A stretch of DNA of 64,000 bases. It comes from Bacilli bacterium (GTDB lineage: Bacteria > Bacillota_I > Bacilli_A > ML615J-28 > CAG-313). Location: contig CAADXH010000018.1 of the NCBI GenBank assembly GCA_900752975.1, positions 124,695 through 188,694 on the forward strand, read 5' to 3'. The notes under the pieces were generated by a model that saw only the letters and a list, made by a program, of their open reading frames with translations, ran no database searches and was not told the origin of the DNA. A program made the translations under genes and the position numbers. Within the stretch, counting starts at the first letter, position 1. Each line of letters starts with the position of its first letter. Positions 1 to 64,000 of this stretch are shown piece by piece.

Positions 1-938
1 TTATCAGAATCAATCCATACACCTTGACCCATTAAGAAACTCATATTTTTAACTTTACGTTTTGCTTGAATCTCAAATCTTTCAAGAAGTTGTTTCTTGG
101 AGAGTTCTAGATATTTGTCTAATAATTTATAGAATTTTTCTTCATTGCCATCAGCTGTAAGAGCAAGCATTGGAAGATTAATTGTAGTAAAAGACAAATT
201 GCCTCTTCCATAAGCAACTTCTCTTTCAGGATCATATACATTCCCCATTACTCTAGTCCGGCATCCCATACAAGCTACTTCAGTTTCAGGATGTCCTGGT
301 TTATAATATTGCTTATTGAAAGTAGCATCTTCGAAAATATAATTTGGAAAAAGTCGCTTTGCAGTTACTCTATATGATAATTGAAGTAAGTCATGATTAG
401 GATCATGAAGTTTATAATTTACACCATCCTTTACTTTAAAGATTACAATTGGAAAGATAGCTGTTTCTCCATTACCAAGTCCAGCTTCCATAGCAAGTAA
501 CAAATTCTTAGTAACCATTCTACCTGCATTACTTGTATCAGTACCCAGGTTGATCGAACTAAAGGGAACTTGAGCACCTGCACGTGAATGTAAAGTGTTA
601 AGATTATGAACTAATCCTTCCATAGCTTGATAACAAGCTCTTTCTGTATCTTTAACAGAATCTTCTATAATATCAAAATCAGTATCGTCAAAAATTGATC
701 TAAGTCGAACACCACCAAGTAACTCATCTAACACAGAGTTATCAGATTCAATATAGCCATTAATTTTTTCAATAATCTCTTTATGACTCTCACTATAATA
801 TCCATGATCCCAAAAATAATTAAGATGAGACTTATCATAGTCCATATATCTATAAAGGTTATTTTTTAATGCTTTTCTAAACGTCTTATAAATGCCAGGA
901 GCCATGGCGTAATCAAAATTAGGTATTGCCTGCCCACC
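1..938 (-). CDS. nrdD: anaerobic ribonucleoside-triphosphate reductase NrdD, exon 2 (C-terminal part; continues beyond window start)
   Basis: Reverse-strand translation reads GGQAIPNFDYAMAPGIYK...HSRAGAQVPFSSINLGTD...VACMGCRTRVMGN..., typical class III RNR core motifs. It is in frame with exon 1 once 939-1276 is removed. It is absent from the ORF track only because no stop falls inside the window. Confidence 0.8.
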
Positions 939-1276
939 CTGTCAATCACTACAATCAACAGGACTATATCACGAACTTCACCTTCAAGTGGTCAGTTCCC
1001 AACGCACTTCGGAGCTGTATCAATCTCAGCCCTAACGATACTCGGTTACTCGGTCTTCTTATGCAAGACCTACCCTTTTTCTAGTCTCTAGACCTTCAAT
1101 GTATTATTATAATATAAAGCTTGGCACAGGATTCTTGCGGGCTCATTCCCTGTTAGCAAAAGAATTAATATATCATTTCCTATATAAGTCTAAACGATTC
1201 TTTCACACCTCGCTGATAAACGAGTTCACGTTGCTTTGCAATTATATATTTCTATATAATGGCACAGTTATCTTCT
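939..1276 (-). ncRNA. group I self-splicing intron interrupting nrdD (no homing-endonuclease ORF)
   Basis: 338 nt separates two in-frame NrdD halves. The preceding exon ends in U (..CAU) and the intron ends in G (..UUGACAG) directly before exon 2 (GGU GGG CAG). The intron RNA carries R-like (AAGGUCUAGAGACUAG) and S-like (GUGAUAUAGUCC) conserved elements whose AGACUA/UAGUC segments can form P7, plus a P/Q-like pair (CAGGGAAUGAGCC / GAAUCCUGUGCC). No ORF of 60 aa or more on the sense strand. Confidence 0.75.
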
Positions 1277-1969
1277 ATGCTGATCGTTCTGATTACTTTG
1301 AATAGCAATAGCTGCAAGGGTAGCATAAGAACCAATAGAATTTGGTTCTCTTAAATGTCCATGACCAGTATTAAAACCACCTTTAAATAGCTTTAGGCAG
1401 TCAATCTGACAACAAGTAAGTGTTAAAGCATAAAAGTCTAAATCATGAATATAGATAAATCCATCAGTATGTGCTTTTGCAATATCTTTACTAATCATAT
1501 TATTCAGATAGTAATTCTTAGATACATTAGAACCAATCTGTAACATTGTACCCATTGGAGAATCGCCATCAATATTACCATTATCACGTTTAAGGTCACT
1601 GCTATTTGCTTCATGGTTCAACAATTCTGAAATAGATTTAGAGATAGAATCTCTTGTATTTCGAATCTCATTTCTCTTATGTCTATATAAGATATATTCT
1701 TTTGCAGTGTCTGCATATTCACACTTAATAAGAGTTCGTTCAACAATATCTTGAATATCTTCCACATTTATTAAATCTGTAGTATCAGATACACACTTCT
1801 GCTTTGACATAATGGTAATTGCGTTAGTAAGTTTATTACAAATTGATGCATCGAATTTCTCACTATCTGCATGAGAAGCTTCGACTGCTTTCTTAATTGC
1901 ATTGAAGATTTTGGTTTTATCAAAATCCACAATGCTTCCATTCCGTTTTACTACTTTAATCTTATCCAT
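1277..1969 (-). CDS. nrdD: NrdD exon 1 (ATP-cone and N-terminal part)
   Basis: MDKIKVVKRNGSIVDFDKTKI... is an ATP-cone. SD AAAGGAGG lies 6 nt upstream of the ATG at 1969. The ORF-track C-terminus ..NDQHRR* is read-through into the intron; the exon ends after His (CAT, 1277). Confidence 0.8.
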
Positions 1970-2109
1970 ACTATGGACCTCCTTTAATAATTTTACATAT
2001 AAGTTATCATCTAAGTCAATAAAAAATAAGCAAAAAATAAACACCAACGTACATATAACGTACGTTGGTGAATATTCTTAAACTATCTTATACTATCTTT
2101 TGAGATACT

Positions 2110-3204
2110 TTATTTGTCGCATTTATCCTTGTCATCGCAACGACTACAGATAAGATTATTTTTATTTGGAGCAGCTCCATTAGGACAATCCTCATAAAAA
2201 TGATGTTGTTGTTTAGGATAAAAAGGATATTGTTGTGTAGGTGTCAAAGATCTAATTATCTGGTCAATAACATCTATATTCTTATTAACAACATCTGTAT
2301 TCTTACTTTCATCTATATTTATATAGATTCTGTAAATCGTATGCTCATAAGATGTTCCTAAAAATTTTTGAGTAATCGATACATTATCAACAACTAAGTC
2401 TTTAAGCCTTTCACTGATCACCTTATTTTCAATATTTATTTTAGAATAAGCAAGGATATAAGAAACCAAATCAACTTCGTTATATTTACGCTTTAAAATT
2501 AATTTTATTTCAAAAGACTCAATTTTTTGTTTTTCATTGGTTAAATGAATACGTTCTATCGCCTCTTCAACTGATTTACCGATTATATTTGTAATTATAG
2601 GTGTTCCTGCAATTATTTCAGGTACGTCAGATTCTGCGTTTATAGTTTGAGGTTTATTTGTCTTCTCTGGCTTTTGTTTATTCGTCTCAGACTTATCCAA
2701 TTCAGGGAACAATTGTTCAACACAAATTGTTTCCTTAGAGGCTTGATAAATACGTTCCATTGTAACGTTCGATACATCGGAAAGTGTTCCAAATGTAAAG
2801 CCTTTTCCATAGAGCTTATCATTGATTATTCCTGCGATGTTAGCATAACAATGATCTCTTGGAACAATGTTATCTTCAGTTCCATTATATAAAGGAATGA
2901 ATACCTTCATATTATTTGGAAGATACTTAATAGCTTCTTTCAAATCACCGATTGTCATGTTTTTCGATTCCGTAAGGTCTGGAACAAAGTCATTATCCTT
3001 CTTACTCTTTACCTTTACACACAGTGTATCTGGAGAGAAAGGACTAATACCAATCACTTCATGATTCAAATAATCAGAAATGATATTGGTAGTTACTGCT
3101 GTAGCTCCATTCTTGTATTGTTCAGATACAATAATATCTGTACTTTCGATCATTCCACTGTTGATAACGTCCTTCAGTGTTACCATTTTCTTGTTGTTGT
3201 TCAT
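2110..3204 (-). CDS. hypothetical protein, paralog of 3222-3911 (shared N-terminal ~30 aa); Cys-rich C-terminus
   Basis: SD GGAGGAA precedes the third ATG (MNNNKKMVTLKDV...). The N-terminus and the SD region are conserved at DNA level with the next gene. Confidence 0.6.
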   Translation of the reverse strand: MNNNKKMVTLKDVINSGMIESTDIIVSEQYKNGATAVTTNIISDYLNHEVIGISPFSPDTLCVKVKSKKDNDFVPDLTESKNMTIGDLKEAIKYLPNNMKVFIPLYNGTEDNIVPRDHCYANIAGIINDKLYGKGFTFGTLSDVSNVTMERIYQASKETICVEQLFPELDKSETNKQKPEKTNKPQTINAESDVPEIIAGTPIITNIIGKSVEEAIERIHLTNEKQKIESFEIKLILKRKYNEVDLVSYILAYSKINIENKVISERLKDLVVDNVSITQKFLGTSYEHTIYRIYINIDESKNTDVVNKNIDVIDQIIRSLTPTQQYPFYPKQQHHFYEDCPNGAAPNKNNLICSRCDDKDKCDK

Positions 3205-3221
3205 TTTAGTTTCCTCCATTT

Positions 3222-3911
3222 TCATTTTGTTTTATAGGTTTTGTTTACGTATGCGGATAAATATAAAAGTGCTTTATTGAAAGCATCTTTATTTTTATTT
3301 AGATCTACACAAATAAGGTAATCATTTTCAGGAGTTCTATATAATTTATCAACTCCCAAAATATTAACAAGTTTAGTTGTTTCATCAATCACTACTTCAT
3401 CAGAATAAATCTTGGTATCAGTACAATGAAGACTATTAAATAGATAGGAGTATAAATTAACATAATGAGGTATTGGATTATCAACAAATAAGGTTAAGTT
3501 AATATTTTTAGATTTTACCCCACCATCAAGAAGGTATTTTATCATTCCTCTAGCAGTCTCATTGTTATTAAACGACAACGAGATAGAATTATCCATTGTC
3601 CTAGTATAGTAATCACCGTTACTCACTACCATATTCCGAAAATCATCCTCATTAAGATTATTCGTTACACGAAAATTTACGGTTGAAATGTTTATAATTA
3701 ATTCAGCAAATCCAATTGGATTTGGACTAACAATTATAGATATAACTTCACAATCATGAAACTTATCAAAATTAGAAGTAAGATCAAGTGATTCATCTTC
3801 ATAATTTTTTAAGTCAGCATCATAAAGGGAAAACCCGTTTGTCATTTTTTCGATAACACCACTATCAATATAGTCCTTCAGTGTTACCAACTTCTTTTTG
3901 TCGTTGTTCAT
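3222..3911 (-). CDS. hypothetical protein, paralog of 2110-3204
   Basis: MNNDKKKLVTLKDYIDSGVIE... versus MNNNKKMVTLKDVINSGMIE.... SD GGAGGAA. Confidence 0.6.
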   Translation of the reverse strand: MNNDKKKLVTLKDYIDSGVIEKMTNGFSLYDADLKNYEDESLDLTSNFDKFHDCEVISIIVSPNPIGFAELIINISTVNFRVTNNLNEDDFRNMVVSNGDYYTRTMDNSISLSFNNNETARGMIKYLLDGGVKSKNINLTLFVDNPIPHYVNLYSYLFNSLHCTDTKIYSDEVVIDETTKLVNILGVDKLYRTPENDYLICVDLNKNKDAFNKALLYLSAYVNKTYKTK

Positions 3912-3975
3912 TTTAGTTTCCTCCATAAGATAAATATTTAAGACATCTCTGTCTTATTACCTAAATAGTATATAA

Positions 3976-4287
3976 TTAAAGATCAATTTCGGCTTCTTTC
4001 TTTTGTTTCTTGGGTTTACCTAATTCCGAATGAGGTGTATCACCATAATCTTCTAAATCCCGTAAATGCTGACGTTCTATTAAGTCTACTTCTTCTTTCG
4101 TTCGTCTCTTATTACAATATTTATATCGAAAATCACCTATTGAAAGTTCCGGTTCTAAAGATTCAGTAAAAATAAATATGCTTGTTCCCCAATCATCAAT
4201 GCAAAGTATTTCACAATCTAAATATGGCTCATAACCATTAGAAAGGTCTAAACTTAAACACAAACAAAAATTTTCAGCGTATCCCAT
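3976..4287 (-). CDS. hypothetical protein; possibly the 3' part of a frameshifted gene that starts at 4442
   Basis: No SD before the ATG at 4287. An SD-preceded short ORF (MHVNEKMKEIAELFEKRKKEGKK, start 4442) is open in the -1 frame across an A-rich tract (4367-4398) and would fuse to this ORF. Confidence 0.45.
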   Translation of the reverse strand: MGYAENFCLCLSLDLSNGYEPYLDCEILCIDDWGTSIFIFTESLEPELSIGDFRYKYCNKRRTKEEVDLIERQHLRDLEDYGDTPHSELGKPKKQKKEAEIDL

Positions 4288-4530
4288 TTCTCGATTGTGA
4301 GGATCTATTAAATCAACGCCAGTCTCTTCAATTGCATCGAGATAACCGGAATCTTTAAAAAATCTTAGTGTCGTTTTTTGCCTTCTTTCTTTCTTTTTTC
4401 AAACAATTCAGCAATTTCCTTCATTTTTTCATTTACGTGCATAATTCTACACCCTTTCGATAATATATTTATATAAAAGTATCTGATGAAATAAAAAATA
4501 ACAAGGATACAATTAAGTATCCTTGTATTC

Positions 4531-5310
4531 TTATACACAGTACATGATTGGTTGGTTTTCATTTGCAGGGTTTACATATCCGTCACGAAGTGTACTAATA
4601 AAATCATCTCTTCTACTTGCCCAGTTTTCTATATAACTTAGTTTCAAATCTACTCCGGCAAACACTGTTTCCAACCCATCATAATGCTGAAGATAAGCTA
4701 CTAGAAAATTAGCTACATCAGCAGTTGCAAGATTCTCAAAAAGTTCCATTTGGGTAGGCGGTATCGTAGATAAATTTGATGGATGAGTTACAAATACATC
4801 CAATGGAATTTCTCCAAGACCACCAGTAATATCACCATGAGTTGCACTTTGTAGTCTTACCATATTTGGAAATTTAAAGTCAATAAAGATACTATTGTTA
4901 AATACTGATGTAAGGTCAGCTCTTGCTTGTAATAGCATTACATCATCCATAGAATAACTATTATAAGCAGATAAATAGTCATAATATCCGATACCAGATT
5001 GCTGAGCCATACCACCATCGTTTTGCCCATATACATCCCAAGCAATATCTCTAACACCAAGAATTTCAGCACCACCAAGTAAGTCTGTATTGATTACATA
5101 GTAATCACCTTTCTTATTTTTTGGATCTCTTGTATCAATCTTGATTCTTACCATATGAGGAATATATCTAGAAAATGTAAGAAGTGTATCAGGAATAATT
5201 GTCTCATCAACCCATTTATCTTTCGCAATATCTTCGGGAAGCATTAGAGGTTTTGTTCCCAATCTACGCTCAATCTTATTAAGAAGAATATTCATTTTAT
5301 TAAAAGCCAT
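4531..5310 (-). CDS. hypothetical protein
   Basis: SD GGAAGGAG precedes MAFNKMN...; 259-aa ORF. Confidence 0.6.
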   Translation of the reverse strand: MAFNKMNILLNKIERRLGTKPLMLPEDIAKDKWVDETIIPDTLLTFSRYIPHMVRIKIDTRDPKNKKGDYYVINTDLLGGAEILGVRDIAWDVYGQNDGGMAQQSGIGYYDYLSAYNSYSMDDVMLLQARADLTSVFNNSIFIDFKFPNMVRLQSATHGDITGGLGEIPLDVFVTHPSNLSTIPPTQMELFENLATADVANFLVAYLQHYDGLETVFAGVDLKLSYIENWASRRDDFISTLRDGYVNPANENQPIMYCV

Positions 5311-5354
5311 ATATAACACTCCTTCCGTTATATTATAATGATGTTCAAGACAAA

Positions 5355-5390
5355 AAATAAGGGTGGATTTTCATCCACCCCATTTTTTTA
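5355..5390 (-). terminator. rho-independent terminator (symmetric; A-run/T-run on both sides)
   Basis: GGGTGGAT-TTTC-ATCCACCC hairpin flanked by AAAAAATAA and CATTTTTTTA, downstream of the gene ending at 5417. Confidence 0.7.
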
Positions 5391-5416
5391 ATTAATTGAT
5401 ATAAGTTATCTTTATA

Positions 5417-6433
5417 TCAGATATTAGATTCTTGTCTTTCTTGATAAGCAGGATAGATCTTCTTATCATCTGTGAGAATAGCATGCTTAAGTTGAAACTC
5501 ATTCTTAAGAATAATAGAAATCCTATGCTTAACGTCATCTGCTGAATAATGATCAGGTATAAGATACTTAAATGATTGTCTAAACGAATCCATTACAAGT
5601 GTTCCACAAATTTCATATATTTCTTCTTGTGAAACTCCTCTTCCAAAAGATAAAAGCATATTCCTAATTTTCTTAAAGACTATGCTATCCAAAATCTTTT
5701 CATAGTCATACGCGGAATACGTACAATTAACTGTTTCAACAGTTCCTGATGTTCTTGGTATGAGTTCATCATCTGTTGGAATACTGCGTACAGAATACTT
5801 TTGATTTAAAAGACAGGTAGTAAATCCTGGAATCATATAACCATTCATTACATCATATATAGACAAATCTCCGAAAATGATATAACGAATCCGATCAAAC
5901 TCTTTACGAGTAATACACTGGTATCCAAAAATATCTTCAAATTCTATCAAGAATAAATAACTTTCCTTATGGAATTTATCCAATCTATATTGATCGAGTA
6001 ATTTCTGAAGAAAGGTACTATTTGTATCAGAACTAAAAACACCATAATCGATTCTACACTTACTGTATTCCCTTCTGATATCGATGATATCATAATCTTT
6101 TACCAATTCTGGATTATAATCATTGAACGAAAATACAGAAAGCTCTTTAATAATATTTTCTTTGATTGTTTCATCTCCAAGTGAATACTCAGCCAGTTTA
6201 GGAAATGATAACCTCCTTATAGTGTTAGTTAATTCCTTATTCTTACCAATAGTGTTCAAAATAGTCTTTCCATTTTTATCAATGAAATTGAGATGATCAA
6301 TAATAGCTAAAGCTGCAGCATCATACATCTCCTTTAAAGACATATCTTCCTTAATACCATAACGTCTTATTATTGCCGTCATGATTCCATTAAAGATGGT
6401 TGTTGTTCTTGCGTTTCTCTTTGTTGTTTTCAT
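5417..6433 (-). CDS. hypothetical protein, paralog B1; C-terminal 31 aa copied from the DNA polymerase KKxY/thumb region
   Basis: Paralogous to 6499-7422 (MKT[TA]KRNART.TIFN..., YMIPG, ELIP.TSGTV.TVN, KNMLLSFGRG.SQEEIY.ICG). Its tail ILKNEFQLKHAILTDDKKIYPAYQERQESNI is close to identical to the polymerase residues encoded at 55378-55470. Confidence 0.65.
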   Translation of the reverse strand: MKTTKRNARTTTIFNGIMTAIIRRYGIKEDMSLKEMYDAAALAIIDHLNFIDKNGKTILNTIGKNKELTNTIRRLSFPKLAEYSLGDETIKENIIKELSVFSFNDYNPELVKDYDIIDIRREYSKCRIDYGVFSSDTNSTFLQKLLDQYRLDKFHKESYLFLIEFEDIFGYQCITRKEFDRIRYIIFGDLSIYDVMNGYMIPGFTTCLLNQKYSVRSIPTDDELIPRTSGTVETVNCTYSAYDYEKILDSIVFKKIRNMLLSFGRGVSQEEIYEICGTLVMDSFRQSFKYLIPDHYSADDVKHRISIILKNEFQLKHAILTDDKKIYPAYQERQESNI

Positions 6434-6498
6434 AATAATTCTCCAATCTGTGTTTTAACGTCTTTATCACCTGACATATTATTTATTTAACCTTTTCT

Positions 6499-7422
6499 TT
6501 ATATCTCATCTTTGAACAAGTCTCTACCCTTTAATACCGAATAATAATCGGACACAAGATGTTTTAGCGATGGATTGAGTATATACACAAATGATCCACA
6601 AATATCATATATTTCTTCTTGTGAAAGTCCCCTTCCAAAAGATAAAAGCATGTTCTTAATTTTCTTAAAGACTATGCCATTCAGAATCTTTACATAATTA
6701 ACTGTTGAAACAGTTCCTGATGTTTTTGGTATAAGTTCATCATCTATTACTTTAGAGATAACTCCCTTATCACCATATCTAGATGCGATTTTACCATCAT
6801 CATTTGTTGGAATACTGTGTACAAAATACTTTTGCTTTAAAAGGCAGATAACATGTCCTGGAATCATATAACCATTCATTACGTCATATATTACATCATC
6901 ACTAAAAGTGATATAACGGATTCGATCAATTTGCTTACGAGTAAGGAACTGATATCCAAAGATTGTTTCGAAAAGAATCAATGCTCTGTAATTCTTTTCC
7001 TGATGTGCTCTCCGAATATAATCCTTACACAAGTCTCGAATAAAGTAAGATTCAGATAAGTTATCAATTCTATCAATCAGATATGAAATGAATGTATCAT
7101 TATCAAATTGATTGATATCAAATTTGTGGATGTCAATAAAGAACTGTCTAGTTTCAGGATTTATAACTTTGATATAGTTATCAGAATCAACCAAAGATAC
7201 TCTTCTTCCCTTGTTAATCAAGTCCTTATTTGGTCCAAAGGTATTATATATAACCTTTCCGTCTGCATCAAGGAAATGGAATATAAAATCATCCTTTTCT
7301 TCCAAGATGTCGTACACCGAACGCAATTTTCTTTTTCTATAAATACCATACATAGAAGTTACTGCGTGCATAACATTGTTAAAGATGGTTACGGTTCTTG
7401 CGTTTCTCTTTGCTGTTTTCAT
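6499..7422 (-). CDS. hypothetical protein, paralog B2
   Basis: Same family as 5417-6433. The upstream ~45 nt, including a conserved 15-codon mini-ORF, is also duplicated. Confidence 0.65.
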   Translation of the reverse strand: MKTAKRNARTVTIFNNVMHAVTSMYGIYRKRKLRSVYDILEEKDDFIFHFLDADGKVIYNTFGPNKDLINKGRRVSLVDSDNYIKVINPETRQFFIDIHKFDINQFDNDTFISYLIDRIDNLSESYFIRDLCKDYIRRAHQEKNYRALILFETIFGYQFLTRKQIDRIRYITFSDDVIYDVMNGYMIPGHVICLLKQKYFVHSIPTNDDGKIASRYGDKGVISKVIDDELIPKTSGTVSTVNYVKILNGIVFKKIKNMLLSFGRGLSQEEIYDICGSFVYILNPSLKHLVSDYYSVLKGRDLFKDEI

Positions 7423-7532
7423 AATAATTCTCCAATCTGTGTTTTAACGTCCTTACCACCCGACATGTGATTAAAATTTATCAGCATCGTCCTCATCATC
7501 AATGAATACTTTACCTGTCGGTTTCATCTCTT

Positions 7533-7946
7533 TCATTTCAGATTCAAATGATGTTTTTTGAGCTTCTTATTGTAATAGAATGATTCTAAAGGGTTAATCC
7601 AATAAGATTCAACATTTGTATGAATATGAAGGATTTTATGACCACTACAAGGAACATAGTACAAATTACATTTTGTAAAGATTCCTGCAAGTTCTGGTTC
7701 CATTTCCTTTACCCGATAAATGATAAAGGAAATAGCTTCTGTCGAATTTTTGAAAATGTATGATAAAGAATCGCTACATTTCATAAAAACTTCTTCATCA
7801 CCAAACACTTTCATAGCGTCGGTAATCAAATTACTGCGTCCTATCACGCTTTCTAAGTCATAATCAAACACTTTCATAGTACCGGTAATCAAATTACTGT
7901 GTTCTATCATGCTTTCTAGGTCATAGTTCTTGTCAAAAATTTTCAT
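7533..7946 (-). CDS. hypothetical protein with N-terminal tandem ~20-aa repeats
   Basis: SD AAGGAGAGG precedes MKIFDKNYDLESMIEHSNLITGTM / KVFDYDLESVIGRSNLITDAM / KVFGDEEVF; 7790-7930 forms a DNA tandem repeat. Confidence 0.6.
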   Translation of the reverse strand: MKIFDKNYDLESMIEHSNLITGTMKVFDYDLESVIGRSNLITDAMKVFGDEEVFMKCSDSLSYIFKNSTEAISFIIYRVKEMEPELAGIFTKCNLYYVPCSGHKILHIHTNVESYWINPLESFYYNKKLKKHHLNLK

Positions 7947-8014
7947 TTTAACCTCTCCTTTGTTTTGTGTTTCGAATAACATTTTCTTCTGCTATTCATA
8001 TAAATAGTATATAA

Positions 8015-8054
8015 TTTTTTAAAAGATTAATAGGGTAGAATTTAATCTACCCTA
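8015..8054 (-). terminator. rho-independent terminator
   Basis: TAGGGTAGA-loop-TCTACCCTA hairpin, with a T-run on the minus strand, downstream of 8060-8353. Confidence 0.6.
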
Positions 8055-8059
8055 TTATC

Positions 8060-8353
8060 TTATTGCGTAATCTTAATAATCAGTTTATCATTATCTGGCA
8101 TTACGGTTAATACTTTATAAGCATAACCATAAATAATTACATCCTGTTCTTTTGGTAATGTATTAATTATATCTTCTTTCGATACTCCAGAAATATCATA
8201 TACAACACAAGTACCATCTGTACATGCACTAACTGAATATGATGAATTCTTTAGTAATGAATATAGAATCATATTTTGATTAATATAATTAATGACATAA
8301 TCGACGAGGTTAATACCAGATATATTCTTTGTAAAACTCAGTATATCTTCCAT
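8060..8353 (-). CDS. hypothetical protein
   Basis: SD GAAGGAGG; 97 aa. Confidence 0.55.
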   Translation of the reverse strand: MEDILSFTKNISGINLVDYVINYINQNMILYSLLKNSSYSVSACTDGTCVVYDISGVSKEDIINTLPKEQDVIIYGYAYKVLTVMPDNDKLIIKITQ

Positions 8354-8496
8354 TATGGTATTAATCCTCCTTCTTCTAATGCATCTTCCATCTCTTCAGC
8401 CTGAATCTGTTGTTTGCCTTCTTCAGATTTCATCTTTTCATATGCAATTGTATATAAAACCTGAAGCATCGCACAAGGCATTTCATATAATTCCAT
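8353..8496 (-). CDS. small hypothetical protein (47 aa), translationally coupled to 8060-8353
   Basis: MELYEMPCAMLQVLYTIAYEKMKSEEGKQQIQAEEMEDALEEGGLIP*. Its TAA overlaps the downstream ATG (TAATG). Weak SD. Below the ORF-track length cutoff. Confidence 0.3.
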   Translation of the reverse strand: MELYEMPCAMLQVLYTIAYEKMKSEEGKQQIQAEEMEDALEEGGLIP

Positions 8497-8543
8497 TAGA
8501 GTAATTCTACCTTTATAATAGGTTGAAATTTGTTCTAATCTCC

Positions 8544-10220
8544 TTATATCTTTTTCATAAGACCCAGTTGATGACGTGTAAAAAGCATGTTGTCAGGATT
8601 AATTTCTTGCTCGTCAATCTTCTTACCACATTTCGTACATCTACGTTCAGGATAAACATAAGTTACATCTCTAATCAAATCACCATCATCATTCAACTTA
8701 CCACCATCATACTTATCTGTTTCTACAGACAGTGCCATCAATTGGTCAGAAGTCAAAGACTTTAGAATGGTATCAAATGTCTTAATACGACGCTTATAAG
8801 TCAAAGACTTATCTGTTGCTACCGGCTTAGTATCAATCGGAACCAGTTCATTCTTATTATAATCAATCTTATAGATTGCATCGATATAAGACAACAATAG
8901 CAGACGATCTTCATATTTGGAATTAAACTCTTTATTTACTAAAGTAGGTTCAATGTATGTGTTATACAAAGATGGAACTTTAAGAGCAAATACATAGTCA
9001 TCAGATGCCTGATATAGGGATACTTGGTAATCAGAATTTGTAGAGTCGGTGCTACCTTCATGTAGAATCTTCATATATTCTTCCTTGATTTCATCATTTC
9101 TGAATTTAATCATAGAATGAATCGGTACAGATTCCATGAATACATTATTACACTTATCATCGGAGCAAGAGAATGTAATAATATTTGTCAATCCGAATGT
9201 AGCCTTATATGCAGTAAACATATAATCATCGATAACTGTATTTGGAGTAATCATTGCCCATGCTTCAAATGTCTTTGGTTTATTGGCATCTACAATGTGC
9301 TCATAAATAAGCTTCAACTTATTTTCAATATACTTATTATAGTTTCCAGATCTCAATCTAGATGGGTCAATCGATTGGATTTCCATCGGCTTCCATGCAG
9401 ACATTCTTACTGCACGCTTTTGAGCATATAGAACACCATCAGCACATTCAATTGCCTTTGCCTTAATATCATTAATAACCTTAGCTGCATTGATTGGCTT
9501 CTTAGAAATTGTAAACTTACCAAAGTTAATCTTCTTATCCACAGGAACAAAGTTCTTATTCACTTCTTCGCGGATAATACTCTTGATTGCTTCAGTCTTA
9601 GCCTTCTCATCTTCATCTTCCTTTGAATCAGTGTCTTCATCAGAAGAATCCTCATCTAAATATTTGAGGTCTTCATCATCAATACCATCAAACAAATGTT
9701 CATCTTCTTCATCATATACAGAATCATCTTGTACCATTACAATGTTTTCTTTCTTAGTACCAGCAGCTGGTGCAGAAACTTCTACAGTCTTTTCAATAAC
9801 AACAGGTTTTTCTTCAACCTGACGTTCTACAACAACATCTTGTTTCGGCTGTTCTACATAGTCATCAAACTTATGAACAACGACAGTATTAGATGTGCTT
9901 GCATCTAAATCCATATCATCAACATTTGTTGTATCGGAATTAATTGCTTCTTCAATTCTTTGTTCTACACCCTTTTGATAAGTGTCATTCGTTTCATTCT
10001 GAATTCGATTAATAGATTCTTCTACACCAAGAAAAGCCTGGTCTAACATTGGATTACCAGTTCCTTCTACAACCTTCGGCTTAGATGGTTGTACAACCTC
10101 ATTTAAATTAGCTTCCTTTACAGAAGATGCATCCATTTTTGGTCTGACTGGCATTCCTACCGGAGTAGCAGTAGGGATTGCTCCATTTGCAAGATCAGAC
10201 AAAGTTACATTTTCATTCAT
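8544..10220 (-). CDS. hypothetical protein with an acidic D/E-rich central region
   Basis: SD AAGGAGGAAAC; 558 aa. Confidence 0.6.
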   Translation of the reverse strand: MNENVTLSDLANGAIPTATPVGMPVRPKMDASSVKEANLNEVVQPSKPKVVEGTGNPMLDQAFLGVEESINRIQNETNDTYQKGVEQRIEEAINSDTTNVDDMDLDASTSNTVVVHKFDDYVEQPKQDVVVERQVEEKPVVIEKTVEVSAPAAGTKKENIVMVQDDSVYDEEDEHLFDGIDDEDLKYLDEDSSDEDTDSKEDEDEKAKTEAIKSIIREEVNKNFVPVDKKINFGKFTISKKPINAAKVINDIKAKAIECADGVLYAQKRAVRMSAWKPMEIQSIDPSRLRSGNYNKYIENKLKLIYEHIVDANKPKTFEAWAMITPNTVIDDYMFTAYKATFGLTNIITFSCSDDKCNNVFMESVPIHSMIKFRNDEIKEEYMKILHEGSTDSTNSDYQVSLYQASDDYVFALKVPSLYNTYIEPTLVNKEFNSKYEDRLLLLSYIDAIYKIDYNKNELVPIDTKPVATDKSLTYKRRIKTFDTILKSLTSDQLMALSVETDKYDGGKLNDDGDLIRDVTYVYPERRCTKCGKKIDEQEINPDNMLFTRHQLGLMKKI

Positions 10221-10233
10221 GTTTGTTTCCTCC

Positions 10234-10647
10234 TTATTTGAAATCAGCTAGGGTTGCTGTTTTTTGTAATACTTCACCTGTTTCTACATTAATTGGTAAG
10301 TATGCATTTAGCTCTTCTGAAGTAATATAAATCTTAATAACCTTTTGGTCTTCTTCATCACCTAGAATACATCTTACATCAGTTAATGTAAACTGTGGTA
10401 GATAAGTCATAATCTGTTCTTTAATAGAAGCAGCTAGTTTTACCATATCTACACCTGTTGAATATCGAAATCTGGAAACCAAACCAACACCCATTCCTGG
10501 ATGTGTTTGAAATGTACCAGGTTCTAAGAGAATCAATCTAATAAGCATCAATGTAGCATAGTTTTCACCTTTTGCAACAAGAGGCTTATAATATTTGTCT
10601 ACAGATAATAAAGGTTCTGTATTATCTACTTCAATAGATGCTGCCAC
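10234..10647 (-). CDS. hypothetical protein (GTG start)
   Basis: SD AAAGGAGG lies 9 nt before the GTG at 10645-10647. Confidence 0.5.
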   Translation of the reverse strand: MAASIEVDNTEPLLSVDKYYKPLVAKGENYATLMLIRLILLEPGTFQTHPGMGVGLVSRFRYSTGVDMVKLAASIKEQIMTYLPQFTLTDVRCILGDEEDQKVIKIYITSEELNAYLPINVETGEVLQKTATLADFK

Positions 10648-10700
10648 TATAATTGACCTCCTTTAAATATTTTTATAATATTGTTTCTGATATAAAAAAT

Positions 10701-10733
10701 AAACCAAAAAAGAAACCCTGGAAAATTCCAGGG
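10701..10733 (-). terminator. rho-independent terminator
   Basis: CCCTGG-AAAATT-CCAGGG hairpin followed by a T-run on the minus strand, downstream of 10767-11120. Confidence 0.6.
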
Positions 10734-10766
10734 TCCCTTCTTCAGGCGATTGAAATGCTATAAGTA

Positions 10767-11120
10767 TTACTTATAGCATATATCAACCACTGCGTTAATA
10801 GCGGATTCTTTCGAATCAGCATATCCGATTCCGTTTTCAATTGTAACCCCTTCAAACTTCATGGTATCATCGAAGTCAAAGGAATTATTAATCGACGGAA
10901 CAGACATGATACAATAACCATGTCTACTGTTCTTGTAAATATAAAAGGGTATACCAAACTCCATACAGAAATAGAGGAGTTCGGGTCTATACCCCAAATT
11001 GCAAAATGCATAGAAACCTCCATTGGATTCCAAGGCATGGTTCTTTGCCGTATCAATCCGATTTCTTTCCCAGTTTCTGGTTGCATTAAATCTCCGCCGT
11101 ACATTCATTGTTGCCATCAT
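10767..11120 (-). CDS. hypothetical protein
   Basis: SD AAAGGAGG; 117 aa. Confidence 0.55.
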   Translation of the reverse strand: MMATMNVRRRFNATRNWERNRIDTAKNHALESNGGFYAFCNLGYRPELLYFCMEFGIPFYIYKNSRHGYCIMSVPSINNSFDFDDTMKFEGVTIENGIGYADSKESAINAVVDICYK

Positions 11121-11172
11121 TTTAAATGACCTCCTTTTTAAAAATCCTGATTATAATGTACTCATAATCACC

Positions 11173-11205
11173 TCTATAATATATGTATAAATTAGTTTTT
11201 ACCAA
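11173..11205 (+). promoter_or_regulatory. shortened copy of the recurring phage promoter-like motif
   Basis: TCTATAATATATGTATAAATTAGTTTTTACCAA versus the consensus ..TATAATTATATATAArTGAATATA..TAGTTTTACAAA. Lies ~50 nt upstream of the ATG at 11253. Confidence 0.4.
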
Positions 11206-11252
11206 TGTAAAAACTAAACTATAAACATATTCTTATTCATAGGAGGAAAATT

Positions 11253-12035
11253 ATGGGTAAACTTAAGTATACTTTCGATGATTATATTAATAATCCATCT
11301 GGTAAAGGCAGTGCTGTTTTAGCTTCTATCAATAAAGATCAGTTCGAAAAAGAACTTATGACATTAGAAGCGAACAATGCTAAGGCTACATATAAAATTT
11401 ACAAGCAAAACAAATCTGGAGGAAAGTTTACATATTATATTCATTTTCTCATTCCTTCTTCTACAAAAGGATTCTTTAATGATGTCGTTATAGAATTAAA
11501 TTCTAATCCTGACGACAATACAGTTACAAAGACTATCAAAGCTTATTATGTAAAATTCTTTTCAAATGATAGTAACTTTGTTTATACATATGCTTATTCA
11601 TTTAAATCTCACGGTGTTCTTATTACAGAACTAGAAAAGTTACTTCCTTTTAGATGTATCTCTCAAAAACCTGTGATGCGAAATCCAGATAATGCAATGG
11701 GATATAATAAAGGAATTATATATGCATATCTTATAATGGTTAGAGATGGACTGTTCAACAAAGAAACTCTCAATAGAAATTGTAAGTATGCGAATATAAC
11801 TGCTATTAGAAATACAATTCTTCCCTTCGATAAAAAGCTTCAGGAACGTAGAAAAATTGAAGAAGAATTGAAGAAAGCTGGCAAAGAGCAAAAACAAAGA
11901 TCTAGTAAGATTGTGAAGTCTAAAAATCTTCTAGGACCTGATAAAAAACAAGAACCAGCTAAAGTTTCTAAAACTGTTTCGAATGTAAAAACAACTTCTA
12001 GATCTTCAACTGCCAAAAAGGTTAAAAAGCGATAA
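11253..12035 (+). CDS. hypothetical protein with a Lys-rich basic C-terminal tail
   Basis: SD TAGGAGGAAAA. C-terminus KKAGKEQKQRSSKIVKSK...AKKVKKR. Confidence 0.6.
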   Translation: MGKLKYTFDDYINNPSGKGSAVLASINKDQFEKELMTLEANNAKATYKIYKQNKSGGKFTYYIHFLIPSSTKGFFNDVVIELNSNPDDNTVTKTIKAYYVKFFSNDSNFVYTYAYSFKSHGVLITELEKLLPFRCISQKPVMRNPDNAMGYNKGIIYAYLIMVRDGLFNKETLNRNCKYANITAIRNTILPFDKKLQERRKIEEELKKAGKEQKQRSSKIVKSKNLLGPDKKQEPAKVSKTVSNVKTTSRSSTAKKVKKR

Positions 12036-12100
12036 GGTTGTATATTATATTTGTGTATGAAGATTTCTTCATATAAAATTTAATAGGAGGCTAAGAGATA

Positions 12101-13711
12101 ATGGATATAGCAGAAATTTGTCACAGCACAAACTATTGGGTAGAAGTAGATAAATGGACACCACTTCTAGAAGATAGAATTTTTAACGAAACAAAGAATG
12201 CCATAATTCTTCCGGTATCAAAGTTTTATGGTTTAAAAGAAGATTCAATTCTTCTCGATAATTTTATATTGATACCAAAAAGATGCTATAATTCAGATGA
12301 AGTCAGAGGACACATTGTTAAGTATCTGAATTACTTTGAGAGATTTTATGACATAGAGCACGAACTACTATTTTACATCTATCGTATCAAAATCTTAATT
12401 GACATGGGTATTGATTACAAGGATGCAAATGGTAATAAAGTTCACGCTGAATATAGTCTAGAAAATTTCTTGAATGATATCAAGACATATATCTTATCTG
12501 ATAGTATTTACAAGAAAACTTGGAAGATGGTAGAAGATAACTATAGTCTTGAATTGAACTACAAGAACAAAGCAAATGAAGCTCTTCAGTATTGTGATAG
12601 ACATGGTAAGTATCTTATGGAAATTAGTATATTCCAGAATATATTGATTCCATTGTTGATGCACTTTGTTTATAAGAACAAACTGAGCACATCTACAGAT
12701 ACAGTGAACAAAATTATATTCACTGTGTATAATTGGTTGTTTGATGTCTATAAAGATTATAATGTGATGGCAAAGCGTGGATTACAACCTGCTGATATTT
12801 TTCAGAAGTTGTATGAAACTGCTATCACAACAATGAATGCACATTATAAGACAAACAAAATCTTATGGGAAATGTCTAGTATCCGAGGATTTTGTCCAAC
12901 AATCAATGCAAATGATGCAATTGATATTGTCATCATGCAGGTAATCCCGAAATATACCTTTAAAGGAAACGTCATTTCATATAACATTTCTTCTATTAGA
13001 AATAATATCAAGTATAATATTTCTGATATTGGATTTGAATATGATTTTGTTTCCTTATCTTCATCAAAAAGAGATGGTGAAGATAACACATCTCAATTTG
13101 ATAAGTTCGAAGCACATCTTCAAAAGACTGATGAAGGATTAGCACTTCAAAATGACTTTAGAGCAGAAGTTATCATGGATAAGATAACAAAACTCGAAGG
13201 TGGGGTATCTAAGAAAGAAATCGATTTCTATCGAAAAGCTCTGATAAAGAATGGACAATTCTTAGTTAATAAGTTTCAACAGAATCTCGTAAACAATATC
13301 TTTTATAAGTATTTTGGAGATACTGTTTCGATCAATAGTATTAACGCAGATGACTATATTACACTTATTGTAATTGGAAAGAGAATACTTCTTAGAAGTG
13401 GAATGAAACTATTACCGTATATTGTTTCGAGTGCAGTTGTAAAGATTTCTACGAGAACCGGTGTTTGTAAGAAAGAACTTATGAAAATCGAACAGTCAGA
13501 ATATTACTCTGCTTTGAAACGAAAGTATAATGGTAATGAGAAGATTATGAAACAGATTTTCTCACTGATTGCTACAACACTATCTAGCAGCTTTAAAATC
13601 ATCGATTATGATGAAGATAATGAAAAAGCTGGTAAGTATAATGGTAAAGATGTAGTAATGGAAAACGATATTATCATCGATGAGATGATAAGATTTATCA
13701 TTGCAATATAA
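12101..13711 (+). CDS. hypothetical protein
   Basis: SD TAGGAGGC; 536 aa. Confidence 0.6.
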   Translation: MDIAEICHSTNYWVEVDKWTPLLEDRIFNETKNAIILPVSKFYGLKEDSILLDNFILIPKRCYNSDEVRGHIVKYLNYFERFYDIEHELLFYIYRIKILIDMGIDYKDANGNKVHAEYSLENFLNDIKTYILSDSIYKKTWKMVEDNYSLELNYKNKANEALQYCDRHGKYLMEISIFQNILIPLLMHFVYKNKLSTSTDTVNKIIFTVYNWLFDVYKDYNVMAKRGLQPADIFQKLYETAITTMNAHYKTNKILWEMSSIRGFCPTINANDAIDIVIMQVIPKYTFKGNVISYNISSIRNNIKYNISDIGFEYDFVSLSSSKRDGEDNTSQFDKFEAHLQKTDEGLALQNDFRAEVIMDKITKLEGGVSKKEIDFYRKALIKNGQFLVNKFQQNLVNNIFYKYFGDTVSINSINADDYITLIVIGKRILLRSGMKLLPYIVSSAVVKISTRTGVCKKELMKIEQSEYYSALKRKYNGNEKIMKQIFSLIATTLSSSFKIIDYDEDNEKAGKYNGKDVVMENDIIIDEMIRFIIAI

Positions 13712-13774
13712 CTTAGGAGGGGATTTCGATATCCCCTTCTATTTTATAAAGAAAAATTTTATGGAGGTCTTATT

Positions 13775-14791
13775 ATGTTTAATAAGAAAAGAATCGTTAT
13801 CGGAGAAACCTATTTATTCGATGTCCTGAATGAAACAGACATGGCAAATGTTGCTACACTTGTCACCGTTGTAAAGAAAGTGGGACATGATGAATATGCT
13901 GTTATTAGTGTTAACAACAATAGTATATTTAAAGCAAAATCAAAGTATTTAACACCGTATGTTAACAAAGAAGAAGCAGTTGTTATTCGTTGTAAGTATG
14001 GTACAACTGATATTACATCTGATGATGTTTCTCTTTTAAATCATATTCGATCAATCTTATCTACGATATCTGATGAGATTTGCACAACAGATGACCCAAT
14101 CTATAACGAAAAAATCTCTAACGATATTGAAAAGATTTGTCTTCGTGTTGAAGAACTAGAAGACAAGCTCAAACCGTATGCCGAAATCTCAGAGAATATG
14201 AAAAATCTAGAAGTGATTAAGTCATACAAAGAATTTATGCAGGAGGTTACAGAGAAATATAATCAAAACTTAGCGGGTAAAATTGAAAAAGATATAACCA
14301 CTCGAGATCAAATCCTTAACAACAGTCAGTTTAAAGAGAAGTTTGATAAAATTGTAAACGACTATTGCAATGGAAAGGAAACTAAAATAATCTTTATTCA
14401 TAGAGCAATCGCTTGTGTCAAAAAATATTATCCGATCGATTTGTTAAAAAATCGTGAGAATGAACCATTAACGGAAGAAGAAATTTCTGAAGTGTCACAT
14501 ACGATAAATTCTATTGTGCAGCTTGGGAAGATTGTGTTAATTATTATTCCGAAAGAGGATGAAAAAGAAAAAATTGACGTACATGCTTATTTTAATGACC
14601 CATACGATATGCCTAGTATGCTATCTAATAATCCATACAATATGTCTAGTATGTCTGAAGAGGATATTTCTGATTTCATTCATAGCGGATTTCCTGATAT
14701 TCTTGAAGACAATTATATTCCTACATACAAATACAATGTCATTACAATTAATGAGGTTGAAATTGGAAAGGAAGACAAAGAAGATGAATAA
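13775..14791 (+). CDS. hypothetical protein
   Basis: SD TGGAGG; 338 aa. Confidence 0.55.
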   Translation: MFNKKRIVIGETYLFDVLNETDMANVATLVTVVKKVGHDEYAVISVNNNSIFKAKSKYLTPYVNKEEAVVIRCKYGTTDITSDDVSLLNHIRSILSTISDEICTTDDPIYNEKISNDIEKICLRVEELEDKLKPYAEISENMKNLEVIKSYKEFMQEVTEKYNQNLAGKIEKDITTRDQILNNSQFKEKFDKIVNDYCNGKETKIIFIHRAIACVKKYYPIDLLKNRENEPLTEEEISEVSHTINSIVQLGKIVLIIIPKEDEKEKIDVHAYFNDPYDMPSMLSNNPYNMSSMSEEDISDFIHSGFPDILEDNYIPTYKYNVITINEVEIGKEDKEDE

Positions 14792-15062
14792 TACAGATGT
14801 ATATATTCAAGACAAGTTTATCCGTACTAGACTTGCTAATATTCGCAAGTCTAAAAAACTAACACAAAAGCAACTATCAGATATGACTGGATTATCTCAA
14901 GCGACAATCAGCAATATCGAATCTGGTGATAATTCTTATACTTTAAGAAGTCTTATCAGAATTGCAGAAGCACTTGGATATGAAATAAATATTGATAAGA
15001 AAGTCGGTGAAGATAATGATACCGAAACAACAAATCAAGGAGTTTCTCTTACAATCACTTGA
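14784..15062 (+). CDS. XRE-family helix-turn-helix transcriptional regulator
   Basis: KKLTQKQLSDMTGLSQATISNIESGDNSYTLRSLIRIAEALG is a typical Cro/C1 HTH. ATGAATAA overlaps the upstream stop. The ORF-track N-terminal extension is hydrophobic junk. Confidence 0.7.
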   Translation: MNNTDVYIQDKFIRTRLANIRKSKKLTQKQLSDMTGLSQATISNIESGDNSYTLRSLIRIAEALGYEINIDKKVGEDNDTETTNQGVSLTIT

Positions 15063-16071
15063 TGATGCAACTATGGTATCTGGTGGTACAGAAATAGCTG
15101 CACCTTGTCCGATATGTGGAGAAAGAAGAAGAAAACTTTATATAGGTCCATTTGATTCATCAGATGAACCTATTCGATTTAATTGTTTTATCTGTAAAGC
15201 ACACGGTTTTGTAGACCAGTATTTTCTAGATACTTGTGGAATATCATCTGCTATTGATAATAGTGTATTGAAAGCAAATAGAGGTCCAGGATATGCTACG
15301 AAGACAATTTCTGATAGAGATAGACAATACAATTTAAACTATCATTATATCACACAGAATGAGTTAACTGACTTTAAGTTGGCTTATATCAATCAACGGT
15401 TAGGGACAAAGTTAACTTATAAAGATTGTGCTGATAATAAGATTGTATTGAATATCTTTGACCTTTTAAATGCAAATGGAATTTCATATTACTCAAGACC
15501 AGAACAAGCCATGCAACAATTGAATTCTTATTTCATTGGATTCTTGACTCGTAGTTGTTCGGAGGTCAATATGAGAAACCTTGTATTCAATAAACCTGAG
15601 ATAAACAATTCATTTCATGAATCAATGAGATGTAAGTATGTCAATTATAAGGTGTTTAAGAATACAGCTGAAAACGACTTCTATATTCTTCCATGTAATA
15701 TTGATACTACAAGAAAAATAAGTGTTTATATTGCAGAAGGACCAATGGATGTACTTGGTATTAAGTATAATCTAATTAAGAGTACAGATAACTGTCTATA
15801 TATTGCAGGTAGAGGTAAAGCTTATGATAATGCAATCTTGTGGGCAATTAAAAATCTTGTGACTCCTTATTTAGAGATTCATCTATTTCCAGATAAGGAT
15901 GTATCAAACTCTTATATTAGAAATATCATACTAAAGTATAAGACAGTCTTTCCAATGTATCGATTCTTCATTCACAATAATCAATATGGTCATGAAAAAG
16001 ACTATGGTGTTCCTGAATGGAAAATATCTGATTTCATGTGGGAAGAAAAAATAAACAATAATCTCGTATGA
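15016..16071 (+). CDS. DNA primase (zinc ribbon + TOPRIM)
   Basis: CPICGE...FNCFICKAHG zinc ribbon (CxxC..CxxC). TOPRIM EGPMD (YIAEGPMDVLGI) and a DxD-containing FPDKDVSN. Start inferred from GGTGA 5 nt upstream. Confidence 0.65.
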   Translation: MIPKQQIKEFLLQSLDDATMVSGGTEIAAPCPICGERRRKLYIGPFDSSDEPIRFNCFICKAHGFVDQYFLDTCGISSAIDNSVLKANRGPGYATKTISDRDRQYNLNYHYITQNELTDFKLAYINQRLGTKLTYKDCADNKIVLNIFDLLNANGISYYSRPEQAMQQLNSYFIGFLTRSCSEVNMRNLVFNKPEINNSFHESMRCKYVNYKVFKNTAENDFYILPCNIDTTRKISVYIAEGPMDVLGIKYNLIKSTDNCLYIAGRGKAYDNAILWAIKNLVTPYLEIHLFPDKDVSNSYIRNIILKYKTVFPMYRFFIHNNQYGHEKDYGVPEWKISDFMWEEKINNNLV

Positions 16072-16145
16072 TTGGGGGCTGGATTTACATCCAGCCTCTT
16101 TATTTTTTGCTCTTCAACATTAGTATAATAAAGGAGGTATATACA

Positions 16146-17339
16146 ATGGCTGGTAAGTTTATTAATAAATCGTATACAAAAACAATTGATTCTCTTACTT
16201 CTGGTATGATACAGAAGATAAAAACTGCTAACTATGTATTCAACAATAAACCTCCTGTTTTATGTGATTGGTATAATATTGATAAAGATGCCACTACATT
16301 AGATGAGGGTAGTGGATTAGAATATTCAAGTGTTGGTAAGACAAGTCCATTGAGATATAAATTGATTAAAGACGCAGTCTTTTATTCCCAAGGGATTCAA
16401 ATGGAAATTAACCTTGATTATGATGAGGAAGGTTTATCTACATCGCCACCAACAATCAGTGGTATTATTCTTCCAAACACTTGGATTCCTTATCCTGGAG
16501 ACCATTTTTCATTAAAACAGGCAGGAAAAGATTATCTATATAGAATTACTACAGTAAACTATGACACAATAGATAATGACAATAACATATATAGTTTTGA
16601 TGCAGCAATTGATCAAGCTGGTAAAAATTATATTGACAATCAAGTAACAGAAACATATAGAATGATTATCAATAATGTAGGTACAAGTTTCAAACCAATT
16701 ATAAAGGAAACTAGTTATGATTGTATTGATACTTTGGATAATATCCTAGTACAATTGAAAAATAACTTTATTGCTCTATTCTATAATGATGCAGTTCAGA
16801 CATTTACTTATGAAGGATATTATGGTAATTTGTATGATCCTTACATGATTGAGTTCTTGATACGAAATGATATCCTAAATGGTTCAAATGAATATATTTA
16901 TGTACATCATGAAGTTCCAGTTCCAAGAACATTCTCTATTGATTATGCTGATACTTTGTTCAGAGCATTAGAAACGCATTGCATTACAAAGTTCTCTTCT
17001 AATGCTTGTATTGCAAATGAGATTGATAATCAATACTCTTTATTTGCATCTGTTTTGGAAAGTTACTTTATGATTAATTATAATGGAAATGGATTATATA
17101 AATTCAATCCAATTAATTCTGAACTAATTTCTAGAGTCAAGACAAACGAAGAATTTGATGAATATGATGAGAATGCGTATATGAATATTATTATAAGATA
17201 TATGAATGACTCTAAGATAGATTCTTCTATTATACCATTATTAGAGTCTATTAACTTCAAACCTACAGTAGATTTATTCTACTGTATCCCTATGATTATT
17301 TTTTGTTTAGAGAATAGCATCAAAAAATTGATGAGTTAA
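16146..17339 (+). CDS. hypothetical protein
   Basis: Strong SD AAGGAGGT before MAGKFINKSY... Confidence 0.6.
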   Translation: MAGKFINKSYTKTIDSLTSGMIQKIKTANYVFNNKPPVLCDWYNIDKDATTLDEGSGLEYSSVGKTSPLRYKLIKDAVFYSQGIQMEINLDYDEEGLSTSPPTISGIILPNTWIPYPGDHFSLKQAGKDYLYRITTVNYDTIDNDNNIYSFDAAIDQAGKNYIDNQVTETYRMIINNVGTSFKPIIKETSYDCIDTLDNILVQLKNNFIALFYNDAVQTFTYEGYYGNLYDPYMIEFLIRNDILNGSNEYIYVHHEVPVPRTFSIDYADTLFRALETHCITKFSSNACIANEIDNQYSLFASVLESYFMINYNGNGLYKFNPINSELISRVKTNEEFDEYDENAYMNIIIRYMNDSKIDSSIIPLLESINFKPTVDLFYCIPMIIFCLENSIKKLMS

Positions 17340-17373
17340 CATACCAATAAAGTCTATAAAGGAGGGTATGTAT

Positions 17374-17871
17374 ATGTCTGAAGAACTTAAAAATATAGTT
17401 ACACCAGATGATTTAATGGAAGAGTTTGTTACAGACATGGTTGTTGCTGATGATGAACTATCCGATTCTATTTTTACTTGTGTTGATAATTATATTGATG
17501 ACCTCTGCATCGAAATAATGAATGATGAAAAGAGTGTATTTGAAACTGATACAGATGTAGATACACCATTTACATACATCTTAGATAAAGTAATGGAAAA
17601 AGTAGATACAATTGATCAAATTCAATCAGATTCTTATCTTTCTGTAATTAATAAGCAATTTAATAACCCAGATGATGATAAGAATACAGATGACCCCGAT
17701 TATTGTGATGGTGTAGATTTATCGGAAATCACACCAGAAGATTTCCAAGTTTATATTCCGAAAATTGAGCACGATGGCGATTATGAAAATCATTCTGATG
17801 AACAAGAAGCTTCATTAGAAAGATATTTTGATTATGATCAAACTTTTGAAGATTCTATATTCAATGCGTAA
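17374..17871 (+). CDS. acidic hypothetical protein
   Basis: SD AAGGAGGG; D/E-rich. Confidence 0.55.
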   Translation: MSEELKNIVTPDDLMEEFVTDMVVADDELSDSIFTCVDNYIDDLCIEIMNDEKSVFETDTDVDTPFTYILDKVMEKVDTIDQIQSDSYLSVINKQFNNPDDDKNTDDPDYCDGVDLSEITPEDFQVYIPKIEHDGDYENHSDEQEASLERYFDYDQTFEDSIFNA

Positions 17872-17883
17872 GGAGGTATATAC

Positions 17884-18264
17884 ATGTTCCGTGATGTAAC
17901 TGTTGATGAAATCATTACAGATGTTATGGATGCTGGTAGAGATTTGATGGTTGAAAATGCTGTCGATGAGTATCTATTAGCCGAAAGAGATATTATGACT
18001 GAAGCTACTACAACTGCCGATAAAATGGTTGATCTTTCTGTTGATGCAGGCTATGATGATGAATCTCAATATCTCGAAGATGATGAAGAAATCAATGCTT
18101 TGCTTGATGAAGAAATTATTGAAGATATTGATGGTGAAGAAGATATTTTCCAAGATACAATCGATGAACTAAATGAAGACGAAGATATGATTGAAGATAT
18201 CGAAGATATTCTTTGTCCTTATGATGATTTAGATGCATTGATTGATGGAGAATCTATTGATTAA
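17884..18264 (+). CDS. highly acidic hypothetical protein (about 40% Asp/Glu)
   Basis: SD AAGGAGGT; sequence such as ..DEEINALLDEEIIEDIDGEEDIFQDTIDELNEDEDMIEDIEDI.. Confidence 0.6.
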   Translation: MFRDVTVDEIITDVMDAGRDLMVENAVDEYLLAERDIMTEATTTADKMVDLSVDAGYDDESQYLEDDEEINALLDEEIIEDIDGEEDIFQDTIDELNEDEDMIEDIEDILCPYDDLDALIDGESID

Positions 18265-18276
18265 GGAGGTAATATA

Positions 18277-18720
18277 ATGATTACAAAATATATGTGTACA
18301 GTAGAAACTAAGAATTATCCAGTTACGACAATTGCTCCAATGATTCAAAGATATTCTTCTTGTAAGAAAAAATATAATGCTTCTGAAATTGCAAATTGCT
18401 TAGCAGCTTATGCCACAGTAACTTTACATAAGAAGAGTGGTGCTAATGTAAGACTGACAAGAGATAACTTTAAGTCTATCTTACTAGCATATAAGAATGA
18501 ACTAGAAGGATATGAACTGAGAGCAAAGTTCAATCAACAGGTTGAAGAAAATAAAGAAGCAATTGAAGAAATGAAAAAAGAAACGGTTACAATCAAAGAA
18601 CCTACTACTGAAGAAAAAGTTGATCAAGAAACTGTTCTTTCTGAATCTCTAGAAGAATTCCAGGAAGACCCTGAAAATCCTGAGATTGAAGATTATTCTT
18701 ACATCGACACTGAAGAATAA
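18277..18720 (+). CDS. hypothetical protein
   Basis: SD AAGGAGGT; 147 aa. Confidence 0.55.
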   Translation: MITKYMCTVETKNYPVTTIAPMIQRYSSCKKKYNASEIANCLAAYATVTLHKKSGANVRLTRDNFKSILLAYKNELEGYELRAKFNQQVEENKEAIEEMKKETVTIKEPTTEEKVDQETVLSESLEEFQEDPENPEIEDYSYIDTEE

Positions 18721-18729
18721 AAAATAACG

Positions 18730-18765
18730 CCGGTAGGTTATCAAACCTACCGGAATTATTTTCTT
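18730..18765 (+). terminator. rho-independent terminator
   Basis: CCGGTAGGTT-loop-AACCTACCGG hairpin followed by a T-rich run. Confidence 0.7.
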
Positions 18766-18917
18766 AAATCTAATTCTAGATTTTTTAATTTTTCATTAAT
18801 CTAGAATTCCGCCGATGAATCCGTCACCCATGAGTTTCACCTACTTTGTTTATCATTTCCCTTCCTCCTTTCTGACTGATAGAATTTTTTATTCTATCAC
18901 TTTTATAATATGTAATT

Positions 18918-20717
18918 TTAAAATTCTGGATTTACAAATTTAACTGAGTCATCAGGTTGTACAGTTAATTCATATAGACAAAGAATATTTTCTTTAGAAA
19001 TATCTCTTACTGCATAACCATTCATACCCAATACTTGAATTTTAGCATTTGCTTGCTTTTCACATTCTTGATTTGCTTCTATTGTATAGACTGGTTTTAC
19101 AATAGCAGTGTCCCCATCATAGTCCATCCCCATTGCACCTATTAATCCGTTACAAATAGAAAGAGTATCTTCAAACAGAGGAGATGTATTTGAATTTAAA
19201 TCTTTTGCTTCGATAACAGGATACCATTTGTAGAGTTTCATATTATCTTCGAATCCAGATTGAACAACCATAGGACAAGTTTTTACAGTAGATTTGATTC
19301 TAACTTTAGATGGATACTGATTTAAGAATGAGTCAATAGGGAAACGTGTAATTAATACCATCTTATCTTCAGTAACATCACATGCTGCCATATAAAACAA
19401 ATCACACCACGTAAGTCCTCTTTCTATTTTTAAATCAGCTGAGTATTCCTTTTTTGTTTTATTATAATCTTTAGCATTGTTTAATCTATATCCACCAAAA
19501 AACATACCAAATTTTAATGACTTTAAATCAGCTTTCTTTCCAGTAGAAGTTTTTACTTCGTTATTTTTAACTCGCCTTGCAAATTCTTCTTTATCTACAG
19601 GAAGTTCTATTGGAATAAAACGATTAGAATAACCATGAATAAAACGTTCAATCTGTTTCTCTAGTTCTACATCAGAGAATGCTATCTGATAATCGACCAA
19701 GGGAACATAGACAAATTCATTTTCATTAATCGCAATTGGATATTCCATTTTACCAGCAAATCTATTTTCGAAGAAACGTCTTAACCAGAATACAATAAAT
19801 GGTTTGAAACAACACAATGCTGCTGCTAACGGTAATGCAGCATGATTCATATCAATCATTAAATCATCTATTTCTTCTCCTGATACATCTGGTGCAGACA
19901 TTACCAAACGTGCGGAATAGTCTACTGTTTTATACAATGTACCACGTTTAATTAGACCCATTTTACCAGGAAGATTTGCTGGGGTTTCCTGTCCATTAAT
20001 TGTAGTACCGTTACCAAACCAGTCAAAGATTTGAAGTAAGATATTCTGTACTCTCGCTTTAGTAACTTCACTTAAAGTCAAGCCAAAACCAGCAGTCTCT
20101 TTCAATGATTTTGTAGCCATAATCAGACTACTATATAACTTATTAATTTCACCCACACCAATACCGTTATCTCTAGATTCAACGTCACGATAATATGGTG
20201 GAATTACAATGTACTTTGTAATCCATAATTGGTCTTTGCTCTTTTGAATAAAATCGATTCTTTTATTACGAGAAGATGAATCATTCTTCTTAAATTTTAT
20301 TTTACTAAAGTTCTTTCTTAACCAATCAATACCTGTATTACCATCATCAGACTTCACTAATTCTCCGTTACTATCAATGATAAAATACTCAGTACCATTT
20401 ACAATACTTTCAATTTTATTATTTAACTTACATAAAGTCTTATATACAATTGGATGGAAAAAAGAACCTCCTAAATCAATATAAGCAAAGATACCAGAAC
20501 GTTCTGCTTTTGTAATACCAAAGATTTCATTTGATAATAAACCATCTTCTGTTGGTGTTGGACCATTGAAAAATACTGGGTTAGTAACTTCTTTTAGCAT
20601 ATTCACTTTAACAAACTTTTCCATATCCAAAAGAGAAGTTTTTAAGTGTTGTGTACTTGCTTCTGTAAAAAAATCAGTATCGTTTTTAACGATATTAACT
20701 GCTTCATCTATAATCAT
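18918..20717 (-). CDS. multisubunit RNA polymerase beta-prime subunit, N-terminal fragment (contains the catalytic DYDGD loop)
   Basis: VLITRFPIDSFLNQYP....GAMGMDYDGDTAIVKPVY aligns with bacterial beta-prime NRAPTLHRLGIQAF...YNADFDGDQMAVHVPL. N-terminal GLLSNEIFG...IDLG.SFFHPIV resembles the clamp region but lacks the zinc finger. SD GGAAGGAG precedes MIIDEA. Confidence 0.65.
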   Translation of the reverse strand: MIIDEAVNIVKNDTDFFTEASTQHLKTSLLDMEKFVKVNMLKEVTNPVFFNGPTPTEDGLLSNEIFGITKAERSGIFAYIDLGGSFFHPIVYKTLCKLNNKIESIVNGTEYFIIDSNGELVKSDDGNTGIDWLRKNFSKIKFKKNDSSSRNKRIDFIQKSKDQLWITKYIVIPPYYRDVESRDNGIGVGEINKLYSSLIMATKSLKETAGFGLTLSEVTKARVQNILLQIFDWFGNGTTINGQETPANLPGKMGLIKRGTLYKTVDYSARLVMSAPDVSGEEIDDLMIDMNHAALPLAAALCCFKPFIVFWLRRFFENRFAGKMEYPIAINENEFVYVPLVDYQIAFSDVELEKQIERFIHGYSNRFIPIELPVDKEEFARRVKNNEVKTSTGKKADLKSLKFGMFFGGYRLNNAKDYNKTKKEYSADLKIERGLTWCDLFYMAACDVTEDKMVLITRFPIDSFLNQYPSKVRIKSTVKTCPMVVQSGFEDNMKLYKWYPVIEAKDLNSNTSPLFEDTLSICNGLIGAMGMDYDGDTAIVKPVYTIEANQECEKQANAKIQVLGMNGYAVRDISKENILCLYELTVQPDDSVKFVNPEF

Positions 20718-20822
20718 ATATGTTTCTCCTTCCATATTAATTTATAAGATTGTTAAAGAGACAAAAAAAGAAAGCCTAACTCACGTCAGTCTTTCTTTAA
20801 TCCTTACAGATGATGCTTTTGA

Positions 20823-21065
20823 TTAGGGTTCATCATAATAATCTTCATCATCGTCATAGTAATCTTCTTCATAGAAGTTACCAGTTGCTTTCTCAACCTC
20901 CCTTTCGATATATTCTTTATAATCAGAAACAGCCTTTTCAGCTGCTTCTTTGGAGTTGTATTCTCCAATAAGAATAAAATAATCTTCTGGAAGAATACTA
21001 GAGATGCAAATTTCATCGTCGAAATCTTCAGTTGTGTAAGCATAAAAAGTTGTATTTGCGTTCAT
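20823..21065 (-). CDS. small acidic hypothetical protein
   Basis: Immediately downstream of the conserved leader copy A; ends ..EEDYYDDDEDYYDEP. Confidence 0.5.
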   Translation of the reverse strand: MNANTTFYAYTTEDFDDEICISSILPEDYFILIGEYNSKEAAEKAVSDYKEYIEREVEKATGNFYEEDYYDDDEDYYDEP

Positions 21066-21232
21066 GGTAATAGCCTTTTCCCTTCACCCTGGGAACATAG
21101 AATTTCTACGTCTGATGCTTGAGGTTTCAGGTATGCATCAACCTGTTTTCGATATAGAGTAATATTACTATCTCTATTCACTATAATTATATATAAATGA
21201 ATATACATAGTTTTACAAATATATACGCCTTA
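21066..21232. promoter_or_regulatory. bidirectional promoter + conserved 5' leader cassette, copy A (inverted repeat partner of 34505-34672)
   Basis: ~170 bp that is near-identical (with one 10-bp indel) to the reverse complement of 34505-34672. The leader half (21066-21160) abuts the ATG of 20823-21065. The promoter-motif half (21176-21219, ATTCACTATAATTATATATAAATGAATATACATAGTTTTACAAA) faces 21288. Confidence 0.65.
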
Positions 21233-21287
21233 TATAACCCACAACATAACTATAAAATTTTAATATAAAAGATTGGAGTTTTGATAT

Positions 21288-21482
21288 ATGGCTTTAGTAT
21301 GTGAAGAATGTATGAAAGGTGCACCTTACGCTTTCTGTTGCAAAAGAGAATGTGGAGAACATGAATTTTGTAGAGGTTGTACTTATCGAAAATCATTAGA
21401 AGAAACTCAGTGTTTCGATGATTCAATTGGATCAGAAGATTGGTTAAAAAAGTCTTCATCACTATTATCTGATTCATACTAA
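21288..21482 (+). CDS. small Cys-rich hypothetical protein (9 Cys in 64 aa)
   Basis: MALVCEECMKGAPYAFCCKRECGEHEFCRGCTYRK...; SD TGGAG. Confidence 0.5.
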   Translation: MALVCEECMKGAPYAFCCKRECGEHEFCRGCTYRKSLEETQCFDDSIGSEDWLKKSSSLLSDSY

Positions 21483-21504
21483 AATTTTATAAGGAGGTAA
21501 TAAT

Positions 21505-22062
21505 ATGAAAAAGCCTATTTATTATTACGCAGAAGAAACACCTCGGTTTGATGGGTATCATGTAGGACCACCTTGTCCTCCACCATATCCACCGTGCCCA
21601 CCTTGTCCACCACCGAAGCCACCAGTTCCACATTATCACGGTAAAGTAAGTGTTGTTGGACGTACTGTACTTACAGTTAAATATATTGATTGTCATGGAC
21701 ATTACCAAACATTTGATATTAGAGATGGTGAAACATATGAAATCAAAGCAGTATCTTCTACAAGAGGGATTTGTACATTTGCCGGTAGAATTGTGGATTT
21801 TGAATGTAATAAAGGAATCGAAAAGTTAATCGATAAACCACATGAAATCACAATCTCTGCTCTTATCGTAGATTATTCCGATGCATATGAAAGTAAACTA
21901 CTGAGATTATATGTAAATAACATTATCTCTATTAAACCAATTGTATGCTTTGATGGAAGAATGGATTATCCGACTCAGAAAGATTGTGATTGTCATGAGA
22001 GACCTTGTCCTCCCCCACCACATCATCCTGAACACATTTATGATCCATTCGAAGATATCTAA
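21505..22062 (+). CDS. Pro/Cys-rich hypothetical protein (PPCPPPYPPCPPCPPPKPP)
   Basis: SD TAAGGAGGT; N- and C-terminal CPPP-type repeats. Confidence 0.6.
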   Translation: MKKPIYYYAEETPRFDGYHVGPPCPPPYPPCPPCPPPKPPVPHYHGKVSVVGRTVLTVKYIDCHGHYQTFDIRDGETYEIKAVSSTRGICTFAGRIVDFECNKGIEKLIDKPHEITISALIVDYSDAYESKLLRLYVNNIISIKPIVCFDGRMDYPTQKDCDCHERPCPPPPHHPEHIYDPFEDI

Positions 22063-22113
22063 TAAATGGTGAAAGTTTTTACTTTCACCATTATTTATGA
22101 AAGGAGTTGCGTT

Positions 22114-22350
22114 ATGGAATTTTTTGATAATGTCAAAATGAATTCAAACCAATTTATTGACAGTAGATTCGAATTGGTTAGTTCATTACCAACTTCTAAT
22201 CTATTTGTAGGAAGATTAGTATTTAATAGTACTGACAATACACATTATTATTATAATGGAACTGACTGGGTTTCTATTATAGATTCTAAAGTATTTAATG
22301 ATACTATCGGTAATATTTCTGATGTTCTCGCATCTGTTGTGGAGGTGTAA
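22114..22350 (+). CDS. hypothetical protein
   Basis: SD AAGGAG precedes MEFFDN... Confidence 0.5.
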   Translation: MEFFDNVKMNSNQFIDSRFELVSSLPTSNLFVGRLVFNSTDNTHYYYNGTDWVSIIDSKVFNDTIGNISDVLASVVEV

Positions 22351-22353
22351 TTT

Positions 22354-23835
22354 ATGCCTACTATTTCAGATCAATTGACAACATTGATTGTTCAAAAGAA
22401 TAATCTAGTTGATAATTTAAACACAAAGGGTGTAACTGCATCAAGAAGTGAAAAACTCAATACTTTAGTTCCTAAAGTATTACAAATAAATTCTGGTAGT
22501 GGATTAGATACATCAGATGCTACTGCTACATCTAATGATATTTTATTAGATAAAACTGCTTATGTAAAAGGTAGTAAAGTTACAGGTTCAATCAAGTTAA
22601 AAGCAACTGCTACATATGTTCCATCAACAGAGGATCAGATTATATCTTCTGGTCAATATCTTTCCGGTAATCAAACTATAAAAGGTGATGAAAATCTTTT
22701 AGATGAGAATATTAAAACAGGTGTAACTTTATTTGAAAAAGTTGGTACTTTTACTTCAGATGCTACCGCTGCATCTAGTGATATCTTATTAAATAAAACC
22801 GCTTATGTGAATGGAGAAAAGGTAACTGGTATAATTCCATCTAAAGATAAACAAACTTTTACTCCATCTACTGAAAATCAGATTATATCTTCTGGACAAT
22901 ATCTTTCTGGAACACAAACTGTTCTTGGAGATAGTAATTTACTTCCAGAAAATATTAAAACTGATATTACAATATTTGGTGTTACAGGTACTCATGCAGG
23001 TGCTGATGAATTAACTGAAGCAACCGCAACAGAAACTGATATTAAATCAGGTAAGATTGCCTATATAAATGGTGGAGAAAAAGTAACTGGTAATGCATAT
23101 ACTGTAGAAAATGAAACCGGTATTACACCTGGCTTAAAAGATCAATTCTTACAAGCTGGATTTTATAATGGTATTTCTATTTCAGGAGATACTGAACTCG
23201 TTCCTGGAAATATTAGAAAAGGTGTAGAAATATTTGGTATTACTGGTATATATGAAGGTAGTGGCGGAAGTTCTTCTAGTGAACAAGTAGTATTTGAATG
23301 CGATGTTGAGGCATCAGAAGAAACAATTGTTTCTAATTGGAAAGGTTTAATTAAAACAAAAATGGGAACGGCTTATGCTGATATTGGAACTTATGTCTAT
23401 AATACTATATCAGCAATGGCATATAATACTAATAATAGTGATCTAATTAGTGGTATATCATATAAAAACGATAATAGTGATGATAACTACGGATTCTACT
23501 TTACAACACCAATTAATATCACTTCTAGTACAGTATTATTATATATTAGAGGATATGTGTCTTCATGGATTAACACAACATTGAATATTAATTTTATTCA
23601 AGCTGATTCAGTTGATGATATTGAAACCAAAATTAATAATAATGATTTTGTATACTCGTATCAGATACAATTTCCAAATACAATCAATTCTACACATAAT
23701 AATTTAACTAAACTAATTCTATATTTCAACTTAGAAAATATTGCATTGTCTGGAAATTATTATCTATATATTAATACACCACATACAGGTGGTAATGAAG
23801 CAATAATAAATAAGATTGTAATTATAAACAAATAA
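22354..23835 (+). CDS. tail-fibre-like protein with internal ~70-aa tandem repeats
   Basis: Repeats of D(T/A)SDATA.S.DILL.KTAYV.G.KVTG...PSTE.QIISSGQYLSG.QT. Ser/Thr/Gly-rich. Confidence 0.45.
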   Translation: MPTISDQLTTLIVQKNNLVDNLNTKGVTASRSEKLNTLVPKVLQINSGSGLDTSDATATSNDILLDKTAYVKGSKVTGSIKLKATATYVPSTEDQIISSGQYLSGNQTIKGDENLLDENIKTGVTLFEKVGTFTSDATAASSDILLNKTAYVNGEKVTGIIPSKDKQTFTPSTENQIISSGQYLSGTQTVLGDSNLLPENIKTDITIFGVTGTHAGADELTEATATETDIKSGKIAYINGGEKVTGNAYTVENETGITPGLKDQFLQAGFYNGISISGDTELVPGNIRKGVEIFGITGIYEGSGGSSSSEQVVFECDVEASEETIVSNWKGLIKTKMGTAYADIGTYVYNTISAMAYNTNNSDLISGISYKNDNSDDNYGFYFTTPINITSSTVLLYIRGYVSSWINTTLNINFIQADSVDDIETKINNNDFVYSYQIQFPNTINSTHNNLTKLILYFNLENIALSGNYYLYINTPHTGGNEAIINKIVIINK

Positions 23836-23846
23836 GGAGGTATAAT

Positions 23847-24704
23847 ATGAAAAGAATCTATAATAATGATATATCTCCTATAGAGATTACTAAAGTAACA
23901 GAAACAATTTATAAAATTTCATTTAGAGAAAACATCACTGCTATTACTACAAGTAAAGTTAGTTGTGATGAATATGAAATTTTTACAGAAAACTCTACTG
24001 AAGAAACAATTAATAAATTTGTAGAAACTAATAAAGAAATTCTATTAGAATCTGCTATTACACAAGATAAAATTAAAGAGAATCAAAATAAAATTGAAGA
24101 TATGCAAACTAGTCTTGCTAATACTGATTATAAAGTATTAAAGAATCTAGAAAACTTTATGATTGGTATTCCATTTGAAAGCGATCTATCTTCAATCTGT
24201 GCAAATAGACAATTGATGAGAGATTCGATTAATAATATTCAACAGGATATTTCTGATGATAATGATTTGCTAACACAGGCAAAACAAAGAAAAATTAATG
24301 AAGTTAGTCTTATTTCTCAGTCTATGATTATTAATGGTGTAGAATATGGTGGTAAACGATATCGCTTAAATACAACTGATCAAATTAATATATCTGCATT
24401 AAGTGCTATGGCACAATTAGGTAATAAAGTTCCTTATCATGCTGATGGTGAAATTTGTAGAATCTTTGAGCCTGAAGAGATGCTAGCATTAACCAAGACT
24501 GCAACTAGTTGGGTTGTTTATCATACAACATACTTTAATCTTTTAAAGCATCAGATTCTAGAATATGATAATATAGATGATGTCAATAAAGTATATTATG
24601 GAATTGAATTAAAAGACGAGTATCAAAAAATTATAAATACAATTGTATCTAGTAATAGTAAAGCAACTACTACAGGTGGTGATACAAATGAAAGTAATGA
24701 ATAA
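23847..24704 (+). CDS. hypothetical protein
   Basis: SD AAGGAGGT; 285 aa. Confidence 0.55.
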   Translation: MKRIYNNDISPIEITKVTETIYKISFRENITAITTSKVSCDEYEIFTENSTEETINKFVETNKEILLESAITQDKIKENQNKIEDMQTSLANTDYKVLKNLENFMIGIPFESDLSSICANRQLMRDSINNIQQDISDDNDLLTQAKQRKINEVSLISQSMIINGVEYGGKRYRLNTTDQINISALSAMAQLGNKVPYHADGEICRIFEPEEMLALTKTATSWVVYHTTYFNLLKHQILEYDNIDDVNKVYYGIELKDEYQKIINTIVSSNSKATTTGGDTNESNE

Positions 24705-25125
24705 AATATTTGAATATATTGTATTATCTTGGATTGGCGGGTCTACTTATGTAGCACTAGAAGTTTTATTTAGAGGTAGAAGTCATTGGACAATGTTTAT
24801 CTTAGGAGCGATTTGTTTTATTCTGATTGGATTAATTAATGAGATATTACCTTGGAAAACACCAATCGAACTTCAAGCCCTATTAGGTGCAGGATGTATT
24901 ACAATATGTGAATTCATAACCGGATGTATTGTAAATTTATATTTAGACTGGAATATATGGGATTATTCTAATATGCCGTTTAATATTCTAGGACAAATTT
25001 GTTTACCATTTACAATACTCTGGTTCTTTATTAGTATTCTCGCAATTGTATTAGATGATTGGATACGCTATATTATGTTTGATGAAGAAAAGCCTCATTA
25101 TATCTCTATCTTTAGAAAGAGGTGA
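24688..25125 (+). CDS. small membrane protein (about 4 predicted TM segments); holin-like candidate
   Basis: SD AGGTGGTGA; hydrophobic stretches such as IVLSWIGGSTYVALEVLF and MFILGAICFILIGLINEIL. Confidence 0.4.
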   Translation: MKVMNKIFEYIVLSWIGGSTYVALEVLFRGRSHWTMFILGAICFILIGLINEILPWKTPIELQALLGAGCITICEFITGCIVNLYLDWNIWDYSNMPFNILGQICLPFTILWFFISILAIVLDDWIRYIMFDEEKPHYISIFRKR

Positions 25126-25129
25126 TATT

Positions 25130-25816
25130 ATGCAAGTATTAACAAAACTTGACATGACTAAAAACCAAATTTTAAATGTGGTTATTCATAAAGTGGATTC
25201 CGATCCTTCTGTGTCTTCTAAAGATGAAGGCATGATGATTTATAATCGAATTGAAGAAAAATTAAAATACTTCAATGGGAAAGAATGGATTGTCATTGGA
25301 ACAGGTAGTGGAGGAACTACAATTAAGATTGATAGTGTTATTAATGACCAATCTACAAATGATAATGCTGCTGGTTCTAAAGCTGTAGTAGATTATGTGA
25401 CTCTAGCTGTATCTGAATTCAGTGGTATTGTATCTTCGATTAAAAAGATACAAGGAAATTCTGTACTTAAAATTATGTCTGATGGAACAATTGTTGGAGT
25501 TAAGATTGATTCCGAAGTAACAGAATCTTCAAACAATTTAGTTACATCAGCAGCGGTTTATAGTGCAATTAAAACAATTGCTGGTACTGTTACAAAAGCA
25601 GATTATTCTTGCCCTACTATTACTGGAACAGATAACAAATGTGTATGGGAAATTGAACTAGAACATACAACACCAGCAGTTGTTGTACAAGTTTATAATA
25701 ATTCAAATGAGATGATATTTGCTAATATAAAAGATGAAACGAATAAAATTACAATTACATTCAATGGTATTACTAGAATATCTTCTGGAACGTATCATGC
25801 TATTATTATATATTAA
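25130..25816 (+). CDS. hypothetical protein (fibre/structural-like, Ser/Thr-rich)
   Basis: SD AAGAGGTGA; 228 aa. Confidence 0.45.
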   Translation: MQVLTKLDMTKNQILNVVIHKVDSDPSVSSKDEGMMIYNRIEEKLKYFNGKEWIVIGTGSGGTTIKIDSVINDQSTNDNAAGSKAVVDYVTLAVSEFSGIVSSIKKIQGNSVLKIMSDGTIVGVKIDSEVTESSNNLVTSAAVYSAIKTIAGTVTKADYSCPTITGTDNKCVWEIELEHTTPAVVVQVYNNSNEMIFANIKDETNKITITFNGITRISSGTYHAIIIY

Positions 25817-25830
25817 AGGAGGTATTAATT

Positions 25831-26838
25831 ATGAATAATCAAATTCCGACTGTATTCATTGATTCTGATAAACCTGAATTAGTTTGTGGAATTAAAACTT
25901 GTGATTGTCCAAAACCGCAACCACCAGAACCTAAGAAATATCATCAACATCCTACTGTAATTAATAGACCGTATTCTGATATGCCAGTTCCTGGTCCATA
26001 TGTTCCTGATTATGAGACTCTTGGTGCTGAACCAGCATCTCCAATTCCAGTACCAAATACATACTTAGCTCCTGGTCATCATTGTCATAATCATCATAAA
26101 CCAGAATGTCATTGTCACCCAGACCATAACATTCACCCATTTGAATGTCATGATGATGGTCCATATGTAACAAAGCATGAATTAAATCATATTCTTGCTC
26201 ATATCGCAGATGCAGATATCTTCAGAGATTTATCAGAAGAAGGTACTACTGTTTCTGTAGGTGGTATTAAAAAGGGCACTAAATTAGACTCTATGACATT
26301 TGCCAGATTTGTAAAGCTAATGATGTATCCAGACCTCAATATGGATGATGAAGAATATGCTTGTGAAACTGATAGTGGTAGAACTGTATTAAACTCTACA
26401 GTTAAAACTGCTATTGGTGATTTAAAAGTAGGAGATTCTTTAAAAGGAATGACAGTCTCTCAAATTCTAGAAGCTATGTTATGTGGTAAGAATAAATGGG
26501 GTACTTATTTATGGAAGTCTGATGTAACGTCTGTTGAAGCAGGTACTACTACATTAGATGCCGAAGCATTATTCCCTAAGCTTGTAGAAGATTATGATTG
26601 GCGTCATACTTATGAATTGTTAGTGGTTTGTAAGAATGAAGATAAAGAATCCGAAGACAAATTTGTTTATAATGAATTAATAGCAAATATTTATAATAAA
26701 GACCAAAAAACTAATGTATCAATTGAAGGAGTTCCAGCTGACTTGAAATGGAGTTATAATCCTGAAAGTAAGAAGATTACACTTCATACAGATACAGAAA
26801 TCACTACAGCAATTGCTGTTGTTTTAGTAAGAAGATAA
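25831..26838 (+). CDS. His/Cys/Pro-rich hypothetical protein
   Basis: TCDCPKPQPPEP ... GHHCHNHHKPECHCHPDHNIHPFECHDD; SD AAGGAGGT. Confidence 0.55.
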   Translation: MNNQIPTVFIDSDKPELVCGIKTCDCPKPQPPEPKKYHQHPTVINRPYSDMPVPGPYVPDYETLGAEPASPIPVPNTYLAPGHHCHNHHKPECHCHPDHNIHPFECHDDGPYVTKHELNHILAHIADADIFRDLSEEGTTVSVGGIKKGTKLDSMTFARFVKLMMYPDLNMDDEEYACETDSGRTVLNSTVKTAIGDLKVGDSLKGMTVSQILEAMLCGKNKWGTYLWKSDVTSVEAGTTTLDAEALFPKLVEDYDWRHTYELLVVCKNEDKESEDKFVYNELIANIYNKDQKTNVSIEGVPADLKWSYNPESKKITLHTDTEITTAIAVVLVRR

Positions 26839-26924
26839 AACATTAGGAGGGATTTTTATAATCCCTCCTTCCATTTTTACTTCTTTAACATTTCAATAAT
26901 TATAAATGTAAGGAGATGGTATTA

Positions 26925-27647
26925 ATGGATACGCCTAGCTTCATTAAAGTAAAAGGTGATTCATACTTATTTGCTAATGATGGTACATTCAAATTCTATG
27001 TACCTGAAAAGTATTTCTCCAACAAACTTGCTGTATTTGAAGGAGAATGCATTAATTTATTCGGAATGTTATCTTATGCTATCTTTGATAAGAATGACAA
27101 ACCGATTGGAAAATTAAGAACTTTTAAATTCCCAATCTCATTTCTAACAAAACCAGATGAAATTGAAATTGCAAAACAAATTAAGCTTACAACTAATAAC
27201 AAACCTGATGATTATAGAATTTTAAAATATCATAAAGATGGTGTTATTGTTGTAAATTATAATATTGCAGAAGATGCTGAAAATATTCAGCGTTGGTATT
27301 CTGCATTGGACACTGGTGCTTTACCAAATAACTTGCCGTATAATGAATTACAAAACTATTTCATTAGAAATATACAGTTAACTGGAAATAAGTACAGTGT
27401 TTCGTTACAATTAATCGGTGTCGTTGTTAGTGAACTATGTCGCTCTAGAAAAGACATTGATAAACCATTTAGATTGGAAGATTCGAATGATATGAACGCT
27501 TATCAATGGATGTCAATTAAGGATATTCCTAGAAGTACATCTCCATTTACAGCGTTACAAGCAGAAGAGTGGGATAAAGCTGTTATCTCTTCGATTACAG
27601 TAGATTCTCAAAAGGATTCTCCTCTAGAGAAAATTATGATGGATTAA
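26925..27647 (+). CDS. hypothetical protein
   Basis: SD TAAGGAG precedes MDTPSF... Confidence 0.5.
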   Translation: MDTPSFIKVKGDSYLFANDGTFKFYVPEKYFSNKLAVFEGECINLFGMLSYAIFDKNDKPIGKLRTFKFPISFLTKPDEIEIAKQIKLTTNNKPDDYRILKYHKDGVIVVNYNIAEDAENIQRWYSALDTGALPNNLPYNELQNYFIRNIQLTGNKYSVSLQLIGVVVSELCRSRKDIDKPFRLEDSNDMNAYQWMSIKDIPRSTSPFTALQAEEWDKAVISSITVDSQKDSPLEKIMMD

Positions 27648-27770
27648 GGTGGTTATATTTTAACATATTGATAAAGGTCATAGCTAACGCTATAGCCATA
27701 AATACCACATTAAATAACATATAAGATTAACACACACATTTTTAATTTATTTTATAAAGGAGGATAAAAC

Positions 27771-30700
27771 ATGAGTAGATATCCTGGCACTCAATTTAAA
27801 GTGCATGATAATTCTCAGGCTACAGCTGTTGTTCCTGTATCTAATGCCAATACCGCTGATGCAGTGCAATATTTAACTACCTTTGCATCTGTAAAGGGAC
27901 CTGAAGGAATTACTCTTACCTCTGGTGAAGACTTTTACACTAGATATGGTACTCAGGACAACATTGATTTTAAAAAGTATGGTCAACCGTTATTCCAAGC
28001 ATCTATGAATGTAAATAATGGTGCAGCTTTACTTGCAAAAAGAGCAGTGTTAGATGATGCTTCTCTTGGTAATGCTACACTTGGTGTTGTATTAACTAAG
28101 TATAAGAATGCTAAGATTACTGTAGACGAAACATATCCAGAACTTATTAAGTCGATTACATTTGATGATAATAAGACTTCTAAATATTCGATCGCTCCTA
28201 TGGTATTTAGCATTGACAATGTAAATGAATATAAGTATGCTAAGTCTGAAGTTTCTGAATATAAAGAAAGATATGACTTATATAAGAATTATATTGAAGA
28301 CGTTATTGCCAATGAAAATACACCAAATGCTGAATTCTTAAATAAGCTTTATGGTAAAACAGAAAACGATGTAATCCTTAGTGGTTTTACTCAGTCTGTT
28401 TATTATAATAAAGACGGTAAGCTAGTTGATGTTGAAGCTGATGGTAAAGGCGATGTTCGCAAAGTAAGTTCCATTACAACTGGTTTGAACTATCAAGTTC
28501 AAAAGACTTTCTCTAGTAACTTTGATGCAGAAATGGATATCATTGATGCTGGTAAAGGTGTTAAAGGAACTGGAATCGATTCTACTAATCATATCAACGG
28601 ATGGACTATTTATCAACTTAAGAAATCAAAAGAAGAAGATGCTACTGCTGCTAAAATAAAGTTTGAATCTGTTATAACTCAAGTTACTTATAAAATGCCG
28701 GTCGAAAAGAATATTCCGATTGAAAGAATTATTTATTGTAAGGCCAATGAAGCAGAAGCTAAGTTAAAAGAAATTGTTGATGTACATCAAGATTGGTTAG
28801 ATGCTGATTTCGATGCTGATAATGCTAATATCTTTGCTGTTATCATTGATTCGGATGTAGCTACAACAGAAGTTAAGACACACGGTTATACTTCTACAAT
28901 TCGTCTTATGAATGACCTTATGGTTCAGAATAGTGGGTATGTAGAATGTGAATATGTATTCCCGATGTTCACTATCTTTGATAATGGTCGTGGTCAATCT
29001 ATTAAGTCGATTTCTATCGATTATGATGCAGCATCTTCTATGACACTTAAGAAGGCTTTGTATTCATTGTCTGTATATAACTATGCAACTGCTAAGAAAT
29101 TGGAGAAGTTCTCTTTCTCTTTGAATCCATATGCAAGAAACAATAATACTGGTTATTCTTTTGACATTGAATCTGCTGTTAATTATGTATCCAAACAGAT
29201 TTCTGTAAAGACTTATTATGAATCTTATGATGCATTGCTGGAAACATTGCAATTGATTATGGGTTCTAATGACAATACAATTATCGAAAGCAACGATATT
29301 CTGTTTGGTCATAAGTTGAATGGTTCTTATCCTGCATTCAATTCTTATCAGGTTTCTACAATCCTGAAGAGAAATACTTATATTTATGACTATGCACATT
29401 TGGATGTATTTGATAGTGATGTTATTACTGTAAATGCATATTGTGATAGCGATAATATGACACTTCTCCCAACTAAGGATTACGTGCCAAAGGTTAAGTA
29501 CTACTTTTATAACTATATCAGACAACAAAAAGGACTTCTTGAAAGACTTGAAATGGGTACTGATGGTTATTGTCTGTCTAGAACAGCAGATGCTGCAAAG
29601 ACTGAAAAAATTGTTCCATTCATCGTAATTGACGAATCTGATAATGTGTATAGTCAGGATGAATATGAAGCAATCTCAACTTTGATTATGCTTACTGGTC
29701 AGAAGAATGGTACTGTTATTTCTGCAACAGAAGGTGACATTGGTTTAGCACCTGTAGTAGCTAGTAACTTTATTGAAGTTATTCTTGGTTTGCGTGAAGT
29801 TGAATATTATGAGAATGGTACAAAATCTACTGATGGTAAGAAGTATCTGTTATCTCATAATGAAAATACTTTACATAAAGCAAATGTTCTAGAAAATGGT
29901 GCAAATATTCCGACTACATTTACTGGTTATGTATTCACAGCATCCACTGATATTACTCCAGTAACAGTATATGTTCCATATTCTAAGGACTTTATGTATC
30001 AAGAACATTATAGAAGATTCTTCTCTGGTGAATTTGATAAGGATATCTTCAATCTTGACGTATACTTCCCTAATGCAGTTTTCGATGCAAACTATTCTAC
30101 TAGAACAAAGCTTGCTATTCAGAGACTTGCTGCATATAGAGGTGACTTTATGTGCTATATGGATATGGGTATCGGTAATGTAAGTAGCTATGCTGATTGT
30201 TATGATATGATTCCATCTACTTCTGGTGGTTTGGAATTGACTGAAGAAAACAATAGTTATAGCTATGTAAGAGATATGCATATCGCATTGACTTGCTTAT
30301 ATTATAAGATTCGTAACCCATATGATAACAAGGTTATTTCTGTAACAGCAACTTATGGTCTATCGAACTTGTATATCAATCATTTTGCTAATGACGTAAG
30401 TAAGGTATTCGCTGGTATTTCTAACGGTATCACAATTAATAATGCTATCGAAGGTAGTATCAACTATATTCCTAAGATTTATCCAACTAGTGAAATGACA
30501 TCTCTGAATAACATCGGTGGTGTATATCCGTCTGAAGACGAAACTATTATTAATGAAAAGCAGCTTATGTGTGACCTTAAGGTTAACTATGGCTGTTATT
30601 ATGATGATAGATTCTCTATCGAAACTGAATATACCATGAATCCGACTGAAAGCGAATTCTCTTATTGGAATAACGTTGCTCTTGTATGCTTGATGATGCA

Positions 30701-30974
30701 GGCTATTAGAAAGGCTTGTCCATCTGCAAGATATCAGTTTATTACAGCAAATGATTTGTCTGTATATAAGAACGCTGTTGAAGCTGCAATGGAACCTTGG
30801 AAGAACAAGTTTGCTGATGTCAAGTTCAAGTATGTACAAGATGAAAACGCTGTCGAAAGTAAGATTTTCTATGCTGCTATCGAAGTTGTATTTAAGCCAT
30901 TTGCTCAAGCTGAAATCTTTGAACTAACTGCACTTAATTACTCTACTTTGTCTAGCACTATTACAAATGTATAA
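27771..30974 (+). CDS. large hypothetical virion-type protein (1067 aa)
   Basis: SD AAAGGAGGA; long uninterrupted ORF. Confidence 0.6.
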   Translation: MSRYPGTQFKVHDNSQATAVVPVSNANTADAVQYLTTFASVKGPEGITLTSGEDFYTRYGTQDNIDFKKYGQPLFQASMNVNNGAALLAKRAVLDDASLGNATLGVVLTKYKNAKITVDETYPELIKSITFDDNKTSKYSIAPMVFSIDNVNEYKYAKSEVSEYKERYDLYKNYIEDVIANENTPNAEFLNKLYGKTENDVILSGFTQSVYYNKDGKLVDVEADGKGDVRKVSSITTGLNYQVQKTFSSNFDAEMDIIDAGKGVKGTGIDSTNHINGWTIYQLKKSKEEDATAAKIKFESVITQVTYKMPVEKNIPIERIIYCKANEAEAKLKEIVDVHQDWLDADFDADNANIFAVIIDSDVATTEVKTHGYTSTIRLMNDLMVQNSGYVECEYVFPMFTIFDNGRGQSIKSISIDYDAASSMTLKKALYSLSVYNYATAKKLEKFSFSLNPYARNNNTGYSFDIESAVNYVSKQISVKTYYESYDALLETLQLIMGSNDNTIIESNDILFGHKLNGSYPAFNSYQVSTILKRNTYIYDYAHLDVFDSDVITVNAYCDSDNMTLLPTKDYVPKVKYYFYNYIRQQKGLLERLEMGTDGYCLSRTADAAKTEKIVPFIVIDESDNVYSQDEYEAISTLIMLTGQKNGTVISATEGDIGLAPVVASNFIEVILGLREVEYYENGTKSTDGKKYLLSHNENTLHKANVLENGANIPTTFTGYVFTASTDITPVTVYVPYSKDFMYQEHYRRFFSGEFDKDIFNLDVYFPNAVFDANYSTRTKLAIQRLAAYRGDFMCYMDMGIGNVSSYADCYDMIPSTSGGLELTEENNSYSYVRDMHIALTCLYYKIRNPYDNKVISVTATYGLSNLYINHFANDVSKVFAGISNGITINNAIEGSINYIPKIYPTSEMTSLNNIGGVYPSEDETIINEKQLMCDLKVNYGCYYDDRFSIETEYTMNPTESEFSYWNNVALVCLMMQAIRKACPSARYQFITANDLSVYKNAVEAAMEPWKNKFADVKFKYVQDENAVESKIFYAAIEVVFKPFAQAEIFELTALNYSTLSSTITNV

Positions 30975-30991
30975 GAAAGGAGGAATAGTCT

Positions 30992-32107
30992 ATGGCAACT
31001 CATAACACAGCCACTTCTGTAGCAAATAGTGGTGCATTTAAGGGATTGAAGACTCCTAGAGAACTTTTGAACTACAACCTTATGAGAGGCGTTACAGACT
31101 TCAGTAACCTGAAACAATGGGATTTGTATGAAAAAGGTTATCCATTCTTAGTAGTTGTTTCTATTCCTGACTTCTTGAAAGACTTAGCTGCTAGAGATGA
31201 TAATGTAAAAACTATCGTCAACAACTATGTCCATATTCTTGAAAATGACTTCCGTGGTATCGATAACATTGATAATATCACTGGTGAATCTGGTGGTGAA
31301 ATTACCAACGGTATTAGATCGATTCAATTGATTAATAAGGTTACCAAAGCTTCTAACTCTAACTTCTCGTTACAGTACTATGAACGTTCTGGTTCTATCC
31401 TTACTAAGGCACACGAACTATATCTAACTGGTATTAAAGACCCAGACACTCAGGTTAAGCATTATCATGGTCTTATCGACGACTGGGTTTTCAAGGGCAT
31501 TGATGGTCCAAACCGTAGTGGTAGTGACCCAGGTCCACATAGAGAATGCTTCACATTCATGTATTTCATCACTGATAATACAATGACTAAGATTGAACGT
31601 GCATTCTTGATTGCTGCTTGTCAACCTACAACTGCAAACTATGGTGATTTGTATAGTGGTAATAAGGGTGATATTACATTCGCTGAAATCTCCTTGTCGT
31701 TTAACGGATTCTTCATCAACAACGACTATGTATATCAGAAGGCTGAAGATATGTTGTTAGCTATGCGTAATCCTAAGAACCTCACCGATTCTAGAATTAT
31801 CGTTGATAGCAACAACTTTAGATATTCTGCAATTGCTAAAGCTGGTGTTGATGCAGGTAATGAAACTGATAAGTTCGCTACTCCGAATTATTGGAGTGAA
31901 AGTGAAGGTCGTGTTGTTTCTAGCGACGACATGAAGACCGTAATTTCGGATCCGACTGCTGCATATGTAGACTCAACTGATGCTCCTGGTACTTCTAATG
32001 GTAAACCTACCGGTGATTTGGATGTTTATAAGAACGTCGTATCTTCGATGCAAAGCAAAGAACATTTAACTGACGATACTTATAAAACTAGTGGTGATAA
32101 TAATTAA
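30992..32107 (+). CDS. hypothetical protein
   Basis: SD GAAAGGAGGAA; 371 aa. Confidence 0.6.
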   Translation: MATHNTATSVANSGAFKGLKTPRELLNYNLMRGVTDFSNLKQWDLYEKGYPFLVVVSIPDFLKDLAARDDNVKTIVNNYVHILENDFRGIDNIDNITGESGGEITNGIRSIQLINKVTKASNSNFSLQYYERSGSILTKAHELYLTGIKDPDTQVKHYHGLIDDWVFKGIDGPNRSGSDPGPHRECFTFMYFITDNTMTKIERAFLIAACQPTTANYGDLYSGNKGDITFAEISLSFNGFFINNDYVYQKAEDMLLAMRNPKNLTDSRIIVDSNNFRYSAIAKAGVDAGNETDKFATPNYWSESEGRVVSSDDMKTVISDPTAAYVDSTDAPGTSNGKPTGDLDVYKNVVSSMQSKEHLTDDTYKTSGDNN

Positions 32108-32114
32108 AATAAAT

Positions 32115-32148
32115 TCCCAGATGGAGAAATCCATCTGGGATATTTTTA
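32115..32148. terminator. bidirectional rho-independent terminator between convergent genes
   Basis: CCCAGATGGA-GAAA-TCCATCTGGG hairpin followed by TATTTTTATT. Confidence 0.7.
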
Positions 32149-34455
32149 TTCTTCACCACTATCTTCATTTGACTCAGCTGCAACTCGTTGCTTTGCTTTA
32201 TGTGCAATATCTTCAAGTTCAGGGATATTAAGATAAGAACCGAGATTAAATTTATTAATCTCACGAATTACTTCATTCTTTACCGGTTCTTCTTCATCAG
32301 GGTCAAGAATTAACTGTGCGACACTCTGAGAATATTCATTTACGTTTGTCATCATTTGGTTTGTATTTGTAATGTTCAAGAACATTGGAGGTGGTAAAAT
32401 TACAGAAGTTTGAATATTATCATCAAATTCATTATTATAAATTTTATTGAAAATACGAGTAAGATTCATCTGAAACTTACTCTGTCTATTATATACTTTT
32501 CTCAAGAACTTACTAGATGACATTGTTAACTGAGAAGAATAGTCTACAGTATTTCTCATCTGAATCATTTCCATCGGAACATCTGTACTATTTACAGACA
32601 TTTCTTCTAGCATTGTCATAAATTCAGTTTGATATTCTACCGATTGTCCTTGCATAACTTCAAAATCAATTGGAGAATTACCACTAGGACCTCTAGGAAT
32701 AATATAGTCATTAAACATACCTGTGATATTCAAGATATGGTTAATATTTTCAATTTGTCTGATACCAAAGTTACCTTTTTTAATTTGATTAATGGTATTA
32801 AGAAGTGTTTTAGATATATTTGTATCAACAGTCTGATTTACATAGTATACTCTTTTATCCTGTGCTCTAGTCATATTCCAAATTGCATGAGTAATATAAT
32901 TTGCACAATATAATGTAGCTGGGAACATTGCTTTATCTAAATCGGAAATACCTCTATGGGTATCTTCATTCATTTTGAAATAGACATGTTCCATATCATC
33001 TGGTGGGATAAATGTAACTCGAACCTTATTCATATGGGAACTATTATTATCATAATTAAACTTAAGAACTGTATAAATTTCGTTTCTTAAGTCTTGATTT
33101 GCATTGATAAATTTTGCATCGATGAAATTAGAAATTTGGTTTGCAATATAACGAATAATATTGTTTTGTTTTGTAGACTGGTCAAGCATACTATTTGTAG
33201 ACAAAATAGAATTAGAACCTTTTAAAGACATTGTAGGGTCTTGCATCTTATCATAATCACCTACCGGATTATATGGACCATCTACTTCAATATAATAATA
33301 TCCAAAACAATAATTTTCAATATAAATTGGAATAACATGTTTTCTTTCCAAAATCTTTACAATTGTACCTGGGACATTAATATATCTATCGTCTTTTGAT
33401 TTCTTCTTTGCTTTATTCTTATCTACTAATCCTTCTTGACCTCTGTCATCAAATCCTTCAAAAGACAAATCGTCTTTAATTGTCTTCTGGAATCTTCCCT
33501 TTACGACATCTCGTATATTATTAGCTGATTCTTCGATTGTTTCCTCAGAAAAATCTGCACCTTCGTAATTTAACGACATCTCGTTTAATGAACGAGATGC
33601 TTTTTCAAATCGCATAATATTTTCTACAACAGAATTAATTGCACCTGTATAACATTCAAGTTGTATATTGTTTAATCCAGCTTGTTCAAACATTTCTGGT
33701 GTAATTTCTTTTGGTAATTTATCCATTTCAATATTACCAGATTCTGTAATAATTGTGTGCTCTTTAATATCCAATTCAGCACGAGTATTATTCTTTTGCT
33801 TTAATAATCTTGCTACGGCTTTCTTATATGGAACAATATATACAAATGCTTCTCCATACTTAGAAGCCTGGTCATAGATTTCATCAGTTAAATCCTGGAA
33901 TTTATATGTTTCCTTAATAAACTTAATATGTTCATTATAAGTTTCAGAATCATTTGTAATACTTGAAGAAGTCACATTGATAAAGTCTTTAGAAAAATGG
34001 TCAGCAGATAATACATTATCTTTTCTAGTATCCAACGCTTCTTGTAATCTTGGCATATATTTAAGAATCGTATCAATCTTATTATCATAATCAAATACAG
34101 TAGTTGTATCATTAATAAAGCCCATTAATCCAGCTTCAATAACTTGACTGTCGTTAATAAGAGATTCAAGACTTTGTCCACCTTCTTTATTTCCAGGTTT
34201 AATAGAACTTCCTTGTTGTTGCATTCTAGAATAGAGTGTACTCATTGTACCTCTACCAGTATTATCCATATTAACCGATACAATATTATCTATAGAAGAG
34301 TCTAGTTTATTCTTAATCGATTCAAGGTCTTGTTTATTAGATGCTTGTGAATAGTATGTTTTACTATATAGATTATCTAGACTATTTTGAATTGTATTAG
34401 AAAGTCTATTGATAATACTAGTAGATGATCTTTTCTTTTCATCCTTTTTAGCCAT
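32146..34455 (-). CDS. large hypothetical protein (769 aa); structural candidate
   Basis: SD AAAAGGAGGT; driven by the promoter-motif half of cassette copy B. Confidence 0.55.
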   Translation of the reverse strand: MAKKDEKKRSSTSIINRLSNTIQNSLDNLYSKTYYSQASNKQDLESIKNKLDSSIDNIVSVNMDNTGRGTMSTLYSRMQQQGSSIKPGNKEGGQSLESLINDSQVIEAGLMGFINDTTTVFDYDNKIDTILKYMPRLQEALDTRKDNVLSADHFSKDFINVTSSSITNDSETYNEHIKFIKETYKFQDLTDEIYDQASKYGEAFVYIVPYKKAVARLLKQKNNTRAELDIKEHTIITESGNIEMDKLPKEITPEMFEQAGLNNIQLECYTGAINSVVENIMRFEKASRSLNEMSLNYEGADFSEETIEESANNIRDVVKGRFQKTIKDDLSFEGFDDRGQEGLVDKNKAKKKSKDDRYINVPGTIVKILERKHVIPIYIENYCFGYYYIEVDGPYNPVGDYDKMQDPTMSLKGSNSILSTNSMLDQSTKQNNIIRYIANQISNFIDAKFINANQDLRNEIYTVLKFNYDNNSSHMNKVRVTFIPPDDMEHVYFKMNEDTHRGISDLDKAMFPATLYCANYITHAIWNMTRAQDKRVYYVNQTVDTNISKTLLNTINQIKKGNFGIRQIENINHILNITGMFNDYIIPRGPSGNSPIDFEVMQGQSVEYQTEFMTMLEEMSVNSTDVPMEMIQMRNTVDYSSQLTMSSSKFLRKVYNRQSKFQMNLTRIFNKIYNNEFDDNIQTSVILPPPMFLNITNTNQMMTNVNEYSQSVAQLILDPDEEEPVKNEVIREINKFNLGSYLNIPELEDIAHKAKQRVAAESNEDSGEE

Positions 34456-34504
34456 ATAGTATACCTCCTTTTAATATTTACTAAATTGTTGAAATGAGTA
34501 AATT

Positions 34505-34672
34505 GTAATGACTTTGTAAAACTGCGTATATTCACTTATATATAATTATAGTGAATAGAGATAGTAATATAAGCTATATTCTATATCGAAAACAGGTTGA
34601 TGCATACCTGAAACCTCAAGCATCAGACGTAGAAACTCTACGTTCCCAGGGTGAAGGGAAAAGGCTATTATC
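34505..34672. promoter_or_regulatory. bidirectional promoter + conserved 5' leader cassette, copy B
   Basis: Reverse complement matches 21066-21232. The motif half (34514-34557) faces 32146-34455. The leader half (34576-34672) abuts the ATG of 34673. Confidence 0.65.
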
Positions 34673-35122
34673 ATGACCAACACAACTACTGCAACAAACA
34701 ATGCAATCGCTTCCGCTACGACAAACGGCTTTACCTTTGAAGCTGTGCTGAATGAAGTATCAGTTACTGATACAATGCACGCTACAATGGTAGAAACAAT
34801 GTTCAACATTGTTGTCACCAACACAGTAAGAAAGGGGGTACATGTTACCGAAAACTATCTCAAAAGAATGAACGAAACGTTCGAAAAGTTTTTAAAAGCA
34901 ACCAAAATCAAATATGTCAAGTCGGATATCGATCTTGACAGAACATTTGATGAAAAAACATTCATCTTTGAAGCAGACAAAGATGAATGGGAAGAAAATG
35001 CAATCAGCTTGATTGCATTATTAAAGAAAGAAAGAATCACATTTGACGAAAATACAGAAGAAGGATTTATCTGCTATGATGAATCTCAGAATTCTGAAAA
35101 AGATTTAATTATCGTCGAATAA
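34673..35122 (+). CDS. hypothetical protein (Thr/Ala-rich N-terminus)
   Basis: Directly follows the conserved leader; 149 aa. Confidence 0.5.
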   Translation: MTNTTTATNNAIASATTNGFTFEAVLNEVSVTDTMHATMVETMFNIVVTNTVRKGVHVTENYLKRMNETFEKFLKATKIKYVKSDIDLDRTFDEKTFIFEADKDEWEENAISLIALLKKERITFDENTEEGFICYDESQNSEKDLIIVE

Positions 35123-35143
35123 GAATTTCAACTGAAAAAGATA

Positions 35144-35178
35144 AGAACGCACTATTGCCAAGTGCGTTCTTTTTTTGT
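35144..35178. terminator. rho-independent terminator
   Basis: AGAACGCACT-ATTGCCA-AGTGCGTTCT hairpin followed by TTTTTTT. Confidence 0.7.
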
Positions 35179-35801
35179 TATAAACATAAAAATTTCATAA
35201 AGGTTCTTACGTCTTTAGATTTGTGGGATATGAATTCTACTAGAAAATACGAATTACCATTTGTATAATATATCTTAGCATCTAAGTCTGTCTTCTTAGT
35301 TCCAGGAAGCATATTCGGAGCCAAGTAGATAGCTCGATTATCTAAAATATATTTTGATACTCCATCAGCAGCTTTGTTTAATAATACATTGTTGTAAAAC
35401 ATTTCGTCATTATTAAGACCAGATATATTTTTTATATCATTAGCAGTTGCGATGTCCATAACAATCGATTTTAAAGAATTCAAAGCTTTCTCGAATAACT
35501 GGATTGCATTAAACTTTGTGATATAATCCATATTCTCAAGAACCCCAACTTCTGTTTCATATCCAACTGTCTTTCCTAAGATTGCATTAACTGAATACAT
35601 CTTGTTTAGATACTTCTCATGAATGTTATCACAATTAATCAAAATCACACTTCCAGGATTATTAACAAACAAAACATCTCCAAGTGTATTATCTCTTATG
35701 ATATAGAAATATTCGTTGGTAGATTTTAGTTTCATATCTTTTATATATGGTATAAAAATCTTCCCACTATTTTTCAGTTCTTCTCCAAATATGTTATCCA
35801 T
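35178..35801 (-). CDS. hypothetical protein
   Basis: SD TAAGGAG; 207 aa. Confidence 0.55.
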   Translation of the reverse strand: MDNIFGEELKNSGKIFIPYIKDMKLKSTNEYFYIIRDNTLGDVLFVNNPGSVILINCDNIHEKYLNKMYSVNAILGKTVGYETEVGVLENMDYITKFNAIQLFEKALNSLKSIVMDIATANDIKNISGLNNDEMFYNNVLLNKAADGVSKYILDNRAIYLAPNMLPGTKKTDLDAKIYYTNGNSYFLVEFISHKSKDVRTFMKFLCL

Positions 35802-35804
35802 TTA

Positions 35805-37841
35805 TTATGCTCCAATCTCCTTAGGCTTACTATACAAATAACCATCCTTAAGACTATTATAGATTTCAGTAAAGTTATTAAAATCAGACTTATCGAAATC
35901 AAATTTAGGTTGTTCAAATACAGACTTATCTCCACAAGCCATTGCATTAACAATCTTCAAATCTCGTTTATTTTTACAATTAATAAACAATCCACGATTA
36001 TCAACTTCTGGTTTTCTGGATACATCGTCAAAATCATGATACGTCAATATACCATTCGGTCGTCTTACTGTTGTGAAATACTCAATGATGTCATCATACA
36101 TTTCTTCATAACCAGCAAAATGGAACCAACGACTAAAGAATTCAATCCAGTTATGTGACTGTAAATCATCCATGAATTGAGCTTCTCTTCTCCATTTGAT
36201 TTCATCTCTATGAAATCTATTTTCAAATTCATATACCTTTTCTGGGATATTAACATGCCCAATCAATGTCGTCTGCGACATGTTAAATTCAGATGTGATT
36301 GATGGATACAAAGACTTATAATCAAAGTCATCCAGATTATTAAAGATAGATACTGGAATACCATTAATTCTCATCTTAGAATAATCACTATTATATTTCG
36401 GGTCTGCAACAAATGCACCTGGGAATTTTTCTTTCGGTGTATTCTGATTTGTATTATTACCCATAATCATTCCATATCTATAATATGACTTTGCTGCTCG
36501 ATTCTTAAGATATACAGTTTGACGATATATTTTTGACCAACGAGTATTGTCTAACAATACATTATTATATGCAGAGTCAATATCATTTACTTTAAACTCT
36601 ATACAATACTGTACAATTGTATCCATAATATTATAGAATACGAATGTTTCATAATCTTTATATGGTAATTCTGCAAGTTTCGTTGTAATATGACTATAAT
36701 CAAGTTTCTTTACACCACAAGTAATCTGTCCGATATAATCCAACTTATAATTCTCAATCGCTTTTTGTCCCTTTCGTCTAGACGCAAAATGAATCATCTG
36801 ATCAAGATACACCGAATATGAACTAATCTTTGCGAAGTCATTTCTTTCTTCATAATTAAACTTATTCTTCTCATCAATAAAGTAATTTACTTCTTTATAT
36901 CTGAAATCTGGATGACACATAATATCCTTTGGATTATATCCAAGATTGATAATTCGTTGGATGATATACGGAATATCGAATGCCATGTTCCATGCTAGCA
37001 CAGTATCTGGTTTGATATTGTTAATATAATTGAATAGGTGTTTTAATAAAACAATCTCATCTTCTTCATCATAGAAATGAAATTGAACAGTCATCTTATC
37101 AATCTTATACTTACAAGCTTGTTTCTCTCCACCAACCGCATCGATTAAGAATTGTCGTAATCGCATATTCAATGATGGTTTATTACATTCTTTTTCAAAT
37201 TTCTCAATCAATGGATTCTCTTTATTTCGTAATAAGAATGAATGAACAACCAAGGACTGATCATCAATAAATGATACTGCATTGATTGGACATTCACCAA
37301 GTTCTACGAATTCACCCTTACAATCAATTGTATCAGCTTCAATATCAAGAAATGATTTCGATGGTTTGGTATAACTATTCTCATATGAGTTCGCAAATTG
37401 AAACCTGATGTTATCTTCAATATCCATATCAGACATCAGGATCGCTGGGTTATAATTACATAACACTTTATTTGCAGCTCGATTCCGATTACGAATGTTT
37501 TCAAAGAACTCATTTGTTTTTCCTAATCGGTCTGCAATGTCTTTTTGAAGAGATATAAACGGCGTGATGATTCGTTTACAATCTTCTTTCATTGCATATT
37601 CCAAAGTATATCTTGGAACTTCTTTTCCATCAAGTAGCATATAATATTCATACTCAGGATTAATTATTGTTTCCAAAAACTTTTCACCTGACCGAATATC
37701 TTTGATAATCAAATCAATTGCCGGTGATAACCATTTCCCATTCGGATCTTTCTTTGGGTAATGGTAAATCGTGTTTAATAAAGATAACGGATATCCTTTT
37801 GGATATTGACCTATCAAAAAATCATCTTCGTAATATTTCAT
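35805..37841 (-). CDS. family B DNA polymerase, N-terminal part (3'-5' exonuclease domain + polymerase motif A)
   Basis: Exo I FLDIEAD; Exo II AWNMAFDIPY; motif A DFDYKSLYPSI. The ORF stops about 170 aa after motif A, and motifs B and C are absent. SD TAGGAGGC. Confidence 0.75.
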   Translation of the reverse strand: MKYYEDDFLIGQYPKGYPLSLLNTIYHYPKKDPNGKWLSPAIDLIIKDIRSGEKFLETIINPEYEYYMLLDGKEVPRYTLEYAMKEDCKRIITPFISLQKDIADRLGKTNEFFENIRNRNRAANKVLCNYNPAILMSDMDIEDNIRFQFANSYENSYTKPSKSFLDIEADTIDCKGEFVELGECPINAVSFIDDQSLVVHSFLLRNKENPLIEKFEKECNKPSLNMRLRQFLIDAVGGEKQACKYKIDKMTVQFHFYDEEDEIVLLKHLFNYINNIKPDTVLAWNMAFDIPYIIQRIINLGYNPKDIMCHPDFRYKEVNYFIDEKNKFNYEERNDFAKISSYSVYLDQMIHFASRRKGQKAIENYKLDYIGQITCGVKKLDYSHITTKLAELPYKDYETFVFYNIMDTIVQYCIEFKVNDIDSAYNNVLLDNTRWSKIYRQTVYLKNRAAKSYYRYGMIMGNNTNQNTPKEKFPGAFVADPKYNSDYSKMRINGIPVSIFNNLDDFDYKSLYPSITSEFNMSQTTLIGHVNIPEKVYEFENRFHRDEIKWRREAQFMDDLQSHNWIEFFSRWFHFAGYEEMYDDIIEYFTTVRRPNGILTYHDFDDVSRKPEVDNRGLFINCKNKRDLKIVNAMACGDKSVFEQPKFDFDKSDFNNFTEIYNSLKDGYLYSKPKEIGA

Positions 37842-38107
37842 ATTTAGCCTCCTAATCATCAACGAACGTAATACGTTCTTTCAATCTATTTATATATTTG
37901 TTTTCTCTGATGTAAAAGAAAAAATTATCTCCACAGAATGAACTGTGGAGATATCCAAATAAAATTAACAAGAGGAAAACAAACAAACTTCACAAGAGGA
38001 AAATCATGTCAACCAGATTTAAGGTCTTCCAACCTTATTTAAATGTTAACAAATATTAACGATTTATAAGAAAAACATCTCTATAAAATCACAAAGGAGG
38101 AAATAAC

Positions 38108-39055
38108 ATGGCTATCTTAAACGATGATGTTCTTAAACGAGGCTCTTCTAATAATACTACTTTATCTACTCAATCTACTACTTCTGATGAAACTCCATCA
38201 GAATCTACTCCACCGAAAAGAAAAAGAGGAAGACCTAGAAAAAGTGAACAACAATCAACCGAAGTTATTGAAATAACACCAAGTCATCATAAACAACAAT
38301 CTGACATTCCTATGTGTCAATCATCCGAACCATATGAAAACACTTATGATGAAACAAATAATATGCTTAAATACTCTATTATGCAATTGGATGTATTAGC
38401 AAATGATATTAAGAATGAACTTGATACAATTAGAAAATCTAAGACACTTAAGGGAAAATATCAGTTCATTTCTGATTTATGTTCTACTGCAAGTAACTTA
38501 GTAAGTTCTAAAATTTCTGCAATAAAGGAGATTAATGCTGTTAAGACAAATTGTCATAAGCTCGAATTACAGCGAGTTAAGGACATTAAGAACTCTGCAG
38601 CAAACCAACAAGATGATGATAAATTTATTACTGATATGTACAATGCTTATATTAATACTCCTGTAAATGCTGGCTCTAATCCAATGATGCAATATACATC
38701 TTCTAACATTGGTGGAAATATGAATGCATATATGAATGGAGTAAATACTTCTCAAGTTAATGAGGAACAAAATTTTCAAAACTATATGAGCAATCTATCT
38801 CCTGAACAAAACAGAATGATTTTGGGTGATAATCCTAATATTGAAACTGTTGTAGTGTATGATCCAAATACAGGAGAAAAGGCTTTTGAAGTAATTGATT
38901 CTAGTACAGGTCTATCTGTACCAAACTATCCTAGACCAAGTAATTCATTATTAGACGATACAAGTGTTGATATATCTACTGGTATTGCATCTAATACAAA
39001 TATTGGTCAGAGTTGGAAAGTTGTTGTTCTCGGAGATATGATAAATAAGTTCTAA
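38108..39055 (+). CDS. hypothetical protein with an AT-hook-like PKRKRGRPRK segment
   Basis: SD AAAGGAGGAAA; S/T-rich N-terminus then KRKRGRPRKSEQQ. Confidence 0.55.
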   Translation: MAILNDDVLKRGSSNNTTLSTQSTTSDETPSESTPPKRKRGRPRKSEQQSTEVIEITPSHHKQQSDIPMCQSSEPYENTYDETNNMLKYSIMQLDVLANDIKNELDTIRKSKTLKGKYQFISDLCSTASNLVSSKISAIKEINAVKTNCHKLELQRVKDIKNSAANQQDDDKFITDMYNAYINTPVNAGSNPMMQYTSSNIGGNMNAYMNGVNTSQVNEEQNFQNYMSNLSPEQNRMILGDNPNIETVVVYDPNTGEKAFEVIDSSTGLSVPNYPRPSNSLLDDTSVDISTGIASNTNIGQSWKVVVLGDMINKF

Positions 39056-39113
39056 TTATATACTATTATAATGATTACAATGTAATCAAATAAAAATAAA
39101 GGAGTTTTGAAAA

Positions 39114-39446
39114 ATGAACGGAATTGACAAAATTGGACAATGGTTCTTTGAAGATGAGAATCTTTGCAGAAAAGAACCAGTAATGTTATCAATGGGTGAA
39201 GAGTGTTATGTACTTGACCTTGACATCTTTGATGAGGTTAATGAAACTTACACATTTATTCCTTGTATTGTTGTAAGGATAGACCAATCTAGTATACCTG
39301 GTAGATGGTATTATGTATTACAGGCTAAGGACAGTGTAAATGACGAACAACTTAACTCGAACTATGATGCAGGTATAAGATTTTATAAATATTTGGAGAA
39401 TACATCTCCTTATCTTTATAAGATTAATCATGTAGAAGATAGATAA
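39114..39446 (+). CDS. hypothetical protein
   Basis: SD AAAGGAG; 110 aa. Confidence 0.5.
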   Translation: MNGIDKIGQWFFEDENLCRKEPVMLSMGEECYVLDLDIFDEVNETYTFIPCIVVRIDQSSIPGRWYYVLQAKDSVNDEQLNSNYDAGIRFYKYLENTSPYLYKINHVEDR

Positions 39447-39523
39447 ATGTATTATCTATAATTTAAAGAAAAAGAAGGATGAGTCGAAAGGCTCATTCTT
39501 TTTTGTAAGAAAAGGAGGTAACT

Positions 39524-40828
39524 ATGGCTTATAGAGAAATTAAGATTCAAGATGTTACTGTAGATACGCAATTGAATCGAAATATCACAGTAGCACCATT
39601 ACATCAAAGCTATGCATTGTGTGTAGAATATATGAAGCATTGGTTTCTTAAAAAGTTTGAAAAAGATTTCTTTTCTTGGATTCATATTGACGGTAGCCAT
39701 GTCTTTGGTGAGATTATGAAATATGATAAGAAGGCAATCATGTCTCATCTTAGTGACGATAAAGCTGCTCTAACAATTATACCAACGATTGACGATGATT
39801 ATAATAGAGACCGACTTGACCAAAATCTATTCGGACTTGACCAATTTATTAACACAACAAAGATTGATAAAGCTTTCTTTCAAGATCCAGTTAATAAAAA
39901 ATATATTATGATGCAAATGGATATGATGTTATTAAATTTCACTTACAGAGTAAAAGTTCCATCCAGAGCAATGCAACTAGATTTACAGAAATACATGAAG
40001 TTAGCATTTCGAACAAATCTATCTGAATCACAAGATGTTGATTTGGACTATGTAATGCCATATCCAATGATGCTATTTATGGCAAGAGATTTAGGATTTA
40101 AAATTAAAGATGATAGAATCTGTGAGCCAATAAAATTTCTAACTTATTTGAATAGTCGGTCTTATATTCCAATTACTTATAAGCGTTCGAATGTCAATGC
40201 TCGAGAAGAATACTTTGTTAGAGTAGACCATTTACCAGTACGTTTATTAATTAAAGACGTTACAAAAGATGATGGAAATAAATACGGTCATATTGCTGAT
40301 GACTTCAATATTGAAATGCAAGTAGAGGTTCGATTCCCATCTATGCAATTATACGTATACTTTACAAAAGAAGAATTTACAAGTATTTCTGTTGGTAAAG
40401 AAGCTTATAATATCGATAATACATTAATGATGTCATTGCATTATTATGATGACCCACCTGCTGTAAATGATCGTGGTTGGAAGTTAACAATTAATGCCCA
40501 ATGGGAAGAAGATAAACCTGGAGAAATCAATATTGATTTGAATGAATTATTTGATGGGGAGTTATCTCAGATTGCGAATTATCTTACATCTAAATTTATT
40601 TCTCCTAGTACCTTTATAGATGTACAGATATACAGTAATGGAATAAAACTAAAAGATGTTAATATTGATTGGGGAAGTATGAAACTCTCTGCATTTAATC
40701 CTACTGAAAAACTTGTATCAACCTTAGCAATTTATATTGACCTTGAATATCTAAATAGTGTAAGAGTAGAAAGTTACGGTAATAAGTCTAGTAAAGTTAT
40801 GCCCAGCGACCCTAATAGGTCTTACTAA
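39524..40828 (+). CDS. hypothetical protein
   Basis: SD AAAAGGAGGT; 434 aa. Confidence 0.6.
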   Translation: MAYREIKIQDVTVDTQLNRNITVAPLHQSYALCVEYMKHWFLKKFEKDFFSWIHIDGSHVFGEIMKYDKKAIMSHLSDDKAALTIIPTIDDDYNRDRLDQNLFGLDQFINTTKIDKAFFQDPVNKKYIMMQMDMMLLNFTYRVKVPSRAMQLDLQKYMKLAFRTNLSESQDVDLDYVMPYPMMLFMARDLGFKIKDDRICEPIKFLTYLNSRSYIPITYKRSNVNAREEYFVRVDHLPVRLLIKDVTKDDGNKYGHIADDFNIEMQVEVRFPSMQLYVYFTKEEFTSISVGKEAYNIDNTLMMSLHYYDDPPAVNDRGWKLTINAQWEEDKPGEINIDLNELFDGELSQIANYLTSKFISPSTFIDVQIYSNGIKLKDVNIDWGSMKLSAFNPTEKLVSTLAIYIDLEYLNSVRVESYGNKSSKVMPSDPNRSY

Positions 40829-40865
40829 GAACTTTATTATAAATTACTAAAAGGAGGTCGGTATA

Positions 40866-43457
40866 ATGCTTACATATGGTGATATAATTACACGTCAAAG
40901 AAATCTTCTATCCGGAGAACCAAAATGTAATATCAATGTTAATCAAGTATATGAATCATTAAAAGAAAACTATTCATACCAAAAAGCTAAACTTGTATTA
41001 GAAAATTGGACTGGATTTAAGAATGAAGATATTGCTATTGACAAAGTATTAGAAGTATTCACAATCATTGCAGATAATGACAATGATTCAAACATCAGAA
41101 ATGCTTCTAATATTATTGAAGGTAAAATTATCCCAAAATTACGTAATGCTAAGCAGACAAACAAACTGAATCATTATAAACGTGGTTGGATTAAACATAG
41201 ACATACAGCTATGCTTAATGATACAAAAGATAATGAAAATGCAGTTTCAAAAGCGAAAGCAAATGGTGGATATCTTGGAAATTCTCTACACCCAAATAGA
41301 AAATATAAACGGGATATTTATGGTCGTAAGATGGGAGAAGTCAAAAAATCAAATGGAGATGAGAATAAGCAGTCTGAATCAGATACTGAGAAAAAAGATG
41401 TTGCTACCGAGTGTTTCGATAGATTCATTCATATTGCATTTGTAAATGAACAATGTGACAGAGTTTTAACTAACCATTCTAAACTCACAAAACGATTTAA
41501 CCTTGATAATATGGTTAGAAAATGCCCATTAACAGAAGCAGCATTAAAGGATTGCGTGTATAATATCTGTGATTTAATCAATACATATGAATCTGCTTTT
41601 GGTGTAAGATATGATATTGCATTAGAAAATATCATGTATTTAATGTCAAAAAACTGTGTTCCTGTGGACAACAAATTTATTCTTGAAACGGTTACAGATT
41701 ATTTTTTAATGACTGAGCTTAATGAAGAAACTGCAGATGCAAAACTTCATGATATGATTTATATTATAGAAAATTCTAAATTCTTTAGTCCAGAAGAATT
41801 AAGTATTGTATCTTATCTTTATGAAGATGAACAAGCCATTATCGAAGCAGTAGAGAATGAAGAAGATATTGAACAGATTCCTTTGGAAGAAAACAAAGTT
41901 CATGATATGTTCATGAAATATAAGAAAAAGAAAATAGTTACAATCAAGAAAAAGAACAAGTTAGAATCATTAAAAATCAAAAAGATTATTCATGACTTTA
42001 AGAAAGAACACAATAAATCGATTGAAAAGTTTAAGATTGCAATTTCTAGAATCTTTGTAAATAGTCCAGAAGGAATTATCAATGAACTTCCTGATATCTT
42101 TGAATTTGTAAGACTTGGTATTGTTCTAGGTGGATTTGCTATTAATCCTATTCTAGGTATTATTACATTAATTACTGGATTCTTTTTAAGAATGAAAGTA
42201 GCAAGAGAAAGAATGGAAAAAGTATGTGAACAATACGAAAAAGAACGTGATCGTTATAAGAAGAAAATGAATGAAACTGATGATGAAAAGAAGAAAGAAA
42301 AATACAAGGCTCTATATAATCAATATAAGAATGATTTATATAAATTAGAAAGTTATAGAGATGATCTATATACAGAGGCAGAAAATGATAAACGTATGGA
42401 AGAGAAATATGCAAAAGAAGCTGAAGCAAGTAGTGATGATTTCAACTTTGATATAGATTTTAATTTCGATGAACAAGCTGCTATTAATTATACCGAATTA
42501 CTCTCCACTTTATATGAACAATTGTCTTATACAAGAGGAGATTTAATGGTAGCGATTTCTAATAATATCAAGGATATGGATAGTGATGATATCTATAATA
42601 TAACTGAAGCTATAAAAGTTTGTAATGATATAGTAGATTGTCCAAGATATATCACAATTCTTGAAAATGAATTAGAACGAGTAAGAAATAATAAACAATC
42701 CTCTTTCATAGCATCTCTCCAAAAAATTGATACAATCAAAACTTGTATCTCTGATATCAATAGTGTAAAGTACAATAGCCTATTAGAAACAGCATATATA
42801 TCTAATGATACTGACTTACCGGATATAGAAACTGTATATGAAACAATGAAATATAAATATGATATTATTGATGATATAATTGATTATATAGCAGAATCAA
42901 AAGACGAAAAATCTGGGATGTCATTCTTAAGTAAAGTAAAAATTGCAGGGGAAAACTTAAGACGTTCTATGCTAAAAGCAAAGGATAAAGATAAGCAACT
43001 TAGTATGAAGTTAGATAGTGAATTGAATCGAACAATGAAATCTGCTAAGAAAGCAATGATTAGTGATAGTAGAGAAAGCATTATTCGAGGTTCTTTTTTA
43101 CCTTCTGCTTCTAAATGTATCCACCTTGCACTTGCAAGTGGAGTAGTTGCATTGTTTAGTCCTGTTGCAGCTGTAGTTGCATTGATTGGCTTTATTGGTT
43201 CATCTAAAGTATTAACTGAAAAAGAACGTAATCTTATACTAGATGATATTGATATAGAAATCAAAATGTGTGATAAATATCTTAAAGCTGCCGAAGATAA
43301 AGATGACTTAGTTGCAGTAAGAGAAATTATGAAAACAAAACGTGACTTAGAAAGACAACGTGCTAGAATTCTTTATAACAAGAATTATATCTTTAAAGGA
43401 AAGAAGCAGTATGATATGCCAGATAAGTCTAGAAAAAAGAACAATGATGATGATTGA
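40866..43457 (+). CDS. large coiled-coil protein with two hydrophobic Gly/Ala-rich segments
   Basis: GIVLGGFAINPILGIITLITGFFL and LALASGVVALFSPVAAVVALIGFIGSS; K/E-rich heptad-like stretches. Confidence 0.55.
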   Translation: MLTYGDIITRQRNLLSGEPKCNINVNQVYESLKENYSYQKAKLVLENWTGFKNEDIAIDKVLEVFTIIADNDNDSNIRNASNIIEGKIIPKLRNAKQTNKLNHYKRGWIKHRHTAMLNDTKDNENAVSKAKANGGYLGNSLHPNRKYKRDIYGRKMGEVKKSNGDENKQSESDTEKKDVATECFDRFIHIAFVNEQCDRVLTNHSKLTKRFNLDNMVRKCPLTEAALKDCVYNICDLINTYESAFGVRYDIALENIMYLMSKNCVPVDNKFILETVTDYFLMTELNEETADAKLHDMIYIIENSKFFSPEELSIVSYLYEDEQAIIEAVENEEDIEQIPLEENKVHDMFMKYKKKKIVTIKKKNKLESLKIKKIIHDFKKEHNKSIEKFKIAISRIFVNSPEGIINELPDIFEFVRLGIVLGGFAINPILGIITLITGFFLRMKVARERMEKVCEQYEKERDRYKKKMNETDDEKKKEKYKALYNQYKNDLYKLESYRDDLYTEAENDKRMEEKYAKEAEASSDDFNFDIDFNFDEQAAINYTELLSTLYEQLSYTRGDLMVAISNNIKDMDSDDIYNITEAIKVCNDIVDCPRYITILENELERVRNNKQSSFIASLQKIDTIKTCISDINSVKYNSLLETAYISNDTDLPDIETVYETMKYKYDIIDDIIDYIAESKDEKSGMSFLSKVKIAGENLRRSMLKAKDKDKQLSMKLDSELNRTMKSAKKAMISDSRESIIRGSFLPSASKCIHLALASGVVALFSPVAAVVALIGFIGSSKVLTEKERNLILDDIDIEIKMCDKYLKAAEDKDDLVAVREIMKTKRDLERQRARILYNKNYIFKGKKQYDMPDKSRKKNNDDD

Positions 43458-43471
43458 TGGAGGTGATAAGA

Positions 43472-44491
43472 ATGGATTATCTAGAAGGATTGAGAAGTAT
43501 CTTAAACGAAATTAATGTCGGTTCTGATCAACCATCTGCTGATAATACAACCGACGATTCCGAAGATGATGGAGATCAGAATTTCATGGACGATGGTGGT
43601 GGGGACGATACTACTACAGATGCTCCAGAAGAAACCACAGATGATTCCGAAGATGATGGTGACCAAAACTTCATGGACGACGGTGGTGGAGAAGATACTG
43701 GAGAAGATACAACACCTCCAGCTGACAACACTGCAGATGAAGATGATGGAGATCAGAATTTTATGGATGACGGTGGTGGAGACGATACTACTACAAATGA
43801 TACAGCAGATGCTTCCGAAGAAACCACAGATGATTCCGGAGATGATGATGCTGGCCAAAACTTCATGGACGACGGTAGTGGAGGAGACACTGGAGAAGGT
43901 GGAGGAGACGATGCTTCAGGTGGTGATGGAGGAGAAGAAACCACTGATGATTCTGAAGGAGAAAATAGTGAAGAATCCGAAGAAGGCTCTGATGAAAATG
44001 GATATGATATTAATAAAATTGAAGAGGAACTTTTCTCTAGTCTAACCCCTGAGCAAATTGCAATCAAGAATCATGAATTAAAGAATCAATTTATCGAATT
44101 ATATTCTATTATTGGAAGTACATTGGTCCGAATCAATGACATTTCTAAAACAAATGAAAATATCAATGTACTAAAATTTATTACAGAAAAATTATTGGAA
44201 TTAAGAGAAATGATTGACTTTAATATTACAACAGCATATCAAACTAGAACGTACATTGAGAATAACATCATCTATCAACAGTGTATTGCTACGTTAAATG
44301 CAATTGCAGAAATCATCGATAATATTCCAAAATTAGATGGAAGAGACGATTCAGAAGAAGAATCTGAAGAAGATAAGAATGGTATCCCAGTAGATAATGA
44401 AGATGAGGAAGAAACTCATACCTTAAATATATCTGACACAACATCTGGTAGTACTTATCAGGAAGAATCTGCGTTCAATTCCTTATTTTAA
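43472..44491 (+). CDS. acidic tandem-repeat protein (4 x ~25-aa (T/A)DDSEDDGDQNFMDDGGGDDTT units)
   Basis: SD GGAGGTGA precedes MDYLEG. DNA tandem repeat about 43540-43900. Confidence 0.6.
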   Translation: MDYLEGLRSILNEINVGSDQPSADNTTDDSEDDGDQNFMDDGGGDDTTTDAPEETTDDSEDDGDQNFMDDGGGEDTGEDTTPPADNTADEDDGDQNFMDDGGGDDTTTNDTADASEETTDDSGDDDAGQNFMDDGSGGDTGEGGGDDASGGDGGEETTDDSEGENSEESEEGSDENGYDINKIEEELFSSLTPEQIAIKNHELKNQFIELYSIIGSTLVRINDISKTNENINVLKFITEKLLELREMIDFNITTAYQTRTYIENNIIYQQCIATLNAIAEIIDNIPKLDGRDDSEEESEEDKNGIPVDNEDEEETHTLNISDTTSGSTYQEESAFNSLF

Positions 44492-44627
44492 ATTTATTAA
44501 TGGAATATCATAACAATATAATAAAATAGTGAAGAAAATATGTTGCTTACACTATTATTTTTTAATAACAGCAATTATCATCTCTAAACATTTATAAAAT
44601 TAATATTCCAAAAGGAGGATACTAAAT

Positions 44628-46658
44628 ATGCCAGTAATCGGTAATACAACAAGCCGTAAACCTGGTTCGTCCGGTTATTCGCACGACCCAATGGCGGCTT
44701 ATGCTAAAGAATTTTTGAATCTTACCCAATCTTTCCTTGAAGAAGCAAGATTGGATTTATATCAAGAACCTTTTAAGGTTTTTAGAACTCCGTTGACAGA
44801 TGAAACTGTAAAGAATTTCTTTATGGAAAATTCTGCTGACCCTCGTGGCATGACAACTGAAGAATATGAAGACCACATGCTTATGATGGAACAGATGTAT
44901 GAAAATGATAAGATAGCTGTTCTTGAACACTGTGGTATGGGTCAGTATAACCCAGTTATCGGTATGACTTTCCCAATTCATAAGAACATTATGCTTAATA
45001 ATATCTTTGATAAGGGTGCTATTCCGAAGTTTGTTGCTGAAGCACCAAGATTCACCGTTTCTATGGAAACAAGATGGATGATTGATCCTGAAACTGGTGA
45101 AAAGATCGATATGTGGAGAGAACAATACAAGATGACCGATGCTATTGATAAAGCAGCACCGTTGAAGTCTATGTATTTGCCACTTCCTGAAGCAGAAAAC
45201 ACTAATATTCTGGAAACTATGTTCGGCGTACCGGAAGATCAGAATAACAATCTTTCTATCGAATCTCATGTTTCTGGTCTAGTTGGTGCAAGAGTTGTAT
45301 ATCCAGGTCAGACCGTTCAAATCGTTGTTAAGAATTCTGATGCTGCTACTGCTCCTGCAACTGTTACTTACACAATCCAGAATTACACAAACACTACAGC
45401 ACAAGCATATGTAATTCCTACTGATTCTCCAACTGATTTAAAGGCTCAGCTTCCTAAGGTAGAAGCTACAGTAACACAGACTGTAACTGGTGCTATCTTT
45501 AATTGGAGAGGTCCGTTCGCTCCAGCTTACGGTGGTTATGACCGTCAGATTTGTGAACAGTATGCTCTTCCGATTGTAAAGACTGTAGCTGCTGGTACTC
45601 TTCCAGGTACTTGGAAGTTGACTGTAGAATTGGCAGATGGTACTACTCAAGAAATTGATAATACCACTGATGAAAATGCAATTCCAGGTCAGTACAGAAC
45701 TGTAGGTTTCGTTTCTGGTTTTGCTAAGGATAATAGATTTGGTATGACATCTTCTAATGCTAAGGTTGCAGGTGTTATCCTAACTTCTAGAATTGATACT
45801 TCTTCTGCAATGCTGAAAACTGCATCTGCTACTTGGAGTGTTCGTACTGATATCATCGAAATTCCGAATGCAGTTCCAATGAATGTAACTATCAGCCCTG
45901 AAGAAGTTAAGGATATTGCAGCTCTGTATCAGATTAACCAGTTGACTAAGGTTATGTCTTTGATGAAGATTTCTTTGGCTAACTATAAAGATGATAAGAT
46001 TAGAAGATATCTGGATAAGAGCTTCTTGGAAATGCCAGATGATTCTAAGATTGCACGTCAGTTTGACTTTGCTCCGTCTAACAACTATGCTTTGGATCCG
46101 ATTGAATGGCGTCATAAGACCTTTATGGATAGTCTTGATACTCATGCTACTCAGTTGCTCCATGTATTGAATGACCCGAACGTTACATTCAATATCATTG
46201 GTCGTGATGACTTGATTAGAAAGATTACTCCTACTGATTATACATATCAGTCTCCGTCTTCTATTGGTCCAGTTCAGCTTGACTTTGTTAAGACAATCGT
46301 TACATCTGATAAGAGAACTTACCAGTTCATTAGTTCTGATAAGCTCCGTGATTGTAACAACCTGATGATTATTGTTTGCCCGAGAAACTCTGAAAGATTC
46401 ATTTATCGTATTTATGATTATCAGATGTATTTGAGCAATGAAATCAGAAATATTTCTAACCCAGCACTGCCAGCTGTACATGCATTTGAACGTTGGGTTG
46501 TTAAGGAATATCAGCCGGTTCAGGGACGTATCCGCATCTTGAACCCGACTGGCCTGCGTAACTATGGTACAGATTATGCATTTAACAATGACCCGACTGG
46601 TCGTGGTGATGGTGTAAGAAGCATTGGTAAGAACGATTTCAATATCGATGCTATCTAA
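44628..46658 (+). CDS. candidate major capsid protein / abundant virion protein
   Basis: Very strong SD AAAAGGAGGA. Codon choice is biased to GGT/GCT/CGT/ACT. Followed by a strong terminator. 676 aa. The assignment to capsid is an inference from expression-type signals only. Confidence 0.35.
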   Translation: MPVIGNTTSRKPGSSGYSHDPMAAYAKEFLNLTQSFLEEARLDLYQEPFKVFRTPLTDETVKNFFMENSADPRGMTTEEYEDHMLMMEQMYENDKIAVLEHCGMGQYNPVIGMTFPIHKNIMLNNIFDKGAIPKFVAEAPRFTVSMETRWMIDPETGEKIDMWREQYKMTDAIDKAAPLKSMYLPLPEAENTNILETMFGVPEDQNNNLSIESHVSGLVGARVVYPGQTVQIVVKNSDAATAPATVTYTIQNYTNTTAQAYVIPTDSPTDLKAQLPKVEATVTQTVTGAIFNWRGPFAPAYGGYDRQICEQYALPIVKTVAAGTLPGTWKLTVELADGTTQEIDNTTDENAIPGQYRTVGFVSGFAKDNRFGMTSSNAKVAGVILTSRIDTSSAMLKTASATWSVRTDIIEIPNAVPMNVTISPEEVKDIAALYQINQLTKVMSLMKISLANYKDDKIRRYLDKSFLEMPDDSKIARQFDFAPSNNYALDPIEWRHKTFMDSLDTHATQLLHVLNDPNVTFNIIGRDDLIRKITPTDYTYQSPSSIGPVQLDFVKTIVTSDKRTYQFISSDKLRDCNNLMIIVCPRNSERFIYRIYDYQMYLSNEIRNISNPALPAVHAFERWVVKEYQPVQGRIRILNPTGLRNYGTDYAFNNDPTGRGDGVRSIGKNDFNIDAI

Positions 46659-46694
46659 GTGATTTTTAATTCATATTAATTCAGTCTTTATATT

Positions 46695-46729
46695 CGCCTA
46701 GTGTCTTGATTAGGCACTAGGCGTTTTTA
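46695..46729 (+). terminator. rho-independent terminator
   Basis: CGCCTAGTG-loop-CACTAGGCG hairpin followed by TTTTTAT. Confidence 0.75.
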
Positions 46730-46750
46730 TAAGTGAGAAAGGAGGATAAC

Positions 46751-47959
46751 ATGATTAGACAAATTTCTTATGACTTTAGTGACCTTGAACTAGCATGTGC
46801 CGAAATTATTGATACAGATGGTAAAAAGGGCTTAGATAAATTAAAGAAAGAACTTAATAAATTCTTTAAGGACAGTAGATGTCGAGAAGTATTGTTTACT
46901 CGTTCTGATAAAATGTTCTTTGGTATGTGTGTATACCCTCATGTTACAAAAGAACTTGTTACAGAAATTCTACAAGATGATAAGCCTGTAAGATTCCATG
47001 AATTCAGTATTGAAATTGACTCTAAGATTCTTCATCCGGCATTACAGATTTCTCCTAGAGAAATGACAGCGATGGTATTACATGAAGTTGGTCATATTGT
47101 TAATGATACTACACCAGTTGATGAAGTAAGAAAAGTAATTGCTTTACAACTTACAAAAAATGGTGATTCTTTGAATATTCCAAAGACTGCACAGTATTAT
47201 ACAATTTTAAGCTATGGTATTAAAGATACTGTAAGAAAATTAACTTCGATGTTATATGTATATAAAGATAGTGAAGTACTTGCTGATGAATTTGTTCATA
47301 TGTGTGGATATGGAGAAGAACTTAATTCTATTTTCAATAAGATTTGTAAATCTGGTATGAAAATTAATGATACTTCTGTAAATAAACTAACTTCTTTAGC
47401 ATGGACATTATCTGTATACAGACAGATTAAGATTAAGAGAATCCCAGCATTACGGTTACTAGATAAGATGTATAAGATTTCTGGTTCACAATTAGAAAAA
47501 CGTGAAATGGAAATCATGACAAATGCAATCAATACAATTGATGACTCGAATATTGAAGAGAGTTGTGATTACACGAATCATGATAATTACTTTGTTTTCA
47601 ATGAATCTAAGTCTGAAGTCAAACAAAGTAAGTATGCTCGATTGAGAAAGAATGCTGCTATAAAAAATATAAAAAAATTTGAACAAGACTTATATGAATA
47701 TAAAATGCGTATTCGCCATGTATCAGACGAAGATGATGCTTATTATCTTATGAGAATGATTAATACTCGTATTTCTGTAATTGAAGATTTTCTAGATCAT
47801 GAACGATTAACAGAAACAGAACATAAACGCTGGTGGGCATTACTAGAAAAGTATTATTCACTGCGTGATGAACTAGCAGATGTGACTACTTATCGTTACG
47901 ATTATAGTAATAGTCTTATTGTTGTTAAGTATCCAGAGATTAAACCTGGACGTATGTAA
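46751..47959 (+). CDS. putative zinc metallopeptidase (HExxH motif)
   Basis: MTAMVLHEVGHIVND contains HEVGH. SD AAAGGAGGA. Lies immediately downstream of the capsid-candidate gene. Confidence 0.4.
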   Translation: MIRQISYDFSDLELACAEIIDTDGKKGLDKLKKELNKFFKDSRCREVLFTRSDKMFFGMCVYPHVTKELVTEILQDDKPVRFHEFSIEIDSKILHPALQISPREMTAMVLHEVGHIVNDTTPVDEVRKVIALQLTKNGDSLNIPKTAQYYTILSYGIKDTVRKLTSMLYVYKDSEVLADEFVHMCGYGEELNSIFNKICKSGMKINDTSVNKLTSLAWTLSVYRQIKIKRIPALRLLDKMYKISGSQLEKREMEIMTNAINTIDDSNIEESCDYTNHDNYFVFNESKSEVKQSKYARLRKNAAIKNIKKFEQDLYEYKMRIRHVSDEDDAYYLMRMINTRISVIEDFLDHERLTETEHKRWWALLEKYYSLRDELADVTTYRYDYSNSLIVVKYPEIKPGRM

Positions 47960-47967
47960 CAAAAAAA

Positions 47968-48030
47968 ACAACTACATTCTGAGAACATAGTTGCTTTTCG
48001 GTAAAGGATACTGGAATCCAGTATCCTTAT
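47968..48030. terminator. terminator region between convergent genes (two hairpins)
   Basis: CAACTA..TAGTTG followed by CTTTTCGG, and AAGGATACTGG-AATC-CAGTATCCTT. Confidence 0.4.
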
Positions 48031-48042
48031 ACCTTTACAATT

Positions 48043-48555
48043 TTAAACAATTGGTTTGATTCCAAGAGCTGAGATTTGTGCCCTTAAACTTTCAACTTGA
48101 CTATTTAAAACTGTGTTCGCTGTAATCAAATCATTCACATTAATGAATGCTTGATTTACATCTGGTTGACCACCGTTAGAAGAATTTCTAGTTAATTCTT
48201 TAACCTTCTCCAAGAGTTCCTCCGGACTCTTTAAGCCATAGGCTTTCACCAATGCTTCCACTGCCAGATAAACTACTTGATCTGTTGGATCTTTGTCATT
48301 TTGCTGGGAATTAATTCCAGCAAAATCAGCAATGATTTTCTTAAACTTAGAAATTCTATCTAGAAAAATGTCATAATTAACATATATTTTAGAATTATTA
48401 TCTACATATGAATTGAGATAACATATTCCATGTTCGTTTTTTATTTTCTCCAAATGTTTAAGAATATCGGGTAAGTTAATACCCTTATTATAGCAGATAA
48501 AAATACTGTCGATTGCACTAGCAGTGTAATAAAGTCCTTCTTTTTCAGTAAACAT
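48043..48555 (-). CDS. hypothetical protein
   Basis: SD CAGGAGGG precedes MFTEKEG. Confidence 0.5.
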   Translation of the reverse strand: MFTEKEGLYYTASAIDSIFICYNKGINLPDILKHLEKIKNEHGICYLNSYVDNNSKIYVNYDIFLDRISKFKKIIADFAGINSQQNDKDPTDQVVYLAVEALVKAYGLKSPEELLEKVKELTRNSSNGGQPDVNQAFINVNDLITANTVLNSQVESLRAQISALGIKPIV

Positions 48556-48575
48556 AATAAAACCCTCCTGTAGGT

Positions 48576-48611
48576 CAAACAAAAATTTAGAGGATAACTC
48601 ACGTTATCCTC
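48576..48611 (-). terminator. rho-independent terminator
   Basis: GAGGATAAC-TCAC-GTTATCCTC hairpin followed by a T-run on the minus strand. Confidence 0.6.
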
Positions 48612-48651
48612 TTCGTACACATCAATAATATACAATACAAATATTATTTGG

Positions 48652-49362
48652 TCAATCTAAAATAGACTTGTTCGGTTTTCCATTAAAAGTTCTTCCAGTA
48701 GAACCTGATGCTTTACTCTGGTCTTCTTGAATTGATTGAGTTTGGACAGTTTCCGATGGAGAACTATAATCAGTTCGATTCACCGGAGTATCTCTAAGCA
48801 TCATAAATGTTAAAGATGTATTTGCATAATTCAACATATCTAGTGTTGATAATACATAATACATTCCTTTAAAAGTTTCTACTGATATTTGTACAGGTTC
48901 TGGTGTATTCAAATACATATTCAGACACATACAATCTCCAGATTCTTTCTTAAAGATTCCTGGAGATATCTTTATAACTTTATCTAACGGTAATTTTATT
49001 ACAAAACTTTCTTCATTTGTAATATAAAGACCATTATTCAAATAAGCATAAATATGTGATGAACCGGATTCAAACCAAGTCTTTTTCGCTCGATCAAACA
49101 TGTCCAACAAATCAAACATGTTTTCTGGATAAATACAAATCTTTTCTGTTTTACCAGTTCGTCTATCATCTATGAAAAGGTAATAGCTCAAACTACGTCG
49201 TATCATAGTATTACAACTAGGTTCTGATTTTATTTTAAATTCAGAACAATTCGAATAGACTTTATTATTAACTCGAAAAGATGCGATTACATGAAATACA
49301 ATCTTGATATCTTCATTGATTGTATAAATAATATCATTCATATACATATAATCTGATTGCAT
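48652..49362 (-). CDS. hypothetical protein
   Basis: SD AAAGGTGGTGG; 236 aa. Confidence 0.55.
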   Translation of the reverse strand: MQSDYMYMNDIIYTINEDIKIVFHVIASFRVNNKVYSNCSEFKIKSEPSCNTMIRRSLSYYLFIDDRRTGKTEKICIYPENMFDLLDMFDRAKKTWFESGSSHIYAYLNNGLYITNEESFVIKLPLDKVIKISPGIFKKESGDCMCLNMYLNTPEPVQISVETFKGMYYVLSTLDMLNYANTSLTFMMLRDTPVNRTDYSSPSETVQTQSIQEDQSKASGSTGRTFNGKPNKSILD

Positions 49363-49398
49363 ATTACCACCACCTTTTCATAAATGTAAAGTCTGGTA

Positions 49399-50949
49399 TT
49401 ACCACCAGACTTTATTTCCATTTTCATCCATCCTTTCAAATGGCATTCCACCATGATTTATTAATCTGTTATACATCACGTTAAAAGCTGTATTCTTCAA
49501 TTGTCTCACTGTGAATACAATCTCTTTCGTATCTAATGCATACTTGTCAAACATTGGTAGAGACTTCTTGTAGTAATTATAGATTGGTTTTACAGAAGTA
49601 TCAACCAAATCTATATAGAAAGAATTGTATTGTCTCGTTCTACCAAATCGTTGTTGATTCTGTGGTAATGACTTTGTTGGTTCTGCCATATTAACACAAA
49701 CCATAAGATCACTAATATCTAAGCATGCTCCAGCAGACTTAGAAGTGGTTAAAATGATTGTATTATTCTTAGCAGATTCTTTATCAGGATTGATAGAGGT
49801 ATATATGCCAATATCATCTGCATACTCAGAATAATTATATCGCAACCAATTATAAAAGAATACAATAGAATTGTTTGTAGAAAAGAAGAATAGCTTCTTT
49901 CCTGGAATCTTACTAATCATATCAAGTACGATTCTAGCAATATAGTCAAAGTTTTCTTTCATAACAAGGAAGTCACAATAAGTCATCTTATTAAACCCAT
50001 GTGTTGTTAAACAACTTGATAATTCATTGTTCGAGATGCCACTTTTATACAACATTGCAATATAATGCGTATGTGGGTCTGATTCTGGGTCAAATAAAGA
50101 TAGCATTGGGACATTGCAGAAGTAATTCTTATAGATTCGATTCTGTGCATCATCACCTCTTGACGGAGTTGCTGACAGGTACAGAGTCTTATAGACTGGA
50201 GAAGCATAATCTATATTACAGATATTCTCAAAATTTAGATGTGCTTCATCTATAATCTTAAGTCCAATTCCCAAAGTCTGAAATAACTCATCGATACGTT
50301 CCCAGCTATTATTGCTTGCATAAGATAATAGTGTATCATGAGTTACCATATACACTTTATACTTATCTTGATTAAATCTTTGAGATAGTATTTTATCAAT
50401 CATCTTAGAACCAGATATAAATAATATCTCAGAAGATATTACATTGGTGTGATAAAGATAACTATCTTTCCATTGATTCAACCATCCGACTGAATTTGTT
50501 ATAATAACTGTCTTTACATTCAACAATGCAGAGTAAACAATTCCTAAATATGTTTTACCTGCACCTGTATTCAATGCCAAAAACAATTGATTATATTTTT
50601 TCGTATAACTATATTCTCCCTTACCAGATAAGAACTTAAGTGCTAACTCTTGTTTCTCATCTTTTGGTGGGAACTTAATCAATATCTGATTAGAATTTGT
50701 TGCTGGTTTGTTATATTTGTTATCATAAAAAGCATAACTACCAACAAGTCTTTCAACCTTTTTGATATCGATTCCTCTCGGAATTGTATAAGTCTTTTCT
50801 TGACGGTTATATACACTTCCGATTGTTTTAAACCTGAAATAAGCTTTATCCCATAAATCAAACATTTTCTCTAACTCTGGGATATCATTTTGCTTATAGT
50901 TGTTAATCACGATTTTGTTATGATAAACAACAATCTTACGGTTATCCAT
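49399..50949 (-). CDS. SF2 DNA/RNA helicase (DEAH-type)
   Basis: Motif I LNTGAGKT; motif II IIDEAH; motif III SATP; motif VI QQRFGRTRQ. SD TAGGAGCG. Confidence 0.7.
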   Translation of the reverse strand: MDNRKIVVYHNKIVINNYKQNDIPELEKMFDLWDKAYFRFKTIGSVYNRQEKTYTIPRGIDIKKVERLVGSYAFYDNKYNKPATNSNQILIKFPPKDEKQELALKFLSGKGEYSYTKKYNQLFLALNTGAGKTYLGIVYSALLNVKTVIITNSVGWLNQWKDSYLYHTNVISSEILFISGSKMIDKILSQRFNQDKYKVYMVTHDTLLSYASNNSWERIDELFQTLGIGLKIIDEAHLNFENICNIDYASPVYKTLYLSATPSRGDDAQNRIYKNYFCNVPMLSLFDPESDPHTHYIAMLYKSGISNNELSSCLTTHGFNKMTYCDFLVMKENFDYIARIVLDMISKIPGKKLFFFSTNNSIVFFYNWLRYNYSEYADDIGIYTSINPDKESAKNNTIILTTSKSAGACLDISDLMVCVNMAEPTKSLPQNQQRFGRTRQYNSFYIDLVDTSVKPIYNYYKKSLPMFDKYALDTKEIVFTVRQLKNTAFNVMYNRLINHGGMPFERMDENGNKVWW

Positions 50950-50961
50950 ATAATATCACGC

Positions 50962-51003
50962 TCCTATATAAAACAGGACTACTCCCAAATAGAGAGTAGT
51001 CCC
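50962..51003 (-). terminator. rho-independent terminator
   Basis: GGACTACTC-loop-GAGTAGTCC hairpin followed by TGTTTTATATA on the minus strand. Confidence 0.6.
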
Positions 51004-51010
51004 GAAATTT

Positions 51011-53227
51011 TTAATCACCCATATACTTAAACAACTCATCTGATGTTCCCTGAGATTGAACAACTGGTTCATTCGCAAGGAACTTCTGTGGCTGTACCAT
51101 ATACAGCAAATCATATCCTGAAGGTTCATGCTTCTTGAAACTCAATGGTGAATATAACATTCTAGCAATATCCTCAGATTGAAGAGATATAGAAATACTT
51201 GGGTGGGTAGCAACTGCTTTCTTCAATGTGAGAATCTTATATTTCTGATTATCAGGAATTGACCAATCTGGAACTTCAATAATATTATCAATCGAACGAA
51301 GCTGATTCATAATAATTACTTCCAGATGAACACTCATGATATTATCAAGACCAATATCATTCAGCTTATTACTCAATGTTTCCAAGAATGTTTCAGCTGT
51401 ATAATTATCTGTATTTGCCTTGAGATTGATAATATTGATAACAGCTTGAAGTCTTTCAGACATATCATCATTATGAATATTATTCAAGTCGAACAAAGGA
51501 TAATCAGAACCAATAATATTGTTTACTGGAATAATGATATCTTCATCTACTGTATTAATATTCTTAAGTTTCAGATATTCCAAAAGCCAATCACTCAACT
51601 GGAAGTTATCAAGGTTTGATGAACGAATTGGATAATCTTCTCCAGTAGATTCATTTCTAAGATAAAATACATTTACATACTTTATCACATCTTCAAAACT
51701 TGTATCTACGTCATCATCGTTTTCGTCGTTTTCTACAGAAGCGAATATTTCTTCCTGAATGTCTCCTTCTCTGATGACAAACTTCCATTTCTTTCCATCT
51801 CTGAATTCCGGATTAATATAAATTGTACCGTCATCTAATGTGATAAGACGTTCAATTTGTTCCTTCGGAAGTACAGTTGTATCAAAGGTCACTTCATTAA
51901 TCTTAGCTTCAAGAAGATGTTTTGCAGATAGCATCATCTGAGTCAATGGTTCAGTAAGATTCGTTACACTATAAATACCAATGTTTACAGCTGGTATAAT
52001 ATTGTATAACTCGCCCATACATTTTCTACAAATACCAAGTCCCATTGCTGCTGATTTACACTTGATTGGGCTTCTAAGATATATCTCTTGTCCAATAAGA
52101 TCAGAATTCTTCTTTACGATATTATATACATCGCTTGTCCGATATTCCATTCCTCTTGGGTTGGTACGATAGTATCTATCTGCAATCTTTCTCAATGCAG
52201 TTTCATCCGTAACTTTATATTTCAAGAAGTTACGAGTTCCACAATCAAAATACGGGTCGATTGTATTCGTATACGGTTTTGTATACTTCTTTGTTCTAGA
52301 ACAATTCAATATCATAATTCTACTAAACTGTCCAGAACGAGCAGTATTTTTCTTTGACAGAATCTGTGCAATTCTAGCAATCAAAGATTCAAGAATATGA
52401 AATGCAACATTATTAGCACCACCGCTAATATAATTCGTGTCTACTACATATGGGAAAATACTACCTTCCCCATTCGGTTTGACACCAATATTAATATACA
52501 TTTCACGAGCTTGTTTTGGTTTGACGCCTTCTTTTGCTCTAAAGGCATCTGATAGACAATGGTCTCTACCGATATACTGTTTCGCATTAACGATATAATC
52601 AATTAATCGATTCATATCTTTTAATGCTTCTGCGTTCATCTGTTCTGGTGGAAACTGAGAATAATAATGATTCTTATGTCTATCCATGATTTCTTTAAAT
52701 CCTGGACAATTGTTATACATAAGAATGAAATCTTCATTGTTAATGGAGTTGTTGAAGAACCACGCAAATCCATCTACAAACTTAAGATTTCTCAAAGTAT
52801 CATAGATAATGCGATTCAAATTATGAATAATCATAATGTTATTGTCTTTACCACAACGTTCTCTTGTTGGGATAATCGCAAAATTATCAATATACTTTTT
52901 GATATAGCTGTTAGTAATACCAGCCTTATTGAAGAAAACATGATATGGTTTAATTCTTTGACCGGTCTTAATAACAAACTGCCACACAATAATGTTTATG
53001 AGAGCATATGCTAGTGGTAAAATAACTATCATATTGTTCTCAAATACAAATTGTATCTTTGTATTTTGTACTCTCGGAACCTCAATGTAATCCAAGAATA
53101 CATCCTTCAAATCTTTCACATAATCATCAATGGTTTCTTCATTAATATCAATCGTATTGATTGAAATGGGATTGCCATTAATGACTGGTGTAAACACACC
53201 ATAGTCGTACACTGCGAGTGCGTTCAT
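51011..53227 (-). CDS. multisubunit RNA polymerase beta-prime subunit, C-terminal fragment (contains the trigger-loop region)
   Basis: YLRSPIKCKSAAMGLGICRKCMGE resembles beta-prime VRSVVSC...GVCAHCYGRD. SVTNLTEPLTQMMLSAKH resembles the trigger-loop GEPGTQLTMRTFH. SD TAGGAGGT. Confidence 0.6.
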   Translation of the reverse strand: MNALAVYDYGVFTPVINGNPISINTIDINEETIDDYVKDLKDVFLDYIEVPRVQNTKIQFVFENNMIVILPLAYALINIIVWQFVIKTGQRIKPYHVFFNKAGITNSYIKKYIDNFAIIPTRERCGKDNNIMIIHNLNRIIYDTLRNLKFVDGFAWFFNNSINNEDFILMYNNCPGFKEIMDRHKNHYYSQFPPEQMNAEALKDMNRLIDYIVNAKQYIGRDHCLSDAFRAKEGVKPKQAREMYINIGVKPNGEGSIFPYVVDTNYISGGANNVAFHILESLIARIAQILSKKNTARSGQFSRIMILNCSRTKKYTKPYTNTIDPYFDCGTRNFLKYKVTDETALRKIADRYYRTNPRGMEYRTSDVYNIVKKNSDLIGQEIYLRSPIKCKSAAMGLGICRKCMGELYNIIPAVNIGIYSVTNLTEPLTQMMLSAKHLLEAKINEVTFDTTVLPKEQIERLITLDDGTIYINPEFRDGKKWKFVIREGDIQEEIFASVENDENDDDVDTSFEDVIKYVNVFYLRNESTGEDYPIRSSNLDNFQLSDWLLEYLKLKNINTVDEDIIIPVNNIIGSDYPLFDLNNIHNDDMSERLQAVINIINLKANTDNYTAETFLETLSNKLNDIGLDNIMSVHLEVIIMNQLRSIDNIIEVPDWSIPDNQKYKILTLKKAVATHPSISISLQSEDIARMLYSPLSFKKHEPSGYDLLYMVQPQKFLANEPVVQSQGTSDELFKYMGD

Positions 53228-53310
53228 AATTTTCTACCTCCTATAAAATACATTCTTTATAGTAATAGTTTTCGGGCGAGTCAAATCCTATTACTATCTT
53301 AATAGTATAC

Positions 53311-53352
53311 AGAAGAAAAAGAAATTGGTCAGTAGAACAATCTACTGACCAA
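53311..53352 (-). terminator. rho-independent terminator
   Basis: TTGGTCAGTAGA-loop-TCTACTGACCAA hairpin followed by a T-run on the minus strand. Confidence 0.65.
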
Positions 53353-53363
53353 CTTTTGTTAAC

Positions 53364-53822
53364 TTAGTGACGAGTTTTACTCATTTCTCTAGGCTGCAGT
53401 TTAGGGGTGTTTACATGTTTCTGACCCTGTCCAGAAACATACATACGCTGACCCTGTCTAGCAACGATCTGAGCCTTATTTGCATACTTCTTCTTAATAG
53501 CAGCAAGTAACTTACGTTCTTGAATACGATTCTTTACAAGCTTATTCCAAAGAGCATCATGATTGTCTTTAGCTAACTGTAAAGCAGCCATACCAGTACG
53601 ACGAGTCAAATCATCATTCTTATTCAACTTTACAATTGTTCTACGACTAATCTTCTTTGCTTCCATAAGTACATCTGCTTCTTCCAAAAGTTCACGCTTT
53701 TCAGAATCAGAATCTGCGTAATGATCATCATAGAAGAATGCTTCTTGCAATTCATCCATGTTTAAAGAAACTTGTGTTTCTCTCAAATCCTGAGAGAGTC
53801 TTTCATTTGTATAAAGTCCCAT
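53364..53822 (-). CDS. basic hypothetical protein
   Basis: SD AAAGGAGGAT; K/R-rich C-terminal half. Confidence 0.55.
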   Translation of the reverse strand: MGLYTNERLSQDLRETQVSLNMDELQEAFFYDDHYADSDSEKRELLEEADVLMEAKKISRRTIVKLNKNDDLTRRTGMAALQLAKDNHDALWNKLVKNRIQERKLLAAIKKKYANKAQIVARQGQRMYVSGQGQKHVNTPKLQPREMSKTRH

Positions 53823-54002
53823 AGGATATATCCTCCTTTAAAAAAAATAAAATTTAATTGCAATTAAAGTTTATTATATTTTGCATACTAATCCCAGTCT
53901 TTTATATAATTGTTATGTTTTTAAAGCATGAATAACAATCTGATAAATAATTAATAAGATTACGTATTACGTAGTCTGAGAGAATATTGGAGGTAATTAA
54001 AA

Positions 54003-56102
54003 ATGGATATCACACAAATGGTTAACAGTCCGACAGTAGATATATATAAGAATGAGATGTTGGATGCTCTGAAACTATCATTTCCTGGTTTGACAGAATT
54101 TGATTTGAGAGAAGCAATCGATTATTCTATTGTAAAGAGAGGTAAGGATAGTAAAGCATATCTAGATAATAACTACAAAAAAGTAAGGGAAAAGAGAACT
54201 CTGTTTGAGATTACAGATTATATCATTCAAAGAGAACCGATTATTACAGTATCTGGTGTTATGTTTAAGAAACATGGTTCTTGTCCAAACCCATTCGTAA
54301 GATTAATTCAAGAGTTCTTGGAACAAAGAGGAATCTATAAAAAAACAATGTTCAAGTATCCGAAAGGTTCAGAAGAATTTGAAAAGTATAATATTCTTCA
54401 ACTTTCGGAAAAAGTTTCTGGTAATGCAATGTATGGTGCATCTGGTAATCATACAAGTGTCTTCTATAATCTTTATGTAGCAAGAAGCATTACAATGCAA
54501 GGTAGAAGTTGTATTGCAGCTGCTATTATGCTGTTTGAAGCTACAATGGCAAATAATGTAAAACTTCTCAGTTTAAACGATGTTGTTACATTTATCAATA
54601 ATGTAAGAAGAGAACCAATTGGAAAATATCCTGATGAGATTATTCTTGATAAAGATAAGTATGTGACAGCAGAAGAATGTTTCTTTAAAATCTTATACAG
54701 TTGTGGATTCTATTGGATTCCAACTGAAAAAGAAATGACTCTGATTTGGGATATTATTAATCAATGTAGTCAGCATGAGTTGAACAAATTGTTTTATAAA
54801 AACAATCTATTCTGGTTTGTAGATAATAGCGTCGTAATGAATAAAATTTTAAGTATTTTGTCTACTCTTGATGCACCATTTATTGACCCGAATGAACCAC
54901 CGGAATCTATCAAAGGAATGATGGATGAATTATATGATATGATATTTGAATGGGTTTATTATGATAAACAGTATATGGATAGAATCGATAGAACTGAGAA
55001 TATGTATCGTTGCGTATCTATGCTTACAGATACAGATAGTTGTTTCATTTCATTTGATGGATGGTATCGTTATATTCTAGATAAAACATTCAATATTCCA
55101 ATGAAGATTAAAGAACTTGAAATCGAAGAAAAAACTGGTGAAATAAAAGAAGCTTTTGATATTTCATATGACTATGATTTCTATACAGATGAAATTATTG
55201 AAAGTCAGAACATTATTAGACCTGACGTTATCACACCTCAAGTAGGATTCCGTTGTAGTATTATCAATATTCTTGCTAGTATTATGGGGAAACTTGCAAT
55301 TGACTATATGGGTAAGTATTCTGATAACTCTAATTCTACAACTTGTTATGACGGTTCAAAGCGTAAGAGTTTCTTCATTCTTAAGAATGAGTTTCAACTT
55401 AAACGTGCTCTTATTACGGATGGTAAAAAGAACTATTGTGCATATCAAGAAAGACAAGAATCTAATATCATCCCAAAAGAAAAAGCATTATCAATTACAG
55501 GTATGCCGATTAAAAAAGTTGGTGTTCCGGAATCTACTAAGATTAGATTACAGAGAATTTTACTCGACCAAGTACTTGATAATCCTGGAGAAATCTCTCA
55601 AGTAGAAATTGTAAAGCAACTAGCTGTGTTGGAAAAACAAATCATTGAAGCAATCGAAAATGGTAGTAAGGATTATTTCAAGCCTGAAAGAATTAAAGCA
55701 TTCAGTGCATATGATACTCCGATGAGAGAATCTGGTATTAAAGCATCTGTTGCATTTAATTTCTTGAAAGATGATAATATGGAAGCAATTGACCTAGACC
55801 AAAGAAACAGTATTCTAAATATCAAAGTAAACATTGACAAAAAGAATGTTGATGGGTTGAAAGAAAAGTATCCACAGATTTATGAAAAAGCGGTAGAGCT
55901 GATGACTACAAAAAAAGAATTCGCTAAGGGAATTACAGGTATTGCAATTCTTGATAATATGCAAGTTCCGGAATGGGTAAAAGATTATATTGATTATGCA
56001 ACAATTGTAAATGATAATCTTCGTTCATTCCCATGTGAAGCATTAGGTATAGACCGTATTGAAAATAAGTATATAAACTATACGAATATTTTGAAGTTCT
56101 AA
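54003..56102 (+). CDS. family B DNA polymerase, C-terminal part (motifs B, C, KKxY; palm/fingers/thumb)
   Basis: Motif B KVSGNAMYG; motif C LTDTDSCFISF; KKxY region GKKNYCAYQ. SD TTGGAGGT. Begins about 130 aa before motif B and has no exonuclease domain or motif A. Confidence 0.75.
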   Translation: MDITQMVNSPTVDIYKNEMLDALKLSFPGLTEFDLREAIDYSIVKRGKDSKAYLDNNYKKVREKRTLFEITDYIIQREPIITVSGVMFKKHGSCPNPFVRLIQEFLEQRGIYKKTMFKYPKGSEEFEKYNILQLSEKVSGNAMYGASGNHTSVFYNLYVARSITMQGRSCIAAAIMLFEATMANNVKLLSLNDVVTFINNVRREPIGKYPDEIILDKDKYVTAEECFFKILYSCGFYWIPTEKEMTLIWDIINQCSQHELNKLFYKNNLFWFVDNSVVMNKILSILSTLDAPFIDPNEPPESIKGMMDELYDMIFEWVYYDKQYMDRIDRTENMYRCVSMLTDTDSCFISFDGWYRYILDKTFNIPMKIKELEIEEKTGEIKEAFDISYDYDFYTDEIIESQNIIRPDVITPQVGFRCSIINILASIMGKLAIDYMGKYSDNSNSTTCYDGSKRKSFFILKNEFQLKRALITDGKKNYCAYQERQESNIIPKEKALSITGMPIKKVGVPESTKIRLQRILLDQVLDNPGEISQVEIVKQLAVLEKQIIEAIENGSKDYFKPERIKAFSAYDTPMRESGIKASVAFNFLKDDNMEAIDLDQRNSILNIKVNIDKKNVDGLKEKYPQIYEKAVELMTTKKEFAKGITGIAILDNMQVPEWVKDYIDYATIVNDNLRSFPCEALGIDRIENKYINYTNILKF

Positions 56103-56150
56103 ACAAAAAAGAAGAATGGATGTAGAGTCCATTCTTCTTATTCTGTCTTT
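56103..56150. terminator. bidirectional rho-independent terminator
   Basis: AAGAAGAATGGA-loop-TCCATTCTTCTT hairpin flanked by an A-run and a T-run. Confidence 0.7.
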
Positions 56151-56671
56151 TAGCAAGCTTTGCAGTCAAGACCAAACATTCCGATTAAATCTAATGCCCA
56201 GCTAACATTCAGCTGACGTTCTGCATAAGGTTCAATTCCGATTGTTTCACAATTATGATTATTACAGAATTCTATTAAAGCTTCAGACGCATCGTCACGT
56301 TCTACGATTTCCATCTCAAATAACTTTTCAAGAATTTCATGTAAATAAACCCAATCGCTAATATACTGCATTACCTGAGATGCATCTTCAGCAGACATGC
56401 CACCGAACATGCCGATCAAATCTTCAACCAGGCTAATATTCAGCTGACGTTCTGCGTAAGGTTCAATTCCGATTGTTTCAGAATCGTGTTCATTCATCCA
56501 AGATACGAATGCACCATTCATGTCTTCCAGATTAGCTGTATCCATTCCGAAGCCAAACAGCTTTTCGGAAATTTCACACAGATAAATGTAGTCATTCAAG
56601 TAAGAGATAACTTCCTGTGCGTTGTTAGCGGTTGCGATTGCAATATTGTTCATCATTTTAGCGTTCATCAT
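56150..56671 (-). CDS. hypothetical protein made of two ~80-aa internal repeats
   Basis: The segment ..ETIGIEPYAERQLN.S...DLIGMFG occurs twice. SD GGAGGC precedes MMNAKMMN. The ORF-track N-terminal extension is leader sequence. Confidence 0.55.
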   Translation of the reverse strand: MMNAKMMNNIAIATANNAQEVISYLNDYIYLCEISEKLFGFGMDTANLEDMNGAFVSWMNEHDSETIGIEPYAERQLNISLVEDLIGMFGGMSAEDASQVMQYISDWVYLHEILEKLFEMEIVERDDASEALIEFCNNHNCETIGIEPYAERQLNVSWALDLIGMFGLDCKAC

Positions 56672-56833
56672 AATAAGCCTCCAAAGTTTCCGGAACATAG
56701 TGAACTATCAATATAGGTTTGTTCCAATAACCATATAATGATATTGTACATTGTTGTACGGCTCAGTTTTAAGTCATCCAAGCGTCCAGACTAAATAGAC
56801 CTTTCTAAGGATAATACTATAATACTATCTTCT

Positions 56834-56877
56834 ATTCATTATAATTATATATAAGTGAATATAGGTAGTTTTACAAA
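56834..56877 (+). promoter_or_regulatory. third copy of the recurring promoter-like motif
   Basis: ATTCATTATAATTATATATAAGTGAATATAGGTAGTTTTACAAA, about 65 nt upstream of the ATG at 56942. A diverged leader-like sequence (GGAACATAG...) lies on the other side, upstream of 56150-56671. Confidence 0.55.
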
Positions 56878-56941
56878 GTCCGATATATTCTACTATCTTT
56901 AACATATCTATAATTGTGTAAATGAAAGGAGGATATTATAT

Positions 56942-59900
56942 ATGGCTGTTTCAGTTCAGAAATATATTAAAAATATGGCAAAATCTGTAGCTTATACAAC
57001 TTCAGATGTATTACAAACTAAGTTTGAATATGTTAAAGAATTTAAAGACGAGAATAAAGAAGTCTTTAAAGAAGTTTATCATTCTGTACATGATTATAGA
57101 ACTACATTTGCCAGAGTGAAAAAAGCTATTACAAATAATAAAATAATAGACGCTGCCAGAGTAGGGTATGATTCTGTTCTATATAGTATTACTACCGGTG
57201 ATTTCTATGCAAAGAATAGAGAAAATGAAATATCTGAAAAATATGGCGGTTCCATAATGGCAGATCTTGATATCGATGATGACGATTTCAACTGGGATAA
57301 TGAAGATATTTCTACTGGTGAAAAGGTTATTGCTACGGCTGTTAAAAAGAATAGTAAGATTAATACTGCTCTAACAGTTGAAGCAATTGCAAAAACTGGT
57401 AAAGCACAAATGGATGTTGCAAAAGAAAACACTATGCTGTTATATACTCAAAACGAACGTATGCTAAATAAGTTAGATACTGGGTTTGAGAATGTATTAG
57501 GTTTTCTTAAGCAGAATGGTGAACAAACTGCCAAGATTCAAAATCAAATGAATGAGAATCTTAATAAGTTTATGACCAATGTGGATAATAATGTAGCGAA
57601 ATTAACTGCACAAATGGATGAACTTCTTAAGATGCAGAGAAACATGTATAATCCTCAGAAACAAGAAGAACAAAATAAAAGAGCTGGATACGACGATCTT
57701 ATTAGTCGTGGTGGTGTATTGAATATCAGAGAGTATGCGAAGCATGTTAAAAGACAAGCTTTTAATACGTTAAATAGTTTGACAGGTAATGGTCTTAGTA
57801 TGTTACTTGGTGATACAACAGGTGAAAATTCTAACTTGTTAGCACAGTTTGCTGCTACACCATTTAGAAGTACAATGGCTACGTTAATGAATAAAGCACT
57901 TGGTGCTAGATTCGATAAAGCAGCTGCTGAATTAAATACTACATTAGCAGGAATTATTCCATCATTAATTGCAAAGATGAATAATGCTGGTAAGAAAAGT
58001 GATAATGGTATTATGGGTTTCTTAGGTAAGATTTTTGGTATCAAAGATAAATCTAATGAAACTATTAATCCAGGAGCATATAATAAGGGTGCTATTCCGT
58101 TTGATGGAATAACTAAACGTGCGATTACAGATGTAATCCCATACTATTTAAGAAAGATGACGTCTGCATTAACTGGTGGACAAGAAATGACATATAACTA
58201 TGAATCTGGTAGATGGATGACTGTACGTTCATTATTAGCAGAACATAAGAATGTCAATGAGTCTGCATTAAATAGCACTACTTCAACATTACTTAGTATT
58301 CTTGAAAGTAATATGAATGGACGTAGACTAAGTAATTCTTTTGAAAATAAAAAAGATTATGATAGTTTCATGAATGCTCTAAGACAGTATGCTAGTCGTG
58401 TTCAAAATGCTGGTGGTGATGTTGGTTCTATTAAAGAATCAGATCTTAGAGGTGCTGAAAGAGAAGTTCATAATGCGTTACGACATGTTCTTCAAATATC
58501 TTATGGTGGATATAATAATGCAGCTTATAACGGTGATAGAAGATATGTAGAAAGAAATGGAAAAAGAGTTGAATCTGGTCTAGGAAGAAGTGCAATTAGT
58601 ACTTTAAGTACTACTGTCAGAGAACAAATCAAATCTCAAAATTCTACTATTAAGAGTATTAATGCTGGTAACTCTATCTTATATCAAATTGATGCTGAAG
58701 GATTAGCAGGCGTTGATCCTAAGAACTTCATAGGAAAAGCAATGCAATATAATCAACATGGTGATATGACAGATAGATATGTTCAAGAATTACCAATGTC
58801 TCAATCTTTACTTCGTGCAAAGGATGAATATGGTTATACAATCTATAACTATTTAAGAGATATGGGTGGAAGTCTTAGATTCATTAAAGCCAATTCTATC
58901 TATCTTGCTGGTATTGAAGCTCTTGGAAATCTAGTAGCTGCAGGTAATAGCTCAAAACGTGGTAAAAAAAGAAGAAAATCTAATTCAAGTCCATCTCAAG
59001 AAAATTGGGATAGACTATTTAATGCATCTTCTAATCAAGATGTAAAATATGATAATAAGAAAGATGAAAAGTATTCTCATACTTATTATCAAGATCAATA
59101 TAAAAAGAGTGTTGATAATTCAGAGGTATCTTATAAGAAAAATATTCAGAATGCTAAAAAGAGAGCTGCTGAAAAAGGAAAAAGCTTCGAAACTGCTACT
59201 AGTACTGATTTTCGTAGTTCTGATGATGAAATCGGATTAGCAAGAATCATGATGGGTGCAGAAAGCGATATTGTCGCTGGTGCAATTGTAGAAGAAGAAA
59301 AGAGAAAGAAAAAGGAATCTGATGAAAGATGGAAGAAGTTAGAAGATATCTTTGGTTCAGATCGTGCTAAGAAATTTAGAGAAGCATCAGAAAAATTCAA
59401 TAAAGAACAAACTTTAAGTAAGAATATGGAGAAAGTAAAAGACCAAGGCTTTGGTGCAAACTTAGTAATGTTTACTAAGTGGGCAAGCGATAAAGTAGGT
59501 AAGCCTGGAGATCTGATGGCAGATAATATTCTCAAAATAGATTATTGGTTACAGAAAGTAATTTATGGTGAAGACTTACGACCAGAAGATCAAAAAACGT
59601 CTTTCTTCGGACATATCAAAAAAGAAATCAGAGATGGCTTTACTTTAGTATCTGATAAGATTTCTGAAACCTTTGAAAAAGTAAGAGATAAGATAAAACC
59701 TTATCTTGAAAAACCAATGAACTTCTTATTTGGTAAACCAAATTCTGAAGGAATTCGAGAAGGCGGTGTATTCGGTGGATTCATTGGAGGAATGCAAAAA
59801 GGTCTTCGAAAGAATGCTGAAGATGTAGCAAAATATGTAAAAGAACAAGCTGCTGAAAAAGCAAGAAAACTAAAGTCCTCTCTTAAGCCAGAAGACCGTG

Positions 59901-62900
59901 AAGACGACGATGATACCAGTTCTTCTAGTAATAGTGGTTCTTCCAGTAGCCCAACTCATCGGTCAAAACCGAGAAGATTTATAGATTCTGATACAAGACA
60001 ATATATTTATAATGAAAATACTAATTTAAGATATAACCCCGACACAGCAACTACTTCAGAACAATATGCAACTAAACGAGAAAATTTTATAAATCATTTT
60101 AAATATAGACAAACTAGAGATAGATGGACTTGGGGTGAGGTCCAAGCAACCAATTCGTTGGCAAATTATCAAAAAATGCGTAATCACCAAAAAAATCAAT
60201 ATGAAGTAATACGTCAAGGAGATGAATATGTAAAAATTACTTCAGATGCAGAAAGAGCAAAATCAAAACAAAATTTAATTAACGAATTATCTGCTAAGAT
60301 TCAAAATCAAGAAAATGCTATTACTCAATATAATAAAATGCAAGAAAGAAAAGAAGAATTAGAAAATAGATTAGAAGAAATACGTGAAGAATTGGCAGAT
60401 ACTGATCCAACTGATGTTGTAACTAGACATAAACTTGAAAAAGAAAAAAGTGATGTTATCAGTCAACTCAATAGTACAACTGGATGGATAAGTAAACAAA
60501 AAAGCAATATAGTCAAAACTAAAAATAATCTGGAAGCAAATAAAAATAAGTTACAAAAGATTCAAAATTCTGTAACTAGAATAAAGAGAATGGCCGTTGG
60601 TGGTATTAATAAAACTGGACGACCATTCCAATCTGTATTATCTGCTGGTGAATTACATAACGGTGTGCCTGTTCCATCTATGGGTATTTATACTGTTAAT
60701 CCTGGTGATGTTATTGTTAACCCAGCCAATAGTTCTACTAGAATGAAACAAGCAACGGCAGAAAAAAATTATCTTAATAATATTAGAAGAAATGCAGAAG
60801 CAAATGATAAATTAACTGCAGCTCCAGAAGAAGCATCAAAGAAAGATGATAAAAACACTGAAAAAGATGCTAATAAAATGGCAGAGCTAATGACAAATAG
60901 AGACTGGACTACATTAACCAGTAAAGAACAAAGAGCAGAATTCTTAGGAAATGTTGCTTCTAGAGGTCTTATTGGTGGTGGATTAGGTCTTCTCGTTGGT
61001 GGTCCTTTATTAGGTGCAGCTGTTGGTGCAGCATCTTCATTGACAAAATCTACTGATGCTTTCTCTAGTCTATTATTCGGTAAAGCAATCAAGGATAAAG
61101 ATGGAAATGTAAAAGTAGATGAAAAAGGAAATATCGAAAGAGAAGATAATGGACTTATTAGTAAAGAAATTATGAAGGCAATGCCAGATGTAAAGAAATT
61201 TAGTCTTGGCGGTGCACTTGCTGGATTGATAACTCCTCTTGGTCCAATCGGTGGTATTATTGCTGGTTCTGCATTAGGTTTCGCTAAGAATTCTGAAATG
61301 TTCCAAGGTTCTCTGTTTGGTGACGGTGGTGTATTCTCAGATAAAAATATCAATAAGATTAAGAAAGGTGCTAAGAATATTGGTGCTGGTGCAATCATTG
61401 GTGCTCTTGCATTACCTGGTCCATTTGGTATTTTAGGTAACGCTCTTATTGGTGCTACTGCAGGCTATATTACTTCTACTGATAAATTTAAAGATGCTTT
61501 ACTTGGTGAAAAGATTGACCCTAATGATCCTAATAGTAAACGTAAAGGTGGTATTGTTGGTAGAATCAAAATGGAAATGGTTCCATTAAAGGATTTCGGA
61601 ATGCATCTTCGTGATAATATTATGGATGAAATATTCGGTAAAGATGAAGGTGAAGGACGTAAAGGTGGATTATTTGGTGCTATCAGAGATAATATGGTTA
61701 CACCACTTATTGAAGGTAGTAAATCTGTATTCCAATCTTTATCAAATAGTGTTTCTGATATGGCTCATTTACTTGGTGATACATATAAGAAACTTAGGGC
61801 AAGATGGGTTGGAAATGATTTCTTTGGTGGAGCAATTGAAAAGCTTGATTCTCTATCAGGTGGTCTTATTAAAGGTGCTGGTAGTATTGGTAGAGCAATG
61901 ACAAAACCATTTAGACTTCTCGGTGAAGATGGTATTGGTGGTGCACTTACTGCCGGTAGAATTAGAAAAGGTACAGAAATCGGTAAGACCGCTAGAGAAA
62001 GAATGATTTTCAGAACAAAACATAAGTTAGGTCAAGATGATAAATTCTATAACTCTGATAAAGCGATGTCTAATATGTCTCAAGATGACTTAATGGTAGC
62101 TCAGACTCTATTACAATTTGGTGATAGTAGAGACAATATTGATAAAGCTAGAGATGAAGATTATAGAGTTCTTGGACAAACTTTAAGAGAAAATCTAAAT
62201 AGATCTGATTCTAAAAAGATTGTCAAGATGATCAAAGAAGGAGATATTGCTGGTGCTCAAAGATTTGCTAGAACTAGAAAAGCATCTGATGAAGCAAAAT
62301 CAAATGTAGCATCTATGATAGCTAGGCATCAGAATAAACTTGAACAGTATAAGAAAGCTAGTGACAGAATTAATAATTCTGGTAAAACAGCTCAAGAGTT
62401 ATTAAACGAAATTGGCTTAAATGTAGATACAAGTGATGCTTCTTCTGTAAGATATATGCAGAAGCAATTGCAAAGAGAAATTGCTCATAACAATGCTGGT
62501 TTAACAGATGAAGAAATCGAATATGATAAGGTTAGAGAAATTTGGGCTGACCCAGATAAATCTCCTTTGAAGAATGTAAATACTGGTGTATCTGGAATTC
62601 TTGATCAATTAAAAGGTATTTATGCTGAAATTAAATTAGGAAATGAATATGACAAACTATCAAATTCTGAGAAAGCAGAATATAATAGTAAAGATGATTA
62701 TATTAATAAGAATAAAGCAAAACTGGCAGCTGAGCCTGAATCTGAATCTGTCGAAAAAACAAATATCGGTAAAGCTGGTAATTTAGCAGATGCTGTTCAT
62801 GTTAATCCACAGACGAATCTGTATCAAAAAATGAAAGCTGTAAAAGACCAAGAAAAGATTAAACATCTTCGTGAGATTGCTGATAGAGGTGTTAGAATGT

Positions 62901-64000
62901 TTAACAACGCTATCATTGCAGAACTTAATGATCCTGAGAAAGTAAAGGTTGATATTGAAGAACAATTTGGAGAAGGTAAAGACGAATACTCTCCTGCAAA
63001 AGCAATTAAAAGAGAAATGACTATTGAAAAGTTTGAGAAAACTTATACTTTCACAGTTTCTTATATATGCACGAATAAAGGTGATATTAAAGTTCCAACT
63101 GATCAAGAAGAAGATTTTGAACAAAACAGAGATCAATTTGTAAGTGATTATATGGAACGCTTTATGCCAAAAGAAACCGCTATCGATAGAGCATTTGATA
63201 AGATTCCTAGTCTTACATTCGGAAATATTATTAAGAGTTCTATTAAAGCTGCTGGTGTATTAGGTATTGCTAGTTTGTTCCCTCTTGGTGCAGTGGTTGG
63301 ACTTCCTGCATTAGGTGCTCTCAAAGTTGGTAAATGGGCAGCTAAGAAATTCGATGTTAAAGGAAAAATAAAGCGTGCTAAAAATAAATTAGTTCGTGGT
63401 ATTAAACATAAACTAGGTTCTCATGAACTAGATATGGATTCAAAACATCAACAAAAGAAAGATGAAAAATATAGAAGCAAAGCTAGAAAAGAACTATTAA
63501 AAGCTATTGACAATGATGATCCAGCATTGAATGATTTATCAAATGAAATGTATGGTTCTGATTATCAAGACCTAAGTGAAGATGAAAAGAAGGAAGTTAA
63601 TCATCAATTCATTGAAAACTATGTATCTGGTAAGCGTTCTAAACAATTAAGTGGTCACGGACTTGTTGGTAATATAAAAGCTGCTGGTCGAAACATTAAG
63701 TCTGGTGTTAAAAATGCAGTTGCTGGTAGTTTGAAATTCGTTAAAGCTAAGAAAGAAAAAGCTCAGCAAGAAGAAACATTCCTTGGAAAGTTTTTTGATA
63801 GACTTGATAAATGGAACTTAAAGAGAGAAAGAAAACTTGTAGATGGTAAGAAAGACAGTAAACTAGCAAAGATTCTGAAATGGTTATTTGTTGGTGGTAT
63901 TGCTGCTCCAATTATCGTAGGTTTCGTAAAAAATAAAATAGTTCCAGCCGTTCAAGAAAAAATTGCTCCATTCTTAAAGAAAGTCGGACAGAAAGTTATC
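56942..64000 (+). CDS. giant protein of more than 2350 aa, truncated by the window end; tape-measure-like / giant virion protein
   Basis: SD AAAGGAGGA precedes MAVSVQKYIKNMAKS.... No complete + strand ORF of 60 aa or more is listed in this frame from 56942 to the end, which implies one continuous frame. It carries coiled-coil K/E-rich stretches and Gly-rich hydrophobic blocks (GLIGGGLGLLVGGPLLGAAVGAAS; IGAGAIIGALALPGPFGILGNALIGATAG) typical of tape-measure proteins. Confidence 0.6.
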   Translation, partial: MAVSVQKYIKNMAKSVAYTTSDVLQTKFEYVKEFKDENKEVFKEVYHSVHDYRTTFARVKKAITNNKIIDAARVGYDSVLYSITTGDFYAKNRENEISEKYGGSIMADLDIDDDDFNWDNEDISTGEKVIATAVKKNSKINTALTVEAIAKTGKAQMDVAKENTMLLYTQNERMLNKLDTGFENVLGFLKQNGEQTAKIQNQMNENLNKFMTNVDNNVAKLTAQMDELLKMQRNMYNPQKQEEQNKRAGYDDLISRGGVLNIREYAKHVKRQAFNTLNSLTGNGLSMLLGDTTGENSNLLAQFAATPFRSTMATLMNKALGARFDKAAAELNTTLAGIIPSLIAKMNNAGKKSDNGIMGFLGKIFGIKDKSNETINPGAYNKGAIPFDGITKRAITDVIPYYLRKMTSALTGGQEMTYNYESGRWMTVRSLLAEHKNVNESALNSTTSTLLSILESNMNGRRLSNSFENKKDYDSFMNALRQYASRVQNAGGDVGSIKESDLRGAEREVHNALRHVLQISYGGYNNAAYNGDRRYVERNGKRVESGLGRSAISTLSTTVREQIKSQNSTIKSINAGNSILYQIDAEGLAGVDPKNFIGKAMQYNQHGDMTDRYVQELPMSQSLLRAKDEYGYTIYNYLRDMGGSLRFIKANSIYLAGIEALGNLVAAGNSSKRGKKRRKSNSSPSQENWDRLFNASSNQDVKYDNKKDEKYSHTYYQDQYKKSVDNSEVSYKKNIQNAKKRAAEKGKSFETATSTDFRSSDDEIGLARIMMGAESDIVAGAIVEEEKRKKKESDERWKKLEDIFGSDRAKKFREASEKFNKEQTLSKNMEKVKDQGFGANLVMFTKWASDKVGKPGDLMADNILKIDYWLQKVIYGEDLRPEDQKTSFFGHIKKEIRDGFTLVSDKISETFEKVRDKIKPYLEKPMNFLFGKPNSEGIREGGVFGGFIGGMQKGLRKNAEDVAKYVKEQAAEKARKLKSSLKPEDREDDDDTSSSSNSGSSSSPTHRSKPRRFIDSDTRQYIYNENTNLRYNPDTATTSEQYATKRENFINHFKYRQTRDRWTWGEVQATNSLANYQKMRNHQKNQYEVIRQGDEYVKITSDAERAKSKQNLINELSAKIQNQENAITQYNKMQERKEELENRLEEIREELADTDPTDVVTRHKLEKEKSDVISQLNSTTGWISKQKSNIVKTKNNLEANKNKLQKIQNSVTRIKRMAVGGINKTGRPFQSVLSAGELHNGVPVPSMGIYTVNPGDVIVNPANSSTRMKQATAEKNYLNNIRRNAEANDKLTAAPEEASKKDDKNTEKDANKMAELMTNRDWTTLTSKEQRAEFLGNVASRGLIGGGLGLLVGGPLLGAAVGAASSLTKSTDAFSSLLFGKAIKDKDGNVKVDEKGNIEREDNGLISKEIMKAMPDVKKFSLGGALAGLITPLGPIGGIIAGSALGFAKNSEMFQGSLFGDGGVFSDKNINKIKKGAKNIGAGAIIGALALPGPFGILGNALIGATAGYITSTDKFKDALLGEKIDPNDPNSKRKGGIVGRIKMEMVPLKDFGMHLRDNIMDEIFGKDEGEGRKGGLFGAIRDNMVTPLIEGSKSVFQSLSNSVSDMAHLLGDTYKKLRARWVGNDFFGGAIEKLDSLSGGLIKGAGSIGRAMTKPFRLLGEDGIGGALTAGRIRKGTEIGKTARERMIFRTKHKLGQDDKFYNSDKAMSNMSQDDLMVAQTLLQFGDSRDNIDKARDEDYRVLGQTLRENLNRSDSKKIVKMIKEGDIAGAQRFARTRKASDEAKSNVASMIARHQNKLEQYKKASDRINNSGKTAQELLNEIGLNVDTSDASSVRYMQKQLQREIAHNNAGLTDEEIEYDKVREIWADPDKSPLKNVNTGVSGILDQLKGIYAEIKLGNEYDKLSNSEKAEYNSKDDYINKNKAKLAAEPESESVEKTNIGKAGNLADAVHVNPQTNLYQKMKAVKDQEKIKHLREIADRGVRMFNNAIIAELNDPEKVKVDIEEQFGEGKDEYSPAKAIKREMTIEKFEKTYTFTVSYICTNKGDIKVPTDQEEDFEQNRDQFVSDYMERFMPKETAIDRAFDKIPSLTFGNIIKSSIKAAGVLGIASLFPLGAVVGLPALGALKVGKWAAKKFDVKGKIKRAKNKLVRGIKHKLGSHELDMDSKHQQKKDEKYRSKARKELLKAIDNDDPALNDLSNEMYGSDYQDLSEDEKKEVNHQFIENYVSGKRSKQLSGHGLVGNIKAAGRNIKSGVKNAVAGSLKFVKAKKEKAQQEETFLGKFFDRLDKWNLKRERKLVDGKKDSKLAKILKWLFVGGIAAPIIVGFVKNKIVPAVQEKIAPFLKKVGQKVI

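Follow-up and report, generated by a model that had tools for sequence, protein, structure and literature searches.

Three near-identical copies of an AT-rich repeat lie between genes of an uncultivated jumbo phage whose multisubunit RNA polymerases are split, each beside a virion gene, and the question they raise is on which strand such an element acts and which genes it serves. It was addressed in the window (the whole stretch of DNA analysed, 64,000 nt) and in related contigs, using phage AR9 as the model system.

The phage and its model system

The window has a G+C content of 31% and an intergenic share of 6.9%. Its ribosome-binding sites are strong (GGAGG), which makes a Firmicute the probable host. 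The nearest characterised relatives of the phage are AR9/PBS1-type phages; by protein, the phage comes closest to the annotated Listeria LPJP1, Staphylococcus S6-like and Bacillus AR9/PBS1-like jumbo phages, at ~30% amino acid identity. Megablast of 16 kb of the window against phage records gave no match and no near-identical record.

The phage was originally said to encode fragments of a multisubunit RNA polymerase, and this is correct. Beta/beta'-like genes were found (Table 1), homologous to the split polymerases of AR9, and the 738-aa protein resembles chain 7S00_D of the AR9 non-virion RNAP (nvRNAP; 6e-23). The 605-aa beta'-like protein had no match to the AR9 nvRNAP structure (7S00), though AR9-group phages have an orthologue of it that is 30% identical, a combination that makes it probably a virion-RNAP subunit. 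Other genes encode two separate DNA-polymerase-like proteins, as in AR9 (gp132, gp152), a primase, the major head protein and further virion proteins. The 769-aa gene below copy 2 of the repeat is a portal homologue, and the giant ORF below copy 3 has short similarity to the 'tape measure' proteins of AR9 and phiR1-37. Pfam and PHROG gave no function for the giant ORF, a Cys-rich 64-aa ORF or the small leftward proteins.

Some coding regions of the window contain repeats of their own. A 111-nt inverted repeat, 83% complementary (5420-5530 versus 55359-55469), covers the 3' end of a 338-aa gene (5417-6433, -) and part of the inside of the DNA-polymerase-like gene 54003-56102 (+), and thus represents a ~37-aa coding segment common to the two. 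Tandem paralogues of 338 and 307 aa at 5417-7422 (-) have stretches that are 78-91% identical and identical upstream regions (families D2, D4, D6 and D11). Directly upstream of the major head gene (44628-46658), a highly acidic protein (43457-44491, +) with four ~90-nt repeats (DDGDQNFMDDGGG...) could serve as a scaffold or as an internal head protein.

The early (virion-RNAP) promoter of AR9 is AAATATATATTAT-(6N)-G+1 (Lavysh et al. 2017, PMC5312081). In AR9-type phages, early transcription is carried out by an injected virion RNAP; in AR9 the early genes encode mostly hypothetical proteins, and the virion genes are late (PMC5312081). Late promoters, used by the non-virion RNAP with gp226, read AACA-(6N)-TA/G with AACA at -11..-8, and are recognised on the dU-containing template strand (PMC5312081, PMC7598289). 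Divergent early/late regions with a virion gene on the late side were verified in AR9 by primer extension (PMC5312081). Early promoters of the phiKZ group have an AT-rich element of ~10 nt centred near -10, with the TSS ~6 nt downstream (PMC7598289).

Copies of the repeat and the elements on its two strands

The 30-nt core ATTCAYTATAATTATATATAARTGAATATA was found exactly at 21176 (+), 34556 (-) and 56834 (+) (n=3 in the window) and in 0 of 100 shuffles, so the three strong copies first described are real. On the strand on which the motif was originally read (the first-read strand), near-identical copies run from 21176-21219 (+), 34513-34556 (-) and 56834-56877 (+), referred to here as copies 1, 2 and 3. 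Copy 2 is present but had been placed at 34514-34557 (-), and it has CAG where the proposed consensus has TAG. The unit common to all three is 47-58 nt, longer than the 44 nt of the original prediction, and copies 1 and 2 are alike over ~160 nt (21062-21219 versus 34513-34676, 95-96%). Each genome holds at least 8 copies. From the end of the motif to the next ATG on the first-read strand the distances are 68, 57 and 64 nt (copies 1, 2 and 3), roughly the 50-65 nt given earlier. A shortened copy had been reported at 11173-11205, and this site was rejected as a fourth member: it was not found even with 3 mismatches, and what it has in common with the repeat is limited to TATAAT..TATAA and a differently spaced TTTTAC-like block. 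On the opposite strand its sequence resembles promoters of the same general class (11169..11188, Table 1), with a hairpin at +1 and facing the gene 10767-11120 (-); the plus-strand gene beside it, starting at 11253, has a AACATATTCTTA of its own at 11224.

Read on the opposite strand, the motif has the form TTTGTAAAA-N12-A(C/T)TTATATATAAT-N6-G, or more fully TTTGTAAAAC-NNN-RTATATTC-A(C/T)TTATATATAAT-TATAGT-G-AATAGAG. The blocks kept across diverged lineages are CACTATWATTATATAYAA, a spacer of 13-14 nt with fixed length and variable sequence, and TTTTACAAA. Compared with the AR9 early 13-mer, ACTTATATATAAT and ATTTATATATAAT are identical at 10/13 positions and have the same N6-G, in DNA that is very AT-rich. 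Three other exact sites, AATTATATACTAT-N6-G/A, match the AR9 consensus at 11/13, and a single mismatch separates them from the annotated AR9 promoter AATTATATATTAT. The motif thus shares with AR9 early promoters an AT-rich 13-mer at -19..-7 (10-11/13), followed by six bases and a G, while differing at consensus positions 2-3 and 10-11. The G six bases past the 13-mer is present in all extended copies and in 2 of the 3 simple sites. Exact matches to a degenerate 13-mer are intergenic in 6/6 cases, each facing a gene 15-139 nt away. Looser members of the class were found at 11169 (-), 12055 (+), 18898 (-), 48618 (-) and 53295 (-), the last before the nvRNAP-like gene, which brings the candidate sites of the early class to ~11-12 per 64 kb, the density of AR9 (41 per 251 kb). 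Matches to the AR9 consensus with <=2 mismatches did not exceed shuffles in the window (9 versus 5.7), and for these only the placement is informative, not the count.

A tiny unit at 18721-18917 (-), between convergent genes, has an early-like AATTACATATTAT-N6-G, a +1 hairpin (GATAGAAT/ATTCTATC), an ORF of 10 codons with a Shine-Dalgarno sequence, and a terminator acting in both directions, and could code for a micropeptide or a small RNA.

Annotated AR9 early promoters (n=17) were taken from KU878088, positions 1-100000, and aligned. They contain an upstream block, (C)GTATTAAAA, at -38..-29, with G at -37 in 6/17 and information peaks at -33 and -30. This block goes beyond the published 13-mer consensus as quoted in PMC5312081. 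The motif carries the same GTA..AAAA-type block with G at exactly -37, and the part of it outside the 13-mer can thereby be explained as an upstream promoter element oriented like the 13-mer. Judging by copies of the core in relatives (L034_2262, L038, L101), the block is auxiliary, as in AR9, because these copies are without it and carry the same leaders.

Table 1. Positions of promoter elements, predicted leaders and genes in the window
Feature	Position (strand)	Details
Copy 1 promoter	21173..21219 (-)	Block TTTGTAAAA, complement of 21211-21219; G at -37 is 21216
Copy 1 13-mer ATTTATATATAAT	complement of 21186-21198 (-19..-7)	Predicted +1 G, complement of C21179
Copy 1 type A leader	21066..21179 (-)	Predicted 114 nt; 5'-terminal hairpin and three more, the last overlapping the Shine-Dalgarno sequence
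80-aa ORFan	20823..21065 (-)	Predicted target of copy 1
Late promoter AACATAACTATA (AR9-type)	21243..21254 (+)	Predicted to serve 21288-21482 and the tail-fibre-like block
Copy 2 promoter	34513..34559 (+)	TTTGTAAAA 34513-34521; 13-mer ACTTATATATAAT 34534-34546; predicted +1 G 34553
Copy 2 type A leader	34553..34672 (+)	95-96% identical to copy 1 leader
149-aa ORFan	34673..35122 (+)	Predicted target of copy 2; then bidirectional terminator 35143-35171
Late promoter AACAATTTAGTA (AR9-type)	34479..34490 (-)	Predicted to serve portal homologue 32146-34455 (-)
Copy 3 promoter	56831..56877 (-)	Upstream block, complement of 56869-56877
Copy 3 13-mer ACTTATATATAAT	complement of 56844-56856	Predicted +1 G, complement of C56837
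Copy 3 type B leader	56672..56837 (-)	166 nt; nested 5'-terminal hairpin
173-aa ORFan	56150..56671 (-)	Predicted target of copy 3; internal duplication; terminator 56109-56139
Late promoter AACATATCTATA (AR9-type)	56901..56912 (+)	Predicted to serve giant ORF 56942->64000
Site at 11173, other strand	11169..11188 (-)	ATACATATATTAT-AGAGGT-G; 11/13 to AR9 consensus
AATTATATACTAT-N6-G	39054..39073 (+)	No extended block; hairpin at +1; before 39114-39446
Identical AATTATATACTAT 13-mers	3965-3977 (-), 8004-8016 (-)	
Split beta/beta'-like RNAP subunits	18918-20735 (-), 51011-53227 (-), 12101-13711 (+)	
DNA-polymerase-like genes	35805-37862 (-), 54003-56102 (+)	Two separate genes

Gene orientation was compared over ~14 distinct contexts, obtained by pattern and orthology searches of IMG/VR on related contigs of ~215-247 kb. 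A gene starts on the opposite strand beside the motif in 14/14 contexts, 16-166 nt past the predicted +1; the products are ORFans of 50-173 aa with no PHROG function. On the first-read side, five contexts (L025, L026, L033, L034, L035) are gene-less and have a terminator hairpin, with a convergent gene where the sequence extends. In one further context (L032) the Shine-Dalgarno sequence of the leftward gene begins at +4, 3 nt past the conserved CAC, and the promoter of that gene must therefore lie inside the motif.

The virion genes across the sites have AACA-N6-TA 24-34 nt before their ATG, at 21288 (tail-fibre block), 34455 (-) (portal) and 56942 (giant ORF). Among the 256 tetramers X in X-N6-T[AG], AACA showed the strongest enrichment within 57 nt upstream of gene starts, and AACA-N6-T[AG] was observed 12 times before gene starts of the window versus 2.9 expected (p = 6e-5). 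The AR9 late consensus is thus present and positionally enriched before window genes, including the three virion genes adjoining the motif, and with these promoters of their own, the claim that the motif drives the tape-measure-like gene and the virion block is probably wrong. The element CAACAATYTAKTAATA is invariant in 9 orthologous portal upstream regions (81-100% aa identity) with diverged surroundings, 5/9 of which are without the motif and have the terminator of a co-directional gene in its place. Before the giant ORF, the late box is kept in orthologues at 68-72% aa identity. Unlike an AR9 late promoter, the 44-nt motif itself contains no match to AACA-N6-T(A/G) on either strand; matches lie 4-30 nt beyond, and the late element is the motif's neighbour. 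A fixed spacing between the two was tested and not found: by context, the distance from motif to AACA box is 4, 22, 23, 23 or 30 nt, so the motif does not belong to the late promoter as a constant upstream component.

Further AACA-N6-TA sites occur in the window, for example at 5334-5345 (-), 10674-10685 (-), 26887-26898 (+), 37891-37902 (-) and 38074-38085 (+). By its AR9-type late consensus, the window lineage may also have uracil DNA.

A comparable arrangement is present in the AR9 record. In the P120/P121 region, AAGTATATATTAT-ATATGA-G faces g120 and AACATTCTATTA faces the terminase gene, ~30 nt off on the other strand; the AR9 portal gene also has AACATTTAATTA. As in AR9, where early sites often diverge from late virion genes, the motif sites stand before small hypothetical genes.

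Predicted transcripts and their leaders

Minimum-energy folding of 21 different predicted leaders placed the first paired base at +1 in 13 and at <=+4 in 18, with a mean z of -2.7 versus shuffles. Sequences of the same length (45 nt) on the first-read side were unstructured except where there is a terminator. The 5' stems are unrelated in sequence, e.g. GAAGAATAG/CTATTCTTC, GATTAC/GTAATC and ATGGGTATAGAGAG/CTCTCTATACCCAT. With a crude detector of stems at +1 to +4 the background was too high (15/17 intergenic versus 12/21 genic). In Firmicutes, stem-loops at the extreme 5' end are known to stabilise mRNA. Window transcripts are predicted to start with a stem-loop, whereas AR9 early transcripts show no 5' hairpins.

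Two leader types were distinguished. Type A (114-126 nt) was found at copies 1 and 2 and at six loci in relatives (L002, L003, L005, L008, L038, L069), always preceded by the core; its consensus fold has four hairpins, the last of which pairs TCCC with GGGA of the Shine-Dalgarno region. Type B (~120-170 nt) was found at copy 3 and at eight others (L001, L004, L006, L007, L023, L029, L034, L035), and its consensus fold has a nested 5' hairpin. Both types precede unrelated small ORFans, and such long leaders common to unrelated genes in the window lineage set it apart from AR9. In both types G.U pairs, including G-C to G-U changes, are valid on the opposite strand alone. Covariation in type A is weak because the sequences are too similar. 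Rfam gave no gathering-score hit in the window and none at E<=1 in two leader regions, and a tRNA scan of the window was empty.

The type B leader at copy 3 contains an internal late-type AACAAACCTATA (56723..56712). Genes with a type B leader may therefore carry an early and a late promoter in tandem, like the 'continuously expressed' genes of AR9. The type A leader, for its part, is possibly a cis-regulatory RNA. More speculatively, and as a minority expectation, the promoter, the +1 hairpin and the 114-166-nt leader could together form a reusable 'early-gene cassette head'. The leader would then act as a cis-regulatory RNA, through stability given by the 5' hairpin and translational control by the SD-sequestering hairpin, possibly by a phage factor, and the shared sequence would be a recombination handle by which unrelated ORFans are swapped at fixed genomic sites.

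Weighing of the explanations

The late promoters at the virion genes, the gene starts on the opposite side and the match to AR9 early promoters together make an early-type promoter for small ORFans the most likely function of the motif. We consider it probable that the motif is a complete AR9-type early (virion-RNAP) promoter on the opposite strand, with the virion genes on separate AR9-type late promoters. The promoter would span about -41 to +7, and its elements would be TTTGTAAAA with G at -37, the -10-like A(C/T)TTATATATAAT at -19..-7, the 6-nt spacer TATAGT and the +1 G, giving the starts listed in Table 1. The transcript would open straight into the 5'-terminal stem-loop and continue into the long conserved leader, and each site would express one small ORFan (80, 149 and 173 aa). 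The virion genes across the site would be transcribed separately from AACA-N6-TA late promoters, so that each site would be a divergent early/late intergenic region like AR9 P120/P121. Sequence architecture, gene orientation, conservation and predicted RNA structure were observed here; start site, polymerase (virion RNAP) and timing (early) are those that homology to AR9 would predict, an analogy spanning RNAP subunits only ~30% identical. The general architecture also resembles that of phiKZ-group early promoters, likewise detectable bioinformatically as an over-represented intergenic motif; unlike in that group, the motif sequence is lineage-specific, and the phiKZ late promoter (TATG) was not seen in the window.

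The original prediction of a phage-RNAP promoter is very probably right as to kind; its direction, targets and class (middle or late) are probably wrong. The reverse complement matches the early architecture of AR9. A middle or late promoter firing into the tail-fibre block, the portal gene and the giant tape-measure-like gene would suit the position of the window copies, each 57-68 nt upstream of such a gene, and the core on that strand, AATTATATATAAR, is one mismatch from the degenerate 13-mer. We nevertheless regard it as improbable: the virion genes have their own conserved AACA-N6-TA, at a variable 4-30 nt from the motif, five contexts have only a terminator and no gene on that side, and orthologous portal genes keep the late promoter without the motif. 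On that strand, moreover, the +1 position is a T with no 5' hairpin, and the upstream block would fall downstream of the start. Host sigma-A RNA polymerase acting in the same direction as the early-type promoter, from TATAAT at -12..-7 with TTGTAA upstream, is slightly harder still to credit. A perfect TATAAT does lie exactly 6 nt before the predicted G, and the host is probably a Firmicute; the TTGTAA-TATAAT spacer, however, is 21 nt (16-18 bp required), sister sites have TACTAT or TATTAT with no TG extension, and AR9-type phages use the injected virion RNAP for early genes. The earlier statement that the motif does not resemble a sigma-70 -35/-10 pair agrees with these results, the best -35-like hexamer being 21 bp from TATAAT and a sigma-70 scan giving no consistent hit at the three copies.

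The conservation of the motif, >90% over ~57 nt, goes far beyond that of AR9 promoters and is not fully explained. Within-genome conservation exceeding the need of AR9 promoters would suit an operator for a dimeric phage DNA-binding protein that, in addition to a promoter or instead of it, shuts off the early and/or stimulates the late promoter. Part of the conserved stretch is an inverted repeat specific to the window lineage, TATTCAC-N13-GTGAATA, with perfect arms of 6-7 bp around AT-rich DNA; it occupies -24..+5 (-23..+4 when taken as ATTCAC-N15-GTGAAT) between the divergent early and late promoters, and in the 149437 lineage a different one, CTCTAT..ATAGAG, flanks the core. Protein p4 of phi29 acts between the A2c/A2b and A3 promoters, where early transcription is shut off and late transcription stimulated, and its sites are inverted repeats, their arms 15 bp apart, located where early and late promoters diverge. 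The motif is similar in having 6-bp arms 15 bp apart between divergent early/late promoters; unlike the p4 sites, its arms are not conserved across lineages, and no p4-like protein was found, so the likeness is a resemblance only. The right arm is lost in three loci (L010, L012, L023) and absent in three others (L026, L032, L034), all of which keep the core; in L010, L012, L026, L032 and L034 the spacing and upstream block are kept as well. No co-variation is seen between the two variable positions of the arms, one arm coincides with the conserved +1 region and is present in copies without the other, and no candidate regulator was found. An operator is accordingly a less favoured, rather unlikely reading, and the palindrome is possibly a lineage-specific add-on to the promoter. 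The idea that the palindrome folds into a hairpin as RNA was rejected, as the variable arm positions in different copies give C.A on one strand and A.C on the other. Least probable of all, and to our minds very much so, is a non-transcriptional DNA element (a replication origin, packaging site, recombination site or mobile-cassette boundary). The AT-rich sequence with inverted repeats, and adjoining genes that differ between otherwise syntenic relatives, would be expected of such an element; at least 8 copies per genome, strict orientation to the gene start, promoter-like spacing and a strand-specific leader structure argue against it.

The motif is a new member of a known promoter class, and its reading as an AR9-type early promoter provides a transcription map, open to testing, for a lineage of uncultivated AR9-like jumbo phages. 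The two promoter classes of AR9 appear conserved despite only ~30% polymerase identity, which suggests that the odd recognition rules of multisubunit phage RNAPs are old, including the template-strand-deoxyuridine rule of AR9 late promoters. A 'promoter upstream of virion genes' can belong to a gene on the other strand, which matters for the annotation of jumbo phages, and the 5'-terminal hairpins and shared leaders are new details that could be explored for the control of early genes.

Follow-up and report, generated by a model that had tools for sequence, protein, structure and literature searches.

A putative early-promoter cassette with a predicted structured 5' leader in front of swapped small genes of an uncultured gut jumbo-phage clade

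Why do genes whose products are unrelated carry a nearly identical sequence directly in front of their start codons? The question is raised by a DNA stretch of 64,000 nucleotides (the window), in which the earlier note had described one conserved leader before the gene starting at 34673 on the forward strand and again before the gene starting at 21065 on the reverse strand. The repeat is borne out. A 55-mer, CTATATCGAAAACAGG...GACGTAGAAA, has two exact occurrences in the window, at 34581-34635(+) and 21103-21157(-), where shuffled sequence is expected to give 0, and it lies inside about 115-120 nt of near-identity. In pairwise alignment, copies 1 and 2 are homologous over ~165 bp from TTTGTAAAAC (34513 and 21219, respectively) to just beyond the ATG, with abrupt edges on both sides; a few substitutions and a 6-nt indel in one loop set them apart. 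The leader as first delimited is therefore real but too short, since the repeat reaches about 40-65 nt further upstream and takes in a promoter-like block. We conclude that the shared sequence is a genuine cis-acting 5' UTR module, and that the element first noticed in the window is most of a ~120-nt 5' untranslated leader, which we call type A, in a ~165-bp portable promoter-plus-leader cassette. The reading that we prefer, with moderate confidence, is that of a portable unit for early expression: an early promoter followed by the type A leader, which would stabilise the mRNA or set its translation and would also act as a joint for the exchange of ORFs.

The upstream part of the repeat is a conserved block of the form TTTGTAAAAC-N13-TTATATATAATTATAGTGA. 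Written as TTGTAAAACTnnnTATATTCAyTTATATATAATTATArTGAATAGA, it is found three times in the window, at 34514(+), 21218(-) and 56876(-), and looser searches of the window returned no further copies. In copy 1 the block extends over 34513..34552(+) and consists of the -35-like upstream element TTTGTAAAAC and the AT-rich core TTATATATAATTATA (34536-34550); the blocks of copies 2 and 3 lie at 21173..21219(-) and 56831..56876(-). Relatives with a neighbouring 769-aa virion protein of 81-98% identity, some of them with only 81-90%, retain the core TTATATATAATTATAGTGA/TTATATATAATTATA, which in them precedes many small genes. Jumbo phages that encode RNA polymerases carry a highly conserved AT-rich motif near -10 before their early genes, which is read by the injected virion polymerase (PMC5312081; PMC7598289), and the early promoter consensus of phage AR9 is AAATATATATTAT-N6-G(+1) (PMC5312081). 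The window resembles AR9 in having an AT-rich motif of ~11-15 nt that is highly conserved and repeated before small early genes and an RNAP subunit gene, and in that the phage encodes split multisubunit RNAP subunits. Two marks of the AR9/phiKZ type are found here, the extended and conserved AT-rich early-gene motif in three exact window copies and in relatives, and the multisubunit RNAP in the form of a 605-aa beta'-like protein that may belong to the virion or to the non-virion enzyme. The differences from AR9 are the core sequence itself, which is TTATATATAATTATAGTGA in the window, the conserved TTTGTAAAA that ~60% of copies add ~13 nt upstream, and the low similarity of the RNAP beta' to that of AR9-like phages (only 27-34% amino acid identity); the start and the polymerase assigned to the window are putative.

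Judged by its sequence, the block is thus most likely an early promoter of the kind read by the AR9 virion RNAP, and we refer to it as a putative early promoter. As a host promoter of sigma-70 type it reads weakly, with 9/12 matches (TTGTAA-18-TATATT). We infer a transcription start near G34553 (+/-2 nt), because the AR9 spacing rule points to this residue and because the conserved helices described below reach exactly these first bases. The leader that follows would be long, as is known from AR9, whose 5' UTRs measure 26-491 nt and contain conserved motifs of unexplained function (PMC5312081), unlike the 5' UTRs of phiKZ with mostly 31-40 nt. A 7-bp inverted repeat, ATTCACT...AGTGAAT, flanks the promoter core; its left arm is not conserved in the relatives.

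The surroundings of the cassette are those of a large phage. The G+C content of the window is 32%, and the beta'-like protein encoded at 18918-20735(-) matches phrog_2986 with E=2.6e-83, carries the motif DYDGD and has its best relatives, at 27-34% identity, in the beta' subunits of AR9-like jumbo phages that infect Firmicutes (Listeria, Staphylococcus and Bacillus) and in those of Fusobacterium phages. The window also codes for a family-B DNA polymerase split over two genes (PolB), for a large virion protein and for an ORF of >2,352 codons that runs beyond the window end. Viromes and metagenomes, some of them from human gut, supply the close relatives, which are contigs of 213-225 kb. We take the source to be a gut jumbo phage of ~215 kb, a distant relative of AR9. 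BLASTN against 50,697 phage records gave no DNA-level match, and none of the downstream proteins falls into a Pfam or PHROG family. An Rfam search had been proposed at the outset; for the whole window, no family of Rfam 15 matches at the gathering threshold, and at E<=10 the two leader regions return only noise, namely miRNA and snoRNA models with 10-16 bits against cut-offs of 40-319. The leader has 0 matches among 185,579 genomes of bacteria and archaea. When viral contigs were scanned by 14-mer, nearly all matches were by chance, and the matches to GTTCCCAGGGNNAAGGGA outside the clade (L126, L128 and L129) were likewise judged to be chance.

Three putative early genes stand behind the three promoter blocks. 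Copy 1 precedes a 149-aa gene (34673..35122(+)) that is hypervariable between near-identical genomes by identity comparison, and copy 2 precedes a very acidic 80-aa gene (20823..21065(-)); the RNAP beta'-like gene comes next on this strand, and no terminator was found between the two. Copy 3 precedes a 173-aa gene with an internal duplication (56150..56671(-)). That the proteins behind the shared leader are unrelated to each other stands by BLASTP, with the qualification that several cassette genes of the clade have a common low-complexity N-terminal segment rich in N, T and A. The hypervariable early genes of such cassettes are probably anti-defence or host-takeover genes. Behind copy 1, the cassette is closed by a bidirectional hairpin like that of an intrinsic terminator (35143..35171), which has an 11-bp stem and T-runs on both strands.

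In the type A leader, the first transcribed bases are predicted to pair into a 5'-terminal hairpin P0 (34553..34588), in which AUAGAG (34555-34560) pairs with UUCUAU (34579-34584) around an inner AUAG/CUAU helix, with a possible GA/UC extension. Downstream, both hairpins named in the earlier note are present, UUGAUGC (34597-34603) with GCAUCAG (34620-34626) around a 16-nt loop, and ACGUAGA (34627-34633) with UCUACGU (34637-34643) around the loop AAC. The first of these is our S2, and its 16-nt loop holds the 3' strand of a further helix S1: the loop sequence ACCUG is complementary to CAGGU just 5' of the hairpin, so that an H-type pseudoknot is possible. This candidate (34593..34625) would consist of S1, CAGGU (34593-97) with ACCUG (34606-10), of S2, UGAUGC (34598-603) with GCAUCA (34620-25), and of an A-rich loop 3, AAACCUCAA (34611-19). 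A point against the model is that S1 and S2 abut directly, so that the 11 pairs cannot all coexist; one or two junction pairs must open, leaving roughly 4 + 5 bp. The second hairpin, P2 (34627..34643), is followed by P3 (34644..34659), in which UCCC pairs with GGGA around the loop AGGGUGAA and which adjoins the Shine-Dalgarno sequence. The purine-rich tract had been taken as a whole for the Shine-Dalgarno sequence. This applies only to its 3' part, AAAGG (34660-34664), which lies 8 nt from the AUG, whereas the GGGA(A) part pairs with UUCCC. An 8-nt gene-specific spacer separates AAAGG from the ATG (34673-34675), so that the initiation region occupies 34660..34675, and the spacer before the ATG co-varies with the downstream gene family. 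The leader of copy 2 (~114 nt, 21066..21179(-)) has the helices of copy 1, except that P2 contains a G-U pair and the loop of P0 is shorter.

The evidence for this fold comes from 20 distinct type A sequences. The paired cells are paired in 99.5% of cases, S1 and S2 are near-invariant with 99-100% pairing each, and no pair is changed on both sides. An absence of covariation in homologs had been named beforehand as an argument against a structured RNA, and on this count type A fails, with 0 compensatory substitutions in the 20 distinct copies. The reason lies in the similarity of the available copies, which is ~85% or higher throughout; and as the stems hardly vary, the shuffle control of type A pairing is uninformative. 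What variation there is avoids the helices. Variable columns make up 10/63 of the paired and 25/55 of the unpaired columns (Fisher p=0.0006), and the enrichment in unpaired columns persists in the core, without promoter and spacer, with p=0.012. The stem cells that depart from the commonest pair number 10, seven of them G-U and three non-pairs. The P2 stem is kept while its loop changes between AAC, AAU, AUU, AAA and a 9-10-nt insert, and the changes within this stem are G-U only (4 cells). P3 has the loop variants UGAA, UAAA and AUAA, and in two sequences (L226 and L254) one C of its CCC run is deleted together with one G of the partner GGG. Another sequence (L007) carries four changes around S1/S2, and both stems remain intact. 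Finally, 11 bp in this pseudoknot topology are reached by only 1/2000 dinucleotide shuffles of type A. On the pseudoknot itself, the topology is present and rare in shuffles, type A contributes no covariation, and type B, described below, contributes one covarying S1 pair. We conclude that type A probably folds at the RNA level, as suggested by G-U stem changes, loop-biased variation, the co-deletion and sparse covariation in type B, and that the S1/S2 pseudoknot is a modelled candidate. Counting against a structured reading, the nested minimum-free-energy folds of the central part of type A differ between copies. One of these folds, a central multiloop in which CCUCA pairs with UG-AGG across P2, was rejected since it is broken by loop variants in 6/20 copies, and pairing of the start-codon region with UUGAUG was rejected as specific to one gene. 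On the opposite strand, an antisense terminator formed from the S1 hairpin (CAGGTATGCATCAACCTG followed by TTTTCG) was rejected because CAAATACAGG variants lose the T-run, and the antisense ORF 34546-34824(-) has no counterpart at copy 2.

The third promoter block leads into a different leader. The site at 56671(-) had been taken for a diverged version of the same leader, which it is not: it carries a distinct leader of ~166 nt (type B, 56672..56837(-)), which shares with type A the promoter, the first ~20 transcribed nucleotides and the short motif CUAUGUUCC, and has its own helices. The same modularity is observed in relatives from viromes and metagenomes, where one promoter core is followed by a type A leader, a type B leader (19 distinct sequences in two subtypes) or a short leader of 15-60 nt; per complete relative there are roughly three to four copies of type A, two to three of type B and several of the short kind. 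One protein family can stand behind a type A leader at one place and behind a type B leader at another, exemplified by the L009 protein with 32% identity to the 149-aa protein of the window. Common to the leader types examined is the invariant start region (G)UGA(A)UAG, which is predicted to pair into a hairpin in 15/15 of them with a partner that differs by type, for example GAAUAG/CUAUUC, AUAGAG/CUCUAU, GAUAAAG/CUUUAUC, GAAGAAUAGU/ACUAUUCUUC and AAGGACA/UGUCCUU. The predicted helix starts 1-6 nt into GUGA(A)UAG, near the putative transcript 5' end, in all 15. Compared with shuffles, these hairpins mostly have unexceptional folding energies (z from +0.2 to -5.8), which counts against a structured reading. 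The recurring 5'-terminal hairpin is the most general structural feature predicted for these putative early transcripts.

Type B repeats the layout of type A in other sequence, with a closing helix on the 5' side, an inner hairpin and a core that could form a pseudoknot. In the window copy, AGUC/GACU and GCUU/GAGC are arranged in pseudoknot topology, and a GGAAC/GUUCC helix lies just before the Shine-Dalgarno sequence. The core of subtype B2, GGUCU/AGACC with UGCUC/GAGCA, occupies the same relative place as that of type A and is reached by 9/2000 shuffles, and AAAC in loop 3 is common to both types. Type B is more divergent than type A and shows some true compensatory changes. At the first pair of its S1, 10 copies have AU, 5 have GC, 3 have GU and 1 is unpaired, and a hairpin changes from GUAC/GUAC to GCAC/GUGC between copies. 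In 19/19 copies, the conserved motif G(U/A)UCC that precedes the Shine-Dalgarno sequence finds a pairing partner further upstream, in the versions GGAAC/GUUCC, GGAUC/GAUCC, UGGAU/AUCCA and GGGGU/AUCCC and, in L248, the G-U variant GGGAC/GUUCC. Against a structured reading, S2 of type B contains a mismatch in 4/19 copies. A scan for more type B variants in which S2a was left free returned only sequences already known. Taking type A and type B leaders together, comparison of the copies makes structure at the RNA level likely.

How the cassette came to stand before unrelated genes is suggested by a comparison of the copy 1 locus between the window and three near-identical genomes. At the nucleotide level, the flanking genes are 96-99% identical, the promoter 93-96% and the leader 90-94%; identity then falls to 64-65% in the coding sequence of the 149-aa protein and returns to 87-93% in the terminator region and 96-99% in the next gene. 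Homologs of the 149-aa protein that are 54-66% identical in amino acid sequence stand behind the same leader, and alleles with 56-58% identity stand behind essentially one leader. From this divergence of a coding sequence between conserved flanks it follows that the ORF between leader and terminator is swapped. More distant relatives have at this locus a type B cassette with a different gene, a cassette with a short leader, or no cassette. The type A leader copies are themselves mosaics, which join the variants of loops and linkers and the A or G at the base of P3 in every combination and therefore point to exchange among copies. We propose that the near-identity before unrelated genes is due to duplication and recombination of the cassette.

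The same data lead to the strongest alternative, namely that the leader is nothing but a scar of recent duplication and gene conversion, consisting of promoter and ribosome-binding site with helices that have no function. All copies stem from one shallow clade, so that recent spread and gene conversion alone could account for their conservation. Mosaic leader copies and the zero compensatory changes of type A are what such a history would leave, and other early promoters of these phages work with leaders of only 15-60 nt. In addition, with 90-94% the syntenic leader does not surpass the coding DNA next to it (96-99%) in conservation, which also counts against a structured reading. A functionless scar does not readily account for variation that avoids stems (p=0.0006) and, within stems, is mostly G-U, nor for a co-deletion that preserves P3. 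It also leaves unexplained that the unrelated types A and B keep one layout of 5' hairpin, pseudoknot-capable core and pre-Shine-Dalgarno helix, with true compensation in type B. On balance we regard this alternative as unlikely, while granting it real weight.

The arrangement of a conserved joint and a swapped ORF has a known parallel. PeSL elements of T4-type phages, in which a terminator stem-loop is fused to a sigma-70 early promoter over ~50-70 bp in all (PMC2839356; PMC4122927), form cassettes in which a short repeated regulatory motif flanks variable ORFs of unknown function, and the motif coincides with replacement and indel boundaries between close relatives, as it does here. In contrast to PeSL, the conserved joint here is a phage-type promoter with a 5' UTR of 115-170 nt that is predicted to be structured, and the terminator is separate and follows the ORF; no terminator-like hairpin was found upstream of the promoter block, where the PeSL composite would have one.

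For the portable early-expression cassette, which we favour, we propose the following sequence of events. The early promoter with its AT-rich core TTATATATAATTATAGTGA would be read by an injected virion RNA polymerase starting near G34553, and the first transcribed bases would pair at once into the terminal hairpin P0. A compact stack of helices would follow, from the candidate S1/S2 pseudoknot to P2 and P3, ending exactly at the modest Shine-Dalgarno sequence AAAGG, 8 nt before the AUG. The most likely job of this leader would be to shield the early mRNA from decay that depends on the 5' end and to keep the ribosome-binding site in constant surroundings, so that any small gene plugged in would receive the same early and robust expression. 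The terminator would close the unit, and the conserved 5' and 3' ends would act as homology arms for the swapping of hypervariable early ORFs. The earlier note had read the repeat as an RNA- or DNA-level cis element before unrelated genes, with stability or translation control among its possible roles. This is still the best reading; what it had missed is the early-promoter cassette, the interchangeable leaders and the ORF-swap boundary.

A stabilising role, which we infer by analogy, would place the leader beside the Bacillus 5' stem-loop and polypurine stabilisers listed in PMC3997798. Those that bear comparison are the aprE leader of B. subtilis, ermC, the polypurine element of phage SP82 and the ompA 5' UTR of E. 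coli. As cited there, these stabilisers are portable between genes and combine a hairpin at the extreme 5' end with a purine-rich tract for ribosome binding within a long leader, features that the cassette would share (PMC3997798); they differ in that the entries there have no counterpart of the pseudoknot-capable core.

Each component of the cassette belongs to a known kind, namely the early promoters of jumbo phages, the stabilising hairpins of 5' ends and the cassettes of gene shuffling. Their combination is new: a modular leader whose core could form a pseudoknot is the conserved joint at which early genes are swapped in an uncultured clade of gut jumbo phages. Jumbo phages that carry their own RNAP must express a first wave of small genes within minutes in a hostile cell, and the cassette suggests how one gut clade does so. 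It can serve as a marker for early genes, likely with anti-defence functions, in metagenomic jumbo phages, and it extends gene shuffling mediated by regulatory motifs from T4-type phages to jumbo phages that encode RNAPs. The two unannotated candidate RNA motifs may be of use as portable mRNA stabilisers or translation modules. No current view is overturned by the cassette.

A more far-reaching interpretation of the folding models is that types A and B are two sequence families of one new class of pseudoknot-containing early-mRNA leaders of jumbo phages with an active role. We consider this doubtful. If it were true, the class could block a host 5'-to-3' exonuclease in the manner of an xrRNA-like roadblock to RNase J1, or it could give a phage protein a shared handle on the whole set of hypervariable early genes, for shutting them off or for having them translated selectively.

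Close to this interpretation is the alternative of a regulated riboregulator, in which pseudoknot and hairpins would bind a phage or host protein or a small ligand and thereby switch the set of early genes together. Parallels are the translational operators of phage T4, namely the targets of RegA and the pseudoknot in the leader of the gene 32 mRNA, which regulates a single gene, the autoregulated gene 32 itself. The gene 32 pseudoknot is similar to the candidate S1/S2 in its H-type of ~5 + 6 bp, its short loop 1, its A-rich loop of 7-9 nt and its position 50-90 nt before a phage start codon. It differs in that here one leader serves several unrelated genes and the structure is a candidate only. 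Almost no variation is seen in the unpaired loop 3 AAACCUCAA or in the junctions, suggesting tertiary contacts or a bound partner; one leader before several genes could be the handle of a regulon; and the helices adjoin the Shine-Dalgarno sequence without linkers. In type B, GUUCC could pair either upstream with GGAAC or with the Shine-Dalgarno sequence (UGGAG). The latter pairing was rejected as the main one, since a GGAAC-type upstream partner is present in 19/19 type B copies, and in type A neither Shine-Dalgarno sequence nor AUG is clearly sequestered. The marks of a riboswitch are also missing: no Rfam aptamer or other family matches even at E<=10, and the leader, which occurs in one phage clade only, is not present in the collection of 185,579 genomes. 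No candidate binding protein was identified. Taken together, a riboregulator appears distinctly unlikely.

An element acting at the DNA level, with the inverted repeats as operators, as a downstream promoter element or as an RNAP pause signal, is very improbable. Inverted repeats can be read equally on DNA, and the separate 7-bp repeat around the promoter core might be added to them, but the left arm of the latter is lost in relatives, and the same promoter works with the wholly different leaders of type A, type B and short type. Moreover, 7/10 of the departing stem cells are G-U on the sense strand, which corresponds to an A-C mismatch on the other strand or to broken DNA symmetry.

Least credible of all is that the leader is released as a separate small RNA, for which a terminator between leader and gene is missing, or that the mini-ORF AUG CAU ACC UGA (34600-34611) acts alone: its AUG and in-frame stop occur in all copies, but its peptide varies (MHT, MQT, MYT and MQ), the upstream Shine-Dalgarno-like sequence is poor, and the AUG is conserved because it lies inside stem S2a.

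The AT-rich promoter core of the cassette is flanked on both sides by a 7-bp inverted repeat, ATTCACT-N13-AGTGAAT, at 34530-34556 (+), 21176-21202 (-) and 56834-56860 (-), in a layout that is operator-like. The same base pair of the repeat is altered in both variant copies within the window, and the left arm is not kept in more distant relatives.

Within the type A leader, the tandem 7-nt repeat ACCUGAA ACCUCAA (34606-34619, +) offers two possible partners for the 5' strand of S1, the stem of the candidate pseudoknot formed by CAGGU (34593-34597) and ACCUG (34606-34610). AGGU could pair with the second ACCU instead of the first, and no sequence variation favours S1 or this alternative over the other. 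The ACCUC of the repeat is similar to the 16S anti-Shine-Dalgarno core. A 20-nt match to the portion of the leader comprising the P3 hairpin and the Shine-Dalgarno sequence, GGTTCCCAGGGTGAAGGGAAG, is found immediately 5' of a start codon on L126 (IMGVR_UViG_3300045988_085425, positions 1640-1700). This viral contig of 83 kb comes from the same sample but is unrelated, and the match is probably due to chance.

Several otherwise unrelated cassette genes share a low-complexity N/T/A-rich start, e.g. MxNTTT..NNxIASAT, so that cassette homology can extend 30-60 nt into the coding sequence. This start is located at 34673-34730 and 56671-56620 (-) in the window and recurs on the contigs L001, L012, L127, L237 and others; the DNA behind it reads ..AACAAC(A/G)CAATCGCATCCGCTAC... 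Possible explanations of the segment are a translation-initiation region that is A/C-rich and unstructured, a common N-terminal tag or a recombination footprint.

Leader copy 2 precedes a gene for an extremely acidic 80-aa protein (20823-21065, -), whose tail is rich in D, E and Y (EEDYYDDDEDYYDEP) and which in composition is similar to DNA-mimic anti-restriction proteins. An RNAP beta'-like gene lies directly downstream, with no terminator in between. Divergent from this promoter copy are the genes of a 64-aa Cys-rich protein (21288-21482, +) and of a 185-aa protein (21505-22062, +) that carries proline/cysteine repeats (PPCPPPYPPCPPCPPPKPP) at each end; neither protein has a family match. 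Likewise divergent from its promoter, the type B copy, is an ORF of more than 2,352 codons (56942-64000, +) that continues past the window end and has no PHROG family match. Two genes on opposite strands, 35805-37862 (-) and 54003-56102 (+), with about 16 kb between them, together encode the split family-B DNA polymerase, the exonuclease/N-terminal part matching phrog_3011 and the palm/C-terminal part phrog_2927.

Follow-up and report, generated by a model that had tools for sequence, protein, structure and literature searches.

A predicted family B DNA polymerase encoded by two unlinked genes with matched leaders in a phiKZ/AR9-like jumbo phage

The locus under study raises the question of whether two genes located 16.2 kb apart on opposite strands, each resembling a different part of a family B DNA polymerase (PolB), together encode a single enzyme. 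Both ORFs, referred to as N-half and C-half, were found at the coordinates and on the strands given in a preliminary description of the window (that is, the whole 64-kb stretch of DNA analysed), and profile matches agree with the capsid, helicase and RNA polymerase (RNAP) genes that it had placed between them, namely those for the major head protein, a helicase and an RNAP beta-like subunit (Table 1). By its sequence, the window belongs to a jumbo phage of the phiKZ/AR9 kind, whose multisubunit RNAPs are split; contigs related to it span 210-250 kb. The explanation that very probably holds is that two unlinked genes each contribute one polypeptide to the replicative PolB, as the outcome of an old fission and with no splicing.

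Table 1. Position of the two PolB genes, their leader elements and neighbouring features in the window.
Feature	Position	Strand	Description
PolB N-half	35805-37841	-	678 aa; ORF and profile matches
N-half Shine-Dalgarno	37848-37853	-	AGGAGG
N-half leader palindrome	37864-37878	-	GAACGTATTACGTTC; core ACGTATTACGT at 37866-37876
N-half promoter-like site	37891-37902	-	AACAAATATATA; AACA-N6-TA match, 61 nt before ATG
Terminator-like hairpin	37926-37953	-	Lies before the promoter-like site of the N-half
207-aa ORF	35178-35801	-	Abuts the N-half
Terminator-like hairpin	35143-35171		Scored on both strands; closes the unit of N-half and 207-aa ORF
PolB C-half	54003-56102	+	699 aa; ORF and profile matches
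C-half Shine-Dalgarno	53989-53993	+	GGAGG
C-half leader palindrome	53958-53976	+	GATTACGTATTACGTAGTC; core ACGTATTACGT at 53962-53972
C-half promoter-like site	53934-53945	+	AACAATCTGATA; AACA-N6-TA match, 69 nt before ATG
Hairpin	56110-56138		AGAAGAATGGA...TCCATTCTTCT; between C-half and convergent gene 56150-56698
Major head protein	44628-46658		phiKZ-type capsid context
RNAP beta-like ORF	12101-13711
RNAP beta-like ORF	18918-20735
RNAP beta-like ORF	51011-53227

The N-half is composed of an N-terminal domain, a 3'-5' exonuclease with Exo I (D166-I-E168), Exo II (N285..F288-D289) and Exo III (Y403..D407), which have the form proper to family B exonucleases (DxE, NxxxFD and YxxxD, respectively), and a first palm segment with motif A (D505-F-D507-Y-K-S-L-Y512-P-S). 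The residues of these four motifs are invariant in an alignment of 54 homologues, the invariant motif A positions across the N-half family being D505, D507, Y512 and P513. The best profile family is phrog_3011 (1e-54); residues 106-436 of RB69 gp43, including the exonuclease domain, align to the N-half, and D507 aligns to RB69 D411. A PDB sequence search with this protein returned no matches. The AF2 model of the N-half alone matches the fold of RB69 gp43 (E 3e-15) and is confident throughout, except for the piece of the palm core carrying motif A (497-528). The protein had been described as stopping right after motif A; it continues for about 160 residues more, and the part beyond the motif A palm consists of helices followed by a tail of about 90 residues kept solely among close relatives. 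The start codon is the ATG at 37841, 6 nt downstream of AGGAGG, a TTG at 37862 being a less likely alternative start.

The C-half shows a structured head (residues 1-77), fingers, a helical insert, motif C, the KKxY motif and a thumb (the PF20286 region). The first finger helix carries R109 and K113, motif B reads K137-VSG-N141-AMY-G145, motif C D343-T-D345-S (343-346) and KKxY K475-K476-N-Y478 (475-478), all of these residues being invariant in an alignment of 49 homologues. Hence, the motifs attributed to each gene at the outset (Exo I, Exo II and motif A to the N-half; B, C and KKxY to the C-half) were all located. Motif B is preceded by 136 residues, with the whole fingers domain included, and not by the short stretch assumed when the C-half was said to start just upstream of it. 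The best profile family is phrog_2927 (2e-55), and in Pfam the C-half matches PF20286 and PF00136, the latter being matched by the N-half as well. Residues 556-659 of RB69 gp43 align to the C-half, and the sole match of the PDB sequence search was that of residues 95-175 with the fingers of a poxvirus polymerase. The AF2 model of the C-half alone is confident throughout except for motif C (331-345) and KKxY (456-500), and gives weak Foldseek matches at best (E 0.02).

The two proteins complement each other. Of the 856 positions of phrog_262, the N-half accounts for 109-439 and the C-half for 438-560, in agreement with the idea that they are the two parts of one PolB. The full set of polymerase motifs, i.e., A (DxxSLYPS), B (KxxxNSxYG), C (DTDS) and KKxY, is reached solely by both proteins together, and its distribution places the break between motifs A and B, as already proposed. 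Since D507 resides on the N-half and D343/D345 on the C-half, the two must associate in trans, as had also been anticipated. The composite active site and the conservation of the halves suggest that they do associate physically and that the complex is active, and the window is predicted to encode one PolB as two separate, independently translated genes.

The comparison with relatives harboring an intact polB, recommended in the preliminary description, maps the break. Two unsplit homologues were found: P0348 (1224 aa), whose residues 25-554 align to the N-half and 612-1224 to the C-half, and P0371 (1276 aa), with a similar alignment pattern. They share family and domain order with the window's proteins, at 27-31% identity, which makes them as near as AR9, but each is a single ORF, unlike the two genes of the window. 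Judging from these alignments, the break corresponds to a linker of about 30-60 residues (P0348 555-611) and would fall past the palm part that bears motif A and ahead of the fingers; from residue 9-15 on, the C-half head aligns to internal parts of the unsplit proteins. Mapped in this way, the break provides natural constructs for studying the assembly of a palm from two chains. Unsplit homologues of the split PolB are rare, and P0371 sits on a phage contig carrying a Cpn60 gene.

At E<=1e-10, 1317 homologues of the N-half and 688 of the C-half were retrieved; among those listed, the complete ones measure about 630-704 aa and 690-793 aa, respectively, while shorter entries are fragments or intron exons. 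Because these metagenomic families are large and of constant length, with invariant catalytic residues, neither half is a pseudogene, a possibility that the preliminary description had itself named as an objection. Both halves are under purifying selection, and the divergence within the family reaches 27-31% identity with the active-site residues still invariant. Fifteen metagenomic relatives carry both halves on a single contig; in these, the two genes lie 16-200 kb from each other, on one strand or on opposite strands, and are never adjacent (0/15). The fission is old and stable, and it tolerates any order of the genes.

It might be supposed that the two halves work independently, the N-half being a lone proofreading exonuclease or a relic and the C-half polymerising alone or with another partner. 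Such a mode of action has been proposed for the divergent phiKZ-type PolBs lacking a fused exonuclease (Iyer et al.), a family that the C-half matches in its thumb region (PF20286). However, the C-half has no equivalent of motif A, the invariance of D505, D507, Y512 and P513 in the N-half would be unexpected if its exonuclease alone were important, and the unsplit homologues join both parts in the canonical order, so that independence of the halves appears unlikely.

It is very unlikely that an intact DNA polymerase encoded elsewhere is the real replicase, with the split enzyme being accessory or decaying. More than one polymerase is present in some jumbo phages (PMC7824862), and the window represents 64 kb out of the roughly 215 kb of the genome; against this stand the strong conservation of both halves and their invariant active site, and the single locus per half that tblastn detected when run on complete genomes (AR9, PBS1 and the Staphylococcus phages). 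An additional intact polB had been indicated as a possible objection from the beginning, and no second PolB or further PolB-like ORF was found in the window, where the only other PolB-like trace is a KKxY-like tail of 40 aa on an unrelated ORF. A 338-aa ORF (5417-6433) was considered as a truncated PolB paralogue and rejected, its homology being limited to the last 41 residues.

A rejoining of the halves into a single polypeptide, through a trans-splicing intron or a split intein, is highly improbable. In Nanoarchaeum equitans, PolB is encoded in pieces that are rejoined by an intein, and in Methanothermobacter the PolB break lies after motif B, hence at a site different from that of the window. 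A split-intein PolB has also been proposed for jumbo phage MIJ3 (with PA5oct) (PMC6892783), and group I introns are known in the split PolB family. Unlike the MIJ3 and Nanoarchaeum pieces, those of the window show no intein: neither broken end bears intein, Hint, LAGLIDADG or HNH domains (Pfam, E<=0.1) or intein N-terminal or C-terminal (HN + C/S/T) blocks, and the C-half head contains no intein-C-like sequence. An Rfam search of the window revealed no intron, and no intron or homing-endonuclease gene lies at the break, either in the window or among the mapped introns of relatives. These group I introns target motif A (507|508) and motif B (~142|144, i.e., ~143), away from the break. Moreover, both genes possess a Shine-Dalgarno sequence, a start and a stop of their own, and the tail of the N-half is conserved as coding sequence. 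The designation of the break as the classic intein/split site is unsupported. The 530-aa "short C-halves" P0230 and P0233 were rejected as evidence of a three-piece polymerase; each is a second exon, preceded by an insertion at the site in motif B that is occupied by a group I intron in related C-halves. This insertion has no Rfam match, and the contigs end inside it.

That an assembly artefact or an inversion broke up one contiguous gene can practically be dismissed: the window does come from a metagenomic assembly, but the split recurs in independent assemblies by the dozen, as well as in the finished genomes of cultured phages, and each half has, besides its translation signals, a promoter-like site.

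According to the two-polypeptide explanation, the N-half would contribute its N-terminal domain, the exonuclease for proofreading and the strand of the palm with the motif A aspartate, whereas the fingers, the thumb, the motif C aspartates and the KKxY block for primer binding would come from the C-half; an active site for polymerisation would exist solely in the non-covalent heterodimer, and neither protein nor RNA splicing would be involved. The break would be the outcome of an old gene fission in the linker joining the motif A part of the palm to the fingers, after which the two genes would have come to occupy positions and strands that differ from one lineage to another.

The novelty implied by the preliminary description was overstated, the split being annotated in AR9, PBS1, phiR1-37 and Staphylococcus jumbo phages and already mentioned in the literature (PMC5312081). 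The finding does not overturn current understanding; the window adds a distant, uncultured branch to the known jumbo phages with a two-subunit PolB, and fits the AR9/PBS1 type in its non-adjacent ORFs, family-specific profiles and jumbo phage context. The best database matches are gp132 and gp152 of AR9/PBS1 (Takahashivirus), with 31% and 27% identity (tblastn); the AR9 products are annotated as "DnaQ-like exonuclease and partial catalytic domain" and "catalytic subunit", with the same break point, and both are "continuously expressed" (PMC5312081). AR9 is a jumbo phage with split multisubunit RNAPs as well, its two genes are about 15 kb apart, its N-half gene is followed by a small gene and the portal gene as in the window, and its two leaders likewise resemble each other. 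On the other hand, the AR9 halves lie on the same strand, gp132 (554 aa) lacks the C-terminal tail of about 90 residues, and the sequences are very diverged. In Yersinia phage phiR1-37, the halves (g170 and g167) are on opposite strands and divergent, as in the window, but only 1.7 kb apart and with a shorter C-half (420 aa). The Staphylococcus jumbo phages (S6, MarsHill, Madawaska and PALS_2) carry the two genes some 20 kb from each other, under the annotations "DNA polymerase exonuclease subunit" and "catalytic subunit", with 24-28% identity to the window's proteins and, in some of them, extra insertions that fragment the C-half match. The experimental precedent for the assembly of a phage PolB in trans is the split gp43 of Aeromonas phages 25 and 44RR, since the two polypeptides 43A and 43B of phage 25 co-purify and are active (PMC2988022). 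These are adjacent cistrons of the T4 clade, with an untranslated spacer or a seg homing-endonuclease gene between them; the halves of the window are unlinked and their similarity to the T4 clade is remote (E ~1e-10), so they are not of this type.

The promoter-like sites of both genes match AACA-N6-TA, the consensus of AR9 late (non-virion RNAP) promoters (PMC5312081), which is about 5-fold enriched in gene leaders (14/44), and both genes would share this promoter class. The terminator-like hairpin that precedes the N-half promoter-like site is predicted to separate the N-half transcription unit from upstream reading on the minus strand. The claim that each gene has its own Shine-Dalgarno sequence and terminator holds for the former, whereas the N-half has no terminator of its own, the first terminator-like hairpin past it lying downstream of the 207-aa ORF. 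The hairpin following the C-half has a better T-run on the opposite strand and is probably a terminator for the C-half and the convergent gene alike.

The matched pair of leaders is the new point relative to the known PolB split. The palindromes GAACGTATTACGTTC (N-half) and GATTACGTATTACGTAGTC (C-half) end 22 and 26 nt before the ATG and are centred 30 and 36 nt upstream of it, respectively, and their exact 11-mer core ACGTATTACGT occurs only ahead of the two halves, in the 64-kb window as in the 119-kb contig. The two leaders are reciprocal best matches among the 55 gene leaders of the window. Since k-mer sharing over the whole 8-kb locus is dominated by chance (>130 shared 10-mers in AT-rich DNA) and hence uninformative, the shared-sequence test was restricted to leaders; the N-half and C-half leaders of the same genome resemble each other significantly (p<=0.005) in the window itself, AR9, Ga0307249 and two members of a second clade. 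In the second clade, 43 nt of the two leaders are identical within a genome and the element is present in exactly two copies per genome (3/3 genomes); the matched pair appears to be replaced by a different one in other lineages. The palindrome shows covariation; one of its pairs is broken in several C-half leaders of the window's own clade, the shared element is missing in 10 of the 15 metagenomic contig pairs, and in phiR1-37 no element common to both leaders was detected. The folding energies of the leader hairpins are unremarkable (z-scores -1.4 and -2.6), for which reason a stable RNA structure is not claimed.

The presence, in several lineages, of a lineage-specific palindrome common to both leaders and absent from the rest of the available sequence of those genomes suggests coordinated control, and the matched element in the unusually long leaders would coordinate the expression of the two halves. 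The element may act as an operator, at the DNA or the RNA level, or reflect a common context of transcription start. That it is a dedicated common operator keeping the halves in step, possibly bound by the assembled polymerase, is put forward tentatively and is on balance doubtful. By analogy, it could mediate autogenous translational repression as in T4/RB69 gp43, whose operator is a hairpin tens of nucleotides upstream of the start codon, beside the ribosome-binding site (PMC3014915); the placement is similar and there is no sequence similarity, and an operator in the window would serve two mRNAs, unlike that of gp43. If true, it would represent a cis-regulatory solution to the stoichiometry problem posed by gene fission; in any case, the matched elements lend themselves to experiments on how a phage keeps both parts of an essential enzyme in balance.

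As for the 207-aa ORF, the N-half stop codon (35805-35807) lies three bases from its ATG (35801), and it is probably co-transcribed with the N-half because it abuts that stop codon. No similarity was found for it by Pfam, PHROG or direct comparison with AR9 g131 (DnaQ-like), and a role as exonuclease was not assigned. A gene of similar size is also located downstream of the N-half in relatives and in AR9 (g131).

Both ORFs on which the preliminary description based a family B DNA polymerase (PolB) encoded by two genes are present, and profile searches assign complementary parts of one polymerase to the two products, referred to here as the N-half (exonuclease domains and motif A) and the C-half (fingers, motifs B and C, KKxY, thumb). 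Along PHROG 262 (856 positions), positions 109-439 are covered by the N-half and 438-560 by the C-half; each half also has a separate dedicated PHROG (3011 at 1e-54 for the N-half, 2927 at 2e-55 for the C-half). In Pfam, PF00136 is matched by both halves and the C-half thumb matches PF20286 ("divergent family B DNA polymerase"). The N-half profile corresponds to residues 106-436 of RB69 gp43; this range takes in the exonuclease as well as the D411-bearing palm strand, D411 being aligned with D507 of the N-half. The alignment of the C-half to RB69 gp43 begins at residue 556, in the region of K560 of motif B, and residues 95-175 of the C-half match poxvirus polymerase finger helices. On the basis of these alignments, the break falls between the fingers and the preceding palm segment with motif A.

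Coordinates of the two polymerase genes and of the other features discussed in the text
Feature	Position	Strand	Remarks
N-half	35805-37841	-	678 aa; best start ATG 37841; AGGAGG 6 nt upstream
C-half	54003-56102	+	699 aa; GGAGG 9 nt upstream
Palindrome before N-half	37864-37878	-	
Palindrome before C-half	53958-53976	+	
207-aa ORF	35178-35801	-	
Terminator-like hairpin	35143-35171		nearest past the N-half
KKxY block of C-half	55350-55469	+	residues 450-489
Giant ORF	~56,940-64,000	+	>2,360 codons; runs off window end
338-aa ORF	5417-6433	-	no Pfam or PHROG family
Tail of 338-aa ORF	5417-5539	-	
ORF adjacent to 338-aa ORF	6499-7422		
Near-identical sequences	6434-6480, 7423-7470	-	

The possibility that one of the halves is a pseudogene was checked and neither is degenerate, the catalytic motifs being kept across homologues. 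In the protein database, 1317 homologues of the N-half and 688 of the C-half were found at E<=1e-10; among the matches listed, the complete ones measure ~630-704 and ~690-793 aa, respectively. When 54 N-half and 49 C-half sequences (identity down to 47%) were aligned, Exo I, Exo II, Exo III and motif A (D505, D507, Y512, P513) were invariant in the former, and motif B (K137, N141, G145) and motif C (D343-T-D345-S) in the latter; in the KKxY motif, Y478 is invariant and K475 and K476 are nearly so (>=90%).

The break had also been described as the classic intein/split site, an idea that finds no support. No signal of intein, Hint, LAGLIDADG or HNH was detected in either half, and an Rfam scan of the window gave zero matches. 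Group I introns or intron-sized insertions of 0.3-1.2 kb do interrupt the halves of some relatives (loci L026, L149, L041, L056, L140, L151, L157 and L163), with RF00028 matched in L026 (4461-4828) and L149 (3374-3728). All the mapped insertions fall either at N-half 507|508, inside motif A (DFD|YKSLYPS), or at C-half ~142|144, inside motif B and before YG; hence, the break is not at the sites used by the mobile elements of this PolB family. Several independent contigs (L167-L169, carrying the C-half-family protein P0233) come from a C-half interrupted at the motif B intron site and end a few hundred bases before its second exon, which explains why protein databases contain seemingly "short" C-halves of 530 aa.

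Unsplit homologues are represented by two of the best 150 cluster representatives in an exhaustive HMMER search. In P0348 (1224 aa), residues 25-554 correspond to N-half 22-575 and residues 612-1224 to C-half 41-699; P0371 (1276 aa) is encoded on a 68-kb phage contig with Cpn60. Relative to them, the break maps to a linker of ~30-60 residues (555-611 in P0348), and the comparison shows the head of the C-half (residues 1-77) to be ordinary polymerase sequence, with no added docking domain; the last ~90 residues of the N-half in the window (about 592-678) are conserved in close relatives only. In the 15 metagenomic contigs harboring both halves, these are 16 kb to ~200 kb apart and adjacent in none; the pair is convergent or same-strand in some contigs and divergent in others, as it is in the window and its close relatives. 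The local synteny of each half is kept better than their mutual arrangement: in relatives, the N-half is followed by a small ORF and then by the portal gene, and a small, divergent virion-protein gene lies upstream of the C-half. Just past the C-half region of the window a giant ORF begins, whose equivalent in a relative (L167) has a product of >4,000 aa with a phage lysozyme domain.

Among the products encoded in the window are several split RNAP beta-like subunits, together with virion proteins and a head protein of the phiKZ type; the IMG/VR contig UViG_3300045988_117817 matches its sequence, and complete relatives measure ~215-250 kb. For both halves, the best GenBank phage matches are Bacillus AR9/PBS1, Bacillus BpSp, Staphylococcus jumbo phages and Yersinia phiR1-37. 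In AR9/PBS1 the two polymerase genes are 15 kb apart on one strand; in the Staphylococcus phages, genes labelled "exonuclease subunit" and "catalytic subunit" are ~20 kb apart; in phiR1-37, 1.7 kb separates g170 from g167, which lie on opposite strands. In the transcriptome study of AR9, gp152 and gp132 are both given as polymerase proteins with continuous expression (PMC5312081), and assembly in trans of a naturally split phage PolB has been demonstrated for gp43A/43B of Aeromonas phage 25 (PMC2988022). Given the same split in these phages and this precedent, the PolB of the window is a distant example (27-31% identity) of an already known kind. As modelled by AF2 (pLDDT 80.5), the N-half matched RB69 gp43 at E 3e-15, and the only long low-confidence stretches in the single-chain models are palm-core pieces (motif A 497-528 in the N-half; motif C 331-345 and KKxY 456-500 in the C-half), as would be expected of a palm sheet needing strands from both chains. 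The PolB of the window is a genuine and conserved two-gene enzyme whose active site is composite and which most likely works as a heterodimer, a reading that we consider very probable.

The terminator that had been attributed to the N-half gene itself is absent: the 207-aa ORF follows directly, abutting its stop codon. Same-sized counterparts exist in Ga0307249 (202 aa) and AR9 (g131); no family was detected for the 207-aa ORF, nor any similarity to AR9 g131. It may represent a further polymerase-associated subunit.

A new side observation concerns regulation. When the AR9 late-promoter consensus AACA-N6-TA was applied to the gene leaders of the window, it was matched ahead of both polymerase genes and, window-wide, in 14 of 44 leaders versus 2.6 expected (~5-fold enriched; e.g., gene starts 10647, 20717, 34455 and 38108), which suggests that the non-virion RNAP of this phage recognises the same motif as that of AR9. 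The motif lies 61 nt (N-half) and 69 nt (C-half) from the ATG, other leaders usually having 25-38 nt. The extra leader holds the palindrome ACGTATTACGT, centred 30 nt (N-half) and 36 nt (C-half) before the start codons. Its exact 11-mer has no third site in the 64-kb window, the 119-kb contig contains a longer form of it at just two sites, one in each polymerase leader, and the two leaders are reciprocal best matches among 55 in the window; the pairing is thus not due to chance.

Other lineages have matched pairs of their own, with different sequences. In two genomes of a clade at ~55% identity, 43-47 nt are common to both leaders (p<=0.0005), and in three genomes of up to 232 kb the element of this clade has just two copies per genome, each of them ahead of an N-half or a C-half. 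In Ga0307249, GCC(C)TATTTAGGG precedes both halves, with no other site in the 44 kb examined, and the leaders of AR9 g132 and g152 resemble each other (p=0.0045). This is not a general rule: of the 15 metagenomic contig pairs, 10 show no leader similarity, and neither does phiR1-37. Within the clade of the window, both-side changes affect 3/6 pairs of the palindrome, and its covariation score is 0.278 versus 0.154 in shuffles (reached by 2/500); several C-half copies carry a mismatch and folding energies are ordinary. From these sequence comparisons, we read the palindrome as a real, lineage-restricted, shared putative cis element, which may act either as DNA or as RNA, the latter in the manner of the T4/RB69 gp43 operator, a hairpin lying ~40 nt before the start codon (PMC3014915). 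The matched leaders are the part of the case worth an experiment.

A KKxY-like sequence is also found on the 338-aa ORF, which ends in ...ILKNEFQLKHAILTDDKKIYPAYQERQESNI*. As protein, its tail shares 68% identity with the KKxY block of the C-half over 40 aa; at the nucleotide level, identity is ~88% over ~95 nt, including perfect stretches of 26 and 27 nt. The four homologues of this ORF in related phages are fast-evolving elsewhere (46-76% identity), the tail being kept in all, with the same stop point. In UViG_3300045988_117817 (L170) the N-half is 100% identical to that of the window versus only 76% for the 338-aa ORF; either the window derives from a sister genome, or the 338-aa gene is a mosaic hypervariable spot. 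The near-identical sequences (...GACGTTAAAACACAGATTGGAGAATTATT) just upstream of this ORF and of the adjacent one suggest either tandem duplication or a common leader.
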